The notes under the pieces: model-generated
The model's input: only the letters and a program-made list of their open reading frames with translations
Databases searched by the model: none
What the model was told of the DNA's origin: nothing
Shown here: positions 1 to 64,000 of the stretch, one piece after another
Layout: the number at the start of each line of letters is the position of its first letter
Position numbering within the stretch: position 1 is the first letter of the stretch
Source: an uncultured Chloroflexia bacterium
Lineage (GTDB): Bacteria > Chloroflexota > Limnocylindria > Limnocylindrales > CSP1-4
Reading direction: 5' to 3'
Assembly: GCA_963712745.1 (NCBI GenBank)
Contig: CAVQJC010000017.1
Location: 224,001 to 288,000 of the forward strand
Length of the DNA: 64,000 nucleotides
Made by a program: the position numbers and the translations under genes

Positions 1-1
1 G

Positions 2-1363
2 GCCGGCGCGCGCGGCCGCGAGGCCAAGGCAGCCATATTCGCCGACCTGGTGCGCCGGGCCGAGCCGCTGAGCGCTCGCTATGTCACGGCCATCCTGGGT
101 GGGGAGCTTCGCATCGGCCTGCGCGAGGGGCATCTGGAGAAGGGCATCGCTCTCGCCTTCGGACGAGACCTGTCGGCGGTGCAGTGGGCGGGCATGCTCA
201 CTGGAGACATCGGCCGGACCGCCCGCCTGGCCCGCGAGGATGCCCTCGACAGCGCCCGCCTGGCGCTCTTCCACCCGCTCAAGTCGATGCTGGCCTCGGC
301 GGTAGCGGACGAGGCCGAGGCAATGACGCGCCTCTCGCCGCCGGCATGGGTAGAGGACAAGTACGACGGTATCCGCGCGCAGCTGCACGTGGAGGGCTCC
401 GAGGTCCGATTGTTCAGCCGCGACCTCAACGACATCAGCGGCCAGTTCCCCGAGGTCAACGAGGCGGCGGCCGGGGCCGGCTGGGCTGGCATCCTCGATG
501 GTGAGATCCTGGGCTGGAAGGACGGGGCAGTGCTGCCGTTCCTGGCGCTGCAGACGCGGCTCGGGCGCAAGAAACCATCGCCGGAGGTGCTCGCCGAAGT
601 GCCGGTCATCTACGTCGCCTTCGACGTGCTGGCGCTGGGCGAGGGAGGGGCTTCGCCACAGCCGGTCCTGCGCCGGCCGCTGCGGGAGCGGCGTGCACTC
701 CTCGAAGGGCTCGGGCTGGCGACGACCCCTGGCTTCGGCCTGGCCTCGCTCGTCGATGCCTCGGATGAACGGGAGCTCGAGCGCATATTCGCCCAAGCCC
801 AGGAGCGCGGCAACGAGGGCCTGATGCTCAAGGACCCCGAGTCCAGCTATGCCCCCGGCCGCCGGGGCTACGCCTGGCTCAAGCTCAAGAAGGCGCTCAC
901 CACGCTCGACTGTGTGGTAGTGGGGGTGGAGGTCGGGCACGGCCGGCGGCACGGCTTGCTGTCCGACTACACCTTCGCCGTGATCGATGACCGCCCCGAC
1001 GCGGCCGAGAGCTCCCTTGTCACCATCGGCAAGGCCTACAGCGGGCTGACCGACGCCGAGATCGCGCAGATGACGCGCTGGTTCGAGGCCCACACCATCG
1101 AAAGGCACGGGCGCTACCGCCGCGTGGAGCCGACGGTGGTCGTGGAGATCGCCTTCGACGTGATCCACGCCTCCAACCGGCACAAGTCCGGGTACGCGCT
1201 GCGGTTCCCGCGCATCGTCCGCATCCGCGAGGACAAGGGACCGGCCGAGGTCGATGCGCTGAGCACCGTGGCCGCCCTCCACGAGCGGTTGCAGCTGGCC
1301 GGTCGCTACGGCGTGCTCACCGCCGGCGCTCCCGATTCGGACGACGAAAGTGGCTCGGGCTGA
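2..1363 (+). CDS. lig: ATP-dependent DNA ligase (LigB-like), 5' end runs off window
   Basis: Motifs EDKYDGIR (I), LDGE (III), AFDVL (IIIa), EGLMLK (IV), WLKLK (V), LRFPRIVRIREDK (VI); frame open from position 2. Confidence 0.95.
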   Translation, partial: AGARGREAKAAIFADLVRRAEPLSARYVTAILGGELRIGLREGHLEKGIALAFGRDLSAVQWAGMLTGDIGRTARLAREDALDSARLALFHPLKSMLASAVADEAEAMTRLSPPAWVEDKYDGIRAQLHVEGSEVRLFSRDLNDISGQFPEVNEAAAGAGWAGILDGEILGWKDGAVLPFLALQTRLGRKKPSPEVLAEVPVIYVAFDVLALGEGGASPQPVLRRPLRERRALLEGLGLATTPGFGLASLVDASDERELERIFAQAQERGNEGLMLKDPESSYAPGRRGYAWLKLKKALTTLDCVVVGVEVGHGRRHGLLSDYTFAVIDDRPDAAESSLVTIGKAYSGLTDAEIAQMTRWFEAHTIERHGRYRRVEPTVVVEIAFDVIHASNRHKSGYALRFPRIVRIREDKGPAEVDALSTVAALHERLQLAGRYGVLTAGAPDSDDESGSG

Positions 1364-1400
1364 GCGATGATGTGTCGGTGATCCCACTGCGAGAGAGGCT

Positions 1401-2558
1401 GTGAACGAGCCTCCCAGCCGCTTCGACCGTGTCAGCGGACTGCGGGACGTCCTGACCGCCACCGGCGCCGGCATCTACCTGGCTACCCACCAGGCCGGTC
1501 CTATCCCGGTCGAGACGCAGGCCGCTGTCCACGAGTCCGACGAGATGGAGCTGCGCGTCGGCCGAGCTGGCCGCGACCGAGCCGACGACCTCGACCAGCG
1601 CGAACGAGAGGCCAGGGCAGTGGTCGCGGCCGTGCTCAAGGCTGTGCCGGAGCGGATCGTGCTGACCCACGGTGCGGCCGATGCGGCGCGGATGATCGCC
1701 CTGGAGGTTCTCGAAGGCGGCGAGGCGCCGCAGCGTGTGCTGTTCCTGCCGGGAGTGGACAGGGCCATGGCCGCTGCCGTTCGCGACGTGGCCGAAGTCG
1801 CCGGGGCGGAGGTGGAGGTGGCCTCGGATGTGCCGCGCATCATCGCGGCCGACGTGGCGCTGGTGGTGCTGGCCCATGTCGATGCCGACGGCCGACTGAC
1901 CGATCCGGCGCCGGTGGCCGAGGCCGCGCACAAGGCCGGCGCCCGCGTGCTCCTCGATGTCGGCCTCAGCGCCGGCGCGTGGCCTACCGACGTGGCCGTG
2001 ATGGGGGCCGATTTCGTGGTCGCGGAGGTGCACCGCTGGCTGCTCGGTCCCGAAGCGGTCGCGTGCGCCTGGATCACCCCCGATCTCGATCCCGAACTGC
2101 CGGAGTGGCTGCGCCAGGCCTCCGCCGGGTTCGGCCGGGGTGCGCTGCTGAGCCTGGCACGGAGCGTCGGCTGGCTGCTGATGTACGTGGAGTTGCCCTG
2201 GGCCATCGATCGCACCGTCGCACTCGCCGACGGCCTGTACGCGGATCTCGCGGCCATCGACGGGGTCGAGCTGCTGGCTGACCCGGGGGCACACGGGCCG
2301 GTGGCCACCTTCCGCATCAGCGGCTGGGACGCCGAGGGCGCCGTCGACGAGCTCTCACGTAGCATCTTCGCCATCGTCGAGGCCGATGCTGAGGCGGATG
2401 TCATCCGCGCCAGCGTGGGTGCCTGGAACCGGGAGAAGGAGCTGGTGCGCTTCACCGAGCGAGTCGCCGAGCTGGCCGCCCATACGCCCGAGTCGCTGCC
2501 CAGGCGGCCGTCACTGACGATCCTCAGCGGGCCGCTCGATCCCGAGGAGGATGCGTGA
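1401..2558 (+). CDS. Class V aminotransferase / cysteine desulfurase-fold protein with degenerate PLP site
   Basis: IYLATHQAGP N-terminus, ARxxVA, VLLDVGLSAG, DFVVAEVHRWLLGP (canonical SxHKW has K->R), IRASVGAWN. Confidence 0.8.
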   Translation: MNEPPSRFDRVSGLRDVLTATGAGIYLATHQAGPIPVETQAAVHESDEMELRVGRAGRDRADDLDQREREARAVVAAVLKAVPERIVLTHGAADAARMIALEVLEGGEAPQRVLFLPGVDRAMAAAVRDVAEVAGAEVEVASDVPRIIAADVALVVLAHVDADGRLTDPAPVAEAAHKAGARVLLDVGLSAGAWPTDVAVMGADFVVAEVHRWLLGPEAVACAWITPDLDPELPEWLRQASAGFGRGALLSLARSVGWLLMYVELPWAIDRTVALADGLYADLAAIDGVELLADPGAHGPVATFRISGWDAEGAVDELSRSIFAIVEADAEADVIRASVGAWNREKELVRFTERVAELAAHTPESLPRRPSLTILSGPLDPEEDA

Positions 2559-2974
2559 CCGACGAGGACGGCTCCGCCCCGGAGTCCACTCCCCAGCGCG
2601 AGGTCCGTCACCGCCCGGAGTGGGAGATCCGCTGGCGCCAGGCGCGCAATGCCCCGCCCCCGGTGGTGCGTGCGGTGCTGGCCAACGTGGCAGTGGCTAC
2701 CGTCGGTGGCATCGTCCTGCTGCTGACCGACTGGCTGGCCAGCCAGGGGGTGCTGCCGGCCTTCCTGCTCGACCTGGGGCCACTCATCTACGTGGCCGTG
2801 GTCATCGTCAGCGGAAGCGTCTTCACCTACCTCTGGGTCGAGCTGCCCACCGGCGTCCCCGGCGAGAAGCGCAGCTCCCCCTGGGCTGCCGTGCTCGGCT
2901 TCTTCGCCAGCATCCCCATCGTCTACCTCGCGCTGGTGATCATCTTCGAGGTCCTGCGCCCGCTCTTGCCGTAG
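2555..2974 (+). CDS. Hypothetical membrane protein (about 3 TM)
   Basis: Three hydrophobic segments; GTGA overlap with upstream stop; GAGGAGG RBS. Confidence 0.75.
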   Translation: MTDEDGSAPESTPQREVRHRPEWEIRWRQARNAPPPVVRAVLANVAVATVGGIVLLLTDWLASQGVLPAFLLDLGPLIYVAVVIVSGSVFTYLWVELPTGVPGEKRSSPWAAVLGFFASIPIVYLALVIIFEVLRPLLP

Positions 2975-3017
2975 TGCCTGCTAGCATCGACGTGTCGCGC
3001 GACGGCGCCACTCCGAT

Positions 3018-3093
3018 GGGGGAGTAGCTCAACGGTTAGAGCGGTCGGCTTATATCCGACTGGTTCCAGGTTCGAATCCAGGCTCCCCTACCA
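3018..3093 (+). tRNA. tRNA-Ile, anticodon UAU
   Basis: 76-nt cloverleaf: acceptor GGGGGAG/CTCCCCT, D stem GCTC/GAGC, anticodon stem GTCGG/CCGAC with loop CT-TAT-AT (TAT at 3051-3053), GGTTCGAATCC T-arm, discriminator A and encoded CCA. Confidence 0.93.
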
Positions 3094-3200
3094 ACCCCCA
3101 GCACTCTGGGCGCCTGGCGCAGGACTCGCGTCACGGACACACGAAGGCCGCGCGGCCGACCCTTTCGAGTCTGCACGCGCGGCCCGTGCTGCAAGCGCCA

Positions 3201-3224
3201 GTCAGCTACCGATCGGTAGCTGAC
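3201..3224. terminator. Perfect 24-bp palindrome, probable bidirectional terminator
   Basis: GTCAGCTACCGATCGGTAGCTGAC between the convergent tRNA and sugar-binding-protein gene. Confidence 0.6.
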
Positions 3225-3246
3225 AGCACCCGCTTGAGGGTCCGAG

Positions 3247-4251
3247 TTATGCGGCGCAGTTCGGGCTGCTGCCGGGCTCGTCGACCGGAGCGAACTGGTA
3301 GTAGTCGCACGCGTTGTCCGGGGTGAGCAGCACCATGTCGATGTACTGCTTCTCGGGGAGGTCGGTGCTGCCGCGTCTTGATGTAGGCGTCCGCCTGCTC
3401 GGCCGACTGGAGATCGCCATCTCGGCGACCGGCTGCAGCGAGGTGGCCTTCAGCTCACCGGCGTTGATGGACATGATGGCGTCATCGCTGCCGTCGAAGC
3501 CGACCACGATGATGTCATCCATGCCGGCAGCCATGACCGCGGCCTGGGCGCCGAGTGCCATGGTGTCGTTGCCGGCGATGATGCCCTTGACGTCGGGGTA
3601 CTGCTGGAGCAGCTGCTCGGTGACCTGGAAGCCCTCGTCCTGGCTCCAGTTGGCGGTCTGCTGGGCGACCATCTCCAGGCTCGGGGATCTCGTCGAGGAC
3701 GTCGTGGTAGCCCTGGCTGCGGACGCTGCGCGTTGGTGTCCGTGTCGCGACCGGTCAGCTCGATGTAGGTGCCCTCTTCGCCCATCAGCTCGGCCGCAGT
3801 ACTCGGCGAGGATGGTGGCGCCCTGGTAGTTGTTGGAGACGATCTGGGCCACGGCCACGCCGTCCTGCGTGATCTCGCGGTCGACGAGGAAGCTGCGGAC
3901 GCCCGCGTCGGCGGCCAAGCTGGACCGCAGCCACGCTGGCGTCAGCGCCTGCGTTGTCGAGGATGATGGCGAGGGCGCCCTGCGCGACGCAGGTCTCGAA
4001 GAGCTCGGCCTGCAGCGACGGCGTCGTCGTTGTGGACGAGGCGGTCTGGTGCGTGTAGCCCAGTTCCTCGGCCTTGTCCGCAGCGATCTGCTGCATGGCG
4101 CCGAAGAAGGGGTTCTCCACGCCCGGCACGATGACGCAGATCAGGCCGCCCTCGGCCATCTCGTCGTCCTGCCCGAGGCGACCATGCCGGTCGAGGCCGT
4201 GAGCGCCAGGGCAGCGCTGAGCGCCAGCGCGGTGTGCGTCTTGTTGAACAT
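3247..4251 (-). CDS. Monosaccharide ABC substrate-binding protein, D-apiose-binding type (RbsB fold); several frameshifts
   Basis: Joined ORF pieces give a signal peptide (MFNKTHTALAL), ENPFF, AIILDNAGADAS, DREI, QIVSNNYQGA, ANWSQ, GNDTMA, VVGFDGS; GGAGG RBS before ATG 4251. Confidence 0.85.
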
Positions 4252-4268
4252 CCGTTCCTCCATTCTTC

Positions 4269-5456
4269 TCACTTCGTGGGCCGGCCCATCCGGCCCACTC
4301 CGTTCACTCCTCGGGTGTGTTCAGCGTCGTCCCTGTCGCTCCTCCTTTCAGGTGCTGCCGCTGTCGGCGTGTCGGAGTCGTCTGCGTGGATGACCTGGGC
4401 GGCCTGCTGCTGCAGGGCCAGCCGCCGCTCGGCGCGCTGCTGGAGCTGGTCGATGATCAGGGCCAGCACGATGACGGTGCCGGTGATGATCAGCTCCGGA
4501 ACGACGGAGATGCCCATCAGCGTCAGGCCGTTGTTGAGCGTGCCGATGACGAACGCGCCGATGATCGTGCCGAGGATGGTTCCGCGGCCGCCGGCGAGCG
4601 AGGTGCCGCCAAGCACGACCGCGGCGATGGCGTAGAGCTCGTAGTACAGGCCGATGGCGGGGTGTGCCGCCACGAGCTGGCTGGCGATGATGAGGCCGAC
4701 CGTGGCGGCGCAGAAGGCACTGATCATGTAGACGATCATCTTGGTGCGGTTGACGCGCACGCCCGAGAGTTCCGCGGAGCGCTCGTTGCCACCGACCGCG
4801 TAGACGGCCCGCCCGAACGGGCGTCCGCGTGGTCACGAACCAGGCCACCACCGCGAAGAGCACGAGGATGACGATGGCCCAGGGGACGACCCCGAAGGCC
4901 TCGCCGGTGCCCAGCTCGCGGAAACCGGTGTTGCCCAGCTCCTCCTTGCCGACGAGGTTGGGATAGGTCCCACCGTTGTTGATGATCCCGGCCAGGCCAC
5001 GGGCGACCATGAGCATGCCCAACGTGGCGATGAACGGGGCCACGTTGAAGCGGGTGATGATGAAGCCGCTGACGGCGCCCATGAAGGTGCCCGCCGCCAA
5101 GCGAGATGACCAGCACCATCCAGGTGTGCGGGAAGATGACCCAGTCGGCGACCTGTCAGGCCTTCGTGGATGAGCAGGCCGGCGACGATGCCGGTGAAAC
5201 CGACGATCGAGCCGACCGAGAGGTCGATGCCGCCGGTCAGGATGACGAAGGTCATGCCGATGGCGAGGATGCCGTTGAGCGCCGTCTGCTTGATGAGGAT
5301 CTCGATGTTGGCGCCAGTGAGGAAGGCACTCTCCACCCAGGCGAAGAACAGCACCAGCACGATGAGCGCGATGAAGGCGCGACCGCGGAGCAGGAACTGG
5401 GCGACCTCGGTCCGGGTCATGCCGCGCGTCTTGTCGGCCTGCGCATTCGCCGTCAC
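4269..5456 (-). CDS. Sugar ABC permease (RbsC family); frameshifted
   Basis: GMTFVILTGGIDLSVGS, PFIATLG, YELYAIAAVVLGGTSLAGGRG spread over three frames. Confidence 0.88.
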
Positions 5457-5491
5457 TGGATCACCTCGACGGTCCCACTTTCATTGCCTAC

Positions 5492-7059
5492 TCAGCTGTC
5501 GACCGCCGGTCCGTGACCGATGGCCGACGCGTCGACCAGCTCCTTCTCGGTCGCCCGGTCGCCCTCGAACTCGGCCACGACCTCGCCCTTGCTGAGCACG
5601 AGGATGCGGTCGGACATGGCCATGACCTCCTTGAGCTCCGAGGAGACGAAGACGATGCCGAAGCCCTCGCTGGCGAGGCGGCTCATGATCTGGAAGATCT
5701 CGGACTTGGCGCCCACGTCGATGCCACGCGTGGGCTCGTCGAGCAGCAGCACCCTGGGCTCGGTCATCAGGCCCTTGGCCACGACGACCTTCTGCTGGTT
5801 GCCGCCGCTGAGCGAGTCGATGCTGTTGCGCGGGATCGGCCACGCGGACCGAGAGGTCGTCGATCATCTGGTCGACCGCGGCACGTTCCTTGCGCAGCGG
5901 ACAGGTAGAACCGGTTGAGGTAGCGCTTCAGCGAGGCCAGGACCATGTTGTGGGCCACCGACAGCGTCGGCACCAGGCCCACCGTCTTGCGGTCCTCGGG
6001 CACGAGCACGACGCCGGCGTCGATGCGGTCGGCCACCGATGCATGCGGCGAGTCCCTGCCCTCGAGGCAGGACCTCGCCGCTGGCCTCGGGTCGGATGCC
6101 GGCGAGCACCTCCATGAGCTCGGTGCGACCGGCGCCCATGAGCCCGTACAGGCCGAGGATCTCGCCGGCGTGGACCTCGAGCGAGACGTGGTCGAGCAGG
6201 TAGCCGCCGCCGAGCCGCGGCAGCGTCACGTCCTTGACCTCGAGCAGCGTCTCGCCGACGTCGTGCTCGGTGCGGCGAGAACAGCGAGGCCGGCGAGCGG
6301 CCGACCATCTGCTCGATGATCCAGGCCACGTCCACGTCGGCGGTCTCCGCGTGGGCCACGATCGCTGCCGTCGCGCAGGACCGTGATGCGGTCGCCGACC
6401 TGCAGCAGCTCCTCGAGCTTGTGGCTGATGTAGACGATGGCCACGCCACGCGCCTTGAGGTCGGCGATGATGCGGAAGAGGCCCTCGACCTCGGCCTGGC
6501 TAAGCGCGGAGGTGGGCTCATCCATGATCAGCACGCGCACGTCGTGCGTGAGCGCCTTGGCGATCTCGACGATCTGCTGCTGGCCGATGCGCAGGTTGCC
6601 GACCAGCTCATCGGGGTCGATGTCCTGGCCCAGCCGCTCGAAGAGCTCGAGCGCCAGCTTCCGCTGCGCTGCGCGGTCGATGGCCGGGCCGCGGGTGATC
6701 TCCTGGGCCAGGAAGAGGTTGTCCAGCACCGTCAGGTTGGTGCACAGGTTGAGCTCCTGGAAGATGATGCCGACGCCGTGCTGGGCCGCGTCGGTGACGC
6801 GTGGGCAGGACCACCGGCTCGCCGTCGATCGAGGATGCGACCGTCGGTCGGCTGCTCGACGCCCGCGAGGACCTTCATCAGCGTCGACTTGCCGGCGCCG
6901 TTCTCGCCCACGAGCACATTGACCTCGGCCTTCGAAGACGTCGAAGGTGACGTCGTCGAGCGCGGTCGTGCCCGGGAAGACCTTGGTGATGTGCTCGGCG
7001 CGCATGGGTACGCGCAGCGACATCGGCTGCGGTGTGGCAACCGGCGCAGCCATCGTCAT
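5492..7059 (-). CDS. Sugar ABC ATPase (RbsA-type, two NBDs); frameshifted
   Basis: [46 protein letters not shown] in alternating frames. Confidence 0.9.
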
Positions 7060-7749
7060 CGCTCGATGACCTCGATGGGCACGAGCTCGATCTGGCTGAC
7101 GTCGATGGTCGGCTGGTTGAAGGTGCGCAGCGTGAAGGCGCCGGTGAAGTCGATGGTCTTGCCCTGCAGGTTCTCCTTGTCGAGGTCCTCGAGGTCGGCC
7201 ACGACCTTCTTGTTGATCTCCTTGGCGACCTTGCCGTACTCGGTCTGATCGCTGAAGTCGTTGAACTCGATGAAGCCGGTGGCATCGCGGACCGAGGTTT
7301 CGTCACTGGGGATGCGCGTGCCGATCCAGGCGCGGAGTCTGATGGGTCCGTCGTAGCCGTCGAGGTCGATGCCGATGCTGCCCTTGCTGCTCTCGATGTC
7401 GACGTCGGTGACGCGTGCCGCTACCGGTGACGCGGTAGACGTGTGCGTCGCCGGTGGTGATGCGTCCGAGCTCCTCGGCGACGGGCTTCAACTCCTCGGT
7501 GGCGATCATGCCGTCGGGCCCCGGCTCGATCTCGTTGAGCACGTCGGCGAGCGGCACGGCGTTGTCACGGATGGCGGTCTTCACCGTCTCCCAGTTGTCC
7601 TCGACGTAGACGACCGGGTCGAACTCGACGGTGAGCGCCGCCTCCTCTTCGGTGGAGACGACGGTGAAGCCGAACAGCAGCGCCACCACCGCGAAGACCG
7701 CCACGGCCACGATGCCGACGGCCATGCCCGGACTGACTCTCTCCCTCAT
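7056..7749 (-). CDS. DUF2291-family exported protein associated with apiose/erythritol ABC systems; frameshifted
   Basis: N-terminal [39 protein letters not shown]; ATGA overlaps on both sides. Confidence 0.8.
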
Positions 7750-8756
7750 GCCACCTCTACTCCCATGGGTTCGTTGCTCGTGCTGCCGTGATCCGATGCA
7801 GAGTCCGTCGCCAGCAGGCGCTCCGCGGTGTAGGTGTCGGTGATGAGGCAGTTGATCCAGCCGCCAACGATGGCCGCACGGATGGCCTCGGTCTTGCCAG
7901 GCCCGCCGGCCACGGCGATGGCGCGAGGCACGCGGCGCAATTGCTCGAGCTCGATGCCGATGACGCGGCCGTCCAGCGGCGTGTCCACCGGCCGGCCGTC
8001 CGCGCACAGGTAGCGCAGGCCGATATCGCCCACGGCCCCGGCCTCGCGGACCGTGCGTAGCTCCTCGGAGGAGAAGACGTTGCCGGAGCTGGCCAGCAGG
8101 CCGGATGTCTCCTGGCCGCCGATGCCGACCAGGGCCACGTCGAGCTCGTCGAAGAGCGCCATGGCGCGGGCCACGTACGGGTCTTGCACCAGCACCTCTC
8201 GGGCACCGGCCGAGCCGACGCTGCTGGGCGCCGGCAGGAACGTGCCCTCGCCGTGGAGCAGGTTGGCCATGCGCCGCACGAGGTGGGTCGCGTGGCCTTC
8301 CGCGGCCGGGTCGCCGCCCCCGCCGAGGATCTGCACCACGCGCACGTCCTTGACGCCACTGACCGGGTGCATGGCGTCGACCATGGCCAGCAGCGTGGCG
8401 CTCCACGAGCTGACGCCGATGACGTCGCCGGAGCGCACGGTGGATTCCACGTGGAAGGCCGCTGCGGCCCCGAGTTCGCGCACCGCAGCAGCGTCGTCGT
8501 CGCGGGAGATGTCGACGATCTCGGCCTCGGCCAGGCCGAAGCGGGCTTCGAGGGCTTCCTCGAGCTCAGGGTTGGTGCCGCTGGGCGCGCGAACGCTGAT
8601 GCGTACGATGTCCTCGTCCTGGGCCCCCTTGAGCAGTCGCGAGACCTTGGGCTGAGACAGGCGCAATCGAGACGCGATCTCGGGCTGCTTCAGGCCCACC
8701 TCGTAGTAGAGCCGTGCGACGCGGGTCATCAGGCGAAGTTCGTCGGCCCGTGCCAT
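7746..8756 (-). CDS. SorC/DeoR-family sugar-phosphate-binding transcriptional regulator
   Basis: VARLYY..Q.EIA..L..SQPKVSRLL HTH, IGVSSWS, DVALVGIG, GAVGDI, K.EAIRAA..GG.IN.LITD. Confidence 0.93.
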   Translation of the reverse strand: MARADELRLMTRVARLYYEVGLKQPEIASRLRLSQPKVSRLLKGAQDEDIVRISVRAPSGTNPELEEALEARFGLAEAEIVDISRDDDAAAVRELGAAAAFHVESTVRSGDVIGVSSWSATLLAMVDAMHPVSGVKDVRVVQILGGGGDPAAEGHATHLVRRMANLLHGEGTFLPAPSSVGSAGAREVLVQDPYVARAMALFDELDVALVGIGGQETSGLLASSGNVFSSEELRTVREAGAVGDIGLRYLCADGRPVDTPLDGRVIGIELEQLRRVPRAIAVAGGPGKTEAIRAAIVGGWINCLITDTYTAERLLATDSASDHGSTSNEPMGVEVA

Positions 8757-8757
8757 G

Positions 8758-9705
8758 TCAGTTTGCGACGACCTCCCGTGCGCCGGCAGCGATGCCCTCC
8801 GGGTCCAAGCCGTAGCGGTCCAGGAGGAACGTCGGCGAGCCCGTGGGACAGAAGCCGGGGAAGCCCAGCAGGCGCATGGGCACAGGTCGTTCGCTGACCA
8901 CGACCTCGGCCACGGCGCCACCGAGCCCACCGCGAACGATGGCCTCCTCGGCCGTGACGATGCCCTTGGTCTCGCTCGCCGCGGCGACGATGGCCGCGCG
9001 GTCGATGGGGGAGACGGTGGCCATGTTGATGACGCGTGCCTCGATGCCACTGGCCGCGAGGATGTCGGCCGCGGCCAGGGCGCGCGTGACCAGGACACCG
9101 TTGCTGATGATGGTGACGTCGTCGCCATCGCGTAACTGGATGGCCTTGCCGATCTCGAACTGGTAGCCGTCGGGATGGACGACCGGCACGCCGATGCGAC
9201 TGGTGCGGATGAAGACCGGGCCCTCGTACTCGTACGCGGCACGGACGGCCTGCGCGGTCTCGACCGGGTCGGCTGGCACGATGACGACGAGCCGGTCGAT
9301 GGCCCGCGTCCAGGCGATGTCCTCGATGGAGTGGTGGGTGGGCCCGAGCTCACCATAGGCCACGCCGCTGCTGACACCCACGAGCTTGACATTGGCACCG
9401 CTGTAGGCCGCGTCGACCTTGATCTGCTCGAGCGCGCGTGCGGTCAGGAATGGGCTGGCGCCCGCAACGAACGGGATCTTGCCGCCGTTGGCCAGGCCTG
9501 CTCCGATGCCCACCATGTCCTGTTCGGCGATACCGACATTGACGACACGCTCAGGCATGACCGCCGCGAGTTTGGAGATCTTGGTCGAACCGACAGAGTC
9601 GTTGACCACGGCCAGGATCCGCTGGTCCGCCCCCGCGAGCTCGATGAGCGTGTCGACGAAGGCGTCACGACAGTCGTAGAGCTGGACTGGAGCTTCGGCA
9701 GTCAC
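8758..9705 (-). CDS. aptB: Transketolase C-terminal subunit (apulose-4-phosphate transketolase subunit B-like)
   Basis: DCRDAF, NVGIAEQDM, RALEQIK, ELGPTHHS, EEA..RGGLG; GTG start overlapping upstream stop; aptB call depends on context. Confidence 0.8.
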   Translation of the reverse strand: MTAEAPVQLYDCRDAFVDTLIELAGADQRILAVVNDSVGSTKISKLAAVMPERVVNVGIAEQDMVGIGAGLANGGKIPFVAGASPFLTARALEQIKVDAAYSGANVKLVGVSSGVAYGELGPTHHSIEDIAWTRAIDRLVVIVPADPVETAQAVRAAYEYEGPVFIRTSRIGVPVVHPDGYQFEIGKAIQLRDGDDVTIISNGVLVTRALAAADILAASGIEARVINMATVSPIDRAAIVAAASETKGIVTAEEAIVRGGLGGAVAEVVVSERPVPMRLLGFPGFCPTGSPTFLLDRYGLDPEGIAAGAREVVAN

Positions 9706-10534
9706 GCCCGACTCCCTTCCAGCTCGGCCACAGCCTGGGCGTACTCCTCGTCGGTGGGCACGCGGTGGTGCCACTCCTTGCGATCCTCGATGAAGGAGAC
9801 GCCTTTGCCCTTGGTGGTGTTGGCGATGAGGCAGTTGGGCTGGCCGGGTGCGAAGGGGAGGGCGGCGAAGGCCTCGAGCAGGGCGGCGTGATCGTGGCCG
9901 TCGACCTCGCGGACGGCCCAGCCGAAGGCCTCGAACTTGTCGGGCAGCGGGTCGAGGCCCATGGTCAGCTCGGTGCGGTCACCCTGCTGTAGGCGATTGC
10001 GGTCGACGATGCAGACGAGCTTGTCCAGCCCAAAGTGGCCGGCCGACATGGCCGCTTCCCACATCGACCCTTCCTGCAGCTCGCCGTCGCCGGTGAGCAC
10101 GAACGTGCGCCGCGAGGCGTCGTCCATCTGGCCCGAGAGTGCGATGCCGACGGCCACCGGGAAGCCGTGGCCCAGCGGCCCGGTGTTGGTCTCGACGCCG
10201 GGCACCTTGTTGCGGTCGGGGTGACCGTTGAGGCGAGAGAGCGGCGCGAGGAAGGTGTCCAGCTCGGCGACGTCGAAGTAGCCGGCCATGGCCAGCGTGG
10301 TGTACAGCGCCGCGGCCGAGTGACCCTTGCTGAGCACGAAGCGGTCGCGCTCGGGATCGTCTGGGGTTCTGCGGGTCGTAGCGGAGCACGCCGCCGAAGA
10401 AGAGCGTGACCAGGATGTCCGATGGCCGAGAACTCGCCGCCGATGTGACCGAGCCCCGCGGAGTGGACCATCTTGATGTCGCGCAGGCGCACGTCGATGG
10501 CGCGCTGCCGGAGTGTCGCCGTGATGTCAGCCAT
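9702..10534 (-). CDS. aptA: Transketolase N-terminal subunit (apulose-4-phosphate transketolase subunit A-like); frameshifted near 10360-10420
   Basis: GHIGGEFS, LSKGHSA, LNGHP, NTGPLGHG, ThDP motif GDGELQEGS, TTKGKG, WHH. Confidence 0.8.
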
Positions 10535-10640
10535 GATCGTCGCTTCTGATGCTTCCTAGCTGCGGTGCTGGTCTGCCGAGGCATCGACCTCCTCTGCTCG
10601 CGCCCGGGTGGCTGCTTGCCGGGGCCCGATGTCGATGCCA

Positions 10641-10704
10641 TGAATGGCTATGCATCTGTGTATGAACCAGCGACAGCATAGGAATGCAGTAGTGAATATG
10701 TCAA
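10641..10704 (-). promoter_or_regulatory. Sigma70-type promoter of the transketolase/ABC operon with two putative SorC operators
   Basis: Minus strand TTGACA (10704-10699)-N18-TATGCT (10680-10675); 14-bp boxes TGAATGGCTATGCA (10641-10654) and AGCATAGGAATGCA (10675-10688). Confidence 0.65.
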
Positions 10705-10753
10705 TGGTGACCCGCCGACTACGCGTTCCCGCGACGATGGTCACAACGGTGTC

Positions 10754-10910
10754 TTCATCGAGGAGGGCGCGGAGGTCATCATCAACGGGCGCGATGCCGC
10801 CAAGCTCGACGCCGCGCGCGAGAGGTGTCGTGATCCAGCACATGACCAACCCTGCTCAGAATGGGACGGCCCAGTGCAGCGATGGCGGCGCTGTTCGTTC
10901 GATCATCTGA
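10754..10910 (+). pseudogene. Internally deleted SDR oxidoreductase remnant
   Basis: FIEEGAEVIINGRDAAKLDAARE (SDR N-terminal region) next to NGTAQCSDGGAVRSII* (SDR C-terminus) in another frame. Confidence 0.6.
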
Positions 10911-10931
10911 GCGGATGGCCCGGGCGCGGAC

Positions 10932-12428
10932 CTACCCCCAGCGCACCCGGAGCGCGAGGTACGGCCGCGCCGGCAAGTCGACACCCACGACCGGAGCGAC
11001 CTGGTTCTGAATGTGGCCAGGGTATCGGTAGTGCGGTGGGTCAGTGAGCACCAGCGGCTCGATGGTCATGGCCCACGGGTCGATGAGCTCGACGCTGATG
11101 TCGCGCCGCCCGTCTGGGAAGCCACGGTACCAGGCCTGCGGCTGGTGGGACCCGAAGTAGATGATGCGCTCGCCTGATCCGGCCTCACAACCACCCACGA
11201 CGCCCCACTCCCAGCGGCCCTTCAGCGGTTCCCACGGACCCGGCGACTCCTCCATGATCCGGCGCAGGAATGCGATCCGCGCCGGGCTCTCACCTCGCAA
11301 GGTGCCGCCCTTGGCCCACCACAGTTGGTGGTCGTCGACCAGGTAGGTCTCGCCGTGCCCGGCGTAGCCCCCTCTGGTCGCGGTCATCCAGAAGCGGTGC
11401 ACGAGCTCCCGGGGGCTGATGTTGCCCCACGGATCGGGGATGTCGCCCTCGTACTGGGGCTCGTCGTTGACGACCGGCTTGCCCCAGTCGTCGCGCCAGG
11501 ACGTGGTGTCCTCGATGCGCTGGGACTGGATGGAGACGTGGCTGATCTCCGGCCGTGAGTGGTCGTAGAGCTTGTGCCCGTTGTGGATCGAGGTCAGACG
11601 ACGGTGCGGATCGCGCTCGTGGACGACCTCGAAGAAGCGCTCCCAGCGCTCGACCGGCTTGAGGTCCAGCAGGAAGTCGTACTCGTTGGCCAGCGACCAC
11701 CACACGTTGCGATAGGCCCCCAGGCGCGCGACGACATAGCGCAGGTAGGCGAGATCATCCTCCTCGGACATCTCGCAGTAGCCCCATCGGTCGTAGGGGT
11801 GGAAGAGGATGATGTCGGCCTCGATACCCAGGTCCCCCAGCTCGGCGATGCGCTTGTCGAGGTGCCCGAAGTAGGCGAGGTTCGGCTGCCGTGGGTCGAT
11901 GCGACCGTCCTCACCGATGGTGTACGGGTGAAGGGGCGGCTCGTTCTCGTTGTAGATGTAGTCCTTGGGGAAGACGCACATCCGCAGCTTGTTGAAGGGC
12001 GATGCCTCCAGGCTTCGGAGGGTCTGCTCCTGGACCTCGATGGGTTGATGGATCCAGGCATAGCAGGTGGTGCCGACCGGCACGTAGCGCGTGCCGTCGC
12101 GATAGCCGAAGTGGAACTGCGAGGCCACGTCCACCGGGCCGTGGTTGGCCGCATCAGGCTCGCTGCAACGGAACCGGCCCTCGTGGCCCTCGAGCTCCGC
12201 TACCTCCGAGAAGGTCCTGAACGACCACTCGCCGACCTGGTCGGGCGAGAAGCGCACGAGATAGCGACCGTCACCATCGTAGAAGCCATGGACCTCCACG
12301 TCGGTGGTCCCGCAGGTGAACACGGCTGACACTGGTGCGTCTCGCAGCGGATCGTCGATGGTCGGACCCGACAGCGAGACTTCGAAGACAGCCCAACGCT
12401 GGGCCTCGGGTGGGAATGCGACAGACAA
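10932..12428 (-). CDS. DUF5060-DUF4038-DUF5605 putative glycoside hydrolase (apiosidase/GH140-like fold)
   Basis: GFYDGDG.Y.VRF.P N-domain, GTTCYAW, PFNKLRMCVFPK, WWSLANEYD, SIHNG, VNDEPQYEG, HGETY; GGAGG RBS before TTG. Confidence 0.8.
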   Translation of the reverse strand: MSVAFPPEAQRWAVFEVSLSGPTIDDPLRDAPVSAVFTCGTTDVEVHGFYDGDGRYLVRFSPDQVGEWSFRTFSEVAELEGHEGRFRCSEPDAANHGPVDVASQFHFGYRDGTRYVPVGTTCYAWIHQPIEVQEQTLRSLEASPFNKLRMCVFPKDYIYNENEPPLHPYTIGEDGRIDPRQPNLAYFGHLDKRIAELGDLGIEADIILFHPYDRWGYCEMSEEDDLAYLRYVVARLGAYRNVWWSLANEYDFLLDLKPVERWERFFEVVHERDPHRRLTSIHNGHKLYDHSRPEISHVSIQSQRIEDTTSWRDDWGKPVVNDEPQYEGDIPDPWGNISPRELVHRFWMTATRGGYAGHGETYLVDDHQLWWAKGGTLRGESPARIAFLRRIMEESPGPWEPLKGRWEWGVVGGCEAGSGERIIYFGSHQPQAWYRGFPDGRRDISVELIDPWAMTIEPLVLTDPPHYRYPGHIQNQVAPVVGVDLPARPYLALRVRWG

Positions 12429-12726
12429 ACCGGTACCTCCTACAGATAGATGCTGGCAGGGCTGATCGATCGGCGCGCTGGCTCTTCACGGCGCCCGCCG
12501 ACAGACCGGAGACGAGATCTCAGACAGGTCTCGTGCGTTCTGCAATCTCACGCTAGTGAAGGTCAATTCCGGTCATGTCTGGCGAGGAGGCGCCTTCCAT
12601 GCTGTGCGGCGACTCGTGATGATCGTCAGGCGTGTCAGGGGACACGGCCGGTCGACCGTACAGGGGGATGCCTCGTGAGACAGGCTCGAGGCACCCGGGC
12701 AGGGACGTAGGAGGAGAGGTAGTGAT

Positions 12727-14028
12727 ATGGGCTCCACACATACCAAGCGCGGTGTGTTCGCGGCGGCACTATCCACTGCGCTGGTCGCCTCGCTGGCTGC
12801 CACCGCAGTAGGTCAGGACGAAGAGGTCACGCTGTCGTTCCTGATCGACAACGAAGGACCGAATCAGGTGTGGGCGGAGGCGGTTTCCGCTGCCTATACG
12901 GAGCAGAACCCCAACGTCACCATCGACCTCGAGATCCGACCTGGCGGCGGCGACGGTGACAACATCGTCAAGACCAGGCTCGCCACCGGTGAGATGACCG
13001 ACGTCTTCAAGTACAACTCAGGCTCACTGTTCCAGGCACTGGCCCCTACAGAGACGCTGGTGGACCTGTCCGACCTGGAGTGTCTCTCGAACGTCTCCGA
13101 ATCGTTCTTCCCGGCCGTCTCGGCTGAGGGCAGCGTCTACGGCGTGCCGTGGGGTTCCGGCATGGGCGGAGGCATCCTCTACAACAAGAAGGTCTACAGC
13201 GACCTCGGCCTCGAGGTGCCCACGACCTGGGCGGAGTTCGAGGCCAACAACGCGGCCATCAAGGAGGCCGGTATCGCGCCGGTCGCGGCGACCTTCGGCT
13301 CTACCTGGTCGTCGCAGCTGTTCGTGCTCAGCGACTACTACAACGTCCAGGCCCAGGAACCCGACTTCGCCGAGCGCTACACCGCCGGCGAGGCCAAGTA
13401 CGCCACCTCCCCGGCCGCGATGGCCGGCTTCCGCTACACGCAGCAGGGCTTCGACGACGGCTGGTACCAGGAAGATTTCGATGTGGCCGAGTTCGAGGAG
13501 GGAATGCGCCTGCTGGCCGAGGGCAAGGTCGCGCACTACCCGATGCTGACATTCGCCTTCGGGCCCATGGCCGAGAATTACCCGGATGCGATCGCGGACA
13601 TCGGATTCTTCGCCACGCCCGGTCCGTCCGCCGACAGCAACGGCGCCACGGTCTGGCTGCCCGAGGGCACGTACATCCCAGCCACCAGCGAGAACGTCGA
13701 CGCCGCCAAGGTCTTCCTGTGCTGGCTCACGACGCCTGAGGCCGCCGACGTGATGAACGCGGCACAGCCGCCGTCGGGCCCCTACTTCATCAAGGGCGCT
13801 TCGCTCCCGGATGACGCACTACCGGGCCTGCTGGACCTGCAGGCGTACATCGATGCGGGCAACGCCGCACCGGCGCTCGAGTTCCTGTCCTCCATCAAGG
13901 GCCCGGCGCTCGAGCACATCCTCGTCGAGGTGGGCTCCGGCCTCCGCAGCGCGGAAGACGGTGCGGCGCTGTACGACCAGGATGTCGTGAAGCAGGCCAT
14001 CCAGCTGGGCTACGACTGGGAGGAGTAG
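12727..14028 (+). CDS. Oligosaccharide ABC substrate-binding protein (family 1)
   Basis: Signal peptide, RPGGGDGDNIVKTRLATGEM, ILYNKKVY..LGLEVP.TW; strong RBS. Confidence 0.92.
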   Translation: MGSTHTKRGVFAAALSTALVASLAATAVGQDEEVTLSFLIDNEGPNQVWAEAVSAAYTEQNPNVTIDLEIRPGGGDGDNIVKTRLATGEMTDVFKYNSGSLFQALAPTETLVDLSDLECLSNVSESFFPAVSAEGSVYGVPWGSGMGGGILYNKKVYSDLGLEVPTTWAEFEANNAAIKEAGIAPVAATFGSTWSSQLFVLSDYYNVQAQEPDFAERYTAGEAKYATSPAAMAGFRYTQQGFDDGWYQEDFDVAEFEEGMRLLAEGKVAHYPMLTFAFGPMAENYPDAIADIGFFATPGPSADSNGATVWLPEGTYIPATSENVDAAKVFLCWLTTPEAADVMNAAQPPSGPYFIKGASLPDDALPGLLDLQAYIDAGNAAPALEFLSSIKGPALEHILVEVGSGLRSAEDGAALYDQDVVKQAIQLGYDWEE

Positions 14029-14062
14029 CCCAGCTGGGTCAAGGACCACGACCGAAGCAGAG

Positions 14063-14093
14063 GAAGGGGCCGGTCTCGTAGGCCGGCCCCTTC
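14063..14093 (+). terminator. Intercistronic stem-loop after the SBP gene
   Basis: 14-bp stem GAAGGGGCCGGTCT/AGGCCGGCCCCTTC with a 3-nt loop. Confidence 0.6.
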
Positions 14094-14126
14094 TCCATCT
14101 CCGAGCATCCGTCACAGTAGGGAGCC

Positions 14127-15008
14127 GTGCGCCAGGACTCCGGCCTCGCACCCGCGGTGCGTCGGTCGTACCCGTACTACTTCTATCTGCCGGCCGTCGT
14201 CATCTTCGGCGTCATCTTCGTCCTGCCGACGCTGCTCTCATTCTGGTTCAGCCTGACCCGGTGGACTCTGTTCGACGCTGAGTTCATCGGCCTCAAGAAC
14301 TTCGAGCTCTTCCTGCGCGAGCCGGCGCTTGTCAACGGCATGCGCAACACGCTCATCTACGCTGTGGTCACGAGCGGGGCCAAGGTCATCATCGGCCTTC
14401 TACTGGCCGCCCTGCTGACCTCCCGGTTGCGGGTCCGCAATCTCCTGCGGTCGATCATCTTCTTCCCCGTCCTCATCAGCACGGTCGCGGTCGGTATCAC
14501 GTTCGCGGTGCTCATGCACCCGTCCCGGGGGCTCATCAACACGACACTCGAGGTCTTCGGTGTCGATGGCCCGCGCTGGCTCACCGATCCAGCGATCGCC
14601 CTGCTCTCGGTGGCCTTCGTCGACGTGTGGAAGGGCGTGGGCATCGCGATGGTCATCTTCATCGCCGGCATCCTGTCGATCCCGGAGGAGTACAACGACG
14701 CCATCAGGCTGGAGGGTGGGGCCTGGAAGAGGTTCTGGTACGTGACCGTACCCTTGAGTCGAAACGCGACGTTCACTGTCATCCTGCTGTCGTTCATCGG
14801 TGGATTGCGCACGTTCGATCTCATCTGGACCATGACCGGCGGCGGGCCCGGCTTCACGACCGACGTCATCACCTCGAGTATCTACAAGCAGTACCAGGCG
14901 GGCTTCTACGGCCTCGCGACCGCGGGCAACGTGGTCCTCTTCATCGTCGTGATGCTGATCGTCTACCCGATGATGCGGTTCTTCGCGCGGAAGGAGATCG
15001 AGCTGTGA
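14127..15008 (+). CDS. Carbohydrate ABC permease (MalF-like)
   Basis: FIGLKNF, FFPVLIS, EAA-like loop SIPEEYNDAIRLEG, TGGGPG. Confidence 0.92.
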   Translation: MRQDSGLAPAVRRSYPYYFYLPAVVIFGVIFVLPTLLSFWFSLTRWTLFDAEFIGLKNFELFLREPALVNGMRNTLIYAVVTSGAKVIIGLLLAALLTSRLRVRNLLRSIIFFPVLISTVAVGITFAVLMHPSRGLINTTLEVFGVDGPRWLTDPAIALLSVAFVDVWKGVGIAMVIFIAGILSIPEEYNDAIRLEGGAWKRFWYVTVPLSRNATFTVILLSFIGGLRTFDLIWTMTGGGPGFTTDVITSSIYKQYQAGFYGLATAGNVVLFIVVMLIVYPMMRFFARKEIEL

Positions 15009-15910
15009 GTGCGGCTCGTCGCGCCCATGAGCCGCCAGGCGGAGGCGCCCCCCAAGTGCGCGAGGGCCGAGCCGCCGGTGTGACGCGCTTGACGCGCGAG
15101 TACTGGCTGGAGATCGCCTCCGTAGTGGTTGTCGCGTTGGTCTTCGTGGTGCCGTTCCTCTTCATGCTCCTCACGGCAGCCAAGGACCGGACGGAGTCCG
15201 CTCGGCTGGAGCTCTCCGTCCCCACCGACTGGCAGCTCCTCGAGAACATCGGGGAGGTGCTCGAGGAGCGGAACGGCCTGATGTACGTGGCCATGTTCAA
15301 CAGCCTCGTCCTCACCGTCGCGTCGGTGGCCATCGTGGTGGTGCTCTCGGCGATGGTCGCTTTCGTCCTCCAGCGGCGGCGCGACCGGGTCTCGACCGCC
15401 ATCACGGCCCTCATGATCGCCGGGCTGATCATCCCGCCGGCGCTGGTGCCCACCATCTACGTTCTCCAGGGGATCGGCATCTACAAGACGCTGCTAGGCC
15501 TGATCCTGGTGGAGGTGACCCAGTTGATGCCCTTCTCGGTCATCGTATTCCGGGCCTTCCTCTCGGCCATCCCGCGGGATCTCGACGAGGCTGCGGTCAT
15601 GGATGGCGCCTCGCCGCTGCGGCTGTTCTTCCGCGTCATCTTCCCGCTGCTGCGTCCGGCCATCATCACCGTGATCGTGGTCACGTCCGTGACCGTCTAC
15701 AACGACTTCGTCAATCCGCTGTACTTCCTGCCGGGCACCGAGAACGCCACCGTCCAGTTGACGCTGTTCAACTTCCAGAGCCAGTTCAGCACGCGCTGGC
15801 ACCTGCTCTTCACCGACGTACTTCTCATCACCATCCCCCCGCTCGTGATGTTCCTCTTCTTCCAGCGCCAGATCGTATCCGGTATGACTACCGGCGCGGT
15901 CAAGGGCTAG
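15005..15910 (+). CDS. Carbohydrate ABC permease (MalG-like); start may be 15080
   Basis: IPRDLDEAAVMDGAS EAA loop, FFQRQIVSGMTTGAVKG end. Confidence 0.92.
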   Translation: MSAARRAHEPPGGGAPQVREGRAAGVTRLTREYWLEIASVVVVALVFVVPFLFMLLTAAKDRTESARLELSVPTDWQLLENIGEVLEERNGLMYVAMFNSLVLTVASVAIVVVLSAMVAFVLQRRRDRVSTAITALMIAGLIIPPALVPTIYVLQGIGIYKTLLGLILVEVTQLMPFSVIVFRAFLSAIPRDLDEAAVMDGASPLRLFFRVIFPLLRPAIITVIVVTSVTVYNDFVNPLYFLPGTENATVQLTLFNFQSQFSTRWHLLFTDVLLITIPPLVMFLFFQRQIVSGMTTGAVKG

Positions 15911-15920
15911 GAGCTTCCGC

Positions 15921-18659
15921 ATGCCGCCATTGCCTCGCTCACTCGAACCGTTAGCCGTCACCGACCTGCGATGCCAGGTGCCACCAGGTGTGCTGGCCGC
16001 GGGCGCGGAGCCCGTCCGGCTCACTTGGCGTGCGTCGCCCGCCGCGGCCGACCCGGTTCAGGAGGCCTACGAGATCGAGGTCGCCACGGATCCGGACTTC
16101 GACACGGCACCGGCATCGTCGGGTGTCGTCGAGGCCGCGGACCAGGTGGGCGTCCCGGCGCCCGGTCCGGCGTTCCACAGCCGCGAGACCCGCTACTACC
16201 GCGTGCGCATCCGGACCGGGCGGGGCTGGACCGAGTGGAGCTCTACATTGCGCGTGGAGGCCGGCCTGCTGCATGGATACGACTGGGAGGCGCAGGCGGT
16301 CACGCTTCCGGACGACCCAGGTCGTGAGCGCCCCGCCCCGTGTCCGGTGCTGCGCCGCGAGTTCGACGTCGGGGGGACCGTGGCTCGGGCCCGTATCTAT
16401 GTCACGGCGCTCGGGCTGTATTCGCTCAAGCTCAACGGTTCACCCGTCGGCGACGCTCTGCTCTCACCCGGGTGGAGCACGTACCGACACCGCCTGCTGG
16501 CCGACACGTACGATGTCACGGAGCAGCTTCGCGAAGGCAGCAACGTCATCGTGGCCACGCTGGGCGACGGCTGGTATCGCGGTCGACTCGGATGGAGTCG
16601 CGGCGAGGACCGCTGCCACTACGGCCGGGAGGTGGGCCTCATGGCCCAGCTCGAGATCGACCTCGAGGATGGCACCAGACTGCGCATCGTGACCGACACC
16701 GACTGGCTGGCTGCGACCGGGGAGATTCGCTCGGCGGACCTCTACGATGGCTCGTTCATCGACTTGCGCGACCGCCTCGTCGGATGCGAGTCGCCCGGCT
16801 ACGATACGAGCGGCTGGCAGGCCGCTGTCGCCGTCCCCCTTGATCGCGACACCATCGAGCCGCGGGTGGCTCCGCCGGTGCGAGTGCTCGAGCACATCCC
16901 TTCGCGTGACCTTCCAGCTTCCGGCGGCACGGGTGTGGTCCGGCTGGATGCCGGACAGAACATCGCCGGCTTCGTGCGACTGTCGCTGCAGGGAGCGGCC
17001 GGGACGACGGTGACGGTCCGGCATGCCGAGGTGCTCGAACCGGACGGGTCGCTTCACACCAGATCGCTGCGTTCGGCCAAGGCCACCGACACCTACATCC
17101 TTGCCGACGGGCGCGTCGCCGAGTTGCAGCCAGCATTCACCTTCCACGGCTTCCGCCATGCCGAGATCGAGACAGAAGCCAAGGTGCTCAGGGCCGAGTT
17201 CGTAGCCATAAGCAGCGACCTGGCTCGCAGGGGCTGGTTCGAGTGCTCGGACCAGCCTCTGGTGCGCTTCCACGAGAACGTGCTCTGGTCCCAACGAGAC
17301 AACTTCGTCTCCGTGCCCACGGACTGTCCGCAGCGAGACGAGCGGCTCGGCTGGACCGGCGACGCACAGGCGTTCGCGCCGGCGGCCTGCACGCTCTTCG
17401 ACGCGGAGGCGTTCTGGGCCAGTTGGATGATCGACCTGGCGCTCGATCAGGACGATGTTCTCGGCGTCCCGACCGTCGTTCCCGATGTCGTGCTCGAGGG
17501 TGAGCCTCGCTTCGGCCGAGCCGGCTGGGCAGACGCGGCCACGATCGTGCCGTGGTCCGTCTACGTGTCCACCGGCGACACGAGCATCCTGCATCGGCAA
17601 CTGGAGAGCATGCGACGCTGGGTCGTATCACTTCAACGACGGGAGGGTCCTGACGGCCTTCTGCCGGAGTCGATGCAGTTCGGGGACTGGCTGGACCCCG
17701 ATGCGCCATCGGATCAGCCCTGGGTCTCCAAGGCCGACAGCCGCTACCTGGCCAACGCCTTCTATGCGCGCAGCGCCCAGCTGCTATCGCGGGTGGCCTG
17801 GGTCCTCGGTGAAGAGGACACCGCGGCCCGGTACCACGGTGTGGCCGAACGGATCGCTGCCGCGACGTGGGAGGTCTGGTCCGACCACGCCAGGACCACG
17901 CAGACCGGCTCCGCGGTCGCCCTCTGCTTCGACCTGGTCCCGGAGCCGCAGCGAGCCGCCGTCGCGGCGGGCCTGGCACGCATGGTCAGAGTCGCGGACG
18001 GACGTGTCGCGACCGGCTTCCTGGGAACGCCGCTGGTCCTGCCTGCTCTGGCCGACGCAGGTTACTTCGAAGAGGCCTATCTCATGCTTCTGCGCAGCGA
18101 GGCTCCATCGTGGCTCTACCAGGTCGAGCGCGGTGCAACCACGGTCTGGGAGCGCTGGGACGCGATCCGGCCGGATGGCTCGATCCATCCTGGGACGATG
18201 CAGGCGGTGCCGGACATCGAGGGCTCAGACGGGAAGGACAGCCAGATGCTGTCCTTCAATCACTATGCCTATGGGGCGGTCATCGATTGGGTCTACCGAC
18301 ACGTCGCCGGCCTGGCTCCTGACGCGGACCGACCGGGCTATCGCCACGTGGTGCTGGCTCCCAAGCCCGTGAGGGGCATGGACTGGGCGAGCGCATCGGT
18401 CGAGACCGCGTACGGCGTGGTCGCCACCTCCTGGCGCATCGAGGACGGCGACACGCTGGTCATGGAGGTGGAGCTGCCGTTCGGAACCAGCGGGACGTTC
18501 CTGGCGCCGACGACGTCGGCGTCACGGATCGCCGTGGATGGCGAGCCGGCTGGGGAGCAGACGACCGTCGGCCCAGGCCACCACACGCTGTCGGTCACCC
18601 TGGCGCGGATCGTGGCTGGGTCACTCGGCGGCGCAAACACGGAGCCGGCCGTCAGCTAG
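15921..18659 (+). CDS. Alpha-L-rhamnosidase (GH78)
   Basis: TALGLY, LGDGWYRG, DAGQNIAG, FTFHGFR, PTDCPQRDERLGWTGD, FGDWLDP, GATTVWERWD, SFNHYAYG. Confidence 0.95.
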   Translation: MPPLPRSLEPLAVTDLRCQVPPGVLAAGAEPVRLTWRASPAAADPVQEAYEIEVATDPDFDTAPASSGVVEAADQVGVPAPGPAFHSRETRYYRVRIRTGRGWTEWSSTLRVEAGLLHGYDWEAQAVTLPDDPGRERPAPCPVLRREFDVGGTVARARIYVTALGLYSLKLNGSPVGDALLSPGWSTYRHRLLADTYDVTEQLREGSNVIVATLGDGWYRGRLGWSRGEDRCHYGREVGLMAQLEIDLEDGTRLRIVTDTDWLAATGEIRSADLYDGSFIDLRDRLVGCESPGYDTSGWQAAVAVPLDRDTIEPRVAPPVRVLEHIPSRDLPASGGTGVVRLDAGQNIAGFVRLSLQGAAGTTVTVRHAEVLEPDGSLHTRSLRSAKATDTYILADGRVAELQPAFTFHGFRHAEIETEAKVLRAEFVAISSDLARRGWFECSDQPLVRFHENVLWSQRDNFVSVPTDCPQRDERLGWTGDAQAFAPAACTLFDAEAFWASWMIDLALDQDDVLGVPTVVPDVVLEGEPRFGRAGWADAATIVPWSVYVSTGDTSILHRQLESMRRWVVSLQRREGPDGLLPESMQFGDWLDPDAPSDQPWVSKADSRYLANAFYARSAQLLSRVAWVLGEEDTAARYHGVAERIAAATWEVWSDHARTTQTGSAVALCFDLVPEPQRAAVAAGLARMVRVADGRVATGFLGTPLVLPALADAGYFEEAYLMLLRSEAPSWLYQVERGATTVWERWDAIRPDGSIHPGTMQAVPDIEGSDGKDSQMLSFNHYAYGAVIDWVYRHVAGLAPDADRPGYRHVVLAPKPVRGMDWASASVETAYGVVATSWRIEDGDTLVMEVELPFGTSGTFLAPTTSASRIAVDGEPAGEQTTVGPGHHTLSVTLARIVAGSLGGANTEPAVS

Positions 18660-19621
18660 GAGCGTGAACCAGCCGTCTCAGATGGCTGGTTCGGGTTCTT
18701 ACTGGGCGCCGGATCCTCCTGCCTGCGCCGAGCCGCGTAGTGCACCCGACTCTGCGTCCGGTAGGCGCGAGGACTCATGCTCATGTGCTGCCGGAAGCGC
18801 CGTGAGAACTGGGATGGATCGGGCCACCCCACCTGCACACCCACTGCTCCGACTGGGCCGTCCGTCGTGGCCAGCAGCATCGCGGCATGCTCGGCTCGGC
18901 GCCGGTTGAGATAGGCGATGGGCGAGAGACCGACCCAGCGATTGAACTGGCGCACCAGGTGGAAGGGTCCGACGCAGAGCTGGCTCGAGAGATCGCCGAG
19001 CGTCCACTTCCTGGACAGGTCCTGGTCAAACAGGTCGACGGCTGACACGACCAGGCTTGAAGCCTGGGGGTCGATGGATACGGGCTGCAGCCGTTCAGGC
19101 TCCGCCTGGCGCGCCAGGACGTCCAACGCGAGCAGGAGATGTCCGAGGTCGAACGCTTCGCTGCGGTCTTCCGCCGGTCGCTCCCGAATGGCATCGAGAT
19201 GACCCAGACATTCGACCAGCTCCTCCTCATCGAGGAACCCCAGGAATGGCTGGCGCGGCTCGATCGCGGCAGGGCTGAAGAGGTGACCCAACCACTCGTC
19301 CCGGCGGGCCCAGGGCAGATCGAACTGGGTCGCCTCGACACGCAGCATGCAGTTGTAGACCACGAGGCCCTCGCCCATCCGGAACCCATGGCCGACGCCG
19401 GGAGCCACGAAGATGACTGACCCCCGGGTGAGCCGTTGCTCGCCCTCCGAGGTCATGTGCAGTCCGGTCCCTCGGGTCACCAGAGCCAGCTCATAGAAGT
19501 CGTGGAAATGGGTGAAGACGTGGGTCTGGGTCGCGATGTGGAACCCGACGAGCTGGGACTCTTCCATGAACGCGTCCGTCGAGATCGTGAAGCCCGGCGC
19601 GTGCGGCAGCAACCTCACCAT
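18656..19621 (-). CDS. AraC-family regulator (RhaR/RhaS-like)
   Basis: Cupin H.HDFYEL..V..G.G.H; C-terminal GWPDPSQFSRRFRQH..MSP..YR. Confidence 0.92.
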   Translation of the reverse strand: MVRLLPHAPGFTISTDAFMEESQLVGFHIATQTHVFTHFHDFYELALVTRGTGLHMTSEGEQRLTRGSVIFVAPGVGHGFRMGEGLVVYNCMLRVEATQFDLPWARRDEWLGHLFSPAAIEPRQPFLGFLDEEELVECLGHLDAIRERPAEDRSEAFDLGHLLLALDVLARQAEPERLQPVSIDPQASSLVVSAVDLFDQDLSRKWTLGDLSSQLCVGPFHLVRQFNRWVGLSPIAYLNRRRAEHAAMLLATTDGPVGAVGVQVGWPDPSQFSRRFRQHMSMSPRAYRTQSRVHYAARRRQEDPAPSKNPNQPSETAGSRS

Positions 19622-19740
19622 GTCGTCACGCTAGCACTGCTTGCTCCCGCTCGCGGCTCTCGGCCATTTCCGGCCGCAGCTAGGGGGGAGCGGTCGGCGC
19701 CGACCCTCATCTGCGAGCCGTCGTACGCACCGGCGGCAGC

Positions 19741-20535
19741 TCAGGACATGATCAGGCCGCCATCGACGTTGATGGTCTGGCCGGTGATGTAGGACGCATC
19801 CTCTGAGGCCAGGAAGAGCACCAGCCCGGCCACGTCATCAGGGGTGCCGGCACGTTTCATGGGGATGTTGTTCTGCACCCACTCCTCGATGAGTTCGCCT
19901 TCTTTGTAGTCACCCAGGAGGTCTTCCCAGGCCTTGTCGTTGTACTTCCACATCTCCGTCTCGATGATGCCGGGGCAGAAGGCGTTGACGGTGATGCCAC
20001 TGGTGGCCAGTTCCTTGGCGAGGCTCTGGGTGATGCCGACGACGCCCATCTTGCTGGCCGCATAGTGGGGTGTGTAGATGAAGCCGTCGCGCGACTGGCC
20101 GGAGCCGGTGTTGATGAGCCGTCCGGAGCCCTGGCGGAGCATGTGCTTGGCTGCGGCCTGGCAGCAGAGAAAGACGCCCTTGGTATTGACGGCGAGGACC
20201 AGGTCCCACTCCTCCTCGGTCAGTTCGTCGAGCTTCTTGATGGTGATGACCCCGGCGTTCTGGATGGAGACATCGACACGGCCGAACTCTTCCACGGTGC
20301 GCTGGTAGAGATCCTCGACCTGACCCTTGTCGGTCACGTCGACGACGAGCGACAGCACCTTCGCGCCGGTGGCGGAGCGGATCCGCTCGGCGGCGTCATG
20401 GACGGCGTCCTCGTTCGCGGCGAGGACGACGGACGCGCCTTCCTGCGCGAATCGGAGCGCGATGCCTTCGCCGATGCCCCGGCTCGCACCGGTGACGACG
20501 ACGACCTGTCCTTCGAATCGGGCCTGCCCCACCAT
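19741..20535 (-). CDS. SDR-family NAD-dependent oxidoreductase (polyol/sugar dehydrogenase-like)
   Basis: TGASRGIG, NAGVI, YAASK, CPGIIET, ITGQTINVDGG. Confidence 0.92.
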   Translation of the reverse strand: MVGQARFEGQVVVVTGASRGIGEGIALRFAQEGASVVLAANEDAVHDAAERIRSATGAKVLSLVVDVTDKGQVEDLYQRTVEEFGRVDVSIQNAGVITIKKLDELTEEEWDLVLAVNTKGVFLCCQAAAKHMLRQGSGRLINTGSGQSRDGFIYTPHYAASKMGVVGITQSLAKELATSGITVNAFCPGIIETEMWKYNDKAWEDLLGDYKEGELIEEWVQNNIPMKRAGTPDDVAGLVLFLASEDASYITGQTINVDGGLIMS

Positions 20536-20608
20536 GTCGTACCTCCCATCCGGGGTCGTTTCGTGCCGCGCGCCACCCCGGAGGTTGCCGGTCACGCGAC
20601 GTACTTCA

Positions 20609-21586
20609 CTACGAGCTGTCGTCCAGTAGCCGGCGGGCCACGAGGCTGTCGGTGATGAGTACGTGGATCCAGCCACCGCGGATGGCCCCGCGGATGGCCT
20701 GCCACTTGCGCTCGCTCCCGGCGACCGCGACGCACCGCTGCACGCGCCTGAGCTGGTCGAGTCCCATGCTGATCACGCGCTCGTCCAGCGTGGACTCGAT
20801 CCGCTGTCCGACCGCATCGAAGAAATGGAGGTTGATGTCGCCCACGGCACCGGCCTCGGCCAGAGCCCGCCGCTCCTCCACGTCGAAGGCGTTGCCGCTC
20901 CGCGCCAGGAGCCGCGATGGCTCGGGCGTGCCGATCCCGACCAGGGCCAGCGTCACCTCGTCCCAGCCTCGGATGACATCCTGGAAGTACGGGTCGGTGG
21001 CCAACGCCGTCTTCGTGTCGACCGACCCCACGACGCCCGGTGCCTGTAGCATCATCGCCTCGCTCCCGCACAGAGCGGCCAGCCGCCGGGTCATGTGGGA
21101 CGCGTGTGCCTCGCTGTTCGGGTCGCCGATGCCGCCCTCGATCTGGATGACCCTGATACCTCGCGGGGTCCGCAACGGATGCATCGCGTTCGCCGTCGCG
21201 AGCAGCGACTCGCTCCACGACGAAACGCCGATGACGTCCTCCGACTTGATGGTGGTCTCGAGGTAGTACGCCGCGGCCGAGCCAAGATTGCGCAGCAGCC
21301 GATCCTCGTCGGTGCTGTGGTCGACGACCGTCACTTCCTTGAGGCCGTACTCCTCGCGAACACCGCGTTCCAGCTCGGGGTAGTAGCCCGACGGGGAGGC
21401 AACCGTGATACGGACCACCTGCTGTTGGAGAGCTCGCTTGAGCAGTCTGGAGACGCTCGCCTGCGACAGGTCCATCTGACTCGCGATCTGCGCCTGCGTG
21501 AGCCCGTCTTCATAGTAGAGGCGTGCGACCTTGGCCAGCTGACGCGCTTCTTCGGGCCGAGCCGTCGAGGCTACCGCGATGCTCAT
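20609..21586 (-). CDS. Second SorC/DeoR-family regulator
   Basis: VARLYYEDGLTQAQIA HTH, IGVSSWS, GAVGDI, GGWIHVLITD; paralog of 7746-8756. Confidence 0.93.
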   Translation of the reverse strand: MSIAVASTARPEEARQLAKVARLYYEDGLTQAQIASQMDLSQASVSRLLKRALQQQVVRITVASPSGYYPELERGVREEYGLKEVTVVDHSTDEDRLLRNLGSAAAYYLETTIKSEDVIGVSSWSESLLATANAMHPLRTPRGIRVIQIEGGIGDPNSEAHASHMTRRLAALCGSEAMMLQAPGVVGSVDTKTALATDPYFQDVIRGWDEVTLALVGIGTPEPSRLLARSGNAFDVEERRALAEAGAVGDINLHFFDAVGQRIESTLDERVISMGLDQLRRVQRCVAVAGSERKWQAIRGAIRGGWIHVLITDSLVARRLLDDSS

Positions 21587-23067
21587 GATGGTCGGTACAT
21601 GGTCCGAGCCACAGCCTCTCGCCAGCCGCTGTAGAGGCGATCGCGTTGGGCGGCATCGATGCTGGGCTCGAAGCGGTCGATGGACCTTGGAAGCGCCTCG
21701 ATAGCGTCGGTCGAGGGCCACACTCCGACAGCCAGGCCGGCCAGGTAGGCAGCACCCATGGCCGACAGTTCGGGCGTGTTGTTGCGTTGCACAGGCACGC
21801 CCAGGATGTCTGCCTGGAACTGCATCAGCTGTGTGTTGCGGGTCACGCCACCGTCGGCCATGAGGACGCGCAGGGCGCCACCGGTCGCGGACTGCATCTC
21901 GTCGAAGACGTCCCGGACCTGGTATGCGATCGACTCGATGACTGCGCGCGCCGCCTGGGCCAGGCTGGAGCTGCGTGTCAACCCGGTCAGCATGCCGCGA
22001 GCGGCGTCATCCCAGTGCGGCGCCCCGAGACCGACGAACGCCGGGACCAGGTACACCCCCTCGGTGTCAGGGACGGTCTCGGCCAGCTCGGCGACCTTGG
22101 CCGGCCCGGCGAGTCCGATGAAGTCGGCCATCCACTGTACTGCCGCGCCAGTCACGTAGATGTTGCCCTCGAGGGCGTAGACCGTGGAGTCCAGGCCCCA
22201 GGCGATGGTCGAGGCCAGGCCGCTGTCGCTGCTGACGCGCTGGGCGGTCGGGGACATCAGTGAGCTGCCTGTCCCGTAGGTCGCTTTGACCGAGCCGGCC
22301 GCGAAGCCAGCATGGCCGAAGAGCGCCGCATGGGAATCGCCGATCAGGGAGCCGATGGGGATACCGGCCGACAGTGACCCCAGGGCGACGGTCTCACCGA
22401 ACACGCCGCTGGACGGAAGGATCTCGGGCAGAGCTGCCTCGGGCACGCCGAAGTGCTTCAGCAGGAAGGGGTCCCAGCGTCGATCGGAGATATTCAACAG
22501 CTGGGTGCGCGAGGCGTTGCTCACGTCTGTTCGATGGTGTGCGCCGCCGGTCAGGCACCACAGCAGCCAGCTGTCCACGGTGCCGACGCGAATCTCGCCA
22601 CGGACGGCTCGCTCATGGCCGTCGGGCGTGTTGTCGAGCAGCCACCTGATCTTGGAGCCCGTGAACATGGGGTCGATGGGCAGGCCGGTCCGCTCCCGAA
22701 CCTCATCCTCCAGGCCCGCGGAGCGCAGTCGCTCGCAGAAGTCCGCGGACCGGCGGCACTGCCAGGTGACGACGGGCCCGACTGGGGTGCCGGTCGCGGC
22801 GTCCCAGGCCAACCCCGATTCGCGCTGGTTGGACACGCCCACCGCAGCCAGTGGCGGCGACCCGGCGGTCCGGAGGCACTCGTCGACAGCCTCAAGGACG
22901 CTTTGCCAGAGGGATCCCGCGTCCTGCTGCACCCACGCCGGCCGTGGGAATTCGATGTCGACTGGCCTTGATGCGATGCCCCGAACGACGCCCTCGCGGT
23001 CGACGAGGATGGCCTTGGTGTTCGATGTGCCCTGGTCGATGGCCAGGATCATCGGTTCAGTCGACAT
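21583..23067 (-). CDS. aplK: FGGY carbohydrate kinase, apulose kinase (AplK)-like
   Basis: AIDQGTS, SNQRES, TDVSNASRT, IGDSHAALFG (GlpK has GDQQAA), KATYGTGSSLM, YALEGNI; aplK call from recalled family motifs plus context. Confidence 0.75.
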   Translation of the reverse strand: MSTEPMILAIDQGTSNTKAILVDREGVVRGIASRPVDIEFPRPAWVQQDAGSLWQSVLEAVDECLRTAGSPPLAAVGVSNQRESGLAWDAATGTPVGPVVTWQCRRSADFCERLRSAGLEDEVRERTGLPIDPMFTGSKIRWLLDNTPDGHERAVRGEIRVGTVDSWLLWCLTGGAHHRTDVSNASRTQLLNISDRRWDPFLLKHFGVPEAALPEILPSSGVFGETVALGSLSAGIPIGSLIGDSHAALFGHAGFAAGSVKATYGTGSSLMSPTAQRVSSDSGLASTIAWGLDSTVYALEGNIYVTGAAVQWMADFIGLAGPAKVAELAETVPDTEGVYLVPAFVGLGAPHWDDAARGMLTGLTRSSSLAQAARAVIESIAYQVRDVFDEMQSATGGALRVLMADGGVTRNTQLMQFQADILGVPVQRNNTPELSAMGAAYLAGLAVGVWPSTDAIEALPRSIDRFEPSIDAAQRDRLYSGWREAVARTMYRPS

Positions 23068-23194
23068 GATGCTTCCTCCGGTCCAGCTCTCCGGGCGTCT
23101 CACGACAGAGACCCGCGGCTTCGACGGATCCGATGATGGCACTGCGCCGCGGTCCACGCGCGCTGGCTACGGCCCGTGCATCGACATGAGAGCC

Positions 23195-23356
23195 TGCAAG
23201 GATATGCATCAAACGGGACAGTACTCCTGTCTACGAGGGCTCGTCAACCGCGCTGACGGTCTGGCCAGGTCCGCGTAGCCGCCCTTGACATCGCCGCGGC
23301 GGAGGGGGTATCGTCCCTGCGGATTGCATACTCTCACGTGTCTGCATGAATATTCC
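23195..23356. promoter_or_regulatory. Divergent sigma70 promoters with putative SorC operators
   Basis: Minus: TTGACG (23247-23242)-N18-TACTGT with box TGCAAGGATATGCA (23195-23208). Plus: TTGACA (23285-23290)-N18-TATCGT with box TGCATGAATATTCC (23343-23356). Confidence 0.65.
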
Positions 23357-23454
23357 GGTCCGTCAATGCTAGAGGAGGGGTGTCTGGGGAAGGCCACAAG
23401 CTCTGTCAAGGACACGCCCGTCGAACACGCGGGCGACATGTGGAGGGATATTCA

Positions 23455-24490
23455 GTGATCATCAAGCGTTCATCAGCGGCTGCACTCGCAGTCGTGCTCG
23501 GTGGGACCCTGGCGACGAGCTCGTTAGCCGTCGCTCAGGACGCGCCGAGTGACCCATCCGAGATCGATGTCGCGTGGATCGGGAAGACCCTGAACAACCC
23601 GTGGTGGATCTCGGTCGCCGACTTCGCCGCGCGCGAAGCCGAGCAGCTGGGCATCAACATGACCATCTCGCTTGCCGGAGGAAGAGGTCGACCTCGGCAA
23701 GCAGATCGCCATCATCGAGGCCGCCGTCGAGCAGGGCGTCGACGCCATCATCATCTCGGCCTCGAGCTCTGAGGGCATCATCCCGGCCATCGAGCAGGCC
23801 CGCGAAGCCGGCATCAAGATCGTCAGCTTCGACACCCGCATCGACGACCCGTCACTGGTCGATGTATACGTCGGTGCGGATGACTTCGCCGGCGCCAAGA
23901 AGGCAGGTGCCTACATCTGTGCCGCACTCGGCCCGGAGGGTGGTCAGGTCGGTCTGCTTGAAGGCCTGCTCGCCCAGTCGACCGGTGTCGACCGCAAGGG
24001 GGGCTTCGAGGCCGGCATCGCCGAGTGCGAGAACCCCGTCGAGATCGTGGCTACACAAGGCGCTGAGTGGCGTTCCGACCTCGCGCTCAACGCGACCCAG
24101 AACATGCTCACCGCCAATCCGGACATCAAGGCCATCTTCGCCTCCAACGACCAGATGGCCGTGGGCATGATCAACGGTGCGATCGCGGCGGGCTATGGGC
24201 CCGACGACCTCATCCTGGTCGGCTACGACGGCATCCTCGACGCGGTCAACGCGGTGCTCGACGGCGACCTCGATGCGTTCGTGGCACTTCCCAACCGCGA
24301 GGAAGGTGAGATGGGTCCTCGCCTGGCGACTACGCTGGTGCTGAACCCGGACATCACCTTCGATCGCGAGATCATCTATCCCGGTCCGCTCGTCACGGCT
24401 GAGCTCGTCGAGGGCCAGACAGACCAGGTGATCGAGGAGTTCGCGGCCTACCGGTTCCCGCTCCGCGGTGTGACCGACAAGGGCTACTAG
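23455..24490 (+). CDS. Monosaccharide/polyol ABC substrate-binding protein; frameshift near 23670
   Basis: Signal peptide, KTLNNPWW, YVGADD, IFASNDQMA, VGYDG. Confidence 0.88.
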
Positions 24491-24610
24491 TACTCGACGG
24501 GGGCCGGTACGCTGGCCTCCGACACACTCCTCCTCACTGGGCCCACGGGCGAGAGGGCGTGCCAGACTCGCCCCTCGCTCGTGGACCAGTACCAAGCACG
24601 GAGTCGGTGG

Positions 24611-26135
24611 ATGGCGGCAGTGGCGACGGCGACGGCGCTGCTCGAGATCGAGCATGTCACCAAGGATTACCCCGGCGTGCGAGCGCTCGATGATGTTTCG
24701 CTCTCGGTCGAGCGTGGTGAGGTCATGGCGCTGCTGGGCGAGAACGGAGCCGGCAAGTCCACCCTCATGAAGATCCTCGGCGGGGCGGAGCACCGTGACT
24801 CGGGGGTCATCCGGATCGACGGCAAGGAGGCACCCCAGCAATACGATCCGCTCGAAGCGCGGCATCTCGGGATCGCCGAGATCTACCAGGAGCTCAGCCT
24901 CCTGCCCAGCCTCACGGTCGCCGAGAACATCTATCTGACCAAGGAGCCGCTGCGCGCCAAGCGCGCCAGGGTCATCGACTTCCCGAAGATGCGCGAGCAA
25001 TCGCGCAAGCAGCTGGCTGTCCTGCGCGCTGAGCACATCGACGTCAATGCCAGGGTCGAGACGTTGTCGATGCCCGAGCAGCAGATGGTCGAGATCGCCA
25101 AGGCCCTCGCCTCCGACTGCCGGGTGCTCGTGATGGACGAGCCGACCACCGCGCTGACCTGGTCCGAGACCGAGCAGCTCTTCTCGGTCATCGACGCCCT
25201 CAGGGGCAAGAACGTCACGATCATCTACATCTCGCACCGGCTTGACGAGGTCTTCCGCGTCGCCGATAGAGCCACGGTCCTGAGGGACGGCGCGGTCGTG
25301 GGAACGGTGCGCACGGCAGACATCGAGATGGGCGACATCATCACGATGATGACTGGCCGGACCATGGAGGACGTGGCCGCACGGCCTGACGATATCCTGA
25401 CCGCACCTGATCGAGAACTGCTCGTCGTCGAGGATATGCGCGACGATAAGCGCGTTCACGGCGTCTCGTTCACGCTCCACGAGAATGAGGTGCTTGGGAT
25501 CGCCGGCCTGGTGGGTGCCGGACGTACCGAGCTGGCTCGCATGATCTTCGGAGCTGACGCGCGTACTGGAGGCACCATCCGCGTCTCAGGGGAGGCGATC
25601 AACTCCGGTTCACCCGGCCAGGCCATGAGCCACGGTATCGGCTACCTCAGCGAGAACCGCAAGGAGGAAGGCCTGAACCTGGGTCTGCCCATCGATCTGA
25701 ACATCGTGCTCACCGACCTCGGCAAGGTCAGCCAGCGTGGCGTGATCTCACGGCGGGGCATGCGCGTAGCGGCCGAGGAGCTCATCGATCTGCTGCGCAT
25801 CAAGGGCCGCGCACCTGACGAGGCCTCGAGCCTCAGCGGTGGCAATCAGCAGAAAGTCGTGATTGCGAAGTGGTTACATGCGGGCTGTCGCGTGCTCATC
25901 TTCGATGAGCCGACTCGCGGCATCGACGTCGCCGCCAAGGCCGAGGTCCACAAGCATCATCCGGGACTTCGCCCGGGATGGCAGGGGCGCGGTCGTCATC
26001 TCTTCGGAGGTCGAGGACCTACTGGCTGTCTGCGACCGCGTACTGATCATGTCCAAGGGCCGCATCACGGGAAGGCTTGCGCCCGAGGAGGTCACCAAGG
26101 ACGCCATCGTGCGTCAAGTCACCAACGTCGAGTGA
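24611..26135 (+). CDS. Sugar ABC ATPase (RbsA-type); frameshift near 25960
   Basis: [36 protein letters not shown]. Confidence 0.92.
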
Positions 26136-26142
26136 GGACTTC

Positions 26143-27160
26143 ATGACGACCGAAGACGGAAGTGGGTCTGCCAGCGTAGGAGCAGAGTCTGCAGGCCGAA
26201 GCGCGAACGCGAGAGTGGTCGACACAGGAGCTCCTAGGGCGTTTTGGCGTGCTGCTCATGCTCATCGCCTTGGTCGTCGTCTTCAGCGCCCTCTCGCCGC
26301 ACTTCCTGTCACAGGGCAACATCACCAACGTCCTCATCCAGTCGAGCACCAACGCGATCATCGCGGCCGGCATGACGTTCGTCATCCTGTCGGCGAACAT
26401 CGACCTCTCGGTCGGCTCGGTCCTGGCGCTGTCGTCCGTGCTCGGAACGTCATTCATCGCCGACGGAGGGTCGATCTTCATCGGCGTCGGCATCATGCTG
26501 CTCGGCGGCATGATCGCGGGCGGGATCAACGGCTTCACCGTCAGCTACCTCGGGTTCCCGGCGTTCATCGTCACGCTGGCAACGATGTGGCTGTTCCGCG
26601 GTATGGCCTACGTCTTCACCAACGGGCAGGCCGTCACCGGCCTGCCGAAGGATTTCCGCATCCTCGCCACCGGCGAAGTCGCCGGCATCCCCTACATCGT
26701 GCTGGTGATGATCGCCGTCTATGCCGTCTGCCACTTCCTGCTCTCGCAAACGACCTTCGGGCGCCAGGTCTACGCCGTCGGCGACAACAAGGAAGCCGCA
26801 CGACTCTCGGGCGTGAACGTCAAGCGCGTCGTCGCCGCCGTATTCGTGATCTGTGGCCTGTTGGCGGCCCTCGGCGGCGTGGTCCTCTCGTCCCGGCTCT
26901 TCTCCGGCCAGCCGATCGCCGGCATCACCTTCGAGCTCTCGGCCATCGCCGCGGTCGTCATCGGCGGCACCAGCTTGTCCGGTGGCAAGGGCGGCATCCT
27001 CGGGACGCTTGTCGGAGCCATCTTCATCGCCACGCTGATCAACGGGCTGGTCATCCTGAATGTGTCCTCGTTCTGGCAGCAGGTGATCATGGGACTGGTC
27101 GTGCTCGCCGCGGTCGGCATCGACCAGTATCGCAAGCGCCTGGCCTCAGGTCGGGTGTAG
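26143..27160 (+). CDS. Sugar ABC permease (RbsC family); frameshift near 26240
   Basis: GMTFVILSANIDLSVGS, PAFIVTL, AIAAVVIGGTSLSGGKG. Confidence 0.9.
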
Positions 27161-27174
27161 GGCGTTCAGGATCG

Positions 27175-27981
27175 ATGTCGGAAGAGGGCATGGGTGCCCG
27201 GCTCGATTTCGTCGCCGAGCTCATCGCCGAAGCCGGCGCGCATGCGCTCGAGTTCTTTCAGCACCGAGAGTCGCTCCATGTGAGCGCCAAGGGGCGCCAG
27301 GACATGGCCAGCGAGGCGGATGTCAGCATCGAGAAGCTGATTCGCAAGCGTCTGGCACTTCGGTTCCCGAGCGATGCCTTCCTCGGTGAGGAGACGGGTC
27401 GCACTGAGGTGGAGGGCACCGACGGCATCTGGGTGGTCGATCCGATCGATGGCACCCAGCCGTTCGTGAGCGGGCTGACGTCCTGGTGCGTGTCGATCGC
27501 CTATGTCAGCGCCGGGGCGGTGCAGCTGGGCGTCGTGAATGCACCGGCTCGGGATGAGCTATTCATCGGTAGGCGCGGCGACCGCGCCACGCTGAATGGT
27601 GACCGCATCACGGTCAGCGACGCTACCAGACTCGACGAGGGCATCCTTGGCATCGGCTACTCGCCTCGGATCGGCGCCGACGACGTCATCCCGGTCCTCG
27701 ACCATGTGCTCCGGCAGGGTGCGATGTTCTACCGGGATGGCTCGGGCACACTGGATCTCTGCTACGTCGCTTGCGGGCGACTGCTGGCCTACGTCGAGCC
27801 GCATATCCAGGCATGGGATTCGCTAGGAGCCGTGGCCGTCGTGGAGGCTGCCGGGGGAGTCGTCAACGACCTGCTGGCGGACGACTCGCTGTGGGTGGGG
27901 GCGCCGATCGTGGCCAGCGTTCCGGCACTCTATCCGGCGCTGGCCAGGCTCATGAACGTCACAGCGGAGGGTGCTGGCTAG
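27175..27981 (+). CDS. Inositol monophosphatase-family sugar phosphatase
   Basis: FLGEE, WVVDPIDGT, GSGTLDLCYVACGR, WDSLGA. Confidence 0.9.
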   Translation: MSEEGMGARLDFVAELIAEAGAHALEFFQHRESLHVSAKGRQDMASEADVSIEKLIRKRLALRFPSDAFLGEETGRTEVEGTDGIWVVDPIDGTQPFVSGLTSWCVSIAYVSAGAVQLGVVNAPARDELFIGRRGDRATLNGDRITVSDATRLDEGILGIGYSPRIGADDVIPVLDHVLRQGAMFYRDGSGTLDLCYVACGRLLAYVEPHIQAWDSLGAVAVVEAAGGVVNDLLADDSLWVGAPIVASVPALYPALARLMNVTAEGAG

Positions 27982-28053
27982 CCTCGCATCTGCTCCACGC
28001 AGCCAACGGCTCGGTCATAGTCTTGAGTCCACACCGGCAAGAGGAGCAAACCC

Positions 28054-28893
28054 ATGACGACCAAGTACGTGGCCGTCTTCGGCGATCCCGTCGAAGGCAA
28101 CCCGACCTCCATCATGCAGAACGCGGCTTTCGAGCATGCCGGGCTCGACTGGCGCTACCTCGACATCCGCGTCAGGGCGGAGGACCTGTCGGCTGCCATC
28201 GCGGCCGCTCGGCTCTTTGGTTTCGGCGGGCTCAATTGCACCATCCCGCACAAGGTCGCGGTCATCCCGCTGCTGGACGGCCTGGAGCCTTCGGCGGAGA
28301 TCAGCGGTGCCTGCAACACCATCGTGCGTCAGTCGGACGGCCGACTCATCGGCTCCAACACCGACGGCTCCGGCTTCGTCTGGTCCATCCGCGATGAGGG
28401 CATCGACCCTGCCGGGCTCGATGTCGTGCTGCTCGGTGCCGGTGGTGCCGCGCGGGCCGTCGTCGGTAGAGCTGGCGCTGGCCGGGGCCAGGCGCGTGAC
28501 CATCGCCAACCGCACGGCTGCCAAGCGCGACGAGCTGGTCGGCGATCCTCGACCGGCGGACAGACTGTCGAGGCCGTCTCACTGCCCTGGGAGGGCACGC
28601 TGGCGGTACCGGCCTGTGACGTGCTCGTCGACTGCACGCCCGTGGGCATGGGCACGGATCTGGCTGCGGAACAGCGTGTCGACGTCGATCTCTCCGCCCT
28701 CTCGACCGACACCATCGTGTGCGATCTCAATCCGGAGACGTCCGAGTCAGCCTTCCTGCGCTTCGCCGCTGAACGCGGCCACCGCACGCTCGATGGCCTG
28801 GGCATGTTGGCCCGGCAGGGAGCGGCAGGCTTCAAGGCCTGGACCGGCCAGGACGCCCCCCTGGATGTCATGATCGCCGCGCTAGGCGGCTAG
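28054..28893 (+). CDS. Shikimate dehydrogenase-fold oxidoreductase with atypical substrate site; compensating frameshifts near 28465 and 28550
   Basis: NCTIPHK, ACNT, NTDG, GAGGAARA, ANRT (alternate frame), TPVGM, DGLGML..QG. Confidence 0.85.
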   Translation: MTTKYVAVFGDPVEGNPTSIMQNAAFEHAGLDWRYLDIRVRAEDLSAAIAAARLFGFGGLNCTIPHKVAVIPLLDGLEPSAEISGACNTIVRQSDGRLIGSNTDGSGFVWSIRDEGIDPAGLDVVLLGAGGAARAVVGRAGAGRGQARDHRQPHGCQARRAGRRSSTGGQTVEAVSLPWEGTLAVPACDVLVDCTPVGMGTDLAAEQRVDVDLSALSTDTIVCDLNPETSESAFLRFAAERGHRTLDGLGMLARQGAAGFKAWTGQDAPLDVMIAALGG

Positions 28894-28985
28894 TCAGGGA
28901 ACGACGACGTCCGCCCGACCCGGCTGGGTCTGCAACGGACGTCGATCTGCGCTTCGCGGCTTGGCCCGCCGCGTGGGGGACGTGC

Positions 28986-29540
28986 CTAGGAGCCCTTGGA
29001 TTCCGAGTCCTGGTCGGCCGCGGGTGCAGCAGCAGGAGCCGGGGCGTTGGCGGGTGCGCCCATGCCGGGGGGTGGCTTGGCCGCCGCCGCCGCGTTCGCG
29101 GCGTTCAGTGCTTCCATCGCGGCGATCTGCTCAGGCGTGAGCCTGGACTTCTCGTTCTCGATGAAGGCCTGCTGGACTCCCGGGTAGCTGAGATACAGGA
29201 AGATGAAGCCCGCGAGGATCCACGGGATCGTCTCGGCCTCGACGCTGGAGCCGAACAGGAGCGCGAAGAAGCCCCAGATCAGCGTGAAGAGGCTGATGAA
29301 GATGCCGAACTGCACCGCGTAGGCACGCAGGTTCCAGAAACCCAGCGCGACCCAGAACCAGATGGCGGCGATCAGCAGCACCCACAGGGCGGCACCCCAC
29401 TGCGCCTCATCGAACGATACGCTCCGGCTGCCGATCGGGAAGTCGACGATGCCCATGTACACGAGCATCTTGTAGAGGTTGTAGAGGCCGGCCAAGCCAG
29501 CGCCTGCCGCAAGAAGGATCACTCCGATAGGTCTATGCAT
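28986..29540 (-). CDS. Hypothetical membrane protein (about 4 TM) with Ala/Pro-rich tail
   Basis: MHRPIGVILLA start, four hydrophobic helices. Confidence 0.75.
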   Translation of the reverse strand: MHRPIGVILLAAGAGLAGLYNLYKMLVYMGIVDFPIGSRSVSFDEAQWGAALWVLLIAAIWFWVALGFWNLRAYAVQFGIFISLFTLIWGFFALLFGSSVEAETIPWILAGFIFLYLSYPGVQQAFIENEKSRLTPEQIAAMEALNAANAAAAAKPPPGMGAPANAPAPAAAPAADQDSESKGS

Positions 29541-29879
29541 TGGTCTCCACTCGCTTCTGGTTTGGTCGCCTGGCTCCACTCTGGGCCCGGTGTGCGTATG
29601 GACGTCCACGCGTGCGGGGACGTCAAGGTGAGCCTAGCAGCCTGACCGCCATATGAGGAGGTGTTCTGGGCCATCGCGACGCGGCTCTCCCTGGGCACGA
29701 TAGTACTGGTTCCGCGTTGGTACGAACGTCCCGTCTCGGGGTCGCTCCGGGGCGCCTGTGTGTCGTCCAGGCGTACAAGTGTGGCGTTCGGTCACCACAA
29801 GCTCGGCCTCCCCGGCTCGAGCGGCCCGGAATGCCACGCGCAGACACCTAAACTGGCGTTCCTACTTCCAGGAGGAACC

Positions 29880-30756
29880 ATGTTCAGTCAGTCCGCGGAT
29901 CAGCCTGCAGCCGACCAGTCCCCAGCGCCGGCCGGCATGCGCGAGCTGCCCCCGCAGCCGGCCAAGCCCGTGATGCCGACCTACGGGACCGCCCCCCCGA
30001 CCACCCCCGAGCCCATCGTTGACGGGGGCCGACCCAACTCCGACGACTCGGTCATCGCCAGGGACGACCATCTCGAGGGCACGTTCACCTCTCGCGGCAC
30101 CGTGGTCGTGATGGGCTCGGTCAAAGGGCGTATCGAGGCTGTCCAGGTCCGCATCGAGGACGGAGCCTCAGTCGATGCCGACGTCATCGTCGACGAGGCC
30201 ATCATCGCCGGTGAGTTCACCGGCAACCTCACCTGTCGCGAACGCCTCGAGGCACGCGCCAGCGGTCGCATCAACGGCCGTGTCGAGACGTTCAAGCTGA
30301 TGCTGCACGAGGGCGCTTCGGTCGAGGGCGAGATGCACATGCTCAGCGAGGCCCCCAAGGACGCCACCTCGACCATCCGCGGCAGTGCCCCGTTGCGTGG
30401 TGACGGCGGCGACTCGAAGACCGAGGAGAAGCCGGCCGTAGCTGCGGCCTCGGCTACCTCCACGGCTCCGGCCGCACCCGCGACCCCGTCGGCACCCACC
30501 ATCACGCCCTCATCGAGCACCAAGCCGGTGACCCCCGCGGTAGGCGCGACCACGAGCCCGCCCTCGAGTGTCGTCGCCCACGGTCGAAGCCACGGCCGTG
30601 CGCTCCTCGGTCGTCGAGACGCTGCGTGCCGAGAGTGCGCGCGTAGCTCCACGTGTGACCACGGCCCCGCGCGGCTACGGCTACAGCGGCAGCACGGTCA
30701 GCAGCACCAGCAACGGCTCGCGCGACCGCAGCACCTCGGGCACGAGCGGCTTCTAG
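29880..30756 (+). CDS. Bactofilin (polymer-forming cytoskeletal protein); frameshift near 30570
   Basis: SVIARDDHLEGTF..G.V.V.G.V.G.I, IAGEFTGNL.C.ERLE...GRI.G.V....L....GA.VEG; GGAGG RBS. Confidence 0.85.
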
Positions 30757-30826
30757 CGTCTCCGTTGGCTGTGGCAGCGGCTCGCCCTCAGCCCGCTGCG
30801 CCTGACTCCGGGCGTAGACTCGCCAC

Positions 30827-31967
30827 ATGACCGACGCATACGGCACGGCGCGCGCGGCCCTCGAGGCGGCCCAGCCCGGCGCTCGTCGAGCTGTCGCACC
30901 GCATCCACGACAACCCCGAGATCGGCTTCGAGGAGTTCCAGGCAGCGGCCTGGCTGGCCGATGCCCTCGAGGCCGCCGGCTTCGAGACGCAGCGGGGCTA
31001 CGGCGAGATGCCGACCGCGGTGGTCGCGTCGGTCGGCTCTGGTCCGCTGCACGTCGCCATCTGCTCCGAGTACGACGCGCTGCCGGGCGTCGGCCATGCC
31101 TGCGGCCACAATGTCATCTGCACGGCCGGGCTCGGCGCTGCGCTGGCCCTGGCGCCGCTTGCCGATGAGCTGGGGCTCAAGGTCACCCTGCTGGGTACGC
31201 CGGCCGAGGAGGGCGGCGGCGGCAAGATCGGCTTCATCGAGGGGGGCTTCTTCGGCGACGTCCACGCCTCGATGATGGTCCATCCCTACCCCGTCGACGT
31301 GGCCGAGCCGAATATCATCGCGGTGCAGCAGCTGGTCATCACCTACACCGGCGTGGAGGCGCATGCCTCTGGCTTCCCCTGGGGCGGCATCAATGCTGCC
31401 GACGCCATGGTCGTGGCCCAGACCGCCATCGGCCTGCTGCGCCAGCAGATGATGCCGAGCGACCGCGTGCACGGCATCGTGACCAGGGGCGGTGAAGCGG
31501 CCAACATCATCCCGCGTGAGACCACGGCCGATTTCATGGTTCGTGCCGGTACCGCCGGACGGCTCGATGAGCTTCTGGTCAAGGTGCGCAACTGCTTCGA
31601 GGCCGGCGCCCTGGCGACCGGCTGCACCCTCGACATCGAGGTCGACACGGCCTACACCGACATGCGGCACGATGCGGAGCTCGCGGCCATCTACCAGAAG
31701 CATGCCGAATCGTTCGGCCGTGTCTTCGTCGAGCCGCCCGCTCCGGTCTCCACGGACATGGGTAACGTCAGCTACGAGGTGCCGTCGATCCATCCCTTCA
31801 TCGGCGTGGAGGCCAACGGCGCAGTGCCCCATCAGGAGGCGTTCGCCGACGCCTGCGCCACGGCCTCGGCCGACCAGGCCATCTTCGATGGCGCCCTGGG
31901 CATGGCCCTGACGGTCATCGACATGGCCACCACCGACGCGGTTCGCAGCCGCCTGCTCTCGAAGTAG
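30827..31967 (+). CDS. M20-family amidohydrolase (AbgB/ACY1L2-like); frameshift near 30880
   Basis: HDNPEIGFEE, EYDALPGVGHACGHN, GTPAEEGGGGK, STDMGNVS, IHP. Confidence 0.92.
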
Positions 31968-31992
31968 GGCGCGCCCGGATCTGGGCCGTCGG

Positions 31993-32934
31993 CTACTCGG
32001 CGCGCAGCACCAGGATGTGCTGGTGGACGATGTTGGGCACGAACGCATGGGGGTAGCCGTACGGCCGTAGCCGTGTTCCCGCCTGGTACCAGATGAGGTC
32101 GCCCTTGGCGGCGAACCCGTGCGGCTCGGCTCGCGCGGCGAGGTCGGAGGCCACGAAGCGGTAGCGCCCCTGCTGATAGGCGTCGCGCACGATCACGACT
32201 GCGTAGCCCCTTGGCCGCAGGACCCGACGCAGCTCGCCGAAGAGCACTCCCATCCGCTCGAGGTACTCCGCGTAGGTCCGGCTGTTGGCCAGGTCGGCCG
32301 GGTCGTCGGTGACCATGGCGTAGTCGGTCCTGCGATTGGCGTACCGCTCGGACAGTGCGCCGCCCGACATGGTGGCCTTGAGCTGCGGGTTGTAGGGCGG
32401 GTCGGTAGCCACGAGGTCGACGCTGGCATCGGCCACGCCCCGGACCAGCTCGAGCGCATCGCCGAGCTCGAGGCGGCAGCCTGACGGGTCAAAGCCCCGG
32501 GGTCCGCCGGGGTCGTTGTCACCGAGGTCGCGCAGCACCGGACCGGACCCGCCGTTCTCGGCCATCGCGGCCTCTACCACCGAGGCGTACACCGCTGCCC
32601 AGCGGGGCTCGATCTCGAACCCGAGCGCGCGGCGCGGGTGCCGGCAGATGGCCGCTCCCAGCAGCGTACCCCCCACGCCGGCGAAGGGATCGAGGACCAG
32701 TTCGCCGCCCTTGGTGAAGAACTCGATCAGCCGCGCCATGAGCCGCGGCGGCTTGTTGGCCCCGTGGGCCTTGCGCGCGGCATGCCCCACCTCGGAGGGG
32801 TAGGCCGTGGTCAGCAGCGACTTGGTGAAATAGAGCCACTCGTCGCCGCTGAGCTCGTTGAGCGTGTTGTTCGGATGCACCACCCGGGTGCTGGGGGAAG
32901 CCTCTGGCACTGGCACGAGCGAAGTATGTGGCAC
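31993..32934 (-). CDS. DNA adenine/N4-cytosine methyltransferase, circularly permuted (TRD - FxGxG - DPPY); start uncertain (32934 or 32910)
   Basis: HGANKPPRL..RLIEFFTK.GE.VLDPFAGVGGT precedes GDA, DLVATDPPY and ELRRVLRPRGY. Confidence 0.85.
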   Translation of the reverse strand: MPHTSLVPVPEASPSTRVVHPNNTLNELSGDEWLYFTKSLLTTAYPSEVGHAARKAHGANKPPRLMARLIEFFTKGGELVLDPFAGVGGTLLGAAICRHPRRALGFEIEPRWAAVYASVVEAAMAENGGSGPVLRDLGDNDPGGPRGFDPSGCRLELGDALELVRGVADASVDLVATDPPYNPQLKATMSGGALSERYANRRTDYAMVTDDPADLANSRTYAEYLERMGVLFGELRRVLRPRGYAVVIVRDAYQQGRYRFVASDLAARAEPHGFAAKGDLIWYQAGTRLRPYGYPHAFVPNIVHQHILVLRAE

Positions 32935-32956
32935 GCGGCGACTATGCTTCTGCTCT

Positions 32957-35900
32957 ATGGCGTTCTTGGGCCGAGAGCGCGAGCTGGCCCAGCTGGCCGA
33001 AGCCGTGCGCCGTGTCGCGGAGGGGCGACTCGGACGTGTGGTCCTTACCGGGCCGGCCGGCATCGGCTGCACGCGCCTACTCGACGAGCTGTCAACTCGC
33101 GTCTCCTCCGTGCCGGGCGTCCTCGCCTGCCGCGGCCGGGCGTACGAGCCGGGTGCGGGCATGCCCTACCAGGCGGTCGGTGATGCGCTGGCCTCGGCGT
33201 TCAGGAAGGTACCTGACGAGCGGGTTCCCGAGATCGTCAGCCGGGTGGGCGCGGACCTTGCGGCTCTCGTACCCGGCCTGGCCGAGCGGCTCGACGACCT
33301 GGCTGTCGATCGCACCCCACCCCAGCTCGAGGCGCCCGAGCTGCTGGGCCGGAGGGTAATCGAATCGATCCTGGGCACGCTGGAGCGCCTGTCCGCCGGC
33401 GGTGTCGTGCTGCTCATGCTCGAGGACGTCCACTTCGCGGACCCCGCGACGCGCAAGCTCATCGAGGCGCTCCAGGACGTGGGCCGCTCGCTGCCGGTGT
33501 GCCTGGTCATCACTTACCAGGCTGAAGAGGTGCACCGCCGACATCCCATGCAGGCGCTGGCCGACCGACTGGCCGAGGACGAGGAGGTCGTGCGGCTCAG
33601 ACTGGGGTCGCTCAGCGCCCCCGAGGTCGAGCGGCTCGTGGTCGATGCGCTTGGAGAGAAGCCTCCACAGAACGCGCTCACGGCTGTCATCGAGGGCGCT
33701 CGCGGGAATCCACTGATCGCCCTCGAACTCGCCCGCAGCGCTCGTTCGCTCGAAGGCGTACGCCTTTCCGACGCGTTCGACCAGCTCTACGGCGCACGCG
33801 TGGAGGCGCTCTCACGGGAGGCTGGACGCGTCGTGCGCGTGCTGGCGGCGGCCCGCTCGCCCTTGCTGCGATCGACGGTGATGTCGATCCGCCCGCAAGA
33901 CGGCCGATTGACGATCCAGGGCCTTGAGGAGGCCATCGCCGGCGGGTTCGTCATCGAGGCCGGCGAGCGTCTCGTCATCTCGCATGAGTTGTGTGCGGAA
34001 GCGGTGGAGGCACTCGAACTGACGCCCGAGCGCCAGGGGATCCACGCGGCCATGGCCGAGAGGCTGGTCGAGGAGCCGGCGCTGGCTGCATGGCATTGGG
34101 CACGGGCGGCTCGACCACAGGAGGCCCAGGCCGCCCATGTCGAGGCCGCCCGCATGGCGTCGCGCCTGGACCCGTCTGACACGGTGTTGCTGCACTACGA
34201 GGCCGCGCTCGAATTGCCCAGCCTTGAGCCGGTCGGGCCTTCGGAGGCCGCCACGCTGCTGGCCGGGGCGGCTCGTGCTTCCGCCGCGGCAGGTGCGTAT
34301 CGAAGCGCTGTGGCCCTGATGCGGCGTGCCATCGACAGCCGGGCCGCCCGTGAAGCTTCGAGGCACCGCGGGGAGCGCGATCCAGCGACGCGCATCGCGC
34401 TGGGCGAGATGTACGAGGACCTGGGGCGCTACCAGTGGAACGCCGGCGACCTCGACGGCGCCATCGCCTCCATCGAGCGCGCGCTCGGGATCATGCCGCA
34501 GGCACCAAGCTGCAGCCGAGCCTGGGTCCTCGCCTCACTGGCGCAGCACCTCATGCTCGATGGCCGCTTCGACCAGAGCCTCAGTGCTGCCGAAGAGGCT
34601 CTGGGGATGGCGGCCGCGGCCGAGACCGGTGGCGAGGACACGCTGCGGGTGCGAGCACATGCGCTCTGCACCAAGGGGGTCGACATCGCCTACCGCGGAG
34701 ATGCCGAGCTTGGATTGGCTCTGCTCGAGGAGGCGGCGACACTGTCGAGGCGCACCGGTCGACTCGATGACCTCATGCGCGTGGCTGCCAACCGCACGTA
34801 TCTCCTGGATCTGGACCTCCGCCGCGAGGACGCCGTGGCCGTGGTCCAGGAGTTCCTGCAGGACGCCGCGGCCGGTGGTCTTGAGGCGACATACGGAGCG
34901 TTCCTGCGTGGCAACGCGGCCGACATCCTCTTCCACCTGGGTCGGTGGCAGGAGGCCGAGCGGCTTTGTCGCAGCGACCTGAAGTGGCAGACGAACTGGC
35001 AAACGAGCGGCCATGACATCACCTGGCTGTCGCTCGCGGTGCTCGGCTTGCTCCTGACCGAATCGCGCGCGGACCAGGAGGCGACGAGCCTCGTCGGCCG
35101 GGCGCTGCTCGAGCTCCACGCCGTCGCGCCCGGCCAGGGCATGAATTTCGTCATGCGCTCGGCGGTCAGCCTCGCGCTCTGGAACGGGCGAGTCGAGGAG
35201 GCTCTCAGTATCGCCGAGCGCGAGTGGCCACGCGCCATCGAGAGCGATGAACTCGGCATCGTCGCCATCGCCGCGTCGACGGCCATGGAGGCGGCCGCGG
35301 CTGCTGCCGAACATGGTCGAGCCGACAGCAACGCGGGACTGATCGCCCGGGCACGTGCACTGACCGAAGGCGTACTGCCCGCGGCCGAGTCGTATGTCGC
35401 CGGCTCCAGCATCGGTCCGGAGTTGGGTGGACGCCGGGAAGCGGAGTTGATGCTACAGACGGCGCGGGCGCATGCCCTGCGCGTTCGCGGCCGCCCCGAT
35501 CCCACCGCCTGGGACATGCTTGCCCAGGCGTGGGAACGCAATACCGTGCCCTATCGGCAGGCCAAGGCGCGCTGGTGGCAGGCACTGGCGATCCTGGGGG
35601 AGGCGCCCGAGGAGGATCGCGAGTCGGCCCGGGTGGAGGCCAGTGCGCCGCTGTCGGAGGCCTACCGCATCGCCCGTGGCCTGCCGGCCCTGCCCCTGCT
35701 TCGGGAGATCGTGGACCTCGCGGCACGAGCTCGAGTCTCGTTGCCCATCGCCAAGGAGGTCGACCGTGACCTCGTTGCTGTCGGCCCTGGCCGGCCGCCG
35801 GACGCCGGTGTCGGCAACCCCGATATCGCTCGTGCCATCGAAGAGCGCGTCATCGCCACGTTGCGCAAGGGCCCGGCCGATACGTACGGGCTCAGCCCCC

Positions 35901-36133
35901 GGGAACGCGACGTGCTCAACATCCTGGCCGAGGGTCGCACCGACCGTGATATCGCCGGTCGCCTCTTCATCAGCGAGCGCACGGTCCATGTCCACGTGCG
36001 CCGCATCCTGGCCAAGCTGGGCGTCTCCAGCCGGACCGAGGCCGCCGGGGTGGCCATCCGCCAGGGCCTGGTGCCGGCCACGTCGACGACGCCGGAACGA
36101 AAGCAGGCCGATGACGTAGCATCCGGCGCATGA
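32957..36133 (+). CDS. LuxR-family large ATP-binding (STAND/AAA16 + TPR + HTH) transcriptional regulator
   Basis: FLGRERELAQL, GPAGIGCT P-loop, LEDVHFAD, GNPL, C-terminal LSPRERDVL..LAEG.T...IA..LFISERTV.VHV..IL.KLG. Confidence 0.92.
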   Translation: MAFLGRERELAQLAEAVRRVAEGRLGRVVLTGPAGIGCTRLLDELSTRVSSVPGVLACRGRAYEPGAGMPYQAVGDALASAFRKVPDERVPEIVSRVGADLAALVPGLAERLDDLAVDRTPPQLEAPELLGRRVIESILGTLERLSAGGVVLLMLEDVHFADPATRKLIEALQDVGRSLPVCLVITYQAEEVHRRHPMQALADRLAEDEEVVRLRLGSLSAPEVERLVVDALGEKPPQNALTAVIEGARGNPLIALELARSARSLEGVRLSDAFDQLYGARVEALSREAGRVVRVLAAARSPLLRSTVMSIRPQDGRLTIQGLEEAIAGGFVIEAGERLVISHELCAEAVEALELTPERQGIHAAMAERLVEEPALAAWHWARAARPQEAQAAHVEAARMASRLDPSDTVLLHYEAALELPSLEPVGPSEAATLLAGAARASAAAGAYRSAVALMRRAIDSRAAREASRHRGERDPATRIALGEMYEDLGRYQWNAGDLDGAIASIERALGIMPQAPSCSRAWVLASLAQHLMLDGRFDQSLSAAEEALGMAAAAETGGEDTLRVRAHALCTKGVDIAYRGDAELGLALLEEAATLSRRTGRLDDLMRVAANRTYLLDLDLRREDAVAVVQEFLQDAAAGGLEATYGAFLRGNAADILFHLGRWQEAERLCRSDLKWQTNWQTSGHDITWLSLAVLGLLLTESRADQEATSLVGRALLELHAVAPGQGMNFVMRSAVSLALWNGRVEEALSIAEREWPRAIESDELGIVAIAASTAMEAAAAAAEHGRADSNAGLIARARALTEGVLPAAESYVAGSSIGPELGGRREAELMLQTARAHALRVRGRPDPTAWDMLAQAWERNTVPYRQAKARWWQALAILGEAPEEDRESARVEASAPLSEAYRIARGLPALPLLREIVDLAARARVSLPIAKEVDRDLVAVGPGRPPDAGVGNPDIARAIEERVIATLRKGPADTYGLSPRERDVLNILAEGRTDRDIAGRLFISERTVHVHVRRILAKLGVSSRTEAAGVAIRQGLVPATSTTPERKQADDVASGA

Positions 36134-37281
36134 AACTCACGTTTGCACGGGTCATCGTGGCCCTCTTCGCGCTCACCCTTGTCGTGGTCGGCTGCGCCAG
36201 CGAAAGCGGCAGCGCCTGGACGTTCGCCCCCTCGACCGCGTCGACTGGCGAGGCTGAAGCCGCTCCGGTGGGATCGGACACACCGTCCGCCGAGCCTGAG
36301 GCCGCGACCGCTGCGCCGGCCGAGTCTGAGGCCGCGACCGCTGCGCCGGCCGAGAGTGCCGTGCCGGCCGAGAGTGCCGTGCCGGCCGAGAGTGCCGCGC
36401 CGGCCGAGAGTGCCGCGCCGGCCGAGAGTGCCGTGCCGGCCGAGAGTGCCGTGCCGGCCGAGGCTCCCTCGTCACCGGCGCCGGCCGAGCCTGCGGAGGC
36501 GCAGGAGCCTGCGACTGCCGAGGCGCGCGTCATCGACCTCCAGGCCGACAGCGCGCTGCGTTTCACCGATGCTGCCGGCCAGCCCGTGCCGGACATCGCG
36601 CTCACGCCCGGTGAGACCGTCGTCTTCCGCATCGACAACACGGCCGGCTTTGCCCACAACTTCTGGATCGGCACGGACGCTGAGCTATCGGTCCCGAACG
36701 GCAGCACGGACGTCGGCCTGCCTGACTGGGCGACCGGCGTGCAGGAGCTCGAGTGGGTCGTGCCCGAGGACCTCACCGGTCTGAAGTTCGCCTGCACCGT
36801 GCCCGGCCATTACTACACCATGCAGGGCACGTTCTCGCCGGCCGATGGTGCATCGGAGCCGGCCGAGCCCGAGCAGACGGCCGAGCCCGAGCAGCACGGC
36901 CGAGCCCGAGCAGACGGCCGCGACTGCGGCACCGGCCGACTCCGCTGCCAGCGGCGAGCCGCGGGTGATCGAGCTCGAGGCCGACGCCGCCATCCGCTTC
37001 CTGCAGGGCGGCGAACAGGTCGTGAACATCGACGTGACCCCCGGCGAGACCGTCCTCTTCCGCATCGACAACACCGCCGGTTTCGCGCACAACTTCTACA
37101 TCGGCCCGGACTCTGAGCTATCGGTCCCGAGCAACAGCACCGAGGTCGGCCTTCCCGACTGGGAGACAGGCGTGCAGGAGCTCGAGTGGGTCGTGCCGGC
37201 TGATCCCACCGGCGTGCGTTTCGCCTGCACCGTCCCCGGCCACTACTACACCATGCAGGGCGACTTCACCGTCAGTCCGTA
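36130..37281 (+). CDS. Lipoprotein with two type-1 copper (cupredoxin, auracyanin/azurin-like) domains; frameshift near 36895
   Basis: Lipobox VVGC; twice FAHNF...FACTVPGHYYTMQG (His/Cys/His/Met); extra C in GAGCAGCACGGC relative to neighbouring repeat GAGCAGACGGC. Confidence 0.85.
36296..36462 (+). repeat. In-frame coding tandem repeats (2 x 30 bp; 6 x 18 bp encoding PAESAV/A) forming a linker
   Basis: CCGGCCGAGAGTGCCG(T/C)G repeated from 36346. Confidence 0.9.
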
Positions 37282-37303
37282 GGCGGCGCGAGGCCAGCCC
37301 ATC

Positions 37304-38020
37304 ATGGAGCACGAGCCTCGACCGACCCGCCGACCCCGACCGAGGGCGCGCTCGATGGGTGACGACGCGCTCGTCGAGGCGCTGGCCGGGACGGGCTGCC
37401 CGATGTGCGCCCACGTGTCACGGGTGGCGCCGCGCTACCTCGATTCGCTCCTCTACCAGCACACCACCGACCGGGCCTACCGTGACCGCTTCCTCGAGGG
37501 TGGCGGGTTCTGCGCGCGTCATGTGCGTGCGGCGCTGGTCGCTGACACGGCCGGCAACGGTGATGGCGTCGGGGGTGGCATCTTCCTGCGTTCCCAGCTG
37601 GGGGCGCGGCGTCGGGCGCTCGAGGATACCGGTGGGTTCCGGGCGGCCCGGCGCGTCCGGGCGGCCACGAGTCCCGCGTGGGATTGCCCCGTCTGCGAGA
37701 ACGAGCGGGCGCTCGCGGCCGCCGTCGCCCAGCGGCTGGTCGACCTCGCCGGCGGTGATGAGACCTGGCGCGAGTCTGTCACCAGCGCGCCGTGGTGCCT
37801 GAGGCACCTCGGCGACCTCCTCTCCATCGCGGCCGTGACCGGGCGCGGGGCGCTCGCCGAGCTGCGCGACCGACAGCTGGCTCAGATGCGCGACATCGAG
37901 GCACGCCTCGACGCACTCGCTCACGACTCCAGCCATGGACGACGTGACCGACTCACCCCGGAGGTGCGCGCTGCGCTGGCCGAGGCCGCGGATGTCCTCG
38001 CCGGAGACGAGGATCGCTGA
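37304..38020 (+). CDS. DUF6062-like protein with two CxxC...CxxH metal-binding modules
   Basis: GCPMC..GGFCARH and CPVC..WCLRH. Confidence 0.7.
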   Translation: MEHEPRPTRRPRPRARSMGDDALVEALAGTGCPMCAHVSRVAPRYLDSLLYQHTTDRAYRDRFLEGGGFCARHVRAALVADTAGNGDGVGGGIFLRSQLGARRRALEDTGGFRAARRVRAATSPAWDCPVCENERALAAAVAQRLVDLAGGDETWRESVTSAPWCLRHLGDLLSIAAVTGRGALAELRDRQLAQMRDIEARLDALAHDSSHGRRDRLTPEVRAALAEAADVLAGDEDR

Positions 38021-38023
38021 AGG

Positions 38024-38692
38024 TCAGTCGGTCGGCAGCTCGGCCATGAACTCGGCCAGGGTGGGGTAGATGACGTCGGCCCCGGCTTCGGTCAGGGAGT
38101 CCTCGGTGGTGGCACCGGTGAGCACCGCGATGGCGCGCATGTCGGCCGCCTTCGAGGCCACCATGTCCCAGCGCGAATCGCCCACGTACCAGGTCTCGGC
38201 CGGCTCGACCTCCAGCAGGTGAGCTGCCTTGAGCAGCAGGTCGGGCGCTGGCTTGGCGTGCTCCACGTCGGCTCCGTCGCAGATGAGCGGCATCGAGCGC
38301 AGGCCCAGCGACAGGACCGACTCGCGTGCGTCGTCCGGCAGGCTGGACGTGGCGACCGCCCAGGGCATGCCCCGCTCGGTCAGCGACTCCAGCAGGTCGT
38401 GCACCGCGGGCAGCGGCCGCGGATCGGCGTTCAGCACACGGAACTCGTTGCCGGCTTGGATGTCGATCTCGGCGTCGTCGCCGGGCTTCAGGCGCACGCC
38501 GTAGTGCTCGGCGACCATGCGCGCAAGGTACTTGCCGTCGGATCCGATGAGCGGAGCCAGGAACTCTGGATCGGGGTCGATGCCGAACTTGGGAAAGACC
38601 GCCATCCAGGAGTCGACGCGGGTGCCGACGGTGTCGACGAGCGTGCCGTCGAGATCGAAGATGATGGCGCGCGGGGCGCGGGCTGCCGTCAT
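38024..38692 (-). CDS. HAD-family phosphatase
   Basis: FDLDGTLVDT, ATSS, KPAPD, YVGDS.WD. Confidence 0.93.
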   Translation of the reverse strand: MTAARAPRAIIFDLDGTLVDTVGTRVDSWMAVFPKFGIDPDPEFLAPLIGSDGKYLARMVAEHYGVRLKPGDDAEIDIQAGNEFRVLNADPRPLPAVHDLLESLTERGMPWAVATSSLPDDARESVLSLGLRSMPLICDGADVEHAKPAPDLLLKAAHLLEVEPAETWYVGDSRWDMVASKAADMRAIAVLTGATTEDSLTEAGADVIYPTLAEFMAELPTD

Positions 38693-38721
38693 GCGGTGAT
38701 GTCGGAGTGCATGGCCTAAGC

Positions 38722-40806
<2,085 letters not shown>

Positions 40807-40970
40807 CAGCCCGAATGGTAGGGGAGGCGAGTGACAACACTGCCGCAGGGCTGCGAGCCATGGCGCTCCGTGGCCCGGTCTGCCGCACTCGAATCGCGCG
40901 CCTGGCCGGGCGGCTCATGGCCTATGGGCGACTCATGGCCGCCGGGCGACCCATGGCCTATGGGCGACTC

Positions 40971-41152
40971 ATGGCCTATGCCGCGTGCGCCTATGGCCGC
41001 CGGGCGACCCATGGCCTATGCCGCGTGCGCCTATGGCCGCCGGGCGACCCATGGCCTATGCCGCGTGCGCCTATGGCCGCCGGGCGACCCATGGCCTATG
41101 CCGCGTGCGCCTATGGCCGCCGGGCGACCCATGGCCTATGCCGCGTGCGCCT
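40971..41152. repeat. 40-bp tandem array (4.5 identical copies), with sub-unit mosaics from about 40905
   Basis: ATGGCCTATGCCGCGTGCGCCTATGGCCGCCGGGCGACCC at 40971, 41011, 41051, 41091, partial at 41131. Confidence 0.95.
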
Positions 41153-41371
41153 GTACGGACCGATCAACGGCGACCGTTGGTGTTCCAAGTCAACTCCGAT
41201 GGCGGGATGCTCCCAGGATTGGGTGGTCAGTCCCGGGAGCACTCGATGCGCCAGGGTAAGCCGTGATCGGCCCTCCCCGCCGTCTTCACTTGGTTGACGT
41301 AGTCGCCTGCGGCATAGCGAGCATGGTGCCACGGCCGGCACGATGGCTGCGGCGACCATCGATGGTGCGGT

Positions 41372-41486
41372 GCGGCTGCCGGGTCCCGTGTGGAGCGGCT
41401 GCCGGGTCCCGTGTGGAGCGGCTACCTGGTCCCGTGTGGTGCGGCTGCCGGGTCCCGTGTGGAGCGGCTGCCGGGTCCCGTGTGGA
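41372..41486. repeat. 23-bp tandem array (5 copies)
   Basis: GCGGCTGCCGGGTCCCGTGTGGA at 41372, 41395, 41418 (variant), 41441, 41464. Confidence 0.95.
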
Positions 41487-41490
41487 GGAG

Positions 41491-42141
41491 TTAGAGGAGG
41501 ATGATGCCGTTCCCCTTCGGGATGTCGCCCTGGCGCAGAGAGTGCAGGATGTCGCGCGTGTCGAGCGGGAATGTGCTCGCTAACGATGCGCGGTACTCGC
41601 GCAGGATGGCCCTGTTGTGCTTGGTCGCCGCCACCACGAGGATCACTCGCGAGACGCCGCTGTCGCGCCACTTGAGCTCTGTCCTGCGCTGCAACGCTTG
41701 GATATCCCTGAGCTTCGTCTCGGCGTCAACACCGATCGACTCGCTACCCTCCAGCAGCACATCCCAAGCGCGGCGGTCGTCGAGCCCTCCGACCGGGACC
41801 TCCGATCTCCACCGCAGGCGCGGGCTAACCCTCGCCCGGAACCTCTGCAGCAGAGCCAGCTGCGCTGCGTCCCGGACCGGCAGTCCATCCGGATAGGCCT
41901 TCAGCGACAGGCGCAGACCGAGGGCCGCGCAATGGCGGGCGAGTTCGTCGAGTCGAGGTGAGACGCGCCTTCCGCGCTCAGTGCGGCTGATTCGAGTTTG
42001 CGTCAGGCCTGCCACGGTCGCAACGTGCTGCTGACTGAGACCGGAACCGTGACGAGCCTCCCGAAGCTCCGTGCCCAGTCTCGCGAGCAGCCGATCCGCC
42101 TGCCGAGTGCCCTTGTCTCGCGCCCGTTCCCTCGAGGTCAT
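41491..42141 (-). CDS. XRE-family HTH fused to a putative PD-(D/E)xK/Vsr-like nuclease-fold domain
   Basis: LREARHGSGLSQQHVA..AGLTQTRISRTERG HTH; WRSEVP..D.RAWD...IGVDAETK..D acidic cluster in the C-domain. Confidence 0.75.
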   Translation of the reverse strand: MTSRERARDKGTRQADRLLARLGTELREARHGSGLSQQHVATVAGLTQTRISRTERGRRVSPRLDELARHCAALGLRLSLKAYPDGLPVRDAAQLALLQRFRARVSPRLRWRSEVPVGGLDDRRAWDVLLEGSESIGVDAETKLRDIQALQRRTELKWRDSGVSRVILVVAATKHNRAILREYRASLASTFPLDTRDILHSLRQGDIPKGNGIILL

Positions 42142-42199
42142 GTCACAAGCCTGACCGCCGCCTCTTCACCGGGGCTTGCCTGGCGTGTACCGTCGGGCT

Positions 42200-42823
42200 G
42201 TGGAAAGGCGACGTCTCGACTTGGCCGGTGTCGTGCTCGCGGCTGGGGCCGGCTCACGGTTCTCGGACACGCCCGGCGCCAAGCTCCTCGCGGAGATCGA
42301 CGGCCAGCCGATGCTGGCCCGGGTGCTGGGCGAGGTGCGCGAGTTCGGGCCAGCCGCCACGATCGTCGTGATCGGCTATGGCGCCGATGCCGTCGAGGAG
42401 GCCACCGACTGGCGTGACGAGATCCGCGTGCGCAACCATGCCCCTGAGCGAGGCCTCGCATCGTCGCTGCAGGTCGGCATCGACGCGCTCCGTGCCCTGC
42501 CCGATGCGTTCGACGGCACGTTCATCGTGCTCGGGGACCAGCCGCTGCTCCGCGCCGACGTGATGCATCGGTTGGCCGCAGCCGCAGCAGCGCAGCGCCC
42601 GGCTGATCGACCGGCGGTGGTGCCCCGCTACGACCAGCCCGGCCCTCGTAACCCCGTGCTCCTGCTGCGACCCGCCTGGTCATGGGTCGACGAGCTCGAT
42701 GGCGACCACGGACTCTCGGAGCTGATCGACCGCAACCCCGACCAGGTCCTGGCCGTGGCCGTGGAAGGCTCGATGCCTGACATCGACTCGCCGGCCGACC
42801 TCGATCGGCTGGCAGAGGTGTAG
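42200..42823 (+). CDS. MocA/PucB-like molybdenum cofactor nucleotidyltransferase
   Basis: VVLAAGAGSRF...KLL, GLASSL, LGDQP, NPVL, GDHG, DIDSPAD. Confidence 0.88.
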   Translation: MERRRLDLAGVVLAAGAGSRFSDTPGAKLLAEIDGQPMLARVLGEVREFGPAATIVVIGYGADAVEEATDWRDEIRVRNHAPERGLASSLQVGIDALRALPDAFDGTFIVLGDQPLLRADVMHRLAAAAAAQRPADRPAVVPRYDQPGPRNPVLLLRPAWSWVDELDGDHGLSELIDRNPDQVLAVAVEGSMPDIDSPADLDRLAEV

Positions 42824-42833
42824 CGGATTTCGT

Positions 42834-43882
42834 CTACGACGGCACTCCCACTGACAGGTGCAGCGGCGCGACCTCGTCCAGCCGAGCCAGCAGCGTCGTG
42901 GCACCAAGCGCTTCCAGGTTCGCCCGCGCATCTTCGGCCAATACCTCGCGGTCATCGAGGCGGTCACCGAAGAGGCGCAGCATCTCCATCTGTGTGACGG
43001 CCCCGAGCGGGCGCATGGAGCGAGTCCTTGAGCAGGCGCAACTCCTCCTGTCGCCCGACGTAGGGTGGCTCGAGGCCCTCGCGGCGGCCCATCCCTCCTC
43101 GCTCGGCGACCACACGCAGGGCGGTCCAGGCCCTGACGGGCTCGGCCTTGCCCTTCAGCTTGAGCTCGCCGACGGTATCGAAGGCGATGGCGCGGCCGGC
43201 GGCCACCATCGTGGTCTCGTCGACGAGGACGCTGCCGGCTGCGGCTGCGGCCTGCAGGCGTGAGCTGGTGTTCACGAGGTCGCAGGCCACCAGGCCCTGG
43301 CCTTGGGCGGACGGGTCGACCACGGCCTTCCCGGTGGTCACCGCGGCCCGGACCTGGGTGCCAGGGTCCAGCCCTGAGACCATCGTGACCAGGTCGAGCG
43401 CGGCGCGGACCGCGCGCTCGGCATCATCCTCGTGCGCCGCCGGCGTCCCCCATACGGCCATGACCGCGTCGCCGATGAACTTCTCCACCATGCCGCCGTA
43501 GCGGCCGATGATCTCCGCGGCGCGTTCGAAGTACGTGGACAGGAACTCGCGCACGGCCTCCGGGTCCACGTTCTCGGAGCGCGCGGTGAAGCCGACCAGG
43601 TCCAGGAAGAGCACCCAGACCAGCCGTCGCTCGGTAACACCTGGGGCCCCCACGGACGTCGCCCCGGTCGATCCGCGGCGCGTGCGATGTCTCCGTGTCA
43701 GCTTCGAGCAGCGTCCCGCATTGACCACAGAAGCGCGCGCCCAGGACTCGTGGCGTTCCGCAGCTTGGGCAAGCGGATGAGGCCAGGGATGTCCCACAGG
43801 CCAGACAGAACCGCAATCCCGGGCTGACGTCGGCAGCGCAGGACGGGCAGTGGCCCTGCACACCCCCTGCCGGGAGCGTCAC
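42834..43882 (-). pseudogene. Double zinc-ribbon adenylate/guanylate cyclase-STAND protein, internally deleted and frameshifted
   Basis: CPSC..FCLAC..CPSC..FCGQC; ERRLV.VLF.DLVGFT, KFIGDAVMA; YVGRQEEL AAA start joined directly to a C-terminal-type tail (LEALGATTLLARLD). Confidence 0.75.
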
Positions 43883-44730
43883 CAGCCGGCTTCCTCGCGC
43901 AGCAGTCGATGCAGGACGCGGGCGCTGACCGAGCGGCGGTAGTCGGCTGTCGAGCGGACATCGTCGATGGGCTCGATCTCCTGCGCCAGGGTATGCGCAG
44001 CCGAATCGGCCACGGTCTCGTCAGGGCGTGTGCCCTCCAGCACTCCCTCGGTCCGCGATGCGCGCACAGGGGTGGGGGCCACGGAGCCCAGCGCCACCCG
44101 CACGTCACGCCATGTGCTCCCGTCCTCGCGGTAGCTGAGCGCGATCACGACCTTGGAGATCGCCTGGGCCGCACGCGTGCCGACCTTGCGGAACCGCGTC
44201 TGCCGGCCGTGGTCGACCGCGAAGCGGACGCCCAGCAACAGCTCGTCCTCGGCCAGCGCGGTCTGGCGATAGCCGGTCCAGAACTCATTGGCCGGGATCG
44301 TGCGTTCACCACGCGCAGAGGCCACCGCGAACTCGGCATCGACGACCAGCATCACGGGCAACGAATCGCCGGCGGGGGAGGCGTTGCAGATGTTGCCGCC
44401 GATGGTGCCCCGGTTCTGGATCTGGGCCGCGCCGATGGTGCCGGCCGCCTCCGCCAGCGCCGGCAGCCGGGCCGAGATGACCGGGGAGTGGCGCAGCTCG
44501 GTCCAGGTCGTGAGCGCACCGACGCGGACCTCGTAACCGTCGGTACTCACGCCACGCAGCTCGCGCAGTCGCGCCAGGTCAAGCACCGCGGCGGGGGCTT
44601 CGCCCACGTCGGCCTCGAGTTGGACCATCAGGTCGGTCCCGCCGGCGATGGGCCGGAAGCCGCCATCGGCCATGAAGGCGAGGGCTTCAGACAGGGTAGT
44701 CGGGCTAACGACGGGCGGCTCGAGTGCCAT
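43879..44730 (-). CDS. Xanthine dehydrogenase-family FAD-binding subunit
   Basis: IAGGTDL, QIQNRGTIGGN..NASPAGD, PIDDVRSTA.YR. Confidence 0.93.
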   Translation of the reverse strand: MALEPPVVSPTTLSEALAFMADGGFRPIAGGTDLMVQLEADVGEAPAAVLDLARLRELRGVSTDGYEVRVGALTTWTELRHSPVISARLPALAEAAGTIGAAQIQNRGTIGGNICNASPAGDSLPVMLVVDAEFAVASARGERTIPANEFWTGYRQTALAEDELLLGVRFAVDHGRQTRFRKVGTRAAQAISKVVIALSYREDGSTWRDVRVALGSVAPTPVRASRTEGVLEGTRPDETVADSAAHTLAQEIEPIDDVRSTADYRRSVSARVLHRLLREEAGW

Positions 44731-45260
44731 CAGCGCTCCACCTCGTCCGACCCATCGCGTCTGAGAGCGGCGGCCTCGATGGCGTCGATGATCTTGGTGT
44801 AGCCGGTACACCGGCAGAGGTTGCCGGCGATGGCCTCCCGGATATCCGCCTCGTCGGCCGAACCGCCGTCGTCGAGGTAGGCCTGCGCGGCCATGAGCAT
44901 GCCCGGGGTGCAGATGCCGCACTGGGCACCGCCGTACTCGAGGAACGCCTGCTGGAGCGGGCTCAGCGCCGCCGTCTCGGCATCGGAGAGGCCCTCCACG
45001 GTGCGGACGTCGGAGCCGTGCACCTGGCACACCGGCACAAGGCAGCTGTCGACGACCAGGCCGTCGAGGATGACGGTGCAGGCGCCGCACTCGCCCTCGC
45101 CGCAACCTTCCTTGGTGCCGGTCAGACCCAGGTCTTCGCGGACCACGTCGAGCAACCGGCGCATCCCCGGGACCGATACCTCGCGCGGCTCACCGTTGAG
45201 CGTGAAGCGGTAGGTCGTGCCCGGGCCGGCAGGACCCGGACCCTCGTGTAGGGCGGTCAT
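44730..45260 (-). CDS. Xanthine dehydrogenase-family 2Fe-2S subunit
   Basis: GTKEGCGEGECGACT, QCGICTPG, NLCRCTGY. Confidence 0.95.
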   Translation of the reverse strand: MTALHEGPGPAGPGTTYRFTLNGEPREVSVPGMRRLLDVVREDLGLTGTKEGCGEGECGACTVILDGLVVDSCLVPVCQVHGSDVRTVEGLSDAETAALSPLQQAFLEYGGAQCGICTPGMLMAAQAYLDDGGSADEADIREAIAGNLCRCTGYTKIIDAIEAAALRRDGSDEVER

Positions 45261-47563
45261 GCCCGCTCCTCCAGTGCCCTCAGCACCCGCTCGGGGGTGG
45301 CCGGCAGTTCCGTGACCCAGACGCCGACCGCGTCGTGGATGGCATCGACGACTGCCGGTGCGGCCACGTTCATGGGCAGCTCCCCGACGCCCTTGGCTCC
45401 GTGGGGCGAGCCGCTGAACGGTGCCTCCACGAGGATGGCGGTGATGTCGGGCGCGTCCATCGAGGTGGGGATGATGTACGTCGAGAGGCGGTCGTTGAGG
45501 TAGCGGCCGTCCTGCAGCTTCATCTCCTCGATGGTGCCGTAACCGACCGATTGCAGGGTGCCCCCCTCGATCTGGCCCTCGGCCAGCAGCGGGTGGATGA
45601 CACGGCCCACGTCGTCCGCGGATACGACCGAACGTACGCGCACCTCGCCGGTGTCGAGGTCGACGTTCACCTTGGCCACGGCGCAGGCCCAGCCGAAGGC
45701 GGGATACGCGTCGCCCGTGTGTGTCTCGTCGTCGAACTCGACCTCGACCTCGGATTCGTACTGTTGATCGATGCGCGTGGCACCATGCGTCGCGGCATCA
45801 GCCCGGTACACGTTCGCGAAACGGCCGCCGGACCGCTCCTCGACCAGCGCGCGCAGCCTGGCCGCCGCCTTCGAGACGAGCCCACCTACGACCATCACCG
45901 TGCGCGAGGCGACGGTAGGCCCGCTGTTGGGCACGATCGAGGTGTCGATAGGAGCGAGCTCGATCTCCTCGGGGTCGATGTCCAGCACCTCGGCCACGAT
46001 CATGGGCATGACCGTGTTGGTACCCTGGCCGATCTCGGTGTTGGCGATGAGCAGGCGCACGACACCGTCGGCACCGAGCTCTACGCCTGCGGTGCTGCCC
46101 ATCATCACCTCGCCCCGGCCGGTGAACCCGGCGCCGTGCCAGCCCATGGCGATGCCGATGCCGGAGGCCGAGCGGACGCGCGTGGAGGTGAACCCGTTCC
46201 CTGCCTCCGCGGCCTGGCCCCAGCGCACCGCGCGGGTCTGGCGGCTGACCGCCCGCACGCCCTCGTAGTCGGCCGCCTTGGTCGCTTCGCGCAGCACCTC
46301 TTCGGCGGCGACGCTCTCGCGCAGCACCTGACCGCTCGGTGTGGTGCCACCCTCGCGGTAGATCCAACGCTCGCGCAACTCGGCCGGAGAGACACCCAGC
46401 TCATCGGCGATGCGGGCCATCTGCAGCTCGTGGGCGAAGCCGACCTGTGGTGCCCCGAACCCGCGGAAGGCGCTGTTGGGCGGCGTGTTGGTGGCCATCG
46501 AGCGGCCCTTGATGTGCACGTTGTCGCACTCGTACGGGCCGCCGGCATGGAGCACGCCGCGGGACAGCACCACCGGGCTGAGGGTGCAGTAGGCCCCGCC
46601 GTCCATGATGACCTCGATGTCCTGGGCTACCAGCTGCCCGGCGGCCGAGACGCCGGAGCGATAGCGCACGATGGCCGGGTGTCGCTTGGTGGTCGAGGCG
46701 ATGTCCTCGTGACGGTCGTAGATCATGCGCACGGGCTTGCCGATGCGCTGGGCCAGCAGCGCCGCGTGGATGGCCACGACCGAGGGGTAGTCCTCCTTGC
46801 CCCCGAACCCGCCGCCAGTCTCCGCCTGCGTGATGACGGCCTGCTCGTCGCTGAGGGCGAGCGCCCGCTTCAGCGCGCTGTGCACGTAATACGGGCACTG
46901 CATGGACCCGGTGATGGTGATGCCGCCATCCGGACGGGGCTCGGCGATCATCGCCTGGTTCTCGATGTAGAGCTGCTCCTGGTGGCCGACCCGGTATTCG
47001 CCCTCGACGATGAGCGTGGCCTCCACGAACGCGGCTGCCGGGTCGCCCTTGGTGATCTCGTAGGCCGCGAACTGCTGCTCGGAGTCGAGCGGGTCGAAGA
47101 CCGGAGGCAGCGGTTCGGTCACCGGCCTGATGCGCTTCCTGGCCTCGCGCAGCGTGGCCTTGTCGGGTGCGGCGATGAGCGCGACAGCTTCGCTGTGATG
47201 GCGGATCTCATCGACCGCCAGCGCGGGCATGTCGTCGATGATGATGCTCACCACGTTCTCGCCGGGGATGTCCTCGGCGCTCATGACCACGACTCTCGAC
47301 CAGTCGAAGTCCGCATCCCGCTCGAGGCCCAGCAGGCGTGCATGAGCCTCGGTCGAGCGGATCGTCGCGCCGTACCAGGCGCCCGGGAAGACGAGGTCGT
47401 CGGTGTACTTGGCCTTGCCCGTCAGTTTCGGCCGGCCCTCCCGTCGCAGCGGGGCAGGGGTCGCCCGGCCCAGCGTCGGGGCAGGGGCCTGACCGGGTGC
47501 CGGCGGCGTCATCACCACGGGGCCTTCGGCCGAAACGTGCTGGTCGCGAACTCTCTCGCTCAA
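45257..47563 (-). CDS. Xanthine dehydrogenase-family molybdopterin-binding subunit
   Basis: TGGGFGGK, AFRGFG, EIGQG, GPTVASR, GQIEGG, KGVGE. Confidence 0.95.
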   Translation of the reverse strand: MSERVRDQHVSAEGPVVMTPPAPGQAPAPTLGRATPAPLRREGRPKLTGKAKYTDDLVFPGAWYGATIRSTEAHARLLGLERDADFDWSRVVVMSAEDIPGENVVSIIIDDMPALAVDEIRHHSEAVALIAAPDKATLREARKRIRPVTEPLPPVFDPLDSEQQFAAYEITKGDPAAAFVEATLIVEGEYRVGHQEQLYIENQAMIAEPRPDGGITITGSMQCPYYVHSALKRALALSDEQAVITQAETGGGFGGKEDYPSVVAIHAALLAQRIGKPVRMIYDRHEDIASTTKRHPAIVRYRSGVSAAGQLVAQDIEVIMDGGAYCTLSPVVLSRGVLHAGGPYECDNVHIKGRSMATNTPPNSAFRGFGAPQVGFAHELQMARIADELGVSPAELRERWIYREGGTTPSGQVLRESVAAEEVLREATKAADYEGVRAVSRQTRAVRWGQAAEAGNGFTSTRVRSASGIGIAMGWHGAGFTGRGEVMMGSTAGVELGADGVVRLLIANTEIGQGTNTVMPMIVAEVLDIDPEEIELAPIDTSIVPNSGPTVASRTVMVVGGLVSKAAARLRALVEERSGGRFANVYRADAATHGATRIDQQYESEVEVEFDDETHTGDAYPAFGWACAVAKVNVDLDTGEVRVRSVVSADDVGRVIHPLLAEGQIEGGTLQSVGYGTIEEMKLQDGRYLNDRLSTYIIPTSMDAPDITAILVEAPFSGSPHGAKGVGELPMNVAAPAVVDAIHDAVGVWVTELPATPERVLRALEERA

Positions 47564-47730
47564 GCGGTTGCTCCCTCGTGCGTGGAGGTTGGCGCCCGTA
47601 TCGTACTGCCCACGGACTGGTCCTTGACTCGGCGAGCGCTGCGGCGCCGTGGTCCTCCTCGTGCGAGAGGGTTCCGCAACCCCGCGCGGCGAAGACGACG
47701 ACCGACCCCGACCGCGCTACCCTTGGCGTC

Positions 47731-48195
47731 ATGTTCGCCCTTTGGATGTTCCTGCATATCCTCGGCGCCATCGCGGCGTTCGGGTTCGGCTTCTATGCGC
47801 CGATCTTCGGCATGGCCACGGCCAAGGAGCCCCAGCACGGCAACTGGTTCATGCGTGCCTCGAAGCGTGTCTCCAACGTCATCATCGTGCCCTTCGCCAT
47901 CCTCATGTTCATCACCGGGGCGATGCTGGTGCAAAGCGGCGGCACCGAGTGGTCAGACCGCTGGCTGTCGGTCGCCCTGCTGCTCTACTTCATCGCGCTT
48001 GGCATCGTGTTCTTCCTCCAGCGCCCCGCGCTCAGCAAGGTCATCGCCCTCACCGAGCAGCCGCCCGGTCCGGAGGGCCCACCGGCGGAGCTCACGACCA
48101 ACGTCAGGCGCATGCAGATCTACGGCGTGGTGCTGCTCATCCTGACGCTGTCGGTGCTGGCGCTGATGGTCTGGAAGCCGGCCCTCGGTCAGTAG
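47731..48195 (+). CDS. DUF2269-family membrane protein
   Basis: FLHILGAI..FG, ITG, WL, LMVWKP C-terminus. Confidence 0.8.
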   Translation: MFALWMFLHILGAIAAFGFGFYAPIFGMATAKEPQHGNWFMRASKRVSNVIIVPFAILMFITGAMLVQSGGTEWSDRWLSVALLLYFIALGIVFFLQRPALSKVIALTEQPPGPEGPPAELTTNVRRMQIYGVVLLILTLSVLALMVWKPALGQ

Positions 48196-49667
48196 CGGCC
48201 AGCCTCCAGGAGCAGGGTGGAGAGGCGCGAGTAGCGCGCGTACACCTCGTCGTACCGACGCGCTCGCTCAGGGTCCGGCTCGGAAAGCACCAGCCTGGGC
48301 CGAGCGGCCTCGCTGGCCTCGGCATAGTCGTCATACACGCCGGTCGCGATGCCACCGATGAGCGCCGCGCCGACCCCGGTCCGTTCGGGCGCATCGACGT
48401 AGGCAAGCGGCTCCCCGAAGACGTCGGAGAGGATGCCCCGCCATAGCGGACTGGCCAGCCCGTTGCCCGTGGCCAGCCAGGTATCGCAGTGGCCGCCTGC
48501 GTCGATGACCGCGTCGCGGGTCGCGCGCAGTGAGCAGGCCACGCCCTCGAGGACCGCTCGCGCCAGGTGCGCCCGCCGATGCCCCAGCGTCAGGCCCACG
48601 AAGGCGCCGGTGGCATCGGGGTCCATGACCGGCGAACGCTCGCCGACCAGATAGGGCAGGAAGACGAGGCCCTCGCAGCCGGCCGGCACCCCCGCCGCCA
48701 GCCGGTCGAGCGCGGCATACGGGTTCTCCGACCGGAGCCGCAGCCGATCCCGCAGCCAGCGCAGGGACATGCCCGCCGAGAGCGTCGCACCCAGCTGGTA
48801 CCAGCTGTCTGAAGGCGCGTGACAGAAGGTGTGGATGCGGCCCTTCCGGTCCGGCATCGGCGTATCGGCGGCGACGAAGATCTGCCCGCCCGTGCCGAGC
48901 GTCACCGAGCCGCTGCCGCCTACCACCAGGCCATTGGAGACCGCCTGGGCGCATTGATCGGCACAGCCGGCGGCGACGGGGATACCGCGGCGCAGCCCCA
49001 GCTCAGCGGCCGCCCCTCCGGTCAGGCTCCCCGCCACATCGGCCGAATCGAGCAGCGGCGGCAGGATCGTCGCCGGTGCTCCGAGCCGCTCGCAGAGCTG
49101 GGTCGACCAGGCGCGAGCGCCCACATCGAACATGGCCGTGCCCGACGCGTCGCTCACGTCGGTGGCGGCATGGCCGGTCATCTTCAGGCGCAGGTAGTCC
49201 TTCGGTAGCACGAACATGGCAGCCACATCGAGGCGCTCAGGCTCGTGCCGGCGGAGCCAGGCCATGGTCGGTCCCATGAAGCCCGCCGCGGGCCGCGTCC
49301 CGGCCACGGCCAGGAACGTCTCGATGCCGATGTCGGCCTCGAGCTCGGGAATCAGCTCGGCCGTGCGCTGGTCGGCCCAGGTGATGGCCTTTCCGAGTGG
49401 GTGCATCGAGCCGTCGAGCAGCACTCCGCCGTGCATGTGGCCGTCGAGCCCGATGCCGTCGATGTCGTTGGTACCGGCCTCGTGGAGCGCCTCGCGGACG
49501 GCCATGACGCAGTTCGACCACCATGACGCCGGGTCCTGCTCGGCGCGACCAGGTTCCGGAACCTCCATGGGGATCTCGCGGTAGCCGCTGCCGAGCACCG
49601 TGGCCGACGCGTCGATGACCACGGCCTTCACGCCCGAAGTGCCCAGGTCGATGCCCAGCAGTGCCAT
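48189..49667 (-). CDS. xylB: Xylulokinase-like FGGY kinase
   Basis: GIDLGTS, DGHMHG, LPKDY, SDASGT, FCHA, FLPYLVGERSP. Confidence 0.8.
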   Translation of the reverse strand: MALLGIDLGTSGVKAVVIDASATVLGSGYREIPMEVPEPGRAEQDPASWWSNCVMAVREALHEAGTNDIDGIGLDGHMHGGVLLDGSMHPLGKAITWADQRTAELIPELEADIGIETFLAVAGTRPAAGFMGPTMAWLRRHEPERLDVAAMFVLPKDYLRLKMTGHAATDVSDASGTAMFDVGARAWSTQLCERLGAPATILPPLLDSADVAGSLTGGAAAELGLRRGIPVAAGCADQCAQAVSNGLVVGGSGSVTLGTGGQIFVAADTPMPDRKGRIHTFCHAPSDSWYQLGATLSAGMSLRWLRDRLRLRSENPYAALDRLAAGVPAGCEGLVFLPYLVGERSPVMDPDATGAFVGLTLGHRRAHLARAVLEGVACSLRATRDAVIDAGGHCDTWLATGNGLASPLWRGILSDVFGEPLAYVDAPERTGVGAALIGGIATGVYDDYAEASEAARPRLVLSEPDPERARRYDEVYARYSRLSTLLLEAGRY

Positions 49668-49677
49668 CAGTGCGATG

Positions 49678-51003
49678 CTAGGCGCCCTGCGGCCCCTCGA
49701 GGCGGCGTCCGCGCACCCAGGCCGCACGGACCATGCCGGGGCGCTCGCGGAAGATGAGCCGGCCGGCGACCTCCTCGAGGTCCCGACATGGCTCGCCGTT
49801 GGGCGGTCGGCCGAGGTCCGGGTCGACCGCGATGAGATCGGCCTCCTTGCCCGTCTCCAGGCTGCCGATGACGCGGTCCAGGCCGAGCGCCTCCGCGCCC
49901 CCGAGCGTGCCCAGCCGGAGCCACTCGAGCGGATCGGGCACCGCAGCACCATCGCCCACCACGGTCGCGCGCGAGTTGTGCTGGAAGAAGCCGAGGCGCA
50001 TCTGGGTGACGACCGAGAGCTCGGGTGCGCCGGCCACATCGGTCCCCAGGCCGATGCGCAGGCCTGCCTCGAGGTATCGACCGATGGGCATCACGCCGCT
50101 GCGGATGAACATGTTGCTCACCGGGCAGTGGGCGATGGCCGAGTCGGTCTCCACCATGCGCCCGAGCTCACGCTCGGAGAGGTGGATCGAATGGGCGAAG
50201 AGCGCCTTCCGACCGAGCCCGCCCGCGCGGTCGTAGACATCGAGGTAGTCGGCCGCCTCGGGGAAGTGCTCAGCCACCGTGGCCATCTCGGCCACGTCCT
50301 CGGAGAGGTGGGTCTGCCAGGTGGCACCGTAGTGCTCGGCCAGCGACGCCGACTCGCGCAGCATGTCAGGGGTGCAGGCGACGGCGAAGCGCGGCGTGAA
50401 CGCGTACCGAAGTCGTCCGTCCGCGGCGCCGTGCCAGCGTTCGCAGAGCTCGCCGGAAGCGCGGATGGCGTTCTCGATGATGTCACCGGGCGGGGTGAGC
50501 TCGTCGTAGGTGACGCGGTCCATGAGCACGTTGCCGATGACCGCGCGGATACCGTGCTCGTCTGCGGCGCGGAAGCAGGCCTCGGTCGAATCGGGCCAGA
50601 TCGCGGCGTAGCCAGAGAAGGTGGTGGTGCCGGCCGCGGCCATGGCGCGATAGACCTGTGGGGCGAGAGCCTCGGCCGTGGGCACGTCGAAGGCGCGTTC
50701 GAGTGGGAAGACGTAGCGCTCCAGCCAGGACAGCAGGTCCATGCCGGCTCCCAGGCCGGCGGCGGGCACCTGCGGGATGTGGACGTGGGTGTCGACCAGG
50801 CCCGGCATGACCACCAGCGGCCGCAGGTCGATGGCCGATCCGGCGGCCTGCGGGGCATCCGCCGCGGCGCGGACCGAGCGGATACGCCCGGCCTCGTCCA
50901 CTTCGATGATTCCGTCGGGCTGCCAAAGTGTGTCGCCCTCGGGGAGCGGGCTGAGCAGGCGGGCCCGCAACGTGAACGGCGGCTCTTGCGGGATGGTCGT
51001 CAT
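49678..51003 (-). CDS. guaD: Guanine deaminase (amidohydrolase family)
   Basis: PGLVDTHVHIPQ, LLSWLERYVFP.E, TPRFA, QTHLSE, AHCPVSN, GTDVAG. Confidence 0.9.
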   Translation of the reverse strand: MTTIPQEPPFTLRARLLSPLPEGDTLWQPDGIIEVDEAGRIRSVRAAADAPQAAGSAIDLRPLVVMPGLVDTHVHIPQVPAAGLGAGMDLLSWLERYVFPLERAFDVPTAEALAPQVYRAMAAAGTTTFSGYAAIWPDSTEACFRAADEHGIRAVIGNVLMDRVTYDELTPPGDIIENAIRASGELCERWHGAADGRLRYAFTPRFAVACTPDMLRESASLAEHYGATWQTHLSEDVAEMATVAEHFPEAADYLDVYDRAGGLGRKALFAHSIHLSERELGRMVETDSAIAHCPVSNMFIRSGVMPIGRYLEAGLRIGLGTDVAGAPELSVVTQMRLGFFQHNSRATVVGDGAAVPDPLEWLRLGTLGGAEALGLDRVIGSLETGKEADLIAVDPDLGRPPNGEPCRDLEEVAGRLIFRERPGMVRAAWVRGRRLEGPQGA

Positions 51004-51410
51004 CGCGGGATCTCCACCGGCACGACCCGCAGTTCGTCGATGCCACTGAAGTCGCCCGGGTTGCACGTGTACAGCGGAAGTCCGTTGGCGATCGCGACAG
51101 CAGCGATCATCGCGTCGAAGGGGCGCGCCGAGCTCTTCCGACCTCTGCGCCGAAGAGATGCGGCGACACGCCCGAATGCACGCGCAGCTCCGACGTCGAA
51201 GGGGATAGCCTCGAAGTCGGCTTCGGCGCTCTGTACCTGCGCCTGTCTCGCGGCCTGTTCCTCACCATCTGCCACGAGCGGTCCGACGCTGAGCTCCGCA
51301 AGCGTCACGGTCGAGATGCGAGGCCGCCGCGGAAGCAGTGTGGGGTCGGGCAACCGACCAGACAGGATCAGCGTGCTCGTGTCCAGCAGCCCTTCGTCGT
51401 GGCGGGTCAC
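51000..51410 (-). CDS. vapC: VapC-family PIN-domain toxin
   Basis: LLDTS, VTLAEL, FDAMIAAVA, LYTCN..DF. Confidence 0.92.
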   Translation of the reverse strand: MTRHDEGLLDTSTLILSGRLPDPTLLPRRPRISTVTLAELSVGPLVADGEEQAARQAQVQSAEADFEAIPFDVGAARAFGRVAASLRRRGRKSSARPFDAMIAAVAIANGLPLYTCNPGDFSGIDELRVVPVEIPR

Positions 51411-51643
51411 AGTGACTGGTCGATGATCTTGTCGATGTCACGTCGCAGGGACTCCGGGTCCACCGAGGGCAGGTTCCTCCGGCGTTCCAGCAGTGCTTCC
51501 ACCGACAGTGTTCTTGTGGGCAGAGGGGAGAGACGGGCGACTGGCATGCCATCCCGCGTGATCGTCAGCACCTCTCCCGCGATTACTCGCTCGATGACCT
51601 CGCCACCCTTGTTCCGTAGATCCCTGATCGTCACGTCAGCCAT
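51407..51643 (-). CDS. Phd/YefM-family antitoxin
   Basis: VTIRDLRNKGGEVIERV.AGE...ITRDG.PVARL.P; GTGA overlap with the toxin. Confidence 0.92.
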   Translation of the reverse strand: MADVTIRDLRNKGGEVIERVIAGEVLTITRDGMPVARLSPLPTRTLSVEALLERRRNLPSVDPESLRRDIDKIIDQSL

Positions 51644-51650
51644 GTCTCAC

Positions 51651-51669
51651 ATCGTATCACCGGTGATAC
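51651..51669 (-). promoter_or_regulatory. TA operator palindrome overlapping a leaderless -10 box
   Basis: Perfect GTATCACCGGTGATAC (51654-51669); TACGAT-N7-ATG on the minus strand. Confidence 0.7.
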
Positions 51670-51690
51670 AGTCCCCGCGTTCCGCGGGTC

Positions 51691-52776
51691 TCAGCCGGCT
51701 TCGTCGTCGAGCTCTGCCAGGGTGCGTGTTCGCAGGTCGATGATGAGCCCCAGCTGCAACACCGTGATGATGGTGGAACCCAGAGCGGTGACCTGCGCGG
51801 CGTAGAAGGTCACCAGCCCTCCGGCCACGAGGTTCGTGAGCACAGCAGCGACGGCCAGGTTCAGGCCCGGCTGCGTCTTGCCCCGCCACAGGGCCACGAG
51901 CGCCGCTCCGGCCCCGAGGCCCACGACCACGTTGATGCCTAGGACCAACAGGATCCAGACCGGTTCGGTCGGTAGCTCCATCCGTCCGGCATCCCGGGCC
52001 ACGAGCAATGCCTCTTCCAGGTCGAGCTGTGTGCTCGCCAGCAGGAGCAGGGCAGCCGCCACCGCCCCCAGGAAGGCCCAGATCAGCGACAGGACCACCA
52101 GCCACCGCTCCAGGCGTGTCGGCAGGAGCCGCTCGAGCAGCCGGTGACCTTCGCCCCTGGCGATCCAGCCTTCGGCTGTCAGGCGGGCGTCCATGGCCGG
52201 GGATTCCAGGGCCGCCAGCAGCATCTCTGCCAGCCGATCGGCCTCCGCGGAAGGCTCGGCGGTCCGTACCTGGGCTGCGAGCATCTGGTCGATCACCCTC
52301 CGGCGATCCTGCGCGGTCAGGTTGCCATCGAGGCCGTCGGCGAGCGCCTCGATGACCGCACCGCTCGCGTCATAGCCGTCGACCCCGCGCCGGCGTACCA
52401 GCACCCAGAGCAGGACGAGCAGCAGGATGCTGCCGTAGATGATGGGGGCGGCCGGGGCGTAGAAGTAGTCGTTCGAGGTGGTCATGAACTTGCCGATCTC
52501 GTCGATGAACAGGCCCGCGCCCAGTCCGGCCAGGAGGGCTGAGATCTGAAGAGTGCGTTGCCCCGAATAGAGGAGCGGCAGCAGGGCGGCGATGAACAGC
52601 GCCAGGCCGCCCCAGAGTGCGTGGGCGATGTGGAGTTCGCCGCCTCCCACGGTGGGATAGCCGGCCAGGTCCAGGTACCAGCGCACGCCTGCGACCGTCA
52701 CCGCGAAGGCGGCGATGGTCAGGACCAGGTAGCTGGTAGCACGGTCCCGCCGTGTTCCCAGGTATCGGCTGCGCAC
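51691..52776 (-). CDS. Hypothetical multi-pass membrane protein
   Basis: LHIAHALWGG, GAGLFIDEIGKF, NDYFY; about 8 TM segments. Confidence 0.8.
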   Translation of the reverse strand: MRSRYLGTRRDRATSYLVLTIAAFAVTVAGVRWYLDLAGYPTVGGGELHIAHALWGGLALFIAALLPLLYSGQRTLQISALLAGLGAGLFIDEIGKFMTTSNDYFYAPAAPIIYGSILLLVLLWVLVRRRGVDGYDASGAVIEALADGLDGNLTAQDRRRVIDQMLAAQVRTAEPSAEADRLAEMLLAALESPAMDARLTAEGWIARGEGHRLLERLLPTRLERWLVVLSLIWAFLGAVAAALLLLASTQLDLEEALLVARDAGRMELPTEPVWILLVLGINVVVGLGAGAALVALWRGKTQPGLNLAVAAVLTNLVAGGLVTFYAAQVTALGSTIITVLQLGLIIDLRTRTLAELDDEAG

Positions 52777-52877
52777 CGTCGGAGCCTACCGCAGCGAAAG
52801 CGGAGTCGTTTCGGGCTGGACGCGGCTCATACCCTGACGAGCGCCACCAGACGGCGGCGCCACGAGGCAGAGACTCC

Positions 52878-53000
52878 ATGGACACCGAGCTCGTCAGCAG
52901 GGCCCACAGGGGACCAGGCGGCATTCGCCGAGATCGCGTCGGCCACGTACGGGCGGCTGCACTCGCTCGCGTTCGGCATCCTGCGCGACCGGGTCGGCCT
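52878..53000 (+). pseudogene. Truncated ECF sigma factor N-terminal remnant
   Basis: MDTELVSRAHRG / DQAAFAEIASATYGRLHSLAFGILRDR across a frameshift; similar to the N-termini at 55507 and 58006. Confidence 0.7.
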
Positions 53001-53381
53001 TCACGGCCGGCCCGGTCGCGGTGTCCGGCCCGAGCCTTTCGCGAATCGAGATCGCCGCTGAGCGGGACAACTCGACCCTGGCAGGCTACGGGAGGACTCG
53101 TCTGTCCCGCCAGACGAGAACTCGCGCCACCCTTTCCCGCTCCCCGGTAACAACCAGGCATCTGCGGGGGCGGTCTGGCCGAACTGTCCCGTTGAGCGAG
53201 AGGCAAACCCTCCGACGAAGGTCTTGCAGCCTCTCGCTCGGACGAAGGCCACCTGCGACACGCCCGATGAATTCGGGAACCCTTGCGCACTCCGGCTCCC
53301 CAGACCAGATGAGAGCGGCCACACCGGTCGCCTCGCCGCGGCAACGGAAGACCAACGGGGGGGAACACGGAGGCACTACGC

Positions 53382-54095
53382 GTGAGGAACCGATACACCC
53401 TGAGCCTGGCCCTGGCGGCTTCACTCGCCGTCGTCGGGGCACCGGCGACGCTCGCCCAGGATGGGACCGATGTGGGCAACCCTGACCAGCTCGCGTACAA
53501 GGTCATCGAGCGCAGCAAGGACATCGCTGGGCGCTCCTACCAGGACTGGATCAACGACTACGGCACGTGGTTCATCTGGGATCGCTCCCCCGACAACTTG
53601 CCGCCCGATGCCATGCAGGATTGCGATGGCGGCCAGCCGGGCGGCGACGTCTTCTTCATCCCGAGCACGCAGATCGGACAGACCACCGAGTACGGATGCG
53701 ATGTCCGCTCGGACCAGCACCTGCTGCTGTGGCTCGGCGGCACGCTCGGTTGGGTCGATGACGGCCAGACCCAGGACGAGCGGCTGGCTGACCTCTATAC
53801 CGGATTCAGCCACTGGCACGGCTTCGAGTTCACCCTCGATGGCGAAACGCTGCCGGCCGGTGGGCACCTCGTGTTCGAGCCCGACTTCTATACCGTCGAG
53901 CTGGCCGATGACAACCTCTTCGGGCTGCCGCCCGGGCCGCGTGACGTGTTCATGGTCGGGGCTTTCGTGATGCTCGAGCCGCTCGACGCCGGCCAGCACA
54001 CGGTGACGGCCAAGGGCAGCCTCTTCGATCCCGAGCTTGGCACGGCCGATACCGTCGCCATCGCCACGCTGAACGTGACCGACCCTGGCGAATAG
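53382..54095 (+). CDS. Secreted hypothetical protein
   Basis: Signal peptide (ATLA-QD); W..W, C...Q.GG.VFF, LEPL.AG.H; GGAGG RBS. Confidence 0.8.
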   Translation: MRNRYTLSLALAASLAVVGAPATLAQDGTDVGNPDQLAYKVIERSKDIAGRSYQDWINDYGTWFIWDRSPDNLPPDAMQDCDGGQPGGDVFFIPSTQIGQTTEYGCDVRSDQHLLLWLGGTLGWVDDGQTQDERLADLYTGFSHWHGFEFTLDGETLPAGGHLVFEPDFYTVELADDNLFGLPPGPRDVFMVGAFVMLEPLDAGQHTVTAKGSLFDPELGTADTVAIATLNVTDPGE

Positions 54096-54114
54096 CGCCC
54101 GAGCCGGCGCCTCC

Positions 54115-54151
54115 ACGCTCCTGCCCCTGGGAACCACTGGGGCAGGAGCGT
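54115..54151 (+). terminator. Hairpin after the secreted-protein gene, with GGAACC in its loop
   Basis: 13-bp stem ACGCTCCTGCCCC/GGGGCAGGAGCGT. Confidence 0.65.
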
Positions 54152-54224
54152 TGTCGTGTCTGCTGCAGTCGCGTAAGGTGCGCGCTTCGGCTGCGTGACT
54201 CGGCACGCGTACAAGGGAGGGTCC

Positions 54225-55412
54225 ATGCGAATCACTCGAATCTCGGTGGCGGCCGGTCTGGCCCTGGACCTGGTCGTCGCCGGTGTCGTCGCCGTCGCGG
54301 GTCAGGGCCCCGCCACGTTCACGGTGGCACGGGACGGGAGCGGCGACCACGAGACGATCGGGGCCGCGATCGCGGCTGCTGCCGCAGGGGACACCATCCT
54401 CATATCCCCCGGCGAGTACGTCGAGAACCTCTATATCGACAAGCCCGTCACCCTCTCGGGCGACGGGCCGCGTGAAGACATCGTGCTCAGGCCGAACGAG
54501 CGCGACCCGCAGATCCTCGACATCTACGGCGAAGGCCTGGACGAGGACTACTTGCCGGTGACGGTCTACGTCGACGGTGTCGACGTGACGCTCGAGCATC
54601 TGGTCGTCAAGGACGAGCAGGGCGAGACCGTGTCGCTGGTGCTCATGGGCGGCTCCCCGACCGTGCGCGACATCGTCGCCGGCTACGTTGGTGTCCGTGG
54701 GCGTGCCTCAGCCGTGCTGGAGGGCTCCGACATCCGACGCGTCAGCCTCTGGGGACCCAACATGACGACCGTGCGCAACAACACCGTCCGCAACATGATC
54801 TGGGCCAGCACGGGCGCCACCGGCGTGGTCGAAGGCAATCTCGTGCTCGACCGGCCGATCATGGCTGACCGAGGTGCCAGCCTGGAGATCGTGGGCAACA
54901 CCATCAGGCCCCTGGACGACGAGCTGGGCATCAACATCATCGATGGCGAGACCACGGCCGTGGTCACGGGCAATGATGTCCAGGGCGGCTGGCTCGGCAT
55001 CCACCTCGAGGTCGCCAAGCAAGGGCGGATCGAAGGCAACAGCCTCAGTGGGCACGAGGTCGGCATGCTGGTCAAGCAGAGCCGGACCGTTGTGCGCGAC
55101 AACACCGTCTCCGACATCAGCGAGACCGGGATCGTCATCGTCGGTGATGGCATCCAGGCCGAGGACAACATGGTGACCGGCGGACGCATCGGCATCCACG
55201 TGGAGAAACCGGACACCTATCCCCCGGAGCTTCTCCTCGATGAGCCCACCCGCATCACCGGCAACTCGATGACCGGCGCCTCGCATTTCGGGATGGTGGT
55301 GGAGGGCTCCGCGGAGATCTCCGGCAACACCATCTGTGCCCGGCGGGAGCCCTTGCGGGTCCTCGGCGGCGATCCCCGGATCGGCTCGAACGACATCTGC
55401 GACGTGGACTGA
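54225..55412 (+). CDS. Exported right-handed parallel beta-helix (pectin lyase-like/NosD/PbH1) protein
   Basis: VARDGSGDHETI.AAI..A..GDTI.I.PGEY.ENL.IDK cap; repeated I.GN.I/V..GI turns; GGGAGG RBS. Confidence 0.85.
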   Translation: MRITRISVAAGLALDLVVAGVVAVAGQGPATFTVARDGSGDHETIGAAIAAAAAGDTILISPGEYVENLYIDKPVTLSGDGPREDIVLRPNERDPQILDIYGEGLDEDYLPVTVYVDGVDVTLEHLVVKDEQGETVSLVLMGGSPTVRDIVAGYVGVRGRASAVLEGSDIRRVSLWGPNMTTVRNNTVRNMIWASTGATGVVEGNLVLDRPIMADRGASLEIVGNTIRPLDDELGINIIDGETTAVVTGNDVQGGWLGIHLEVAKQGRIEGNSLSGHEVGMLVKQSRTVVRDNTVSDISETGIVIVGDGIQAEDNMVTGGRIGIHVEKPDTYPPELLLDEPTRITGNSMTGASHFGMVVEGSAEISGNTICARREPLRVLGGDPRIGSNDICDVD

Positions 55413-55506
55413 GGGCCCGCTGTCCAAGATGGAACCCCTGATCGCCGAGCATCCCCAGACTGGGTAGGCGCGGCCGACCACGACCGGGCCAGCACCGGAG
55501 GAACCG

Positions 55507-56055
55507 ATGCAGCGAGAGCTTGTCGAGCAGGCGATCAAGGGGGACCACGACGCGTTCAGTGAGCTCGTCCGGCTGTCGAGCCGGAAGCTGTACGCCGTGG
55601 CCACGTTGATCCTGCGTGACAAGACGCGAGCAGAGGACGCCACGCAGGAGGCACTGGTGGCCGCCTGGCGCGACCTCTCGGGGTTGCGCGACCCGGACCG
55701 TTTCGAGGCCTGGCTCCACCGCGTGCTCGTGCGCGAGTGCTACCGCATGGCCAAGCGCGAGCGCCGGCGCATCGAGGTCGAGGGCCAGGTCCGCGCCCTG
55801 ACCGAGACCGACGACCCCAGCCGCCAGCAGGCTGCTCGCGACGAGCTCGAGCGTGGGTTCGCCCGCCTGCCGGTCGACCAGCGGACCGTGCTCGTACTGC
55901 ACCACTACGTGGGCTACTCCTTTCCAGAGATCGCTGAGACGCTGGGTATCCCGGTGGGTACCGCCAAGTCGCGCGTGCACCGGGCCACCAGTGCCATGCG
56001 TGCCGCGCTCACCGCCGATGCCCGCACTCCGACCCTGGGAGGGTCTTCGGCATGA
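55507..56055 (+). CDS. ECF sigma-70 factor
   Basis: AEDATQEA, LRDPDRFEAWL, LP.DQRTVLVL, EIAETLGIPVGTAKSR. Confidence 0.95.
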   Translation: MQRELVEQAIKGDHDAFSELVRLSSRKLYAVATLILRDKTRAEDATQEALVAAWRDLSGLRDPDRFEAWLHRVLVRECYRMAKRERRRIEVEGQVRALTETDDPSRQQAARDELERGFARLPVDQRTVLVLHHYVGYSFPEIAETLGIPVGTAKSRVHRATSAMRAALTADARTPTLGGSSA

Positions 56056-57314
56056 ATGACCGCGGCAAGGCTCCCTGGGACGAGCCTGTGAACGAGCTCG
56101 ACACCGATCAGCTGCTCACCGAGTGGTTCGAGGAAGAGGCGCCCCTGCGTGAGCCGGCCCTGCTCGCGCCCAACGTCATCGCTCGCACCGCGCTCACGCG
56201 TCGACGCTCCCGGTGGTTGGTACGCGATTGGTGGCGCGATCTCCTTCGCGGCGTTCGCTGGCCGTCGCTGGTGCCCGCGCTGGCCGCGGGCGTGGTCGCG
56301 ATCGTGGCTCTTGTCTTCGCGGTCGTGACGTGGCTGCCCGAGCGCGCCTCGCAGCCCGTCCTCCCCGACTACGTGCCGGCCGATGCGCTCATCGTGTCGA
56401 GCAACGACGCATCGAAGAAGTCGACGATCGCGGAGGCTATCGCCCAGGCGCAGCCCGGCGACACGGTGGCCATCCTGCCGGGCGAGTACGAGGAGAACCT
56501 CCTCGTCGACAAGGACATCACGCTTCTCGGCGCTGGGGCGGCGGAGGAGATCGTGGTGCGTCCGGCCCAGCCGGACGAGCCCGTCATCCGTATCGACGGC
56601 GGGGATGCCACGCTCACCGGCTTCACTGTCACGGGGCCGGGCGGTGGCGTTGAGGTCGTGGCCAGCCAGGCGGTCATCGACCAGATGGTCTTCCGGGATG
56701 CCGGTCAGCGGTCGTGGAGGTTCACCGGCTCGGGTTGGGAGGAGTCCGACAGTGCCCGACCGTCGATCCTGGTGGAGCTCTTCGCCGAGGCCACCATCAC
56801 CAACAACCTCCTCGACGGCGGGGGCGACATCGAGGTGCAGCGTTCGTCGACAGCGCTGATCGAGCAGAACGAACTCAGCAACGGCCCGTCCATCGCCCTC
56901 ATGGACGCGACCGGCGAGACCGTGGTGCGCGGGAACACGATCACCGCATCTGGCGTCTTCTCGATCGAGTCCGCGTCACCGACGGACCTGCTCATCGAGG
57001 GCAACGTCATCCGTCAGCGCGATCCGGGCATCGCGATCTTGGCCTTCGACCTGGACGGCACCATCCGCGGCAACACCATCGAGGGCGCCAACGTGGGCAT
57101 CCAGATCGTGGATCGCACCACCGCGACGATCGTTGACAACACCATCGACGCGGTGGGTGTGGCCTTCGAGATCCACGAGGGCGTGGAGCCCACGATCAGC
57201 GGCAACGATCTCTGCGGGCAGAACGCGATCATCGCGCTCGTCGGGAGTGCCACCGCGCCGGACGTCTCGGACAACACGCTCTGCAAGGGCGTGCCGGTGG
57301 TCTACGAGCGGTAG
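56052..57314 (+). CDS. Putative anti-sigma factor: short cytoplasmic domain, one TM, extracellular beta-helix
   Basis: ATGA-coupled to sigma; TM ALAAGVVAIVALVFAVV; TIAEAI..A.PGDTV.I.PGEYEENL; PbH1-type repeats. Confidence 0.8.
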   Translation: MNDRGKAPWDEPVNELDTDQLLTEWFEEEAPLREPALLAPNVIARTALTRRRSRWLVRDWWRDLLRGVRWPSLVPALAAGVVAIVALVFAVVTWLPERASQPVLPDYVPADALIVSSNDASKKSTIAEAIAQAQPGDTVAILPGEYEENLLVDKDITLLGAGAAEEIVVRPAQPDEPVIRIDGGDATLTGFTVTGPGGGVEVVASQAVIDQMVFRDAGQRSWRFTGSGWEESDSARPSILVELFAEATITNNLLDGGGDIEVQRSSTALIEQNELSNGPSIALMDATGETVVRGNTITASGVFSIESASPTDLLIEGNVIRQRDPGIAILAFDLDGTIRGNTIEGANVGIQIVDRTTATIVDNTIDAVGVAFEIHEGVEPTISGNDLCGQNAIIALVGSATAPDVSDNTLCKGVPVVYER

Positions 57315-57399
57315 CGATCCCTGGCCCCGGGCCACCCGGGCCATCACCGACTCGAGCTCTGCGGCGGCCTGCGCTTCGTGTGCGACGTCCTCCCGCTGC

Positions 57400-57655
57400 C
57401 GGGCGCCTGGCTGTGCGTCCGCTGCACGAGTCCGACGATGCGGGCGCCTGGCTGTGCGTCCGCTGCACGAGTCCGACGATGCGGGCGCCTGGCTGTGCGT
57501 CCGCTGCACGAGTCCGACGATGCGGGCGCCTGGCTGTGCATCCGCTGCACGAGTCCGACGAAGCGGGCGCCTGGCTGTGCATCCGCTGCACGAGTCCGAC
57601 GAAGCGGGCGCCTGGCTGTGCATCCGCTGCACGAGTCCGACGAAGCGGGCGCCTG
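57400..57655. repeat. 41-bp tandem array (6 copies plus partial; 3 of type A then 3 of type B)
   Basis: CGGGCGCCTGGCTGTGC(G/A)TCCGCTGCACGAGTCCGACGA(T/A)G at 57400, 57441, 57482, 57523, 57564, 57605. Confidence 0.95.
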
Positions 57656-57793
57656 CGCAAGTCCATCGGGCCGCGTTGGCACCCTTCCTTTGCGCCCGGT
57701 GCCCGGCGGTGACGTTCGTTGTCACCCCGTGAGAGGCTTCGGCAGATACCGGAACCGGCATACGCCGAAGTGGCGCACCGAGGTCGAACTGGT

Positions 57794-57927
57794 GCACCCG
57801 GTGCAGACACCCGGCACCCGGTGCAGACACCCGGTGGCCGATGGCAGACACCCGGTGGCCGATGGCAGACACCCGGTGGCCGATGGCAGACACCCGGTGG
57901 CCGATGGCAGACACCCACTGGCCGATC
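57794..57927. repeat. 21-bp tandem array (4 copies plus 1 variant), preceded by a 20-bp duplication
   Basis: GCAGACACCCGGTGGCCGATG at 57823, 57844, 57865, 57886, variant at 57907. Confidence 0.95.
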
Positions 57928-58005
57928 GATGGAACCTTTCGCACCGCGCGGCGACGCAATAGGGTATGAGCGCGGCCAAGTGTGTCGCGCCGAAGCGGTG
58001 GCCAC

Positions 58006-58575
58006 ATGACACGAGAGCTCGTCCGGCGAGCGATCGAGGGCGATCACGACGCGTTTTCCAGCCTGGTGGACGCGTCGATCGATCGCCTGTATGCCGTGGC
58101 CACACTCATCCTGCGTGACTCGGACCGTGCCCAGGACGCGGTGCAGGAGGCGCTCATGTCCGCCTGGAAGGACGTGCGCGCGCTCCGCGATCCCGACGCG
58201 TGGGATGCCTGGCTCCATCGCATCACGGTGTGGGCCTGCTACAAGGCAGCCAAGAAGGAGCGTCGACGCAAGACGGTCGAGCTGAAGGTCGTTCCCGACC
58301 CCGAGCGCACGACCGCTCCTGACTCCGCGGCTACGCTGGCCAACCGCGACCTGGTCGAGCGGCAGTTGAACGACCTGCCCATCGAGCATCGCGCGGTCAT
58401 CGTCCTGCGCTTCTACCTCGACCTGCCTCTCGACGAGGTGGGCGACATCCTCGACATCCCTGTCGGGACCGTGAAGTCCCGCTTGCATCGGGCACTGGCC
58501 TCACTCCGCGAGTCGATGGCCGAGCCCGCTGCCGGCATTCCCCCGGTCGGCCTCCTGAAGGACGGCACAGCATGA
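58006..58575 (+). CDS. ECF sigma-70 factor (paralog of 55507)
   Basis: AQDAVQEA, LRDPDAWDAWL, LPIEHRAVIVLR, LDIPVGTVKSRLHRA. Confidence 0.95.
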   Translation: MTRELVRRAIEGDHDAFSSLVDASIDRLYAVATLILRDSDRAQDAVQEALMSAWKDVRALRDPDAWDAWLHRITVWACYKAAKKERRRKTVELKVVPDPERTTAPDSAATLANRDLVERQLNDLPIEHRAVIVLRFYLDLPLDEVGDILDIPVGTVKSRLHRALASLRESMAEPAAGIPPVGLLKDGTA

Positions 58576-60008
58576 ACGACCATGTCCGCTTCGAGCGGCT
58601 GTTCGCAGATGGCATGCATGAGCTCGCGCCCAAGCGTGCGCCCGACCGGCTCCGGACGAAGGTCAAGGACGAGACCGGCGACGTGCGTCCGCGCGCGCGT
58701 TGGCTCGCGCTCATGAAGGAGCCCCCCATGCGTACCAACTCACACCTCGCTGTCGGGTCACCGACTGCTCGAGTGGCGGCCATCGTCACCGCGACCCTGC
58801 TTGCGGCGATGATGATCGTGGGCGCCGGCATCGCCGGTGCTCAGCTCTTGGCCGCCGACGGCCCGATCATCGTCGACCAGTCTGGTGGAGGCGCGACCAC
58901 CACCATCACCGAGGCCATCGCCATGGCCGGGGACGGCGACGAGATCCTGGTCCGTCCCGGCACCTACACCGAATCATTCGTCATCGACAACGACATCGCC
59001 GTGCGTGGCGATGGACCTGTGGAAGACATCGTCGTCATGGCGCCGGAGGGCGGACCGATCGCAGCCACGTCCGGCGAGACTGCGGGCGAGCCGTATGCGG
59101 TGTTGTTGTCCGAGTCCGCGGGCCGCCTGTCGGGACTCACGTTCCGCGGTCAGCCCTCGATGGTCATCGCCAGTGGCGGCTCGCCCACGGTCACGGGCAA
59201 CATCATGGACGGCGTCGGCTGGGCGTTCGATGGCAGCAACCTCTCATCCGGCGGAAGTTCGATCGTGGCCACTGCCGGGACGACCGCGAACATCACCGGC
59301 AACACGGTTCTGAACGGTGGGCCGATCGCGGCCTTCGAGGGTGCCAGTCCGATGATCGAGGGCAATCGTCTCCAAGGCGGTCCGCACATCTTCCTGAGGG
59401 GCGCCGCCTCCGACACCATCGTGCGGGGCAATGAGATCCTCGGCACGCATTCGCGGGGGATCGCCGTGTCCAGTCCCGGGCCCATCATCGTCGAGGGCAA
59501 CCGCATCTCGGACTACGGGCAGGCCGGCATCCGCGTCGGGAGGAACGCGGGGGCGGAGGGCTACGAGACCCAGGTGAGGAACAACACCATCGAGGGGACA
59601 GGAACAGGGGTCGCCGTCACGCAGGGCGGAGCCCCGACCATCGAGGGCAACACCCTGTCGGGCAACGACCTCGGCATCGAGCTGAGGGGCGGGACCGCCA
59701 CCGTTGCCGACAACACGTTCAATGACAACATGGTCGCGCTCAGCTTGGGGCCCGGCAGCCACTCGGTCGATGGAAACAACATCTTCGCTGGCACCACCGG
59801 CATCATGGCCACGGGTGGCGAAGCGCAGCTCACCCGCAACGTCGTCGTGGGCGCGTCCGGTCGTGGCATCGCCATCGGCGGCACGTCGAGCCCGATGCTC
59901 GCCGGCAACCGCTCTTGCGGCAACGGCGAGAACCTCTGGGTGAGCGAGGACTCCACCCCAAGGATCGACGAGTCCAACGAGATCTGCGAGGACGCGGTGG
60001 CCGAGTAG
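58572..60008 (+). CDS. Putative anti-sigma factor with TM and extracellular beta-helix
   Basis: ATGA-coupled; APDRL...RPRARW cytoplasmic part; TM; VDQSGGG..TTI.EAI..A.DGD.I.VRPGTY; many I.GN repeats. Confidence 0.8.
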   Translation: MNDHVRFERLFADGMHELAPKRAPDRLRTKVKDETGDVRPRARWLALMKEPPMRTNSHLAVGSPTARVAAIVTATLLAAMMIVGAGIAGAQLLAADGPIIVDQSGGGATTTITEAIAMAGDGDEILVRPGTYTESFVIDNDIAVRGDGPVEDIVVMAPEGGPIAATSGETAGEPYAVLLSESAGRLSGLTFRGQPSMVIASGGSPTVTGNIMDGVGWAFDGSNLSSGGSSIVATAGTTANITGNTVLNGGPIAAFEGASPMIEGNRLQGGPHIFLRGAASDTIVRGNEILGTHSRGIAVSSPGPIIVEGNRISDYGQAGIRVGRNAGAEGYETQVRNNTIEGTGTGVAVTQGGAPTIEGNTLSGNDLGIELRGGTATVADNTFNDNMVALSLGPGSHSVDGNNIFAGTTGIMATGGEAQLTRNVVVGASGRGIAIGGTSSPMLAGNRSCGNGENLWVSEDSTPRIDESNEICEDAVAE

Positions 60009-60030
60009 CCCGGGCGGACTCGGCAGCTCA

Positions 60031-60061
60031 GCCCGGGTCGGTCGATATGGCCGGCCCGGGT
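60031..60061. terminator. Hairpin between convergent genes
   Basis: GCCCGGGTCGGTCG-ATA-TGGCCGGCCCGGGT (includes G-U pairs). Confidence 0.55.
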
Positions 60062-60076
60062 CGGCGACTATCCAGC

Positions 60077-60857
60077 CTATCCCCGCGGAGCGTCGGGGTC
60101 GATGAGGCGGGTGACGAAGAACTCGTAGCCATAGGCGTCGGGGTAGTCACGGCGCAACTGTTGCTCGCCCTCGGACTCGGCGATGAACCGTAGTGCGGCC
60201 GGGTCGAGCCGGTACTTCTCGCGCATCCTCTCGAGGTTTGCCGCCAGCGGCGTGTAGTAGTCGGTCCACCAGGACTCGTCGGGCAGCCTGAAATGGCCGA
60301 GGACCTCGTAGCCGCAGTCGCGGATGCGCGCGATGTTGCCGGATACGTCCGTGATACCCGGGTACTCGCTCTCGAAGAACGCGCGCACCTCGGCGGGCAC
60401 GTCGGGCACCAGCCAGCAGATTCTCAGACACGACGAGGCAGGCCTGGGGCCGCAGGAACTCCTGCCACTGAGTGAATGCCGCGGTGATGCCCATGATGTA
60501 GGCCGCGCCCTCGGACCAGATCAGGTCGAACGAGTGCTTGCCGAAGGGCAGGTCTCTCATGTCCCCGCGCATCACCTGGATGCGATCCCGCATACCCGCC
60601 GCGGCCGCGCGCTCGCGGAGCTCATCGAGGAACTGCTCGAAGAGGTCGACCGCGGTGATGGTCCCACCCGTCGCGGCCGCCAGTGCCACCGTCTGCATGC
60701 CCGGCCCACAGCCGACATCGAGCACGTCGGGCTGCATCGGCAGCTCCGTGCACATCTCGAGAGCGCGGAGCGTGGAGGCGTCGTCCCCGGGGCCCTGTCG
60801 CGGAAGGCCGCCATGGACATCGAGAAGGATCTCCATCAGCCAGTCGTTGTCGGTCAT
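60077..60857 (-). CDS. Class I SAM-dependent methyltransferase; frameshift near 60420
   Basis: LPRQGPG, VLDVGCGPG, FDLIWSEGA, WWTDYY.PL, YGYEFFV. Confidence 0.9.
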
Positions 60858-60932
60858 AGCCCGGAGAGGGTAGCGGCCGGGCCCGCCTGAGGGATAGGCG
60901 ATTCGGCCCCGATGTCGGGCGCCCTTGAGCCC

Positions 60933-61595
60933 CTACTCGAGACCCCAGAAGGGGCCGGACAGTCCGACTCTGCGGAAGTACTCGAGCGCACGTACCGGCT
61001 CCCGGCGCTCGTAGCCGGCCTCGAGCCGGCCCTCGTACCAGCGCGAGGCGAGCCGCCACAGGGTAGCCAGGTCCATGACGTAGCCGGGCTCGACCCCGGA
61101 TGAATCGGTCCAGCGCTGGACGCACTCGACACTGCAGAAGAGCCGCTGGTTGCCACAGGTGTGGACGACGTCGTCCCAGCACTTGGCCATGGGCACCAGG
61201 AAGTGGGCAACCTCATCGCCTACTGGTGGGGCCTCGCGGTTGACGACCCAGGCGAGTGGCTTGCCGCAGCCGGGGCACTGGGTAGCCACCAGCACCTCAG
61301 GGTCATCCGGGCAGAGCTGCGGGATGGCGAACGAATCCCAGGCACAACCACCCCACCACAACGTGTCGCGGCCCATCACGCTGAAGCCGAGGGGGACCGA
61401 GGCGAACGGGTGGGCCATCACGATCTCGCCGTCGCGCAGGACCACGTGCCGCTCGAGCGCAAGAGTGCGTAGTGACTCCCGGACCGCGTCGGCGCTGAGG
61501 CCCAGCTCTACGGCCATCTCCTCGGCCGAAGCCGGTCGGCCGTCCTCGACATAGCCTCGATACACCGCCAGGCGGACGGCTTCGTCGTGGTTCAT
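60933..61595 (-). CDS. merB: Alkylmercury lyase (MerB)-like protein
   Basis: N-terminal wHTH, HPF, CAWD (cf. MerB CxxD), CPGCG, HTC...LFCS. Confidence 0.7.
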   Translation of the reverse strand: MNHDEAVRLAVYRGYVEDGRPASAEEMAVELGLSADAVRESLRTLALERHVVLRDGEIVMAHPFASVPLGFSVMGRDTLWWGGCAWDSFAIPQLCPDDPEVLVATQCPGCGKPLAWVVNREAPPVGDEVAHFLVPMAKCWDDVVHTCGNQRLFCSVECVQRWTDSSGVEPGYVMDLATLWRLASRWYEGRLEAGYERREPVRALEYFRRVGLSGPFWGLE

Positions 61596-61703
61596 CGGCG
61601 TTCTCCTCTCAGTCGGCGGCGGGGGAGGCGGCCACGGGCCCGGCGAGCCCCGGCTCGCTTGCTGATGATGCCCGACTCGTCGTGCGTCGATGCGATGGAC
61701 CGG

Positions 61704-62360
61704 CTAGTTGACCGGGGTCGTCCGCCGCAATGACTCGGGCACGCCGACAGCCTGGCTGAGCTGGCCATCGACCAGGGCCAGCAGCGGCACATCGAGGGCG
61801 TTCATGTCGACCTCGGCGAACTCCTCGAGCAGCCAATGGGCGAACTCGCGCTCGACGTCGAGCGGCAGGCTGATGATGAGGTCGCGCATCGGTGCCAGGA
61901 TCAGGCCGTTGCGGTCGCCCAGGACACGAGTCAGTTCGTCCGGGAGCAGCAGCAGCGAGGAGGCCCAGCCCTCGCGCGACTGGTAGGCGATCGTGGGAAC
62001 GTCCGCGATGCGCTCGTGGATGAGGGCGAACTGCCTGCGCGCCTTGACCCGGGCTCGGACGTTGTCGAGAGCGCGCTCGAACGCGTCGTCTGCCGTCACG
62101 CCCCAGCCCTCGAGTTGTTCGGGGGCGACGAAGAGCATGGCCGGCCCGACGTCGAGCCCAAGGACCACGCGGATGCCCGGCGCGAACTCCCGCTGGGGCA
62201 GACCCCCGATGTCCACCGGCAGCGCGCGCCGCCGGGGGAGGGCCAGACGGAGATCTGGGGCCACCTTCTCCCAGGGCGCGCTGAAGTCGACCGATTCGAT
62301 GGCCGACATGACCTCCTCCACCGAGGCGGTGATGACCAGGGGCTCTTCGGGCGTCGTCAT
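61704..62360 (-). CDS. Hypothetical protein (DUF1444-like)
   Basis: L..WGV....F..AL.N, EGWASSLLLLP, APMRD; GC-biased coding pattern. Confidence 0.6.
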   Translation of the reverse strand: MTTPEEPLVITASVEEVMSAIESVDFSAPWEKVAPDLRLALPRRRALPVDIGGLPQREFAPGIRVVLGLDVGPAMLFVAPEQLEGWGVTADDAFERALDNVRARVKARRQFALIHERIADVPTIAYQSREGWASSLLLLPDELTRVLGDRNGLILAPMRDLIISLPLDVEREFAHWLLEEFAEVDMNALDVPLLALVDGQLSQAVGVPESLRRTTPVN

Positions 62361-62462
62361 GGGTGCCACGATGACGGCAGGCACTTGGCGCGGGCTATCC
62401 GCTCGCTTATCGGGGACTTGTGGCCCTGCGTGCGCGTGTGGACGAGCCCGTAGCATCAAGCG

Positions 62463-63620
62463 GTGAGTTCCGCCCCTGCGCCCGTGGCCGAGCTTCGGCG
62501 TGCCTACGTCGACCAGACGGCCGTCAGCTACAGCTTCTACGTCGTCGGGGCCGCGACTGCCTTCGTGGCCGTGGCGCTCAGCCTGTCCGAGACGGAGGCC
62601 GGGCTGCACTCGTCGGCCATGGCGGTCGGCATGATCGTGGCCGGGCTCGCAGGTGATCGCTTCGACGGGTCGGCCGGCGTACGTCGCGTCCATCTCGCGG
62701 CCATGGCCTTGCTGGCGGTCTCGCTGGTCGGGCTGGCCCTCGCGCCCGCGCTGGCGGTGAGCCTGGCTGCGGCGCTCGGCATCGGACTGGGGGCGGGCAC
62801 CATGTTCGGGCACGTCAACCAGACGCTGGGTGCCGGCGGTGGGGCCAGCGCCCGGGTGCAGCTGACCCGGGGCGCATTCGTGGCCAAGGTCTCGCAGTTG
62901 ATGGCGCCGGTGGCCATCGGGATCGGCATCGCGCTCGGGTTCGACTGGCAGTTCGTGATCCTGCCGGTGCTCGTGCTGCTGGGGTTGCTGTTCGTCTGGT
63001 CGCGGTCCGATGGGACGGGTGCGGCAGCGCACGTGCAGCTCGGGCGGCTGCCCTGGGCCTACTGGTTGCCCTGGATGCTGACCGTGTCGGTCATCGGCCT
63101 GGAGTTCTTCGTGGTCGTCTGGGGCGGGACGCTCGTGGGTGAGAAGACCGGCGTCTCGCTGGCCGATGCCACGCTCACGATCTCGGCCTTCATCGCAGGC
63201 ATGATCGCCGGTCGAGCCGTGATGTCCGTACGTGCGATGGGCCGACTTGCGCCGATGCTCGTGATCCGAGCCGGGATCGTGCTCACCTTTGGGGCCGTGC
63301 TGCTGCTGTGGCTGTCGGGCTCGTATCTGCTCAGTGTGGTTGGGATGGCGGTGGCCGGCTTCGGCGTGGGCATCCTCTATCCCGCGTGCGCCTCGATGGC
63401 CCTGGCCGCTGCGCCCGACCAGCCCGCGGCCGCCTCCTCCAGGCTGACGCTGGCGGCCGGGTTGGCCATCCTGGTAGCGCCGCTGCTACTGGGCGTCATC
63501 GCCGACCTGAGCGACATCGGCTCCGCCTGGCTGCTGGTGCCGGCGGTCTGCGCGGGCGTGCTGCTGTTGACGGTGCCGGTGGAGCGGGCGCGGCTCGCGC
63601 GCGGTAGCGCGGTGGACTAG
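62463..63620 (+). CDS. MFS transporter
   Basis: About 12 hydrophobic segments, G.AGDRFD motif-A-like, GMIAGR, GILYP. Confidence 0.88.
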   Translation: MSSAPAPVAELRRAYVDQTAVSYSFYVVGAATAFVAVALSLSETEAGLHSSAMAVGMIVAGLAGDRFDGSAGVRRVHLAAMALLAVSLVGLALAPALAVSLAAALGIGLGAGTMFGHVNQTLGAGGGASARVQLTRGAFVAKVSQLMAPVAIGIGIALGFDWQFVILPVLVLLGLLFVWSRSDGTGAAAHVQLGRLPWAYWLPWMLTVSVIGLEFFVVVWGGTLVGEKTGVSLADATLTISAFIAGMIAGRAVMSVRAMGRLAPMLVIRAGIVLTFGAVLLLWLSGSYLLSVVGMAVAGFGVGILYPACASMALAAAPDQPAAASSRLTLAAGLAILVAPLLLGVIADLSDIGSAWLLVPAVCAGVLLLTVPVERARLARGSAVD

Positions 63621-64000
63621 GCGCGGTCGTTCAGCGTGGTCGATATCTCCGCGACGACGCCATCGAGCCGGTCACGGATGTCGCACTCCCAGATCTCATA
63701 GACCGCCCAGTCTGCGGCTTCGAGCTGCCGTCGCTTGCGCGCATCCCGTTCGCGGTTGAGCTCGAACTTCCGGGCCCAAAACTCGGGGTTCGACTTGGGC
63801 AGGTTGGGGTGACAGCGCGGGCAGTGATGCCAGTAGCAGCCGTGAACGAATATCGCGACCTGCCGACCCGGATACGAGATGTCCGGCCGACCCGGGGCTT
63901 GCTTCCAGTTCAGCCGGTAGCCGGGATGCCCAGCCTCCCGAAGTGCCGACCGGAGCTTCCGCTCAGGCTCCGTGTCCTTCGCCCGATTGGCCCTCATCAC
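63617..64000 (-). CDS. vsr: Very short patch repair (Vsr) endonuclease, 5' end at window edge
   Basis: DT.PE, PGRPDI, FVHGCYWH.C, FW..KF..N.ERD, IWEC. Confidence 0.93.
   Translation of the reverse strand: MMRANRAKDTEPERKLRSALREAGHPGYRLNWKQAPGRPDISYPGRQVAIFVHGCYWHHCPRCHPNLPKSNPEFWARKFELNRERDARKRRQLEAADWAVYEIWECDIRDRLDGVVAEISTTLNDRA

Follow-up and report, generated by a model that had tools for sequence, protein, structure and literature searches.

The tRNA gene and its neighbourhood

The window analysed in this study, a whole stretch of 64 kb with about 68% G+C that is chromosomal in character, begins with three protein-coding genes and a single tRNA gene on the plus strand. The first gene, which is cut at its 5' end, encodes an ATP-dependent DNA ligase (2-1363, + strand) and the second a class-V aminotransferase-fold protein (1401-2558, + strand), both assigned by Pfam and NCBIfam, while the third encodes a protein of 139 amino acids (2555-2974, + strand) that has no family match and whose sequence looks to us like that of a membrane protein. 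The tRNA gene follows at 3018-3093. Downstream of it, a sugar ABC-transporter operon and a transketolase gene occupy the opposite strand. Five consecutive genes at 3247-10526 (- strand), encoding a periplasmic binding protein, an ABC permease, an ABC ATPase, a DUF2291 protein and a transketolase, cover only parts of their Pfam profiles, such as positions 153-269 of 269 for the permease and 104-136 of 137 for the ABC ATPase. Such partial coverage implies that this region carries frameshifts or truncations, real or made by the assembly, and the region is either a decaying operon or the site of local indel errors. Split tblastn matches for the ligase and the aminotransferase in four of the related loci described below (L018, L019, L021 and L023) suggest that indels are common in some related MAG assemblies too. 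Neither an integrase, nor phage genes, nor a second tRNA was found in the window by Pfam, by NCBIfam on 33 of the larger ORFs and by ARAGORN. Farther along the window, two successive modules at 55468-60008 (+ strand) each consist of an ECF sigma factor (55468-56055 and 57970-58575, + strand) followed by a NosD-like parallel beta-helix protein (55938-57314 and 58323-60008, + strand), and a further beta-helix protein lies at 54177-55412, all identified by NCBIfam. A fragment of a Vsr very-short-patch-repair endonuclease at the window edge (63617-64000, - strand) and a partial match to a CcrM-like DNA methyltransferase (31993-33165, - strand) hint at DNA methylation systems.

ARAGORN identifies tRNA-Ile(tat) at 3018-3093 (+ strand) as the sole tRNA in the whole window. 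The gene is 76 nt long with an encoded CCA, and the Rfam family RF00005 matches positions 3018-3090 with 63.5 bits (E 1.9e-11), above the gathering score of 29 for the tRNA family; no other Rfam match at the gathering threshold occurs across the window. The acceptor stem reads GGGGGAG/CTCCCCT, with G1 opposite U72, the D arm reads GCTC-AACGGTTA-GAGC, and the anticodon stem is GTCGG/CCGAC. The loop CTTATAT (C32 to U38) holds the TAT anticodon (U34, A35, U36) at 3051-3053 (+ strand), read directly from the sequence, together with A37 and with U38 at 3055. The variable loop is TGGTT, and the T stem is formed by CCAGG/CCAGG, in which A51 (3068) faces A63 (3080); A73 is present and is followed by the encoded CCA. 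Both strands of the T stem are CCWGG words. The preliminary description of this DNA had listed a complete tRNA with a TAT anticodon, A73, a G1-U72 pair, an A-A mismatch in the T stem and U38, and every one of these features is present by sequence, ARAGORN and Rfam. There is a genuine tRNA-Ile(UAU) gene at 3018-3093. The minimum free energy fold of this single sequence is weakly better than those of shuffled sequences (z -1.63); since such a marginal fold is usual for a tRNA, we place weight on the comparative evidence instead.

The identity set of the E. coli tRNAIle comprises A73, A35, U36, A37 (as t6A), A38, U12-A23, C29-G41 and C4-G69. Our tRNA has A73, A35, U36, A37, U12-A23 and C29-G41 in common with this set, although the set may not hold for Chloroflexota. 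It departs from the set in having U38 rather than A38 and G4-C69 rather than C4-G69, with the same proviso that a set defined in E. coli may not fit this phylum.

Conservation of the gene and its flanking elements

The homologues of the window aminotransferase are named at NCBI as proteins of Chloroflexota or Candidatus Limnocylindrales MAGs. From the best 120 homologues listed, 33 were aligned, and the alignment was used for a profile search of genome contigs, which gave 23 loci, all from Chloroflexota MAGs, whose aminotransferases are 47-77% identical to the window protein. The genome of the window itself is absent from these loci, which are separate records made by different assemblers. Two of them (L002 and L015) stop short of the tRNA site, leaving 21 that are informative, and in all 21 the order ligase, aminotransferase, 139-aa gene and tRNA is kept. 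ARAGORN finds a 76-nt tRNA-Ile(tat) beyond the aminotransferase in 20 of the 23 loci, that is, in 20 of the 21 informative ones.

Together with the window, these loci provide 22 copies of the tRNA, all of 76 nt and without a single indel. The copies of the 21 relatives differ from the window tRNA at one to six positions and are 92-99% identical to it. G1, T72, A73, the CCA end, the stem of the D arm, C32, T33, T34, A35, A37 and T38 are invariant in all 22 copies. T36 is found in 21 copies, the exception being a G in L009, so that the TAT anticodon is carried by 21 of the 22. In the alignment, which holds 13 distinct sequences, 99.3% of the cells of the cloverleaf are paired, and compensatory changes are seen at four stem pairs, 27-43, 28-42, 29-41 and 51-63. 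The covariation score of 0.123 was reached by none of 500 shuffles (0.049 ± 0.012), and slid registers of the alignment gave scores of 0-0.044. Such conservation combined with covariation indicates a functional tRNA under purifying selection and not a pseudogene. Besides the A51·A63 of the window, the only unpaired cell in the 22-copy alignment is an acceptor-stem mismatch in L007 (11937-12012), where T3 stands opposite C70.

The copy in L009 (6746-6821), a short-read MAG, has the same tRNA body with a TAG anticodon, the result of the T36 to G difference. ARAGORN therefore calls it a tRNA-Leu(tag), although it is without a long variable arm. Three origins are conceivable for this TAG, namely a true change of the anticodon, polymorphism between strains or an error. 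The ORFs of the L009 locus do still contain ATA codons. If the TAG is real, it shows that the UAU function can be lost within the clade.

Upstream of the tRNA lies a promoter-like element, the TGCTAGCAT element, which reads TGCTAGCATC at 2979-2988 (+ strand), is of the extended -10 type (TG-n-TAGCAT, hexamer at 2982-2987) and ends 30 nt before the mature 5' end of the tRNA. It came to light when the 22 copies were compared over the 90 nt that precede each of them, where they share one conserved block, TG(C/A)TA(G/C)CATC, ending 19-54 nt before the mature 5' end in every copy. The motif has a single match in the 64-kb window, and each of the 21 loci with a tRNA has one and no more, always adjacent to the tRNA and oriented like it. 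The tRNA of L018 is inverted with respect to the aminotransferase, and the motif is inverted along with it. The two also remain together in L004, L006, L010 and L014 despite an insertion of 2-8 kb between the 139-aa gene and the tRNA; the extra DNA in these four loci indicates that the upstream side of the tRNA is a site of gene insertion in some members. The letters of the motif that never change spell an extended -10 element (TG-n-TA...T), and those that vary fall on its least constrained positions. A scan of 2800-3400 for canonical sigma-70 -35/-10 promoters returned no site. Because the motif is private, linked to the tRNA and composed of extended -10 letters, we read it as the putative promoter of the tRNA itself. 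In L017 (2095-2148), the stretch from the motif to the tRNA contains a 9-nt unit, GGCAGCCAA, repeated four times in tandem, which gives the longest leader of all, 54 nt.

Two hairpins are found on the 3' side of the gene. The first is a GC-rich stem-loop at 3146-3184 (+ strand; z of the folded region -3.99), which recurs with near-fixed sequence 3' of the tRNA in 15 of the 22 copies, even where the next gene is a different one. A consensus stem derived for this hairpin shows little covariation, the hairpin of the window matches no Rfam family at the gathering threshold, and a scan of 2800-3400 for terminators with a U-tract found no site. From its position and recurrence, this stem-loop is probably a terminator without a U-tract or a signal for 3' processing. 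The second is a perfect 10-bp palindromic hairpin at 3201-3224, visible in both sequence and fold, which stands between the tRNA and the end, at 3247, of the convergent gene on the minus strand. Hairpins at the matching position in the relatives differ from it in sequence.

AUA codons and other bacterial UAU tRNAs

The codon that this tRNA is expected to read is very rare. Among 118,710 codons counted in the high-GC3 ORFs of the window and the 23 loci, which are crude stop-to-stop calls, there are 42 ATA codons (0.35 per 1000), as compared with 37 ATT, 5,561 ATC and 2,365 ATG codons. Only TTA (16) and ATT are rarer, placing ATA among the three rarest sense codons, and the window alone has five ATA in 13,829 codons. 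For Burkholderia cenocepacia, Muraski et al. (2025, PMC12514573) describe an AUA frequency of 0.6 per 1000 as 'the very low end'. We also asked which residues stand at ATA positions, using a slightly looser, likewise crude stop-to-stop set of ORFs in which 22 of 52 ATA codons have aligned orthologues in our data set. The 122 residues aligned to these codons include 53 Ile, 18 Val, 12 Met, 11 Thr and 8 Leu, with low power since only 22 sites contribute; at one site, the orthologues have mostly Met. The result is consistent with AUA meaning isoleucine in this clade.

The preliminary description had called UAU isoacceptors rare in bacteria, and two papers (PMC3575796 and PMC8450103) agree. One of the nearest known parallels is the tRNAIle2 of Mycoplasma mobile, which, according to Taniguchi et al. 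(2013, PMC3575796), has an unmodified UAU anticodon, requires Arg865 of its isoleucyl-tRNA synthetase (IleRS), and is prevented from reading AUG only on the M. mobile ribosome. The same paper states that an IleRS accepting U34 either has Arg at the position of E. coli W905 or belongs to the eukaryote-like type; neither the window nor the loci analysed contain an IleRS gene. Like the M. mobile tRNA, the gene described here encodes a bacterial elongator tRNA with a genomic TAT anticodon, A37 and A73, and would be expected to read AUA directly. However, the host differs clearly, being a free-living-type Chloroflexota bacterium with high G+C (~68%) and AUA at 0.35 per 1000, whereas M. mobile is a reduced, AT-rich parasite; U38 and G1·U72, which are invariant in the Chloroflexota copies, further set the two tRNAs apart.

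Supplementary Table S1 of PMC3575796 lists 20 bacterial genomes with a TAT gene, nine without tilS and 11 with it. The TAT gene and tilS coexist in Ktedonobacter racemifer, the only member of the Chloroflexi listed there, and in Streptomyces scabiei, Rhodopirellula, Planctomyces and Lactobacillus casei (PMC3575796). Our case resembles K. racemifer in belonging to the same phylum; the coexistence group includes large genomes, in which the TAT gene would be an extra isoacceptor. In contrast to that group, which consists of single genomes or species, the gene described here keeps its sequence and its synteny in 21 species-level MAGs that span two deep sub-clades.

That such a tRNA can work on an ordinary bacterial ribosome is indicated by studies of B. 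subtilis. According to Kohrer et al. (2014, PMC3919564), a tRNAIle with an unmodified U34 shows strong binding to AUA but weak binding to AUG when B. subtilis ribosomes are used, and the tRNA1Ile(G34U) suppressor of a tilS deletion, as in our case a tRNA with a UAU anticodon, reads AUA there (PMC3919564). Unlike that suppressor, which is a laboratory-selected mutant of the major tRNAIle(GAU), the gene described here is natural, anciently conserved and built on a different body. For Limnocylindria, our literature search found no paper on tRNAIle(UAU) or on the status of tilS, but it ran without journal-only papers or bioRxiv supplements, so that a report may exist; PMC11938285 contains no mention of Chloroflex.

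Sequence searches give some hints at the origin of the gene. A blastn search of the tRNA against E. coli genomes was uninformative about its ancestry, the best matches, at 78%, being to plasmid-borne tRNA-Asn. Against collections of phages and plasmids, blastn found no close relative, the matches reaching at most 89% over 56 nt. The top matches in these collections, on Sinorhizobium, Bradyrhizobium and Microvirga plasmids and in the Campylobacter phage PC14, carry CAT anticodons and share with our tRNA the D arm, the TGGTT variable loop and the T arm. They differ from it in having A38, in contrast to the T34 and T38 found here, and the acceptor stem here has G4-C69/G5-C68, as against C4/C5 in the rhizobial CAT tRNAs. 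The pairs C4-G69/C5-G68 are TilS determinants. These resemblances hint at a possible descent from a CAU-type body, either Ile2 or Met, by a C34-to-T change; since ARAGORN cannot separate Ile2 from Met among CAT genes, this ancestry stays a lead.

Proposed decoding role and significance

From the comparison of sequences, we consider it very probable that the gene encodes a functional, independently transcribed tRNA-Ile(UAU) that is a fixed component of translation in a clade of uncultured, high-GC Chloroflexota. The tRNA would be transcribed from its own promoter of extended -10 type, RNase P would remove a leader of roughly 10-45 nt, and IleRS would charge the product with isoleucine. The very rare AUA codons would then be read by direct pairing of U34 with A, as by the M. 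mobile tRNAIle2(UAU) and the B. subtilis suppressor, while competition by tRNAMet, possibly together with the invariant C32/U38 combination, would limit the misreading of AUG. We infer the roles of positions 32/38 and of G1·U72, the modification state of U34 and A37, and the avoidance of AUG misreading.

How this tRNA relates to the lysidine system depends on whether tilS is present in the clade. No tilS was found in the window and the 23 loci, whose 479,519 bp are a tiny part of each genome; a tblastn search with E. coli TilS (from NC_000913.3) gave a best E of 0.38, and in the window, no NCBIfam match to TilS was obtained among 33 ORFs. A loss of tilS is not compelled by the TAT gene either, because 11 of the 20 bacterial genomes with such a gene also have tilS in Supplementary Table S1 of PMC3575796. 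It has about an even chance of being true that the clade keeps both TilS and tRNAIle2(LAU), and that the UAU tRNA is a second reader of AUA. According to the same table, the 11 of 20 TAT-bearing bacterial genomes with tilS are all of those outside Mycoplasma, Bifidobacterium and Neorickettsia (PMC3575796), and PMC8450103, with tRNAscan-SE 2.0, puts the replacement of Ile2 by a UAU tRNA at just 17 of 4036 bacterial genomes, each of which belongs to one of these genera. The TAG copy of L009 points in the same direction, as a sign that loss of the UAU anticodon can occur within the clade. However, if the tRNA is redundant, its strict conservation for a codon used 0.35 times per 1000 would need another explanation.

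The alternative, that the tRNA is the sole decoder of AUA in a clade which has lost both tilS and tRNAIle2(CAU) and whose IleRS, and perhaps ribosome, would be adapted as in Mycoplasma mobile or Bifidobacterium, is one that we hold tentatively, as possible and somewhat doubtful. It would account well for the invariant anticodon loop, kept in 20 of 21 informative genomes with aminotransferase identities down to 47%, and for the conserved promoter-like element of the tRNA's own; one might expect a gene that was no more than redundant to have decayed when the codon it serves is this rare. Neither a CAT tRNA nor tilS lies in the 479,519 bp surveyed, which points weakly the same way. On the other hand, the nine tilS-less bacterial genomes in Supplementary Table S1 of PMC3575796 are Mycoplasma, Bifidobacterium and Neorickettsia, the other 11 keep tilS, and two genera of Planctomycetes keep both genes, so redundancy can persist (PMC3575796). 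In addition, the TAG of L009, if real, implies that another AUA decoder exists. The fuller proposal, that a whole class-level (Limnocylindria-like) clade of abundant, high-GC Chloroflexota of free-living type has replaced TilS and tRNAIle2(CAU) by a dedicated tRNAIle(UAU) with invariant G1·U72 and U38, and that the unusual features at 32-38 and 1-72 contribute to charging or to the control of AUG misreading, we regard as rather unlikely.

It is improbable that this is a regulatory tRNA for a rare codon, whose own promoter would gate a few AUA-containing genes in the manner of bldA, the tRNA-Leu(UAA) of Streptomyces. Both the rank of AUA among the three rarest sense codons and the private, conserved upstream element would fit such a role, but the ATA codons of the window lie in unrelated genes, for the ligase, a rhamnosidase, a methyltransferase and vsr, with no functional theme.

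A separate question is whether the window copy itself is intact, given the A·A mismatch between positions 51 and 63 of its T stem (3068 and 3080, + strand). The mismatch noted in the preliminary description does exist in the window; however, it is not a trait of the family, as the relatives have either A51-T63 (n=12) or T51-A63 (n=9), and A·A is unique to the window among the 22 copies. The window tRNA differs from that of L004 solely at position 63 and from those of L005, L016 and L018 solely at position 51. Of 24 aminotransferase rows, 19 went into a maximum-likelihood tree, with L015, L018, L019, L021 and L023 omitted for partial or split matches. The tree shows two starred clades, of which one is wholly U-A at 51-63 (L016, L017, L020 and L022), and the other, which includes the window, is A-U save for the nested U-A pair of L005 and L009. 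This distribution indicates that the pair has flipped at least twice, and the position of the window in the A-U clade places its A·A one step (T63 to A, at 3080) from the state of that clade. The mismatch is thus either a genuine intermediate or a consensus error, and it could weaken the window copy or be due to the assembly.

There is little likelihood that the window copy is impaired or decaying, with a T arm that A51·A63 would destabilise, even though the mismatch is unique among 22 copies and the adjoining downstream operon looks degraded. A single substitution separates the mismatch from either of the conserved states, and the flips between A-U and U-A, of which the clade has had at least two, require such intermediates. 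Elsewhere the gene is intact, as is its promoter-like motif, and the mismatch may be a mere consensus error.

As for the suspicion in the preliminary description of a C-to-T base-call error at 3051, by which a tRNAIle2(CAU) gene would have been misread, the 20 TAT, one TAG and zero CAT anticodons at the syntenic site of the 21 informative relatives, all from independent assemblies, exclude it for practical purposes, in spite of downstream genes at 3247-10526 so fragmented against Pfam profiles that the assembly or the genome carries indels: all 22 copies, which come from separate records and assemblers, have T34 and none has C34, the window loop has U38 where the closest CAT tRNAs found elsewhere have A38, and the variety of assemblers and records makes it very unlikely that TAT is a systematic error shared by these assemblies. 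In annotation, the TAT at this locus should not be 'corrected' to CAT.

To read AUA without reading AUG is a classic problem of decoding, which almost all bacteria solve with TilS, an enzyme considered essential and specific to bacteria that places lysidine on tRNAIle2(CAU). Natural UAU tRNAs are known exceptions, to our knowledge documented so far in few genera. The tRNA-Ile(UAU) described here is of a kind already known and rare; what is new is that it is lineage-wide. The locus shows a UAU tRNA that is fixed across a deep, uncultured environmental clade, together with a promoter-like element and with invariant G1·U72 and U38. That a tRNA with a putative promoter of its own has been retained throughout the clade, to serve a codon of such rarity, speaks for a non-redundant role. 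The status of tilS in the clade would tell whether loss of TilS extends to free-living bacteria. If it does, the near-universal lysidine system would have been lost by bacteria a fourth independent time, and for the first time beyond the host-associated ones (Mycoplasma, Neorickettsia and Bifidobacterium); if tilS is present, the clade would provide a well-documented case of long-term coexistence of two AUA decoders.

Follow-up and report, generated by a model that had tools for sequence, protein, structure and literature searches.

The window analysed here, the whole 64,000-nt stretch of DNA taken from a genome labelled G000, probably carries the non-oxidative (transketolase) type of D-apiose catabolic locus in a Chloroflexota form, in which the isomerase is encoded on another contig, a set of add-on genes flanks the kinase gene, and the frameshifts are errors. 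Because the apparently missing isomerase gene was found on the other contig, we regard the locus as a fairly ordinary plant-sugar (D-apiose) breakdown set within a known pathway, plus a few add-on genes. We infer every substrate and reaction from homology, synteny, phylogenetic placement and co-occurrence. The genus survey covered 49 genomes; with the assembly of this genome at 84.55% completeness, claims of absence are limited. The features are collected in Table 1.

Table 1. Features of the proposed apiose locus and its neighbours, with window positions.
Feature	Position	Strand	Basis and remarks
SBP1, apiose-type periplasmic binding protein (CUT2 / Peripla_BP_4)	3247..4260	-	Pfam in two overlapping ORFs; at least 2 frames
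Permease 1 (BPD_transp_2)	4353..5462	-	Three frames; pieces 92-98% identical to L003 ortholog
ABC ATPase 1	5490..7056	-	Partial ABC_tran match; frame plot; eight single-base insertions
DUF2291 lipoprotein	7059..7752	-	Pfam; one frameshift ~7413
SorC1 regulator (Sugar-bind domain)	7746..~8750	-	Pfam, 206 bits; intact; 43% identical to E. coli apiose-cluster regulator
AptB-like transketolase C-terminal subunit (TktC)	8758..9774	-	Pfam; intact
AptA-like transketolase N-terminal subunit (TktN)	9702..10534	-	Pfam; two single-base insertions, ~10362 and ~10421
aptA promoter: TTGACA, 17-18 nt spacer, TATGCT	10641..10704	-	Conserved in genus; alignment of 10 genus loci
GH140-like glycosidase (DUF5060, Apiosidase-like, DUF5605)	10932..12428	-	PF13204, 61.5 bits
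SBP_bac_1 and two permeases	12727..15910	+	Pfam; part of inserted glycan module 12727..19621
GH78 alpha-L-rhamnosidase	15921..18659	+	Pfam; inserted glycan module
AraC regulator	18656..19621	-	Pfam; inserted glycan module
SDR, ortholog of E. coli ECSF_RS02675 ("SDR2")	19741..20526	-	62% identity, 337 bits
SorC2 regulator	20609..~21580	-	Pfam; 52% identical to SorC1, 42% to E. coli regulator
AplK-like FGGY kinase	21583..~23070	-	47% identical to E. coli aplK; 524-aa ORF
Second CUT2 importer: SBP2, ATPase2, permease 2	23440..27160	+	Pfam; frameshifts in SBP2 ~23670 and ATPase2 ~25953
IMPase-family phosphatase	~27190..27981	+	Pfam, 162.7 bits; under all NCBIfam equivalog cut-offs
Shikimate-DH-fold oxidoreductase, resembling 5-ketofructose reductase	28054..28893	+	Pfam, NCBIfam, PDB search

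All genes named in an earlier note on this DNA were recovered with Pfam and NCBIfam profiles, including the split transketolase, the two SorC regulators, DUF2291, the two CUT2-type ABC importers, the IMPase-family and shikimate-DH-fold genes beyond the second importer, and the FGGY kinase with its GDSHAAL and KATYGTGSSLM motifs (residues 273 and 291); the GH140-like apiosidase, SBP_bac_1, GH78 and AraC genes between the clusters had been overlooked. The E. coli cluster kinase carries GDSHAAL and KATYGTGSSVM. Queries with E. coli SE15 AplK, AptA, AptB, SDR2 and SorC all found their best genome matches in the window; the AplK query scored 441 bits against the window kinase and 289 against the next protein, and the AptA-like and AptB-like subunits were 51% and 40% identical to E. 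coli AptA and AptB. The gene order kinase, aptA, aptB, sorC, DUF2291, ABC, SBP is kept in most genus members. An intact SBP1 ortholog (L003:7717-8742) matched PDB 5IBQ/4RY0 with 318 bits, against 181 bits for the next chain, and the E. coli apiose-cluster SBP shared 39% identity with the genus SBP1 orthologs. Further, among 80 isomerase loci and 80 SDR loci in other phyla, 7 and 2, respectively, have GH140-like homologs (41-52% identity) beside isomerase or aptAB genes. Taken together, the orthology to the E. coli SE15 cluster, the 5IBQ-like SBP and the GH140-like neighbour supported the assignment of a predicted apiose-type locus.

In the proposed pathway, the GH140-like apiosidase, the GH78 rhamnosidase and the oligosaccharide ABC system would free apiose from plant glycans, and apiose would be taken up, as judged from orthology, by SBP1, DUF2291 and the first ABC system. 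A FucI-like isomerase from another contig (G000:C6:86277-87686) would convert apiose to apulose, the AplK-like kinase would phosphorylate the latter, and AptA/AptB would split apulose-4-phosphate to DHAP, the C2 unit passing to glyceraldehyde-3-P, as is reportedly the chemistry of AplK and AptAB. The glycan module between the SDR gene and aptA is present in this genome and G014, and absent in G006, G022 and L180. The operon may be controlled by both SorC regulators acting at the conserved, palindrome-bearing promoter. In relatives, an ATGCAG-N2-CTGCAT palindrome occupies the promoter spacer, and its window counterpart is degenerate; the promoter is followed downstream by a second palindrome, of the TGAAT-N4-ATTCA type, whose window copy is TGCATAGCCATTCA and which has 7 matches genome-wide at no more than one mismatch, the promoter site included. 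Both palindromes are putative SorC operators.

The isomerase step was the one for which the earlier note had seen no gene. This holds within the window, where no AP_endonuc_2 (xylose-isomerase-like) or Fucose_iso_C gene was found, but not genome-wide, as contig C6 encodes an intact 470-aa FucI-like isomerase with no stops. ApsI has been regarded as a xylose-isomerase-like TIM barrel, and the note had looked for that family, which seems to be the wrong one: SDR-less clusters in Enterobacterales are made up of SBP, DUF2291, ATPase, permease, SorC, AptA, AptB, a 472-aa Fucose_iso_C protein and AplK, and the C6 isomerase is 51% identical (530 bits) to the protein in this isomerase slot. ApsI is equated with the FucI-like family by elimination, since the name "apiose isomerase" is given to no homolog in any source; Pectobacterium was absent among the loci compared. 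In a family sample of 301 genomes, isomerase adjoined aptB at 11 of 30 AptB loci and was absent within the 1.5-kb flanks of the remaining 19, and five AptB loci viewed with 20 kb, all of a divergent-AptB group, carried a pair of SDRs and lacked isomerases of any family. In an isomerase tree of 87 rows (80 isomerase loci from many phyla and 7 controls), 43 rows had AptAB or an AplK-like kinase no more than 10 kb away and the contexts were interleaved, while the genus isomerases formed one clade (SH-aLRT 100) that holds both the G000 copy and the copy in apiose-operon context. The latter context is seen in congener G024, where the apiose operon's SBP1 gene is followed ~95 bp later by the start of the isomerase ortholog (84% identity) and a DRL-type cluster is absent from the genome. 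Isomerase occurred in 28 genus genomes, the kinase ortholog (at least 62% identity) in 29 and both in 26, the three kinase-only genomes being at most 64% complete; shared ancestry confounds such co-occurrence in a single genus. On C6, the isomerase gene is accompanied by SorC3, SIS, Zn-ADH, DRL oxidoreductase and XylB-like FGGY genes; G010 has a C6-type cluster but lacks the apiose operon, so the isomerase could act on a different substrate. The note had also considered an ApsI elsewhere under the same operator; a candidate was indeed found elsewhere, but neither aptA-promoter palindrome is present in the C6 cluster, leaving co-regulation with the apiose operon hypothetical.

The genes flanking the kinase form a subclade-specific add-on, with SorC2 and the SDR on one side and SBP2, its ABC genes and the IMPase on the other. 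The add-on most likely supplies the kinase/transketolase trunk with a related polyol or ketose rather than replacing the isomerase. As an explanation of the locus in its own right, import and oxidation of another polyol or ketose by these genes for delivery to AplK/AptAB is possible, though we put it forward tentatively. SBP2 orthologs were confined to five of the 49 genus genomes (G000, G014, G022, G044 and G049), all SDR-bearing, and in the sixth SDR genome, G006, the kinase gene lies at the edge of a 5.4-kb contig; the two halves always stood on either side of the kinase gene; and the SDR was nearest to polyol/acetoin dehydrogenases in NCBIfam (e.g., L-iditol 2-dehydrogenase, 218 bits, below cut-off). 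Of the two SBPs, only the first is apiose-type; SBP2 scored 80 bits to 5IBQ/4RY0 and 117 bits to its best match, 5DTE. On the other hand, SBP2 shared only ~30% identity with the SBPs that accompany two-SDR clusters elsewhere, the IMPase gene, one of 8 paralogs in the genome, has no obvious role, and the module could be an adjacent, unrelated insertion; the link of the IMPase and second importer to apiose comes down to adjacency in one subclade. Candidate substrates are apiitol or another branched or C4-C5 polyol. Such a role is compatible with the preferred explanation, with apiose itself still handled by SBP1 and the isomerase.

A bypass of the isomerase had been proposed in the earlier note, with apiose reduced to apiitol and the latter re-oxidised to apulose by the SDR and the shikimate-DH-fold enzyme. 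In that case the C6 isomerase would be unrelated and the shikimate-DH-fold enzyme would stand in for the second SDR of Escherichia/Rhizobium-type clusters. We consider this unlikely, even though one oxidoreductase fits well: the SDR is a true ortholog of one E. coli SDR (next-best paralog in this genome, 36% identity and 151 bits against 337), and 58 of 80 loci with SDR orthologs (66-95% identity) carry another SDR together with AptAB and an AplK-like kinase, isomerase being absent within 10 kb. The two-SDR layout is thus common outside Enterobacterales too, in Rhizobium, Verrucomicrobiota, Variovorax and others, and a third Enterobacterales layout combines a DeoR regulator with a second SDR of another kind. 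Orthologs of the shikimate-DH-fold protein (at least 67% identity) were present in 26 of 49 genus genomes, all 26 with the kinase, and in at least 14 the gene lies less than 500 bp from the kinase gene on the opposite strand, supporting its linkage to the kinase gene across the genus. Its best solved relative was 7COK (163.5 bits, against at most 138.7 for true shikimate dehydrogenases), with which it shares an NPT motif where AroE has HSxSP. The "atypical" look reported for it is due in part to an insertion at ~28462 and later indels at 28539-28566, which shift the register of residues 137-172 against both relatives and leave a mis-framed NAD-binding segment. Against the bypass, no ortholog of E. 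coli SDR1 or of the third SDR type was found in this genome (best matches 42% and 37%; SDR1 orthologs in other phyla reach 60-68%), leaving one SDR type. The SDR occurs in 6 of 49 genus genomes but the shikimate-DH-fold gene in 26, so the two are not an obligate pair, and 5 of the 6 SDR genomes keep the isomerase. Further, the shikimate-DH-fold gene was found within 10 kb at none of 156 non-genus isomerase or SDR loci, G024 lacks it while carrying both operon and isomerase, and loci L183 and L184 hold SDR2 and isomerase within one cluster, suggesting complementary rather than alternative roles.

It is improbable that the first importer and AptA have truly become pseudogenes in an apiose operon decaying in the lineage, with the second importer having taken over. 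The first importer is broken as a reading frame in this assembly: set against the intact operons of four relatives, the stretch from 3681 to 10421 shows 22 insertions and 4 deletions, all of a single base, the insertions being spread over SBP1 (7), the permease (3, at ~4818, 5101 and 5154), the ATPase (8), DUF2291 (1), AptA (2) and the vicinity of the SBP1 start (1). None of the 22 insertions or 4 deletions falls in a homopolymer. SBP2 and ATPase2 are also broken, by single-base insertions common to two comparisons. The 15 frame switches per 5 kb place the region in the top ~0.5% of the genome (median 4, 99th percentile 12), and the SBP1 dN/dS was somewhat raised (0.37-0.65 vs 0.26 between relatives), as decay would have it. 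However, insertions far outnumber deletions, and once the insertions were removed the importer genes had no in-frame stops and dN/dS values like those between relatives (ATPase, 0.131 vs 0.130; permease, 0.161 vs 0.156; DUF2291, 0.29 vs 0.305). Logan contigs of four metagenome runs, which are short and derive from related strains rather than demonstrably from the source population, left out a base at 12 listed places, 10 of them within 4 nt of insertion sites, and put in an extra base at none. Patches of the same kind occur elsewhere in this genome, and the MAGs of relatives have like splits at other positions. The dN/dS values and the independent metagenome contigs indicate that the frameshifts are consensus errors of a long-read MAG assembly rather than marks of gene decay.

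That the locus serves glycerol, erythritol, threitol or another small polyol, and apiose not at all, is very improbable: the window kinase does exceed the NCBIfam GlpK subfamily cut-off (551.7 vs 498), and SorC regulators and split transketolases are known from several pathways, with at least five split-transketolase loci in this genome, but the kinase is under the GlpK equivalog cut-off (536.9 vs 590.35), the E. coli cluster kinase is likewise GlpK-like (495 bits on TIGR01311), SBP1 is 5IBQ-like, a GH140-like gene adjoins here and in other phyla, and in a 44-row kinase tree eight GlpK-like kinases without AptAB neighbours formed one clade (SH-aLRT 99) that takes in this genome's own C8 kinase, with the window kinase outside it among AptAB-linked kinases.

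The non-oxidative D-apiose cluster reportedly described in 2018 is said to comprise ApsI-AplK-AptAB with SBP/DUF2291/ABC and SorC. The window resembles it in its orthologous AptA, AptB, AplK-like kinase, SorC, DUF2291, CUT2 ABC system and 5IBQ-like SBP; it differs in that the isomerase gene belongs to a different sugar cluster on another contig, in its two SorC regulators, extra SDR, extra importer and GH140/GH78 module, and in its host, a member of Chloroflexota and not of Proteobacteria. In a 2026 paper (J Bacteriol; PMC13001218), which cites the pathway as MetaCyc PWY-8089, the E. coli SE15 cluster genes are labelled aplK, aptA and aptB, strains with the E. coli ST131 apiose cluster can use D-apiose as their sole carbon source for growth, and an ApsI-less two-SDR cluster is given for Escherichia ST131/ST14, Klebsiella and Raoultella, the two oxidoreductases being "hypothesized to functionally replace apsI". 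The variant that the earlier note had thought undescribed is thus already published there as a hypothesis for Escherichia, with growth data. The window shares with the ApsI-less cluster the kinase motifs, DUF2291, SorC, AptAB and the SDR of the ECSF_RS02675 type, whereas it is without the second SDR of the ECSF_RS02670 type and its genome encodes an isomerase. The shikimate-DH-fold protein is similar at family level, without orthology, to PDB 7COK/7COL, named there as a 5-ketofructose reductase, a ketose reductase of the shikimate-dehydrogenase fold, and in both NPT replaces the shikimate-carboxylate-binding HSxSP. Finally, PF13204 "Apiosidase-like" presumably represents the GH140 apiosidase of Bacteroides thetaiotaomicron rhamnogalacturonan-II degradation, to which the window gene is likened by its domain set and, its activity being predicted, by its position next to apiose catabolic genes.

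The sugar apiose occurs widely in plant cell walls, and the routes of its breakdown were reportedly defined only in 2018. The genes of the window, which belongs to a 4.2-Mb metagenome-assembled genome (MAG; designated G000) of 20 contigs with ~68% GC, 84.55% completeness and 5.03% contamination, were called by third-position GC and then searched with Pfam and NCBIfam, as summarized in the table.

Features of the window and of contig C6 of the same genome
Feature	Coordinates	Strand	Remark
SBP1 (importer 1)	3247-~4260	-	last in order after AptB
Permease, ABC ATPase, DUF2291, SorC1		-	order after AptB: SorC1, DUF2291, ATPase, permease, SBP1
AptB-like TktC	8758-9774	-	
AptA-like TktN	9702-10534	-	
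aptA promoter	10641-10704	-	
GH140-like glycosidase	10932-12428	-	first in minus-strand operon
SBP_bac_1 ABC system, GH78 rhamnosidase, AraC regulator	12727-19621		inserted module, other side of GH140-like gene
SDR	19741-20526	-	
FGGY kinase	21583-~23070	-	SorC2 (-) lies between SDR and kinase
Boxes upstream of kinase	~23200-23249		
SBP2, ATPase2, permease 2 (importer 2), IMPase-family gene, shikimate-DH-fold gene	to 28893	+	divergent from kinase
C6 cluster	G000:C6:84643-91742 (L093:8644-15743)	-	outside window
FucI-like isomerase	G000:C6:86277-87686		intact, in C6 cluster

The apiose cluster of E. coli SE15 was fetched and its ten proteins were searched against G000. In PMC13001218, ECSF_RS02700 is assigned as aplK and RS02710/RS02715 as aptA/aptB, and cluster-positive strains are shown to grow on D-apiose. 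Seven of the ten proteins found their best match in the window: AplK (47% to the window kinase, 441 bits; next paralog 289), AptA (51%) and AptB (40%), both best in the genome and encoded by adjacent genes, SorC (42-43% to both window regulators), the SDR RS02675 (62%, 337 bits; next 151), the SBP (33% to the frameshifted SBP1) and the permease (35%, to permease 2 of importer 2). The E. coli ATPase and the other SDR, RS02670, matched best on contigs other than the window's, and no match to the E. coli DUF2291 protein was obtained in G000 at 1e-10. The window and E. coli kinases share the GDSHAAL and KATYGTGSS motifs; GDSHAAL and KATYGTGSSLM, which the earlier note had read from the DNA, were recovered at residues 273 and 291 of a 524-aa ORF. 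Both kinases score as GlpK-like in NCBIfam, and assignment of the window kinase as the glycerol kinase GlpK was rejected, as it passes no more than the subfamily model, its TIGR01311 score of 536.9 staying below the required 590.35, and as it falls outside the GlpK-like clade. In a 44-row tree that clade (SH-aLRT 99, including a G000 paralog on contig C8) stood apart from all AptAB-linked kinases, the window kinase among them, and the grouping with glycerol kinases that the earlier note had named as counting against an apiose role was not seen. An intact SBP1 ortholog scored 318 bits to PDB 5IBQ/4RY0 (next chain 181); the window SBP1 gene itself carries frameshifts in this assembly, and its genus orthologs share 39% identity with the E. 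coli cluster SBP. We take 5IBQ to be a D-apiose complex; the literature found on it gave only the generic PDB name. These homologies strongly suggest that the locus is an apiose transketolase-pathway locus.

The GH140-like protein carries an Apiosidase-like catalytic domain (PF13204, 61.5 bits against a cut-off of 26.5) and its flanking domains (PF16586, 69.5; PF18310, 37.8), and GH140-like genes recur next to apiose catabolic genes of other phyla. Together with the adjoining inserted module, it looks like a system that handles plant glycans or glycosides containing apiose and rhamnose. The insertion of SBP_bac_1, GH78 alpha-L-rhamnosidase and AraC genes between the SDR gene and aptA was observed only in G000 and one congener, G014.

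The genes of importer 1 switch reading frame about a dozen times. The comparison set consisted of the syntenic loci of seven congeners, 81-90% identical, four of which (L002, L003, L005 and L007) were aligned and taken as intact after ORF listing. Against these four relatives, the window contains 22 insertions and 4 deletions, each of a single base, between 3681 and 10421; none of them is in a homopolymer and none in SorC1 or AptB, and two insertions fall in AptA. With 15 frame switches per 5 kb, the region ranks among the densest patches of the genome, where the median is 4 and the 99th percentile 12. With the insertions taken out, the window importer genes contain no in-frame stops, and the dN/dS values of window versus L003, compared with L002 versus L003, were 0.131 and 0.130 for the ATPase, 0.161 and 0.156 for the permease, 0.29 and 0.305 for DUF2291, and 0.374 and 0.262 for SBP1. 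At 12 listed places, contigs from four metagenome runs are one base shorter than the window; 10 of these places lie within 4 nt of insertion sites, and no contig adds a base; over SorC1 and AptB, their pieces are 99-100% identical to the window. The sequencing runs carrying the sequence all do so with small shares (<=0.18). Extra insertions common to two comparisons were located in SBP2 (~23670), in ATPase2 (~25953) and in the shikimate-DH-fold (SDH-like) gene, residues 137-172 of whose product are out of register with the relatives. We are therefore highly confident that the frameshifts are consensus errors of the assembly and not gene decay, and pseudogene calls in these assemblies require read-level support. 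Other patches of 12-16 switches per 5 kb were observed in G000 at C1:432-482 kb, C20:~385 kb, C15:~197 kb, C14:~5 kb and C11:~210 kb, the window's own lying at 3500-8500, and the MAGs of the relatives show similar gene splits at different positions.

The 80 loci kept with the E. coli aplK product as query comprised Enterobacterales clusters of two kinds, one with two SDRs and DUF2291 and the other without SDRs and with a gap of ~1.5 kb between aptB and aplK, which encodes a 472-aa Fucose_iso_C protein; a xylose-isomerase-like TIM barrel was accordingly discarded as the occupant of this isomerase slot. The 64-kb window contains no Fucose_iso_C or AP_endonuc_2 gene, so that the absence of an isomerase claimed by the earlier note stands for the window. 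It does not stand for the genome, in which the search for an apiose isomerase retrieved an intact FucI-like gene on contig C6, whose product is 51% identical (530 bits) to the protein occupying the isomerase slot in the SDR-less clusters. Among 49 genomes of the genus, 28 carry this isomerase, 29 the kinase ortholog and 26 both; in G024, the isomerase ortholog (84% identity) is encoded immediately after SBP1 in the apiose operon, and this genome has no gene for the DRL-type (DXR-like) oxidoreductase that neighbours the isomerase on C6. A set of 87 isomerase rows, drawn from many phyla, divides into 43 with AptAB or an AplK-like kinase within 10 kb, 16 in a DRL-type context, one in both contexts and 27 in neither, many of the last on short contigs. 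The two contexts are interleaved in the isomerase tree, where the genus forms one clade (SH-aLRT 100) containing both. In a family sample seeded with AptB (301 genomes, 66 positive), a FucI-like isomerase gene adjoins aptB at 11 of the 30 AptB loci listed from these 66. The homologs are named in their sources only as "L-fucose/L-arabinose isomerase family protein" or similar; the nearest NCBIfam model is sulfoquinovose isomerase (78-114 bits against a cut-off of 700), and no PDB match was obtained at E ≤ 0.001. We infer by elimination that the FucI-like family is ApsI, because our literature search found no statement defining the protein family of ApsI and the Pectobacterium cluster was absent from the 80 loci kept in each of three scans. 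The isomerase step of the window pathway is probably supplied from contig C6. The "loss" of the isomerase and the "decay" of the importer serve as a caution, as both are best read as artefacts, of a one-window view and of MAG consensus errors.

The isomerase on C6 is accompanied by SorC3, a SIS protein, a Zn-ADH, the DRL-type oxidoreductase (395 bits to PDB 3UPL/3UPY) and a XylB-like FGGY kinase, and falls into one orthogroup with the isomerase of the aptAB/aplK clusters. The 16 rows with a DRL-type context come from Chloroflexota, Planctomycetota and Acidobacteriota, and the congener G010 has a C6-type cluster and no apiose operon. The C6-type cluster may represent an undescribed route for the product of the isomerase.

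The genus shares a conserved aptA promoter (TTGACA, a 17-18 nt spacer and TATGCT) with two palindromes, ATGCAG-N2-CTGCAT in the spacer and TGAAT-N4-ATTCA downstream, which are likely SorC operators. Upstream of the kinase gene, the boxes GTACAGTCC and GATGCATAT are common to the SDR-bearing subclade. Both aptA-promoter palindromes are absent from the C6 cluster, and the comparison of window and C6 operators yielded no 12-mer shared by at least five promoter regions at ≤1 mismatch, a test limited by the low identity of SorC3 to SorC1 and SorC2 (39-43%), which leads one to expect a different operator at C6. SorC1, SorC2 and SorC3 resemble the regulator of the E. coli apiose cluster to about the same degree (214-239 bits), and a fourth SorC of G000 scores 94 bits.

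The earlier note had proposed that oxidoreductases convert apiose to apulose in a redox bypass, and stated that no such variant was known; a bypass by two SDRs has in fact been hypothesised in print for Escherichia (PMC13001218). The gene arrangement itself is real and widespread. The set examined consisted of 80 loci (L178-L257) with orthologs of the window SDR (66-95% identity), and a second SDR was defined by at least 55% identity to RS02670. By this criterion, 58 of the 80 loci combine a second SDR with AptAB and an AplK-like kinase and lack an isomerase gene within 10 kb. At eight loci, AptAB occurs without a second SDR, namely four from the genus, two from Verrucomicrobiota (with an isomerase instead) and two from Spirochaetia. 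Hosts of the two-SDR isomerase-less clusters included many Rhizobium species, Neorhizobium, Variovorax, Nioella, Verrucomicrobiota and Trueperaceae. No ortholog of either type of second SDR, that of RS02670 or that of the third layout described below, was found in G000 (84.55% complete), in which the best matches show 42% (C20) and 37% identity, respectively, compared with 60-68% for RS02670 orthologs in other phyla; the C20 match (C20:390986-391738) is surrounded by other SDR, ADH and ABC genes. The window SDR occurs in 6 of the 49 genus genomes, between the kinase/SorC2 genes and aptA, and five of these six also carry the isomerase. G000 thus has half of the two-SDR arrangement together with an isomerase. 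The redox bypass is unlikely in G000, as one enzyme is lacking and the isomerase makes it superfluous; as a concept it is already in print. In G021, a 36-codon remnant of the SDR C-terminus (L095 12070-12177; 89% identity) persists between the kinase gene and aptA, pointing to deletion of the SorC2-SDR segment in this lineage. A third Enterobacterales layout was observed at five loci of the family sample (L377-L381), with a DeoR-type instead of a SorC regulator, AptA/AptB only 44-47% identical to those of E. coli (an AptB-divergent group), a different second SDR (33% to RS02670), an RS02675 ortholog (78-88%), SBP, DUF2291, ABC and AplK genes; no isomerase of any family was found at these five fetched loci.

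The SDH-like gene was rejected as AroE, since its TIGR00507 score (186.1) is below the cut-off of 200.2, NPT replaces the substrate-binding HSxSP, and its distribution is not that of a housekeeping gene. Among solved structures, the closest relative is the 5-ketofructose reductase 7COK (163.5 bits, versus at most 138.7 for shikimate dehydrogenases). Orthologs (at least 67% identity) occur in 26 genus genomes, all kinase-bearing, and in at least 14 the gene lies less than 500 bp from the kinase gene on the opposite strand; G024 has no ortholog, and the isomerase and SDR loci from other phyla have no SDH-like gene nearby. A shikimate-DH-fold reductase is thus linked to the apiose pathway in one genus. 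Besides the window copies, G000 holds four Shikimate_dh_N and seven IMPase genes; the Shikimate_dh_N/IMPase pairs at C2:66254-68136 and C1:375971-377842 were dismissed as the same module, their SDH parts being distant paralogs (28-40% identical). SBP2, which is not 5IBQ-like, has orthologs in only five genus genomes, all SDR-bearing, and was discounted as the cognate SBP of the two-SDR clusters at only ~30% identity. The SBP2-ABC-IMPase genes, with SorC2-SDR, form a subclade-specific module around the kinase gene. It is quite improbable that several routes feed the apiose kinase/transketolase trunk in this genus, namely the FucI-like isomerase (apiose to apulose) and an SDH-like oxidoreductase route, previously unrecognised, that in one subclade would pair with the RS02675-type dehydrogenase and importer 2 and would interconvert apiose, apiitol and apulose or admit a branched polyol, with the C6-type cluster as a separate further route for the product of the isomerase.

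At least two genetic solutions seem to exist for the apiose-to-apulose step, one with a FucI-like isomerase and one with an SDR pair. The putative SDR solution occurs in pandemic E. coli lineages and, by our counts, in Rhizobium, Verrucomicrobiota and others, and one and the same SDR type is constantly present in clusters without an isomerase. The window locus reveals no new solution for this step, and shows that both can coexist in one genome. Compared with the transketolase-type ApsI-AplK-AptAB cluster, the window has AptA, AptB and an AplK-type kinase, whereas the FucI-like isomerase gene lies elsewhere in the genome. With the ApsI-less two-oxidoreductase cluster of Escherichia, it shares the ECSF_RS02675 ortholog (62%, 337 bits), but G000 is without a second SDR of either type and possesses the isomerase.

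Follow-up and report, generated by a model that had tools for sequence, protein, structure and literature searches.

A controller-protein-like helix-turn-helix gene family with a predicted nuclease-like domain, a covarying downstream palindrome and neighboring tandem arrays in Limnocylindrales-type genomes

A gene family restricted to the Chloroflexota encodes a controller-protein-like helix-turn-helix (HTH) domain fused to a domain with a predicted restriction-endonuclease fold, and in one branch of the family the genes are followed by a palindrome of about 190 nt whose stem covaries. The reading that we favor, to which we give about an even chance, is that the gene and its cognate palindrome form one module, that a dimer of the protein binds boxes in the palindrome, and that the tandem arrays found nearby are secondary products of slippage. 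The basis for the module is the fold and conservation of the protein, the shared synteny, the conservation of the element with covariation, the enrichment of arrays beside the genes, and the derivation of a 40-bp array from an arm of the palindrome's stem. The DNA studied was a 64,000-nt stretch, here called the window, of contig CAVQJC010000017.1 (assembly GCA_963712745.1) from an uncultured soil bacterium of the Chloroflexia (CSP1-4).

The locus and the protein family

TRF and a repeat search resolved the DNA past the 3' end of the gene into a 23-bp array, a unique core, and then 40-bp and 18-bp arrays (Table 1). This is the array, core and array layout described in a first-pass annotation of the sequence, in which the 18/36-bp array had not been separated. 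The neighboring genes in the window encode MobA-like, CoxLSM, thioredoxin-domain and HAD proteins, and the core has no other copy within the window. The locus contained no CRISPR spacers, transposase or terminal inverted repeats, as had also been stated. The arrays run head to tail without spacers in TRF and the repeat search, and no cas-type genes were found among the window ORFs, by tblastn of the loci, or by Pfam searches of 64 neighbor ORFs from 16 non-syntenic loci, which speaks against a CRISPR reading.

Table 1. Features of the HTH gene locus, in window positions
Feature	Position	Strand	Basis and remarks
HTH gene, 216-aa protein	41491..42141	-	ORF list; XRE/C-protein-like HTH (residues 21-76) and predicted PD-(D/E)xK-fold C-domain (residues ~88-216)
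TAA stop codon of HTH gene	41491-41493		
Putative -30 box, GGTGAAG	42164..42170	-	Family consensus sGTGAAGcG; 29-31 nt upstream of start codon
Proximal array, 23 bp x 5.3, 92% matches	41365..41487		TRF score 211 and repeat family D2; begins about 3-4 nt past stop
Unique core, 212 bp	41153-41364		TRF and repeat search
Imperfect palindrome, ~190 nt	41128..41325	-	Core and first unit of 40-bp array; covariance models; closing stem, nested pairs, central hairpin and box
Closing-stem 5' arm (gene orientation), GACT box	41300..41317		Pairs with 41136-41152; repeat search and cmsearch alignment
Second copy of -30 box (AGTGAAGACG) in core	41281..41290	-	PWM 11.8 bits
Central palindromic box, AGTG-N7-GACT	41229..41243	-	Overlaps 41208-41241 hairpin; pattern search
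Distal array, 40 bp x 4.8, 99% matches	40962..41152		TRF score 375; inverted-repeat pairs with stem arm
18/36-bp array x 4.1, unit with GACT-type box (GCGACTCATGG)	40905..40980		TRF and repeat family D3
-10-like box, CCTACCAT	40815..40822	-	8 nt upstream of Trx gene ATG
Thioredoxin-domain (Trx, DUF255-like) gene	38722-40806		Downstream of HTH gene

The family comprised 1120 clusters at 50% identity, carried by Limnocylindrales-type MAGs with several paralogs per genome. The set of loci that was compared held 35 family genes, 18 of which occupied one orthologous position (group A) with a common CoxLSM-MobA/HTH/Trx-HAD synteny. Other paralogs were fixed beside rpoD-dnaG, an OmpR two-component system, or opp ABC genes, and homologs occupied four fixed chromosomal neighborhoods in all, with no transposase nearby. 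The first-pass annotation had suggested a selfish module, and this part of it did not hold up. The family is vertically inherited, its paralogs are fixed in housekeeping neighborhoods, and neither plasmid or phage homologs of the protein nor mobile-element genes around the family loci were found. Stable location, with no terminal inverted repeats, transposase or dispersed copies, does not match an IS, a MITE or a homing-endonuclease gene. On the contig of one further locus (L034) none of the window's neighbor genes was seen, yet the palindromic element was kept.

The N-terminal domain is assigned to the XRE family of HTH domains by profile scores above the curated cut-offs: Pfam HTH_31 matched residues 21-76 with E = 1.9e-12 (47.7 bits, cut-off 27) and HTH_3 scored 28.5 bits (cut-off 23), both lying within residues 21-78. 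The best structural matches to this domain were C.BclI and C.AhdI, at 37-38% identity. A homodimer was predicted with a score of 0.66, compared to 0.00 for the best control, with at least 81% of the contacts common to the runs and a partner pLDDT of at least 82; the tool's mark is passed by 20 of the 30 homo-pairs with solved structures and by 1 of 23 single chains, and resemblance to known XRE dimer structures may account for the pass. Dimerization was predicted to occur through the HTH domain.

The C-domain had no sequence match in Pfam, NCBIfam, PADLOC or PDB families. Its AF2 model (pLDDT 93.1, pTM 0.86) showed the element order H-E-E-E-H-E, the alpha-beta-beta-beta-alpha-beta topology of the PD-(D/E)xK core fold. 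The best Foldseek matches in the PDB were weak (E = 0.03-0.5, TM 0.40-0.47) and were all to PD-(D/E)xK proteins (McrC, YaeQ, OkrAI/BamHI, Bax1, Hjc, and NucS), and the fold neighbors also included RecU and FokI. Five residues (E114, D127, D139, E141, and K157) were invariant in all 24 aligned homologs, and T142 was nearly so (at least 90%). D127 was predicted to lie in the second strand (residues 125-131), and D139 and E141, with an alanine between them, in the third (residues 135-141). At position 143, the canonical place of the catalytic lysine, the window protein has K and most homologs have R; the invariant K157 falls in the following helix. The model thus agrees with the acidic cluster and the nuclease-like C-domain proposed at first pass, and suggests a restriction-endonuclease fold in which that cluster is kept, with cleavage as a predicted activity.

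A covarying palindrome 3' of group A genes

Across its copies, the element combines a central AGTS-N6/7-GACT box with a closing stem in which GACT and AGTC boxes are separated by 142-163 nt. This distance was 142-144 nt in six loci and 161-163 nt in four. The closing-stem arm in the window, 18 nt long, was 82-83% complementary to a segment in every unit of the 40-bp array, the nearest copy being 148 nt away, and the arms of the central hairpin (41208-41221 and 41228-41241) were 86% complementary. The nested core pairings seen at first pass are real, and the MFE fold of the core recovered the outer pairs. This fold was only modestly better than those of shuffled sequences (plus-strand z = -2.2 and minus-strand z = -2.6; -2.1 and -2.2, respectively, in an independent run).

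Conservation of the core is structural, combined with short boxes, and was visible by inverted-repeat and motif analysis. When the spacer was compared across orthologs by direct alignment or BLAST, only the Trx promoter aligned, and its box CCTACCAT was the only spacer part alignable across all orthologs. The pattern GACT[GC]A[CA] occurred 29 times in the 12.3 kb of group A 3' spacers and 31 times in the 154.6 kb elsewhere in the loci, while AGTS-N6/7-GACT occurred 11 times in those spacers and twice in the remainder; controls with other spacings or box order gave 0-1 occurrences. Within the window alone the central box pattern was at chance frequency, with 2 and 3 matches compared to 3.3 expected per spacing. 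The cores of two close relatives (L008 and L011) were 88% identical, compared to 69-70% identity at the third codon positions of the neighboring CoxL and CoxM. A small ORF in the core was considered as a candidate and rejected: mismatches between these two cores lacked 3-nt periodicity (7, 8, and 9) and the ORFs were not conserved.

To test the pairing, 16 sequences were aligned with MAFFT. Of the 15 pairs in the outer helix, 11 had changed on both sides, and 84% of the cells were paired. The helix's covariation score of 0.378 was reached by none of 500 shuffles (0.170 +/- 0.020), and slid controls scored 0.07-0.13. A structured cis element, as the first-pass annotation had inferred, is therefore borne out by the covariation of the stem and by its retention with the gene in L034. 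In L034 and L019, a change of GACT to GCCT was compensated by a change of AGTC to AGGC; this argues that pairing is more important than the letters of GACT, which weakens the step in our reading by which the box would be the protein's read-out.

Two covariance models, R1 and R2, were searched against the window and 34 fetched loci, and their matches lay only beside a family gene. R2, from whose building the window was left out, gave one match in the window, full length, at 41128-41324 (30.2 bits, E = 5.8e-4); R1 scored 61.1 bits at the same element. Copies on which R1 had not been trained scored 45 bits in L034, 38.9 in L019, 37.5 in L001, and 31.6 in L010. No Rfam 15 model matched the region at gathering score, where only chance miRNA or lncRNA models appeared at E ≤ 10, and none matched in 13 orthologous loci. 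The palindrome was absent from paralog groups B and C, though some of their members have arrays. As far as these comparisons reach, the element is previously undescribed and is conserved across the group A genes.

The covariation of the closing stem and central hairpin could also mean that the element acts as a structured RNA, whether a 3'-UTR element, an elaborate terminator or an independent sRNA running in the same direction as the HTH gene, perhaps bound or cleaved by the protein in autoregulation or serving as its partner RNA, with the arrays incidental. We regard this as unlikely. Its position fits such a role, as does its passage with the gene to a second context in L034: in array-less loci the element starts 14-35 nt past the stop codon (the GACT box lies at +34 in L012 and L013), too close for a promoter of its own, and it would therefore be co-transcribed with the HTH gene. 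Covariance-model scores were higher on the gene strand than on the opposite strand in L034 (45 and 30.7 bits), L001 (37.5 and 18.2), and L019 (38.9 and none), but alike in L010 (31.6 and 31.5), and the folding z-scores were equal on both strands. Selection at the level of RNA should favor G.U pairs, so the near-equal numbers of G.U (16) and A.C (17) cells in the outer helix on the gene strand count against it, as do the missing Rfam match and the lack of a terminator-like U-tract in the promoter and terminator scan.

Upstream of the genes, a box with a fixed distance from the ATG was found in nearly all members of all paralog groups. Matches to its PWM occurred at 6.9 per kb within 120 nt upstream and 0.5-0.6 per kb elsewhere, and this -30 box is a conserved putative promoter or operator element. 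The copy in the core was the only match of at least 8 bits in the window's spacer, and another (8.3 bits) lay just past the spacer at the start of the Trx gene. In the other group A loci, matches of at least 8 bits within 1000 nt after the stop were present in 4 of 17, none above 8.2 bits. Consensus scans for promoters and terminators found nothing. A GGTGA half-site model joining the -30 box, the GACT box and a group C motif was abandoned because the spacings that it implied (11, 1, and 7-9 bp) were inconsistent.

Tandem arrays beside the family genes

Arrays within 300 nt of the stop codon were found at 20 of the 35 family genes and at 36 of 280 other genes (Fisher p = 2e-8), where distances were counted from stop codons, the control genes were called with a crude GC3-based caller, and the counts are not independent because 18 of the 35 loci share one orthologous position. 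An association of homologs with flanking arrays, anticipated at first pass, was thus present, and it extended to non-orthologous contexts (7 of 17 such loci). In five of the 18 group A loci (L007, L012, L013, L017, and L028), the 300 nt past the stop were free of arrays; R1 or R2 matched in all five, weakly in L007 (26.4 bits).

The arrays are lineage-specific and non-coding. Their units and periods differ between orthologs, with periods from 17 to 62 bp and no bias toward multiples of three, and a 19-bp unit present five times in L008 occurs once in its close relative L011. In the window, every 40-bp unit contains a copy of the closing stem's 3' arm and a degenerate box (GACCCATGG) that has GACC or GCCT in place of GACT. 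The 40-bp array originates from the stem arm, and its unit is a higher-order derivative of the 18/36-bp array, in a hierarchy from 18 to 36 to 40 bp. The GACT box in the 18-bp array scored 7.4 bits with the PWM (p = 0.03 against shuffles). The period of the 23-bp array is not a multiple of three, its folding did not improve on that of shuffled sequences (z = +0.66 and -0.34), and neither conserved box was significant in it (p = 0.15 and p = 0.40). Structured RNA was rejected as a description of the arrays, with z about 0. An enrichment of exact 8-mers across the loci proved to be mainly rpoD coding sequence from the paralog loci.

Could the arrays be functional iterons, that is, repeated binding sites that titrate the HTH protein or concentrate it near its gene, as at parC or plasmid iterons? 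In favor of this are three group C loci (L015, L016, and L032), where copies of a conserved motif, ACCC-N7-GGGTGAAGCG, recur both upstream and downstream of the gene. In 395 kb, ACCC-N7-GGGT was found 30 times; 28 of these copies lay no more than 700 nt from an HTH gene, and the three loci accounted for 27. The -30 box motif was present in arrays that flank the gene or lie just upstream of it in L006, L015, and L016 (PWM p ≤ 0.03), with L002 borderline (p = 0.065 and 0.075), and the GACT box is found in a 49-bp array of L004 (p = 0.004) as well as in the window's 18-bp array. Most 3' arrays, however, contain neither motif. GACT boxes reached p ≤ 0.05 in 9 of 135 arrays, about the number expected by chance, the window's 23-mer and 40-mer were below significance (p = 0.15-0.99), the box is degenerate in the 40-bp units, and orthologs with nearly identical recognition helices have unrelated array units. 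PWM tests gave no general rule by which arrays would be copies of either box. The first-pass proposal that the arrays are binding sites is not supported for conserved sites, as array units differ between orthologs and only a few arrays carry the conserved boxes, and we consider the iteron explanation quite unlikely.

Arrays flank the element on both sides in the window, L003, L004, L006, and L008, which would fit a PD-(D/E)xK domain that, anchored by the HTH, cut or nicked at or near the palindrome in the manner of a structure-specific or Type IIS-like nuclease, with repeated repair then making flanking tandem duplications. The invariant acidic cluster, the enrichment in non-orthologous contexts, and the presence among the fold neighbors of nucleases that are structure-specific or cut at a distance (Hjc, RecU, NucS, Bax1, FokI, and McrC) are compatible with such nick-and-repair. 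Some members of groups B and C, however, have arrays and no palindrome, and like arrays occur where no family gene sits, for example at 57400-57926 in the window. That site has no similarity to the one at 40905-41487 and was not matched by R1 or R2. Further arrays in other spacers were seen between CoxM and MobA in L003, L005, and L007 and at the 36 control gene ends, so the palindrome is not required for arrays in these genomes, a point that counts against the favored reading as well. A chromosomal nuclease that breaks its own locus should also be costly, yet the synteny is stable. We judge nick-and-repair highly unlikely.

The favored reading, one module with secondary arrays, would proceed as follows. 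The protein would act as a dimer, joining an XRE HTH of the C-protein type to a domain with a restriction-endonuclease fold and an acidic metal-binding cluster, and its cognate palindrome, directly 3' of the group A genes, would offer the closing-stem GACT and AGTC boxes and a central AGTC-N6/7-GACT. We infer that the dimer binds these boxes, either on an extruded or single-stranded hairpin or on duplex DNA. Binding would control expression of the protein itself or of the downstream operon, or else the protein would process the hairpin with a nuclease activity. Where a spacer is otherwise free of constraint, a long palindrome able to form a hairpin may provoke replication slippage and unequal exchange at its flanks, and slippage would then amplify local sequence into lineage-specific, fast-turning-over minisatellites, which in the window include the 3' stem arm and a box. 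A stronger version, in which the hairpin element, as RNA partner or extruded DNA, is the nuclease's substrate or cofactor in a two-part system and activity there drives recurrent array creation, making a protein-programmed hotspot of minisatellite birth, seems to us improbable.

Significance and comparison with known systems

The protein family, with its controller-protein-like HTH and unannotated restriction-endonuclease-fold domain, was absent from the public family libraries searched, and the covarying palindrome tied to one of its branches was absent from Rfam. The association between the module and the birth of tandem arrays is measurable. Should the protein act on the hairpin, the module would offer a simple natural setting in which to study how bacterial minisatellites arise from a palindrome and its binding protein, and the protein would be a possible new nuclease with sequence or structure specificity. 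Otherwise, the regulator, the -30 box, the downstream element and a leaderless-type promoter signature would still be useful annotation for the abundant uncultured soil Limnocylindria. The literature search found nothing that combined Limnocylindr* with tandem repeats and nothing specific on intergenic minisatellites.

Mycobacterial MIRU/VNTR-type minisatellites are intergenic tandem repeats of tens of bp whose copy number and sequence vary among relatives. The arrays described here are likewise confined to spacers and differ between orthologous loci, but they are concentrated beside members of one gene family, on the flanks of a conserved palindrome from which some of their sequence is derived. 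In RAYT/REP (BIME) systems a domesticated nuclease gene, encoding an HUH Y1 transposase, is flanked by cognate palindromic repeats. These systems resemble the present one in having a single-copy chromosomal gene for a protein with a DNA-cleaving fold beside cognate palindromes, and in their tandem clusters. They differ in that the protein here is a predicted HTH and PD-(D/E)xK fusion and in that the palindrome is not scattered over the genome: outside the 3' spacers, GACT boxes occur in the loci at about random frequency, and model matches lay only beside the gene. Compared to PD-(D/E)xK nucleases, including those with an E/D-x-E variant site (BamHI/OkrAI) and Hjc, RecU, NucS, Bax1, and McrC, the C-domain shares the core fold, with Asp in the second strand and D-x-E in the third, according to the model, whereas in sequence it matches none of the Pfam, NCBIfam and PDB families.

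The HTH domain also resembles the controller (C) proteins of restriction-modification systems (C.BclI, C.AhdI, C.PvuII, and C.Esp1396I), to which it is linked by its best sequence and fold matches, C.BclI and C.AhdI, and by predicted dimerization through the HTH. C proteins are small stand-alone HTH proteins, whereas the HTH here is fused to a nuclease-fold domain in a protein of 216 aa. The two marks of C-protein membership, a small HTH gene beside endonuclease and methyltransferase genes and a C-box upstream, were both lacking: no methyltransferase or separate endonuclease gene lies near the family loci, and the conserved upstream motif is sGTGAAGcG at -30. The C-boxes of the C.PvuII group read GACT-N3-AGTC-N4-GACT-N3-AGTC (PMC2175313). 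The element described here uses the same GACT and AGTC tetranucleotides in a palindromic arrangement, but places them 3' of the gene, within a 190-nt palindrome and in the order AGTC-N6/7-GACT rather than the GACT-N3-AGTC of C-boxes.

Layout of the locus and its relatives

An array, a structured core and a second array had been described in the first-pass annotation as following a gene with an XRE-type helix-turn-helix (HTH) domain, and feature coordinates and repeat analysis of the window showed that this description was accurate (see table). The DNA is high in GC, and the closest relatives of the window proteins were from MAGs titled Chloroflexota, Chloroflexia or Candidatus Limnocylindrales. 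The 23-bp and 40-bp periods are not divisible by three, neither array was more stably folded than its shuffles (z from -1.6 to +0.7), and repeat-family analysis (family D3) gave the 40-bp unit as a higher-order derivative of the 18-bp unit.

Features of the window and of related loci (window coordinates unless a locus is named)
Feature	Coordinates	Strand	Remark
216-aa ORF (HTH gene)	41491-42141	minus	first in minus-strand order
Array, 23 bp x 5.3	41365-41487		begins 4 nt past TAA stop
Core, unique DNA, 212 bp	41153-41364		between 23-bp and 40-bp arrays
Array, 40 bp x 4.8	40962-41152		after core in minus-strand order
Array, 18/36 bp x 4.1	40905-40980		then ~100 bp to Trx gene start
Thioredoxin-domain (DUF255-like) gene (Trx)	38722-40806		last in minus-strand order
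Closing stem, 5' arm and its partner	41300-41317; 41136-41152		from cmsearch alignments
Central box AGTG-N7-GACT	41229-41243		
Model R2 match	41128-41324	minus	30.2 bits, E = 5.8e-4
-30 box	42164-42170	minus	
-30 box, second strong copy	41281-41290	minus	AGTGAAGACG, 11.8 bits, in core
CCTACCAT	40815-40822	minus	~8 nt before Trx ATG
Array, 41 bp x 6.2	57400-57655		second array-core-array site
Core, 147 bp	57656-57802		second site
Array, 21 bp x 6.0	57803-57926		second site
Beta-helix protein gene	56052-57314	plus	
ECF sigma-factor gene	57982-58575	plus	
Coding tandem repeats	36289-36462; 36860-36920		18- and 30-bp units
ORFs with coding repeats	36130-37116; 36845-37282		
Palindrome AGTCACGCCCGACT	9700-9713	both	near-perfect
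tRNA-Ile, anticodon TAT	3018-3093	plus	ARAGORN
Group C repeats, L015	4590-4860; 5660-6270		
Group C repeats, L016	4630-4845; 5615-6010		
Group C repeats, L032	4777-4893		

Eighteen of 35 loci (34 related loci, L001-L034, and the window) had a common neighbourhood, group A, in the order CoxL-CoxS-CoxM, a divergent MobA-like gene, the HTH gene, a 300-1600-bp spacer, the thioredoxin-domain gene and HAD. Copies outside group A were paralogs, each in its own fixed context: SDR, the HTH gene and convergent rpoD-dnaG in group B (8 loci); two MBL hydrolases, the HTH gene, an OmpR-type two-component system and GGT in group C (3 loci); opp-type ABC ATPases in group D (2 loci); and, among singletons, either UvrC/SecD or PIN and a two-component system. 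These fixed contexts, together with the lack of any transposase or integrase (or methyltransferase) in the neighbourhoods of the loci and the absence of homologs (tblastn) from 72,556 plasmids and 50,697 phage records, speak against the earlier proposal of a selfish module. The best-supported reading is that the gene and a cognate palindrome form a module at a stable chromosomal position. The gene in L032 (group C) had an apparent frameshift after about residue 45.

A conserved palindrome 3' of the gene

Plain alignment of the spacers across orthologs showed nothing conserved except the Trx promoter box, CCTACCAT-N8-ATG. Many spacers contained long inverted repeats whose arms, 24-38 nt in length, were 108-147 nt apart; of 14 cores folded (13 loci and the window), 7 reached z <= -2 on one or both strands. 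The group A 3' spacers (12.3 kb) contained the motif GACT[GC]A[CA] 29 times; the rest of these loci (154.6 kb) contained it 31 times, close to random expectation. A central palindromic box, AGT[CG]-N6/7-GACT, was found 11 times in these spacers versus twice in the rest of the loci (0-1 for controls with other spacing or box order). The outer GACT and inverted AGTC were 142-144 nt apart in L004, L008, L011, L012, L013 and L017, and 161-163 nt apart in L003, L005, L006 and L014.

Covariation was analyzed on 16 copies aligned with MAFFT without fitting to any structure. RNAalifold predicted a 15-pair closing stem, with both sides changed in 11 pairs. For the closing stem and central hairpin taken together, 76.8% of cells were paired versus 64.0% in shuffles, and the covariation score was 0.378 versus 0.170 +/- 0.020 in shuffles, with none of 500 shuffles as high on either measure; slid controls scored 0.07-0.13. 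The covariation sought in the core was thus found, and the nested pairings and hairpin (41208-41241) noted from the sequence alone lie within the conserved element. The GACT/AGTC box itself covaries, to GCCT/AGGC in L034 and L019, and because such box changes are compensatory, the sequences argue that pairing would matter at least as much as the letters of the box. The window palindrome at 9700-9713, far from family genes, also has the AGTC-N6-GACT pattern; as this palindrome and window-wide pattern counts show, the box pattern is not by itself diagnostic.

Covariance model R1, in which the window copy was included, matched four untrained copies, in L034 (45 bits), L019 (38.9), L001 (37.5) and L010 (31.6), each full length and directly 3' of the gene. 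A second model, R2, was built from 15 sequences without the window copy; its search space was the window plus the 19 further loci that had not contributed to the model (249 kb). It gave a single window match, weaker matches in L007 (26.4 bits) and L009 (24.5 bits), and in groups B and C a best E no better than 0.18. Since L034 has the element on a contig showing none of the window's neighbour genes, these matches suggest that the element accompanies the HTH gene rather than the Trx gene. Rfam had no matching family for the window and 13 loci.

The paired form may be either DNA or RNA. G.U and A.C cells were equally common in the outer helix (16 versus 17, by our count), and both strands folded equally, which leans towards a DNA palindrome. 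Against this, a 3'-UTR RNA would fit the beginning of the element about 15-35 nt past the stop codon in array-less loci and the higher score of the gene-strand model in three of the four untrained copies.

Flanking arrays and their turnover

Enrichment of arrays at family genes, which the first-pass annotation had led one to expect, was found with TRF (period >= 10, score >= 50, array at most 300 nt past the stop): 20 of the 35 family genes had one, versus 36 of 280 other gene ends of the same DNA (odds ratio 9, Fisher p = 2e-8), where all 18 group A loci were counted, representing one orthologous position, and the control genes came from our GC3-based caller, covering just 79% of the DNA. At score >= 80 the counts were 17/35 versus 22/280. 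By context, such arrays (<= 300 nt 3' of the stop) were present in 13 of 18 group A loci and 7 of 17 elsewhere. Arrays also occurred elsewhere, for example in the CoxM-MobA spacers of L003, L005 and L007 and at window 57400-57926. The latter, a second array-core-array site between the beta-helix and ECF sigma-factor genes, did not resemble the first site in sequence, adjoined no family gene and gave no R1 or R2 match, and its core showed no clear structure (z = -0.9 and -1.9).

Array units and periods (17-62 bp) bore no relation between orthologs. The close pair L008/L011 (proteins 95% identical) appears from its sequences to show how arrays originate: a 19-bp x5 array in L008 is a single diverged copy in L011, and the distal arrays (25 bp x7, 19 bp x3) have one ancestral source sequence. 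Their cores were identical at 172/195 positions (88%), versus 70% and 69% for third positions in the codons of the neighbouring CoxL and CoxM genes (1090-4890), which is further evidence that the core is conserved. In the HTH gene (5001-5648), third positions were 87% identical, which could reflect a recombination tract over gene and element, or synonymous-site constraint.

In the window, the 5' stem arm pairs with the first 40-bp array unit, and the 3' arm sequence recurs in each 40-bp unit (inverted repeats I2-I6; nearest arms 148 nt apart), so the distal array is, judged by its sequence, a tandem amplification of that arm. Palindromes stimulate slippage, and the flank arrays would come from slippage stimulated by the hairpin-forming palindrome. 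A GACT-type box was present in the 18-bp units (GCGACTCATGG, PWM p = 0.03) and in a 49-bp array of L004 (p = 0.004); arrays generally were without boxes (p <= 0.05 in 9 of 135). On the most likely reading the arrays are secondary expansions, specific to each lineage, that flank a hairpin-forming element in otherwise unconstrained DNA; nuclease-driven nick-and-repair and functional iterons are possible minority explanations.

Two further observations concern the window. Its coding tandem repeats, in units that are multiples of three, encode linkers rich in Pro, Ala, Glu and Ser; the protein also has two repeated C-terminal domains. The TAT anticodon of its tRNA-Ile is an uncommon bacterial way of reading AUA.

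The protein, its signals and known systems

The HTH domain lies at residues 21-76 (HTH_31, E = 1.9e-12), and its nearest solved relatives in sequence and fold were the HigA/HipB antitoxins and the R-M controllers C.BclI and C.AhdI (37-38% identity across about 60 residues). The C-terminal 130 residues had no match in Pfam, NCBIfam, PADLOC or PDB sequences. Modelled alone with 23 homologs, this domain gave a confident alpha-beta-beta-beta-alpha-beta model (pLDDT 93.1, pTM 0.86). Its best PDB fold neighbours were without exception PD-(D/E)xK proteins (McrC, YaeQ, OkrAI/BamHI, Bax1, AF1548, R2 endonuclease domain, PspGI, Can2, Hjc, NucS, FokI), at weak scores (E = 0.03-0.5, TM 0.40-0.47). E114, D127, D139, E141 and K157 were invariant across 24 aligned homologs, with D127 on the second strand and D139-A-E141 on the third in the predicted model. 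BamHI-type variant sites have an acid where Lys would be, and the acidic pattern here appears to resemble that variant. At E <= 1e-3, a C-domain profile search retrieved 1120 clusters (50% identity), most of them about 216 aa long and of the same architecture as the window protein; ESM Atlas neighbours were hypothetical proteins of Chloroflexota.

Modelling predicted a homodimer with contacts in the N-terminal helix and residues 61-87 (score 0.66 versus 0.00 for the best control; at least 81% of contacts common to runs; pLDDT at least 82). Of 30 solved homo-pairs, 20 attained the tool's mark, as did 1 of 23 single chains, and the pass may reflect mere likeness to solved XRE dimers.

All paralog groups had a -30 box, sGTGAAGcG, 29-31 nt before the start codon, with 6.9 PWM matches per kb in the 120 nt upstream versus about 0.5 per kb elsewhere; it is a candidate promoter element or operator. 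The second strong window copy falls in an arm of nested pairing. Upstream arrays of L006, L015 and L016 were -30 box duplications (p <= 0.03), and those of L002 were borderline (p = 0.065 and 0.075). Group C had a palindrome, ACCC-N7-GGGTGAAGCG, repeated on both gene flanks at 39-62-bp periods; L032 kept three upstream copies but no array. Of 30 ACCC-N7-GGGT sites in 395 kb, 28 were <= 700 nt from an HTH gene and 27 were in the three group C loci. Recognition-helix residues varied by paralog group in step with the motifs, a weak correlation. Upstream of the Trx gene, CCTACCAT was kept at the equivalent position in L001, L003, L004, L009, L011, L012, L014, L017 and L028; no Shine-Dalgarno sequence was found at this start, and the sequence resembles the -10 element of transcripts that are leaderless. 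HTH genes had a comparable CAnnCT 6-7 nt upstream of the ATG.

The C-box given for the C.PvuII group is GACT-N3-AGTC-N4-GACT-N3-AGTC (PMC2175313). The GACT/AGTC tetranucleotides of the element are those read by the HTH domains of controller proteins, so the adjacent HTH protein, which would read these boxes, is the natural candidate for the element's binder. The C-domain and the ~190-nt element are absent from the family libraries searched, and nothing on either was found in the literature searched. Taken singly, the components (HTH regulator, PD-(D/E)xK fold, palindromic cis element, minisatellites) are familiar; the novelty lies in how they are combined and in their connection with the formation of arrays.

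What the first reader, a model, noticed from the sequence alone, without database searches (positions are those of the whole stretch)
52878..60008. Tandem array of ECF sigma / anti-sigma pairs whose extracellular part is a pectin-lyase-like beta-helix
Seen: two paralogous ECF sigmas (55507, 58006), each ATGA-coupled to a protein with a short cytoplasmic N-domain, one TM and a long parallel beta-helix. Also present are a third, stand-alone exported beta-helix paralog (54225) and a decayed third sigma (52878). All three helices begin with a pectinesterase/NosD-like cap (TI..AI..A..GD.I...PG.Y) and end in GN..C-x~20-N..C, probably a disulfide cap. Established: beta-helices commonly bind polysaccharides, and carbohydrate-sensing anti-sigmas exist (sigI/RsgI of cellulolytic clostridia). 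Inference: an expanding cell-surface glycan-sensing ECF system in which the soluble paralog acts as an output, decoy or co-receptor. I do not know of a characterised ECF group with this sensor.
Basis: partly seen in the sequence, partly recalled or inferred. Interest (0 to 1): 0.8.

Follow-up and report, generated by a model that had tools for sequence, protein, structure and literature searches.

The report
Sigma/anti-sigma pairs with beta-helix sensors
Two neighbouring gene pairs in an uncultured soil-type Chloroflexota bacterium each encode a stress-type sigma factor and a membrane protein that probably holds it in check and carries a sugar-enzyme-like beta-helix outside the cell; the switch is a familiar kind, but this sensor has not been studied.

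Summary
Window 55507-60008 carries two ECF sigma genes. Each overlaps by 4 nt a gene for a single-pass membrane protein with a short cytoplasmic N-domain and an outside right-handed beta-helix. A stand-alone exported helix paralog lies at 54225-55412. The "decayed sigma" at 52878 is real, but only a deletion stump of about 38 codons. The pairing is conserved: all 30 related loci that carry the N-module have an ECF sigma directly upstream, and none of the 48 helix-only loci does. A complex model supports sigma binding to the N-domain (0.79 against 0.39 for the best control). The N-module family is large (1196 clusters at 50% identity) and modular, with beta-helix the commonest ectodomain, followed by beta-propellers. 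Sigma and helix phylogenies disagree, so the ectodomain behaves as an exchangeable cassette. Each sigma has its own promoter motif. The sigmaA-type motif also precedes the unknown secreted gene 53382-54095, not the stand-alone helix. Glycan sensing rests on fold likeness alone. The sigmas fall below the cutoff of every named NCBIfam family. The parts of the 2021 ECF classification that I searched mention no such sensor. Verdict: a new variant of a known kind, of moderate interest.

The parts
52795..52991 (+). Stump of a third sigma gene (sigmaX): promoter, leader and about 38 codons from ATG 52878, with a frameshift. The rest of the gene and its partner have been deleted.
   Evidence: 84% identity over 200 positions to L005:1267-1463 (E 8e-55). 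The intact ortholog is L005:1348-1926, followed by a 439-aa helix partner at L005:1923-3242. Protein-level match is 12 of 27 in one frame and 7 of 12 in another.
53276..53305 (+). SigmaA-type promoter motif (GGAAC-N18-CCCCAGA C-type) upstream of the secreted gene, followed by a sigma-like leader.
   Evidence: One of only 2 matches in the 64-kb window, the other lying before sigmaA. Expected by chance 0.17; 1 of 100 shuffles reached 2. Aligned with the sigma leaders.
53382..54095 (+). Secreted protein of unknown function (237 aa, signal peptide, 2 Cys). Candidate sigmaA target.
   Evidence: No Pfam or NCBIfam match. 21 proteins in the hit list including the window's own, none carrying a Pfam family. 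AF2 pLDDT 84.9, mostly beta. No PDB fold match with E <= 0.001.
54225..55412 (+). Stand-alone exported or anchored beta-helix paralog (395 aa) that lacks the sigma-binding N-module.
   Evidence: Pfam Beta_helix 51 bits and NosD 44.6 bits. N-terminal hydrophobic stretch; Cys at 381 and 402 of the 405-aa ORF that starts at 54195. Orthologs at 44% identity lie in the same position in L006 and L010.
55431..55460 (+). SigmaA promoter motif.
   Evidence: Conserved in L006A and L010A.
55507..56055 (+). ECF sigma factor A (182 aa).
   Evidence: Pfam r2 and r4_2; TIGR02937 above cutoff. Orthologs at 87-88% identity in L006 and L010.
56052..57314 (+). Anti-sigma-like partner A (420 aa): N-domain, one TM (~72-93), beta-helix, C388/C411.
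   Evidence: 4-nt overlap with sigmaA. Ortholog in L006 at 54% identity by tblastn.
57400..57655 (.). Tandem array, 41 bp x 6.2 copies, in the spacer between partner A and sigmaB.
   Evidence: TRF 99% matches. Six copies, found nowhere else in the window.
57803..57927 (.). Tandem array, 21 bp x about 6 copies, ending directly at the sigmaB -35 element.
57931..57960 (+). SigmaB promoter motif (GGAAC-N19-CGCAAT).
   Evidence: The single match in the window. Conserved in 5 sigmaB-orthologous loci: L002, L005B, L006B, L009, L010B.
57968..57991 (+). Conserved leader stem-loop between the promoter and the sigmaB start codon.
   Evidence: RNAalifold on 35 leaders gives 6 pairs, 4 of them with compensatory changes. 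No Rfam match.
58006..58575 (+). ECF sigma factor B (189 aa).
   Evidence: Orthologs at 76-93% identity in L002, L005, L006 and L009.
58572..60008 (+). Anti-sigma-like partner B (478 aa): two-helix N-domain (5-18, 25-36), conserved juxtamembrane motif (~39-67), TM helix (64-94), beta-helix (99-457), C449/C472.
   Evidence: AF2 pLDDT 86.1. Complex model with sigmaB. 250 homologs. Alignment A1.

Best explanation
The region holds two cognate ECF sigma / membrane anti-sigma pairs of a lineage-specific, much-duplicated family of Chloroflexota (Limnocylindria-type MAGs).

Proposed mechanism:
1. Each sigma is translated together with its partner.
2. The partner's short two-helix cytoplasmic N-domain clamps sigma regions 2 and 4 and keeps the sigma at the membrane (predicted).
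3. The partner crosses the membrane once and displays a disulfide-capped right-handed beta-helix on the outside as the input domain (topology shown by sequence features).
4. An outside event at the helix frees the sigma. The most likely event is binding of a polysaccharide-like ligand or damage to the ectodomain, followed by proteolysis or a conformational change (inferred; no step of release was tested).
5. The freed sigma transcribes from its own pair-specific GGAAC-type promoter. For sigmaA this includes the promoter in front of the secreted protein gene 53382-54095 (inferred from motifs).

The beta-helix ectodomains are exchanged between paralogous pairs, so input specificity evolves separately from the sigma/N-domain/promoter module.
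For: Identity of the parts:
- Pfam and NCBIfam matches identify the sigmas and the helices.

Coupling:
- Both window pairs overlap by 4 nt.
- 26 of the 34 rows in the locus script show the same 4-nt overlap. L006A and L010A also do once the starts are used.

Pairing:
- 30 of 78 related loci have a sigma hit, and these are exactly the loci that carry the N-module. All 30 come from Chloroflexota-type MAGs.
- None of the other 48 loci has a sigma hit. Nearly all of them match the helix alone, and they are mostly from other phyla.

Topology:
- K/R is richer before the TM than after it in 30 of 30 aligned proteins, and all 30 have the C-terminal Cys pair.

Binding:
- Complex model of sigmaB with partner B residues 1-66: scores 0.79, 0.80 and 0.79, best of 3 controls 0.39. 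That mark was reached by 116 of 157 solved complexes and 2 of 215 mismatched pairs.
- The runs agree in at least 89% of contacts, and the partner pLDDT is at least 69.
- The interface covers sigma residues 10-59 and 110-171 and partner residues 3-49.
- ECF sigma/anti-sigma complexes are solved (for example 5wuq and 4cxf, listed), so this pass may partly reflect likeness to known structures.

Modularity:
- The N-module profile finds 1196 cluster representatives at E <= 0.001.
- Of the 91 new hits of at least 300 aa that I scanned, 58 carry beta-helix-type domains, 11 PD40, 4 Kelch, 2 PQQ_2, 1 SAF, 1 a garbled sigma fusion and 14 nothing.

Promoters:
- Conserved GGAAC-type motifs with pair-specific -10 elements lie about 75 nt upstream of the sigma starts.

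Fold:
- The helix resembles NosD by sequence profile (E 2.3e-9) and GH87 glucanase, RbmB, AlgE/AlgG and PL6 lyases by structure.

Cassette exchange:
- SigmaB orthologs at 76-93% identity have helices only 33-43% identical to the window's. L001a and L003, whose sigmas are 52-54% identical, have helices 57-58% identical.
- The trees disagree. AU tests reject congruence, with p 0.00037 and 0.0029.
Against: - No experiment exists, and binding is a model only.
- Only the sigmaB pair was folded. Partner A has a divergent N-domain (23% identical, lacking the juxtamembrane motif) and was not tested.
- No Pfam anti-sigma family matches either N-domain at E <= 0.01.
- The ligand is unknown. The invariant helix residues are almost all G, N, C and P, that is structural, which says nothing positive about glycan binding.
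- NosD, the nearest sequence relative with a structure, is not a glycan sensor (my recollection).
- No protease or other release machinery was looked for.
- The AU groups were named after the identities had been seen, which weakens those p-values.
- Many relatives come from error-prone MAG contigs with frameshifts.
Confidence: 0.75

Rival explanations
1. The beta-helix proteins are membrane-anchored polysaccharide-modifying enzymes (lyase, epimerase or hydrolase) that are merely co-expressed with a sigma factor. On this reading the N-terminal stretch is an anchor or leader, not an anti-sigma domain.
For: All the best structural matches are enzymes: GH87 glucanase, RbmB lyase, AlgG/AlgE epimerases and PL6 lyases. 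A GGPH-type turn is common in the partner B subfamily (consensus), and I recall a histidine-containing motif in AlgG-type epimerases. The stand-alone paralog shows that the helix can work without the N-module.
Against: The N-module is conserved across unrelated ectodomains (PD40, Kelch, PQQ_2, SAF) and always sits behind a sigma gene. The complex model passes its controls. No acidic, basic or histidine residue is invariant on the helix body across the 30 aligned proteins. Pectinesterase matches cover only the N-cap and fall below cutoff (22.3 against 27 bits). An enzymatic ectodomain would not in any case exclude an anti-sigma role.
Confidence: 0.12
2. The pair is an envelope-integrity switch rather than a ligand sensor. 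The exposed helix is a bait that is cut or unfolded by outside proteases, lytic agents or phage enzymes, and its destruction starts proteolysis of the anti-sigma.
For: Fast, discordant evolution and swapping of ectodomains, with the sigma and N-domain conserved, fits an arms-race surface. The juxtamembrane motif between the sigma-binding helices and the TM is nearly invariant and could be a processing or degron site (inference). The stand-alone secreted paralog could act as a decoy.
Against: There is no direct evidence. Beta-helices are typically protease-resistant (general knowledge). The same N-module is also joined to propellers, which are typical binding domains.
Confidence: 0.1
3. The array is partly decaying, and partner A or partner B no longer controls its sigma.
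For: A third pair has clearly been deleted. Near-perfect tandem repeats have inflated the spacer before sigmaB to about 690 nt, against about 100 nt in L006.
Against: All four genes are intact ORFs with conserved motifs, promoters and 4-nt coupling. Orthologous arrays exist in L006 and L010.
Confidence: 0.03

Closest known systems
ECF sigma factors with single-pass anti-sigma factors encoded at +1, such as the non-two-component subgroups of ECF39 in Casas-Pastor et al. 2021 (PMC7826278; supplement part 12 read)
   Same: Sigma2+sigma4 architecture. The best NCBIfam model is TIGR02983 SigE-fam_strep. A one-TM protein sits at +1 and carries a variable outside domain, including WD40/PD40-type propellers in relatives. 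The -35 element is of the AAC type and the setup looks autoregulatory.
   Different: TIGR02983 scores are below cutoff (116.6 and 124.9 against 141.55). ECF39 is described as Actinobacteria only, whereas these are Chloroflexota. The -10 elements differ: C-N-C followed by ATA/GTA or CCCCAGAC here, CGTC in ECF39. A beta-helix sensor is not mentioned in the searched text.
Class II anti-sigma domains (CnrY, NepR), as defined in PMC8103513 (passages read)
   Same: A short cytoplasmic sigma-binding element of two helices, not four, which is predicted to touch both sigma2 and sigma4.
   Different: No sequence relation was shown. CnrY, as I recall it, has no large sensor ectodomain.
SigI/RsgI polysaccharide-sensing pairs of cellulolytic clostridia
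   Same: Multiple paralogous sigma/anti-sigma pairs in one genome, each with a single-pass anti-sigma carrying a carbohydrate-related outside module, and modular exchange of the outside module.
   Different: The sigma is ECF-type, not SigI-type. No Pfam family other than Beta_helix, NosD and DUF1565 was listed for either partner at E <= 0.01. The sensor is a beta-helix, not the CBM, PA14 or GH modules that I recall for RsgI proteins. Ligand binding has not been shown.
NosD / CASH-type right-handed beta-helix proteins (PDB 7o0y; Pfam PF05048)
   Same: The closest solved sequence relative of the ectodomain (E 2.3e-9). Pfam NosD matches are above cutoff. The same N-cap motif is present.
   Different: NCBIfam NosD_copper_fam scores are 44.8-66.8 against a cutoff of 300. 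None of the three neighbours I scanned (51691-52776, 60147-60857, 60933-61595) is nos-like. Here the helix is tethered to an anti-sigma module.

Membership tests
ECF (group 4) sigma-70 factors | Only sigma regions 2 and 4, about 180-200 aa, and a match to the ECF superfamily model | tested here: met
   Pfam Sigma70_r2 and r4_2; lengths 182 and 189 aa; TIGR02937 scores 84.4 and 73.1 bits against a cutoff of 42.9
ECF39 / SigE-fam_strep | Score above the TIGR02983 cutoff | tested here: not met
   116.6 and 124.9 bits against 141.55
ECF39 / SigE-fam_strep | Assignment by the ECF-group HMMs of the 2021 classification | not testable with these tools
   No ECF-group HMM library is available. The text describes ECF39 as all Actinobacteria, with CAACC/CGTC promoters.
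Membrane anti-sigma factor (generic) | Encoded next to and co-translated with its sigma | tested here: met
   4-nt overlap in both window pairs and in 26 of 34 locus rows. A sigma lies upstream in all 30 N-module loci.
Membrane anti-sigma factor (generic) | Cytoplasmic domain binds the cognate sigma | tested here: inconclusive
   Model only: score 0.79 against a best control of 0.39, runs agreeing in at least 89% of contacts, partner pLDDT at least 69. The sigmaA pair was not folded.
Membrane anti-sigma factor (generic) | N-in / C-out single-pass topology | tested here: met
   One hydrophobic stretch; K/R bias in 30 of 30; an extracytoplasmic-type Cys pair in 30 of 30. This is a prediction, not an experiment.
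Class I anti-sigma domain (zinc-binding ZAS / RskA-like) | Four-helix domain with a match to a known anti-sigma Pfam family | tested here: not met
   No family other than Beta_helix, NosD and DUF1565 was listed at E <= 0.01. Only two helices precede the TM in the AF2 model.
Class II anti-sigma domain (CnrY/NepR-like) | Short helical hairpin that embraces the outer surface of sigma2 and sigma4 | tested here: inconclusive
   Two helices, and predicted contacts to both sigma domains. The geometry was not compared with 4cxf.
SigI/RsgI | SigI-type sigma and an RsgI N-terminal domain | tested here: not met
   The sigmas match ECF models, and no RsgI-type family was listed for the partners.
NosD (nitrous oxide reductase maturation) | Score above the TIGR04247 cutoff | tested here: not met
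   44.8-66.8 bits against 300
Pectin methylesterase | Full-length PF01095 match above cutoff | tested here: not met
   Listed only for the stand-alone helix, at 22.3 bits against 27, covering only cap residues 33-87

The most novel reading that the evidence does not exclude
Soil Chloroflexota of the Limnocylindria type carry a large, combinatorial surface-sensing repertoire. A minimal two-helix anti-sigma module with a conserved juxtamembrane processing motif forms one unit together with its sigma and a pair-specific promoter. This unit is repeatedly re-fitted by recombination with different disulfide-capped beta-helix (or propeller) ectodomains, each of which recognises a different environmental or cell-surface polysaccharide. 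That would make it an ECF counterpart of the clostridial SigI/RsgI system, with a sensor fold not used in any characterised anti-sigma factor.
Probability: 0.3. Interest if true: 0.65.

Novelty: new variant of a known kind. Interest (0 to 1): 0.5.

Why it matters
ECF sigma/anti-sigma pairs are a main route by which bacteria report outside conditions to the genome, and they are used as orthogonal switches in synthetic biology. For most groups the input signal is unknown.

This family is abundant in a poorly known, uncultured soil lineage. It uses an unusually small sigma-binding module, has clear pair-specific promoter motifs, and has a sensor domain that can be produced and tested on glycan arrays.

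The discordant histories of sigma and sensor offer a natural experiment on how input and output specificity are recombined. If ligands were found, they would indicate which polymers these organisms monitor in soil.

Tried and rejected
- **Natural sigma/anti-sigma fusions as linkage evidence.** P0067 (629 aa), P0158 and P0189 look fused, but their sequences contain out-of-frame garble at or before the junction. I take them for frameshifted reads and do not count them.
- **Stand-alone helix as an ECF output.** A GGAAC lies upstream of 54225, but it is GGAAA in L006 and L010 and, as I read the sequence, sits in the loop of a hairpin. I saw a conserved TTGTCG-N17-TA(A/T)GGT block there, but the sigma-70 consensus scan found no promoter-like site in 52700-60300 and only one terminator-like site, inside partner A. 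The promoter of that gene stays open.
- **Stand-alone helix as a descendant of the deleted partner of sigmaX.** It is only 28.7% identical to L005:2271-3176, no closer than to the other paralogs.
- **Rfam.** No match at E <= 1 in 52000-60500.
- **Protein atlas on the N-module.** Best score 0.84, below the level the tool regards as meaningful.
- **Fold of the secreted protein 53382-54095.** No PDB match at E <= 0.001; the best was E 3.1e-3 with TM 0.22.
- **Other copies in the window.** tblastn found no further sigma or helix paralog at E <= 1e-3.
- **Literature searches.**
  - ECF + anti-sigma + beta-helix: 2 papers, neither relevant by title or abstract.
  - "extracytoplasmic function" + anti-sigma + Beta_helix: 0 papers.
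  - "anti-sigma factor" + "parallel beta-helix": 3 papers, unrelated by title and abstract.
  - Limnocylindria + "sigma factor": 1 paper (PMC13212565, passages read), which only counts sigma factors.

Full report
**1. What is in the sequence**

The window is high in G+C, 64-72% per 2-kb block. On the + strand between 52.8 and 60.0 kb, the ORF list and the family scans give the following, in order:

- a secreted protein of 237 aa with no family match (53382-54095);
- a 395-aa protein with an N-terminal hydrophobic stretch and Pfam Beta_helix/NosD matches (54225-55412);
- an ECF sigma of 182 aa (55507-56055, "sigmaA");
- a 420-aa protein (56052-57314, "partner A");
- a 690-nt spacer;
- an ECF sigma of 189 aa (58006-58575, "sigmaB");
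- a 478-aa protein (58572-60008, "partner B").

Both sigma stops overlap the next start by 4 nt. The sigmas are 52% identical, and the three helices are 28-30% identical. No further copy exists in the window at E <= 1e-3.

Each partner has a single hydrophobic stretch, after about 70 residues. K/R residues are more frequent before it than after it, and each partner has exactly two cysteines near the C-terminus. In an alignment of 30 family members:

- the K/R bias holds in 30 of 30;
- the C-terminal Cys pair is present in 30 of 30;
- 23 of 30 have exactly two cysteines.

**2. The "decayed sigma"**

A protein search finds only weak pieces: 12 of 27 residues in one frame and 7 of 12 in another. 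At the DNA level the case is clear.

- Window 52795-52991 is 84% identical (E 8e-55) to L005:1267-1463. That stretch is the promoter, leader and first ~38 codons of an intact sigma gene, L005:1348-1926. In L005 a 439-aa helix-bearing partner, L005:1923-3242, follows with the usual 4-nt overlap.
- The window copy has a 2-nt gap that shifts the frame.
- Right after position 52991 the window matches, over 25 nt (92%, E 2.4e-4), a stretch that in L005 lies behind that partner gene. This suggests that one deletion of about 1.85 kb removed most of a third pair.

The flanking VapC/VapB genes are syntenic between the two records (window 51006-51670 against L005:544-1250, 69% identity). The locus therefore both gains and loses cassettes.

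**3. Relatives and conservation of the pairing**

Partner B has 250 homologs at E <= 0.001 among the 8000 candidates scored. Most of the 120 listed cover its whole length. Where a source names an organism, it is Chloroflexota or Actinobacteria MAGs.

A scan of one genome per species returned 78 distinct loci. tblastn with the window proteins showed the following:

- 30 of the 78 loci contain an ECF sigma. These are exactly the loci whose match includes the N-terminal module. All 30 come from records titled uncultured Chloroflexia, Chloroflexota, Candidatus Limnocylindrales or Anaerolineaceae.
- The other 48 loci have no sigma hit. Nearly all of them match the helix alone, at 24-50% identity, and they are mostly Planctomycetota, Bacillota-type, Zixiibacteriota and Gemmatimonadota.

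In 26 of the 34 rows of the extraction script, the sigma stop overlaps the partner start by 4 nt. The remaining rows are frameshifted contigs, wrongly inferred starts or one spurious row (L070).

L006 and L010 reproduce the array of stand-alone helix, sigmaA, partner A, sigmaB and partner B.

**4. The N-module is a family of its own**

The first ~95 residues of partner B relatives share two short helices, a nearly invariant juxtamembrane motif (R-P-R-W-L-A-L-I-K-E-P-P-M-R ... G-S-P-T-x-R) and the TM.

A profile of this module, run against 1.84 billion cluster representatives, finds 1196 proteins at E <= 0.001, 374 at E <= 1e-10 and 30 at E <= 1e-30.

Of the best 150 hits, 14 had already appeared in the list. 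Of the 136 new ones I dropped 45 that were shorter than 300 aa and scanned the other 91 against Pfam:

| Ectodomain type | Proteins (of 91) |
|---|---|
| Beta-helix-type (5 of them matching the pectinesterase-like cap only) | 58 |
| PD40 | 11 |
| Kelch | 4 |
| PQQ_2 (one also with NHL) | 2 |
| SAF | 1 |
| Garbled sigma fusion | 1 |
| No match | 14 |

The profile was built mostly from helix-linked members, so the share of helices is biased upward. Genome loci show the same modularity: PD40 in L024, and PQQ_2 plus NHL in L027, L029, L042 and L044.

A conserved sigma-adjacent N-module joined to interchangeable outside domains is the pattern expected of an anti-sigma factor.

**5. Structure and binding**

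AlphaFold2 on the 30-row alignment gives partner B a mean pLDDT of 86.1 and a pTM of 0.77. The model has helices at 5-18 and 25-36 (low confidence when modelled alone), a TM helix at 64-94 and a continuous beta-helix at 99-457.

For the ectodomain:

- Foldseek against the PDB returns polysaccharide-active right-handed helices: GH87 alpha-1,3-glucanase 7c7d (E 1.2e-6, TM 0.45), RbmB lyase, AlgE/AlgG epimerases and PL6 lyases. It also returns phage tailspikes and the adhesin PfbA.
- By sequence profile the nearest solved protein is NosD (7o0y, E 2.3e-9), followed by pectinesterase N-caps.
- The invariant positions on the helix are almost all G, N, C and P. I see no family-wide catalytic residue, although a GGPH turn is common within the partner B subfamily.

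For binding, the complex model of sigmaB with partner B residues 1-66 gave these results:

- Scores of 0.79, 0.80 and 0.79, against a best control of 0.39.
- That mark was reached by 116 of 157 solved complexes and 2 of 215 mismatched pairs. The counts hold only roughly here because my own alignments were used.
- The runs agree in at least 89% of contacts, and the partner pLDDT is at least 69.
- Partner residues 3-49 touch sigma residues 10-59 (region 2) and 110-171 (region 4).

Sigma/anti-sigma complexes have been solved, so this pass may partly come from likeness to them. It supports binding but does not show it.

**6. Promoters**

About 75 nt upstream of nearly every sigma start, in the window and in the loci, lies GGAAC(C). 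After about 18-19 nt comes a -10-like element. A GC-rich stem-loop and a GGTGG-type ribosome site follow.

- The -10 element is pair-specific. It is CGCAAT for sigmaB and its five orthologs, and CCCC(A/T)GAC for sigmaA and its two orthologs.
- In the 64-kb window the sigmaB-type pattern occurs once, before sigmaB.
- The sigmaA-type pattern occurs twice: before sigmaA, and at 53276-53305 before the secreted gene 53382-54095. The number expected by chance is 0.17, and 1 of 100 shuffles reached 2.
- The leader behind that second site also resembles the sigma leaders. It is probably a duplicated promoter-leader unit, which would put the secreted gene under sigmaA. This is an inference.
- The stand-alone helix has no conserved ECF-type motif.

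The leader stem-loop has compensatory changes in 4 of its 6 predicted pairs across 35 leaders. It has no Rfam match.

**7. Sensor and sigma have different histories**

Identities to the window's sigmaB pair:

| Locus pair | Sigma | N-module | Helix |
|---|---|---|---|
| L002 | 93% | 73% | 43% |
| L006B | 89.5% | 79% | 34% |
| L005B | 85% | 64% | 42% |
| L009 | 76% | 67% | 33% |
| L001a | 54% | 47% | 58% |
| L003 | 52% | 45% | 57% |

The sigma orthologs thus have well-conserved N-modules but poorly conserved helices. L001a and L003 have distant sigmas and N-modules, yet the most similar helices.

Quick maximum-likelihood trees agree with this:

- In the sigma tree the window's sigmaB groups with L002, L005B, L006B and L009 (SH-aLRT 98).
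- In the helix tree the window's helix groups with L001a and L003 (SH-aLRT 98).

AU tests reject the sigma-type clade on the helix data (p 0.00037) and the helix-type clade on the sigma data (p 0.0029). I named these groups after seeing the identities, which weakens the p-values.

The simplest reading is recombination near the TM-coding segment, which swaps ectodomains between paralogous pairs.

**8. Comparison with what is known**

- Both sigmas pass the ECF superfamily model but no named equivalog. The best model, TIGR02983 (SigE family of Streptomyces), stays below its cutoff.
- In the 2021 ECF classification (PMC7826278), the main text and the held 357,196 characters of the supplement were searched; the supplement file is cut. 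Neither contains NosD, Beta_helix, beta-helix, PF13229 or PF05048.
- Part 12 of the supplement, which I read, describes ECF39 as purely actinobacterial, with one-TM +1 proteins that may carry PASTA or WD40 domains.
- The Chloroflexi-rich groups that my phrase searches returned are ECF247 (two-TM anti-sigma plus bactofilin), ECF271 (soluble zinc-finger anti-sigma), ECF213s1 (one TM, too few members) and subgroups of ECF25. None fits.
- Formal assignment needs the ECF-group HMMs, which I do not have.
- The anti-sigma domain classes are defined in PMC8103513 (passages read). With two helices and no Pfam anti-sigma match, the N-domain looks closest to class II, but this is not settled.
- Four literature searches found no paper on an anti-sigma factor with a beta-helix sensor or on ECF systems of Limnocylindria. 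PMC13212565 (passages read) only counts sigma factors.

**9. What stayed unchecked**

- The flanks of L006 and L010 end about 200-250 nt upstream of the stand-alone helix gene. Whether the secreted gene and its promoter are conserved there rests only on a similar 20-residue C-terminus. It also rests on equal contig lengths for two homolog pairs: P0258 with P0016, and P0259 with P0052.
- A genome-wide paralog count was not possible from a 64-kb window.
- No release mechanism, ligand or disulfide was tested.

**10. Verdict**

The sigma/anti-sigma reading is well supported by conservation and by a controlled model. Glycan sensing remains a fold-based guess.

The system is a new variant of a well-known kind: a large, uncharacterised, lineage-specific ECF family. 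It has a minimal sigma-binding module, pair-specific promoters and an exchangeable beta-helix sensor.

Noticed in passing
window 57400-57655 and 57803-57927: Two near-perfect tandem arrays (41 bp x 6.2 copies at 99% matches; 21 bp x about 6 copies) fill the spacer between partner A and sigmaB. The spacer is about 690 nt here against about 100 nt in L006. The 21-bp array ends directly at the -35 element of the sigmaB promoter. Neither unit occurs elsewhere in the window.
   Followed up: partly
window 57968-57991, and the equivalent place in 34 other leaders (alignment A3): A GC-rich stem-loop lies between the ECF-type promoter and the start codon of nearly every sigma paralog. Four of its 6 predicted pairs show compensatory changes. 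It has no Rfam match. It could be a 5'-terminal stabilising hairpin or a regulatory element.
   Followed up: partly
window 53382-54095: This secreted 237-aa protein belongs to a small family: 21 proteins in the hit list including the window's own, none carrying a Pfam family. Its confident mostly-beta model has no PDB fold match at E <= 0.001. It sits behind a copy of the sigmaA promoter and leader.
   Followed up: partly
window 51671-52794 (gene 51691-52776, minus strand): A 361-aa multi-pass membrane protein gene with no Pfam match lies between VapB and the sigmaX stump. The syntenic record L005 has no corresponding DNA there: its VapB region ends at 1250 and the sigmaX promoter starts at 1267. 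This is a further insertion or deletion at the same hotspot.
   Followed up: no
window 51000-51643 (minus strand): A VapC-like ORF and a short upstream ORF lie next to the array and are syntenic with L005:544-1250 at 69% DNA identity. I named them VapB/VapC-type from the ORF translations alone, without a family scan.
   Followed up: no
proteins P0059 and P0114 (relatives): Some relatives carry two complete beta-helix modules in tandem behind one N-module, each ending in its own Cys-pair cap.
   Followed up: no
window 60147-61595 (minus strand): Downstream neighbours are a SAM-dependent methyltransferase and a protein with an alkylmercury lyase (MerB) domain plus an N-terminal HTH. There is no evident link to the sigma array.
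   Followed up: no
L005, L010, L011, L014, L004, and proteins P0067, P0158, P0189: Many related MAG contigs and metagenome proteins show frameshifts within these genes. These are probably sequencing errors, and they create false sigma/anti-sigma fusions in the protein databases.
   Followed up: yes
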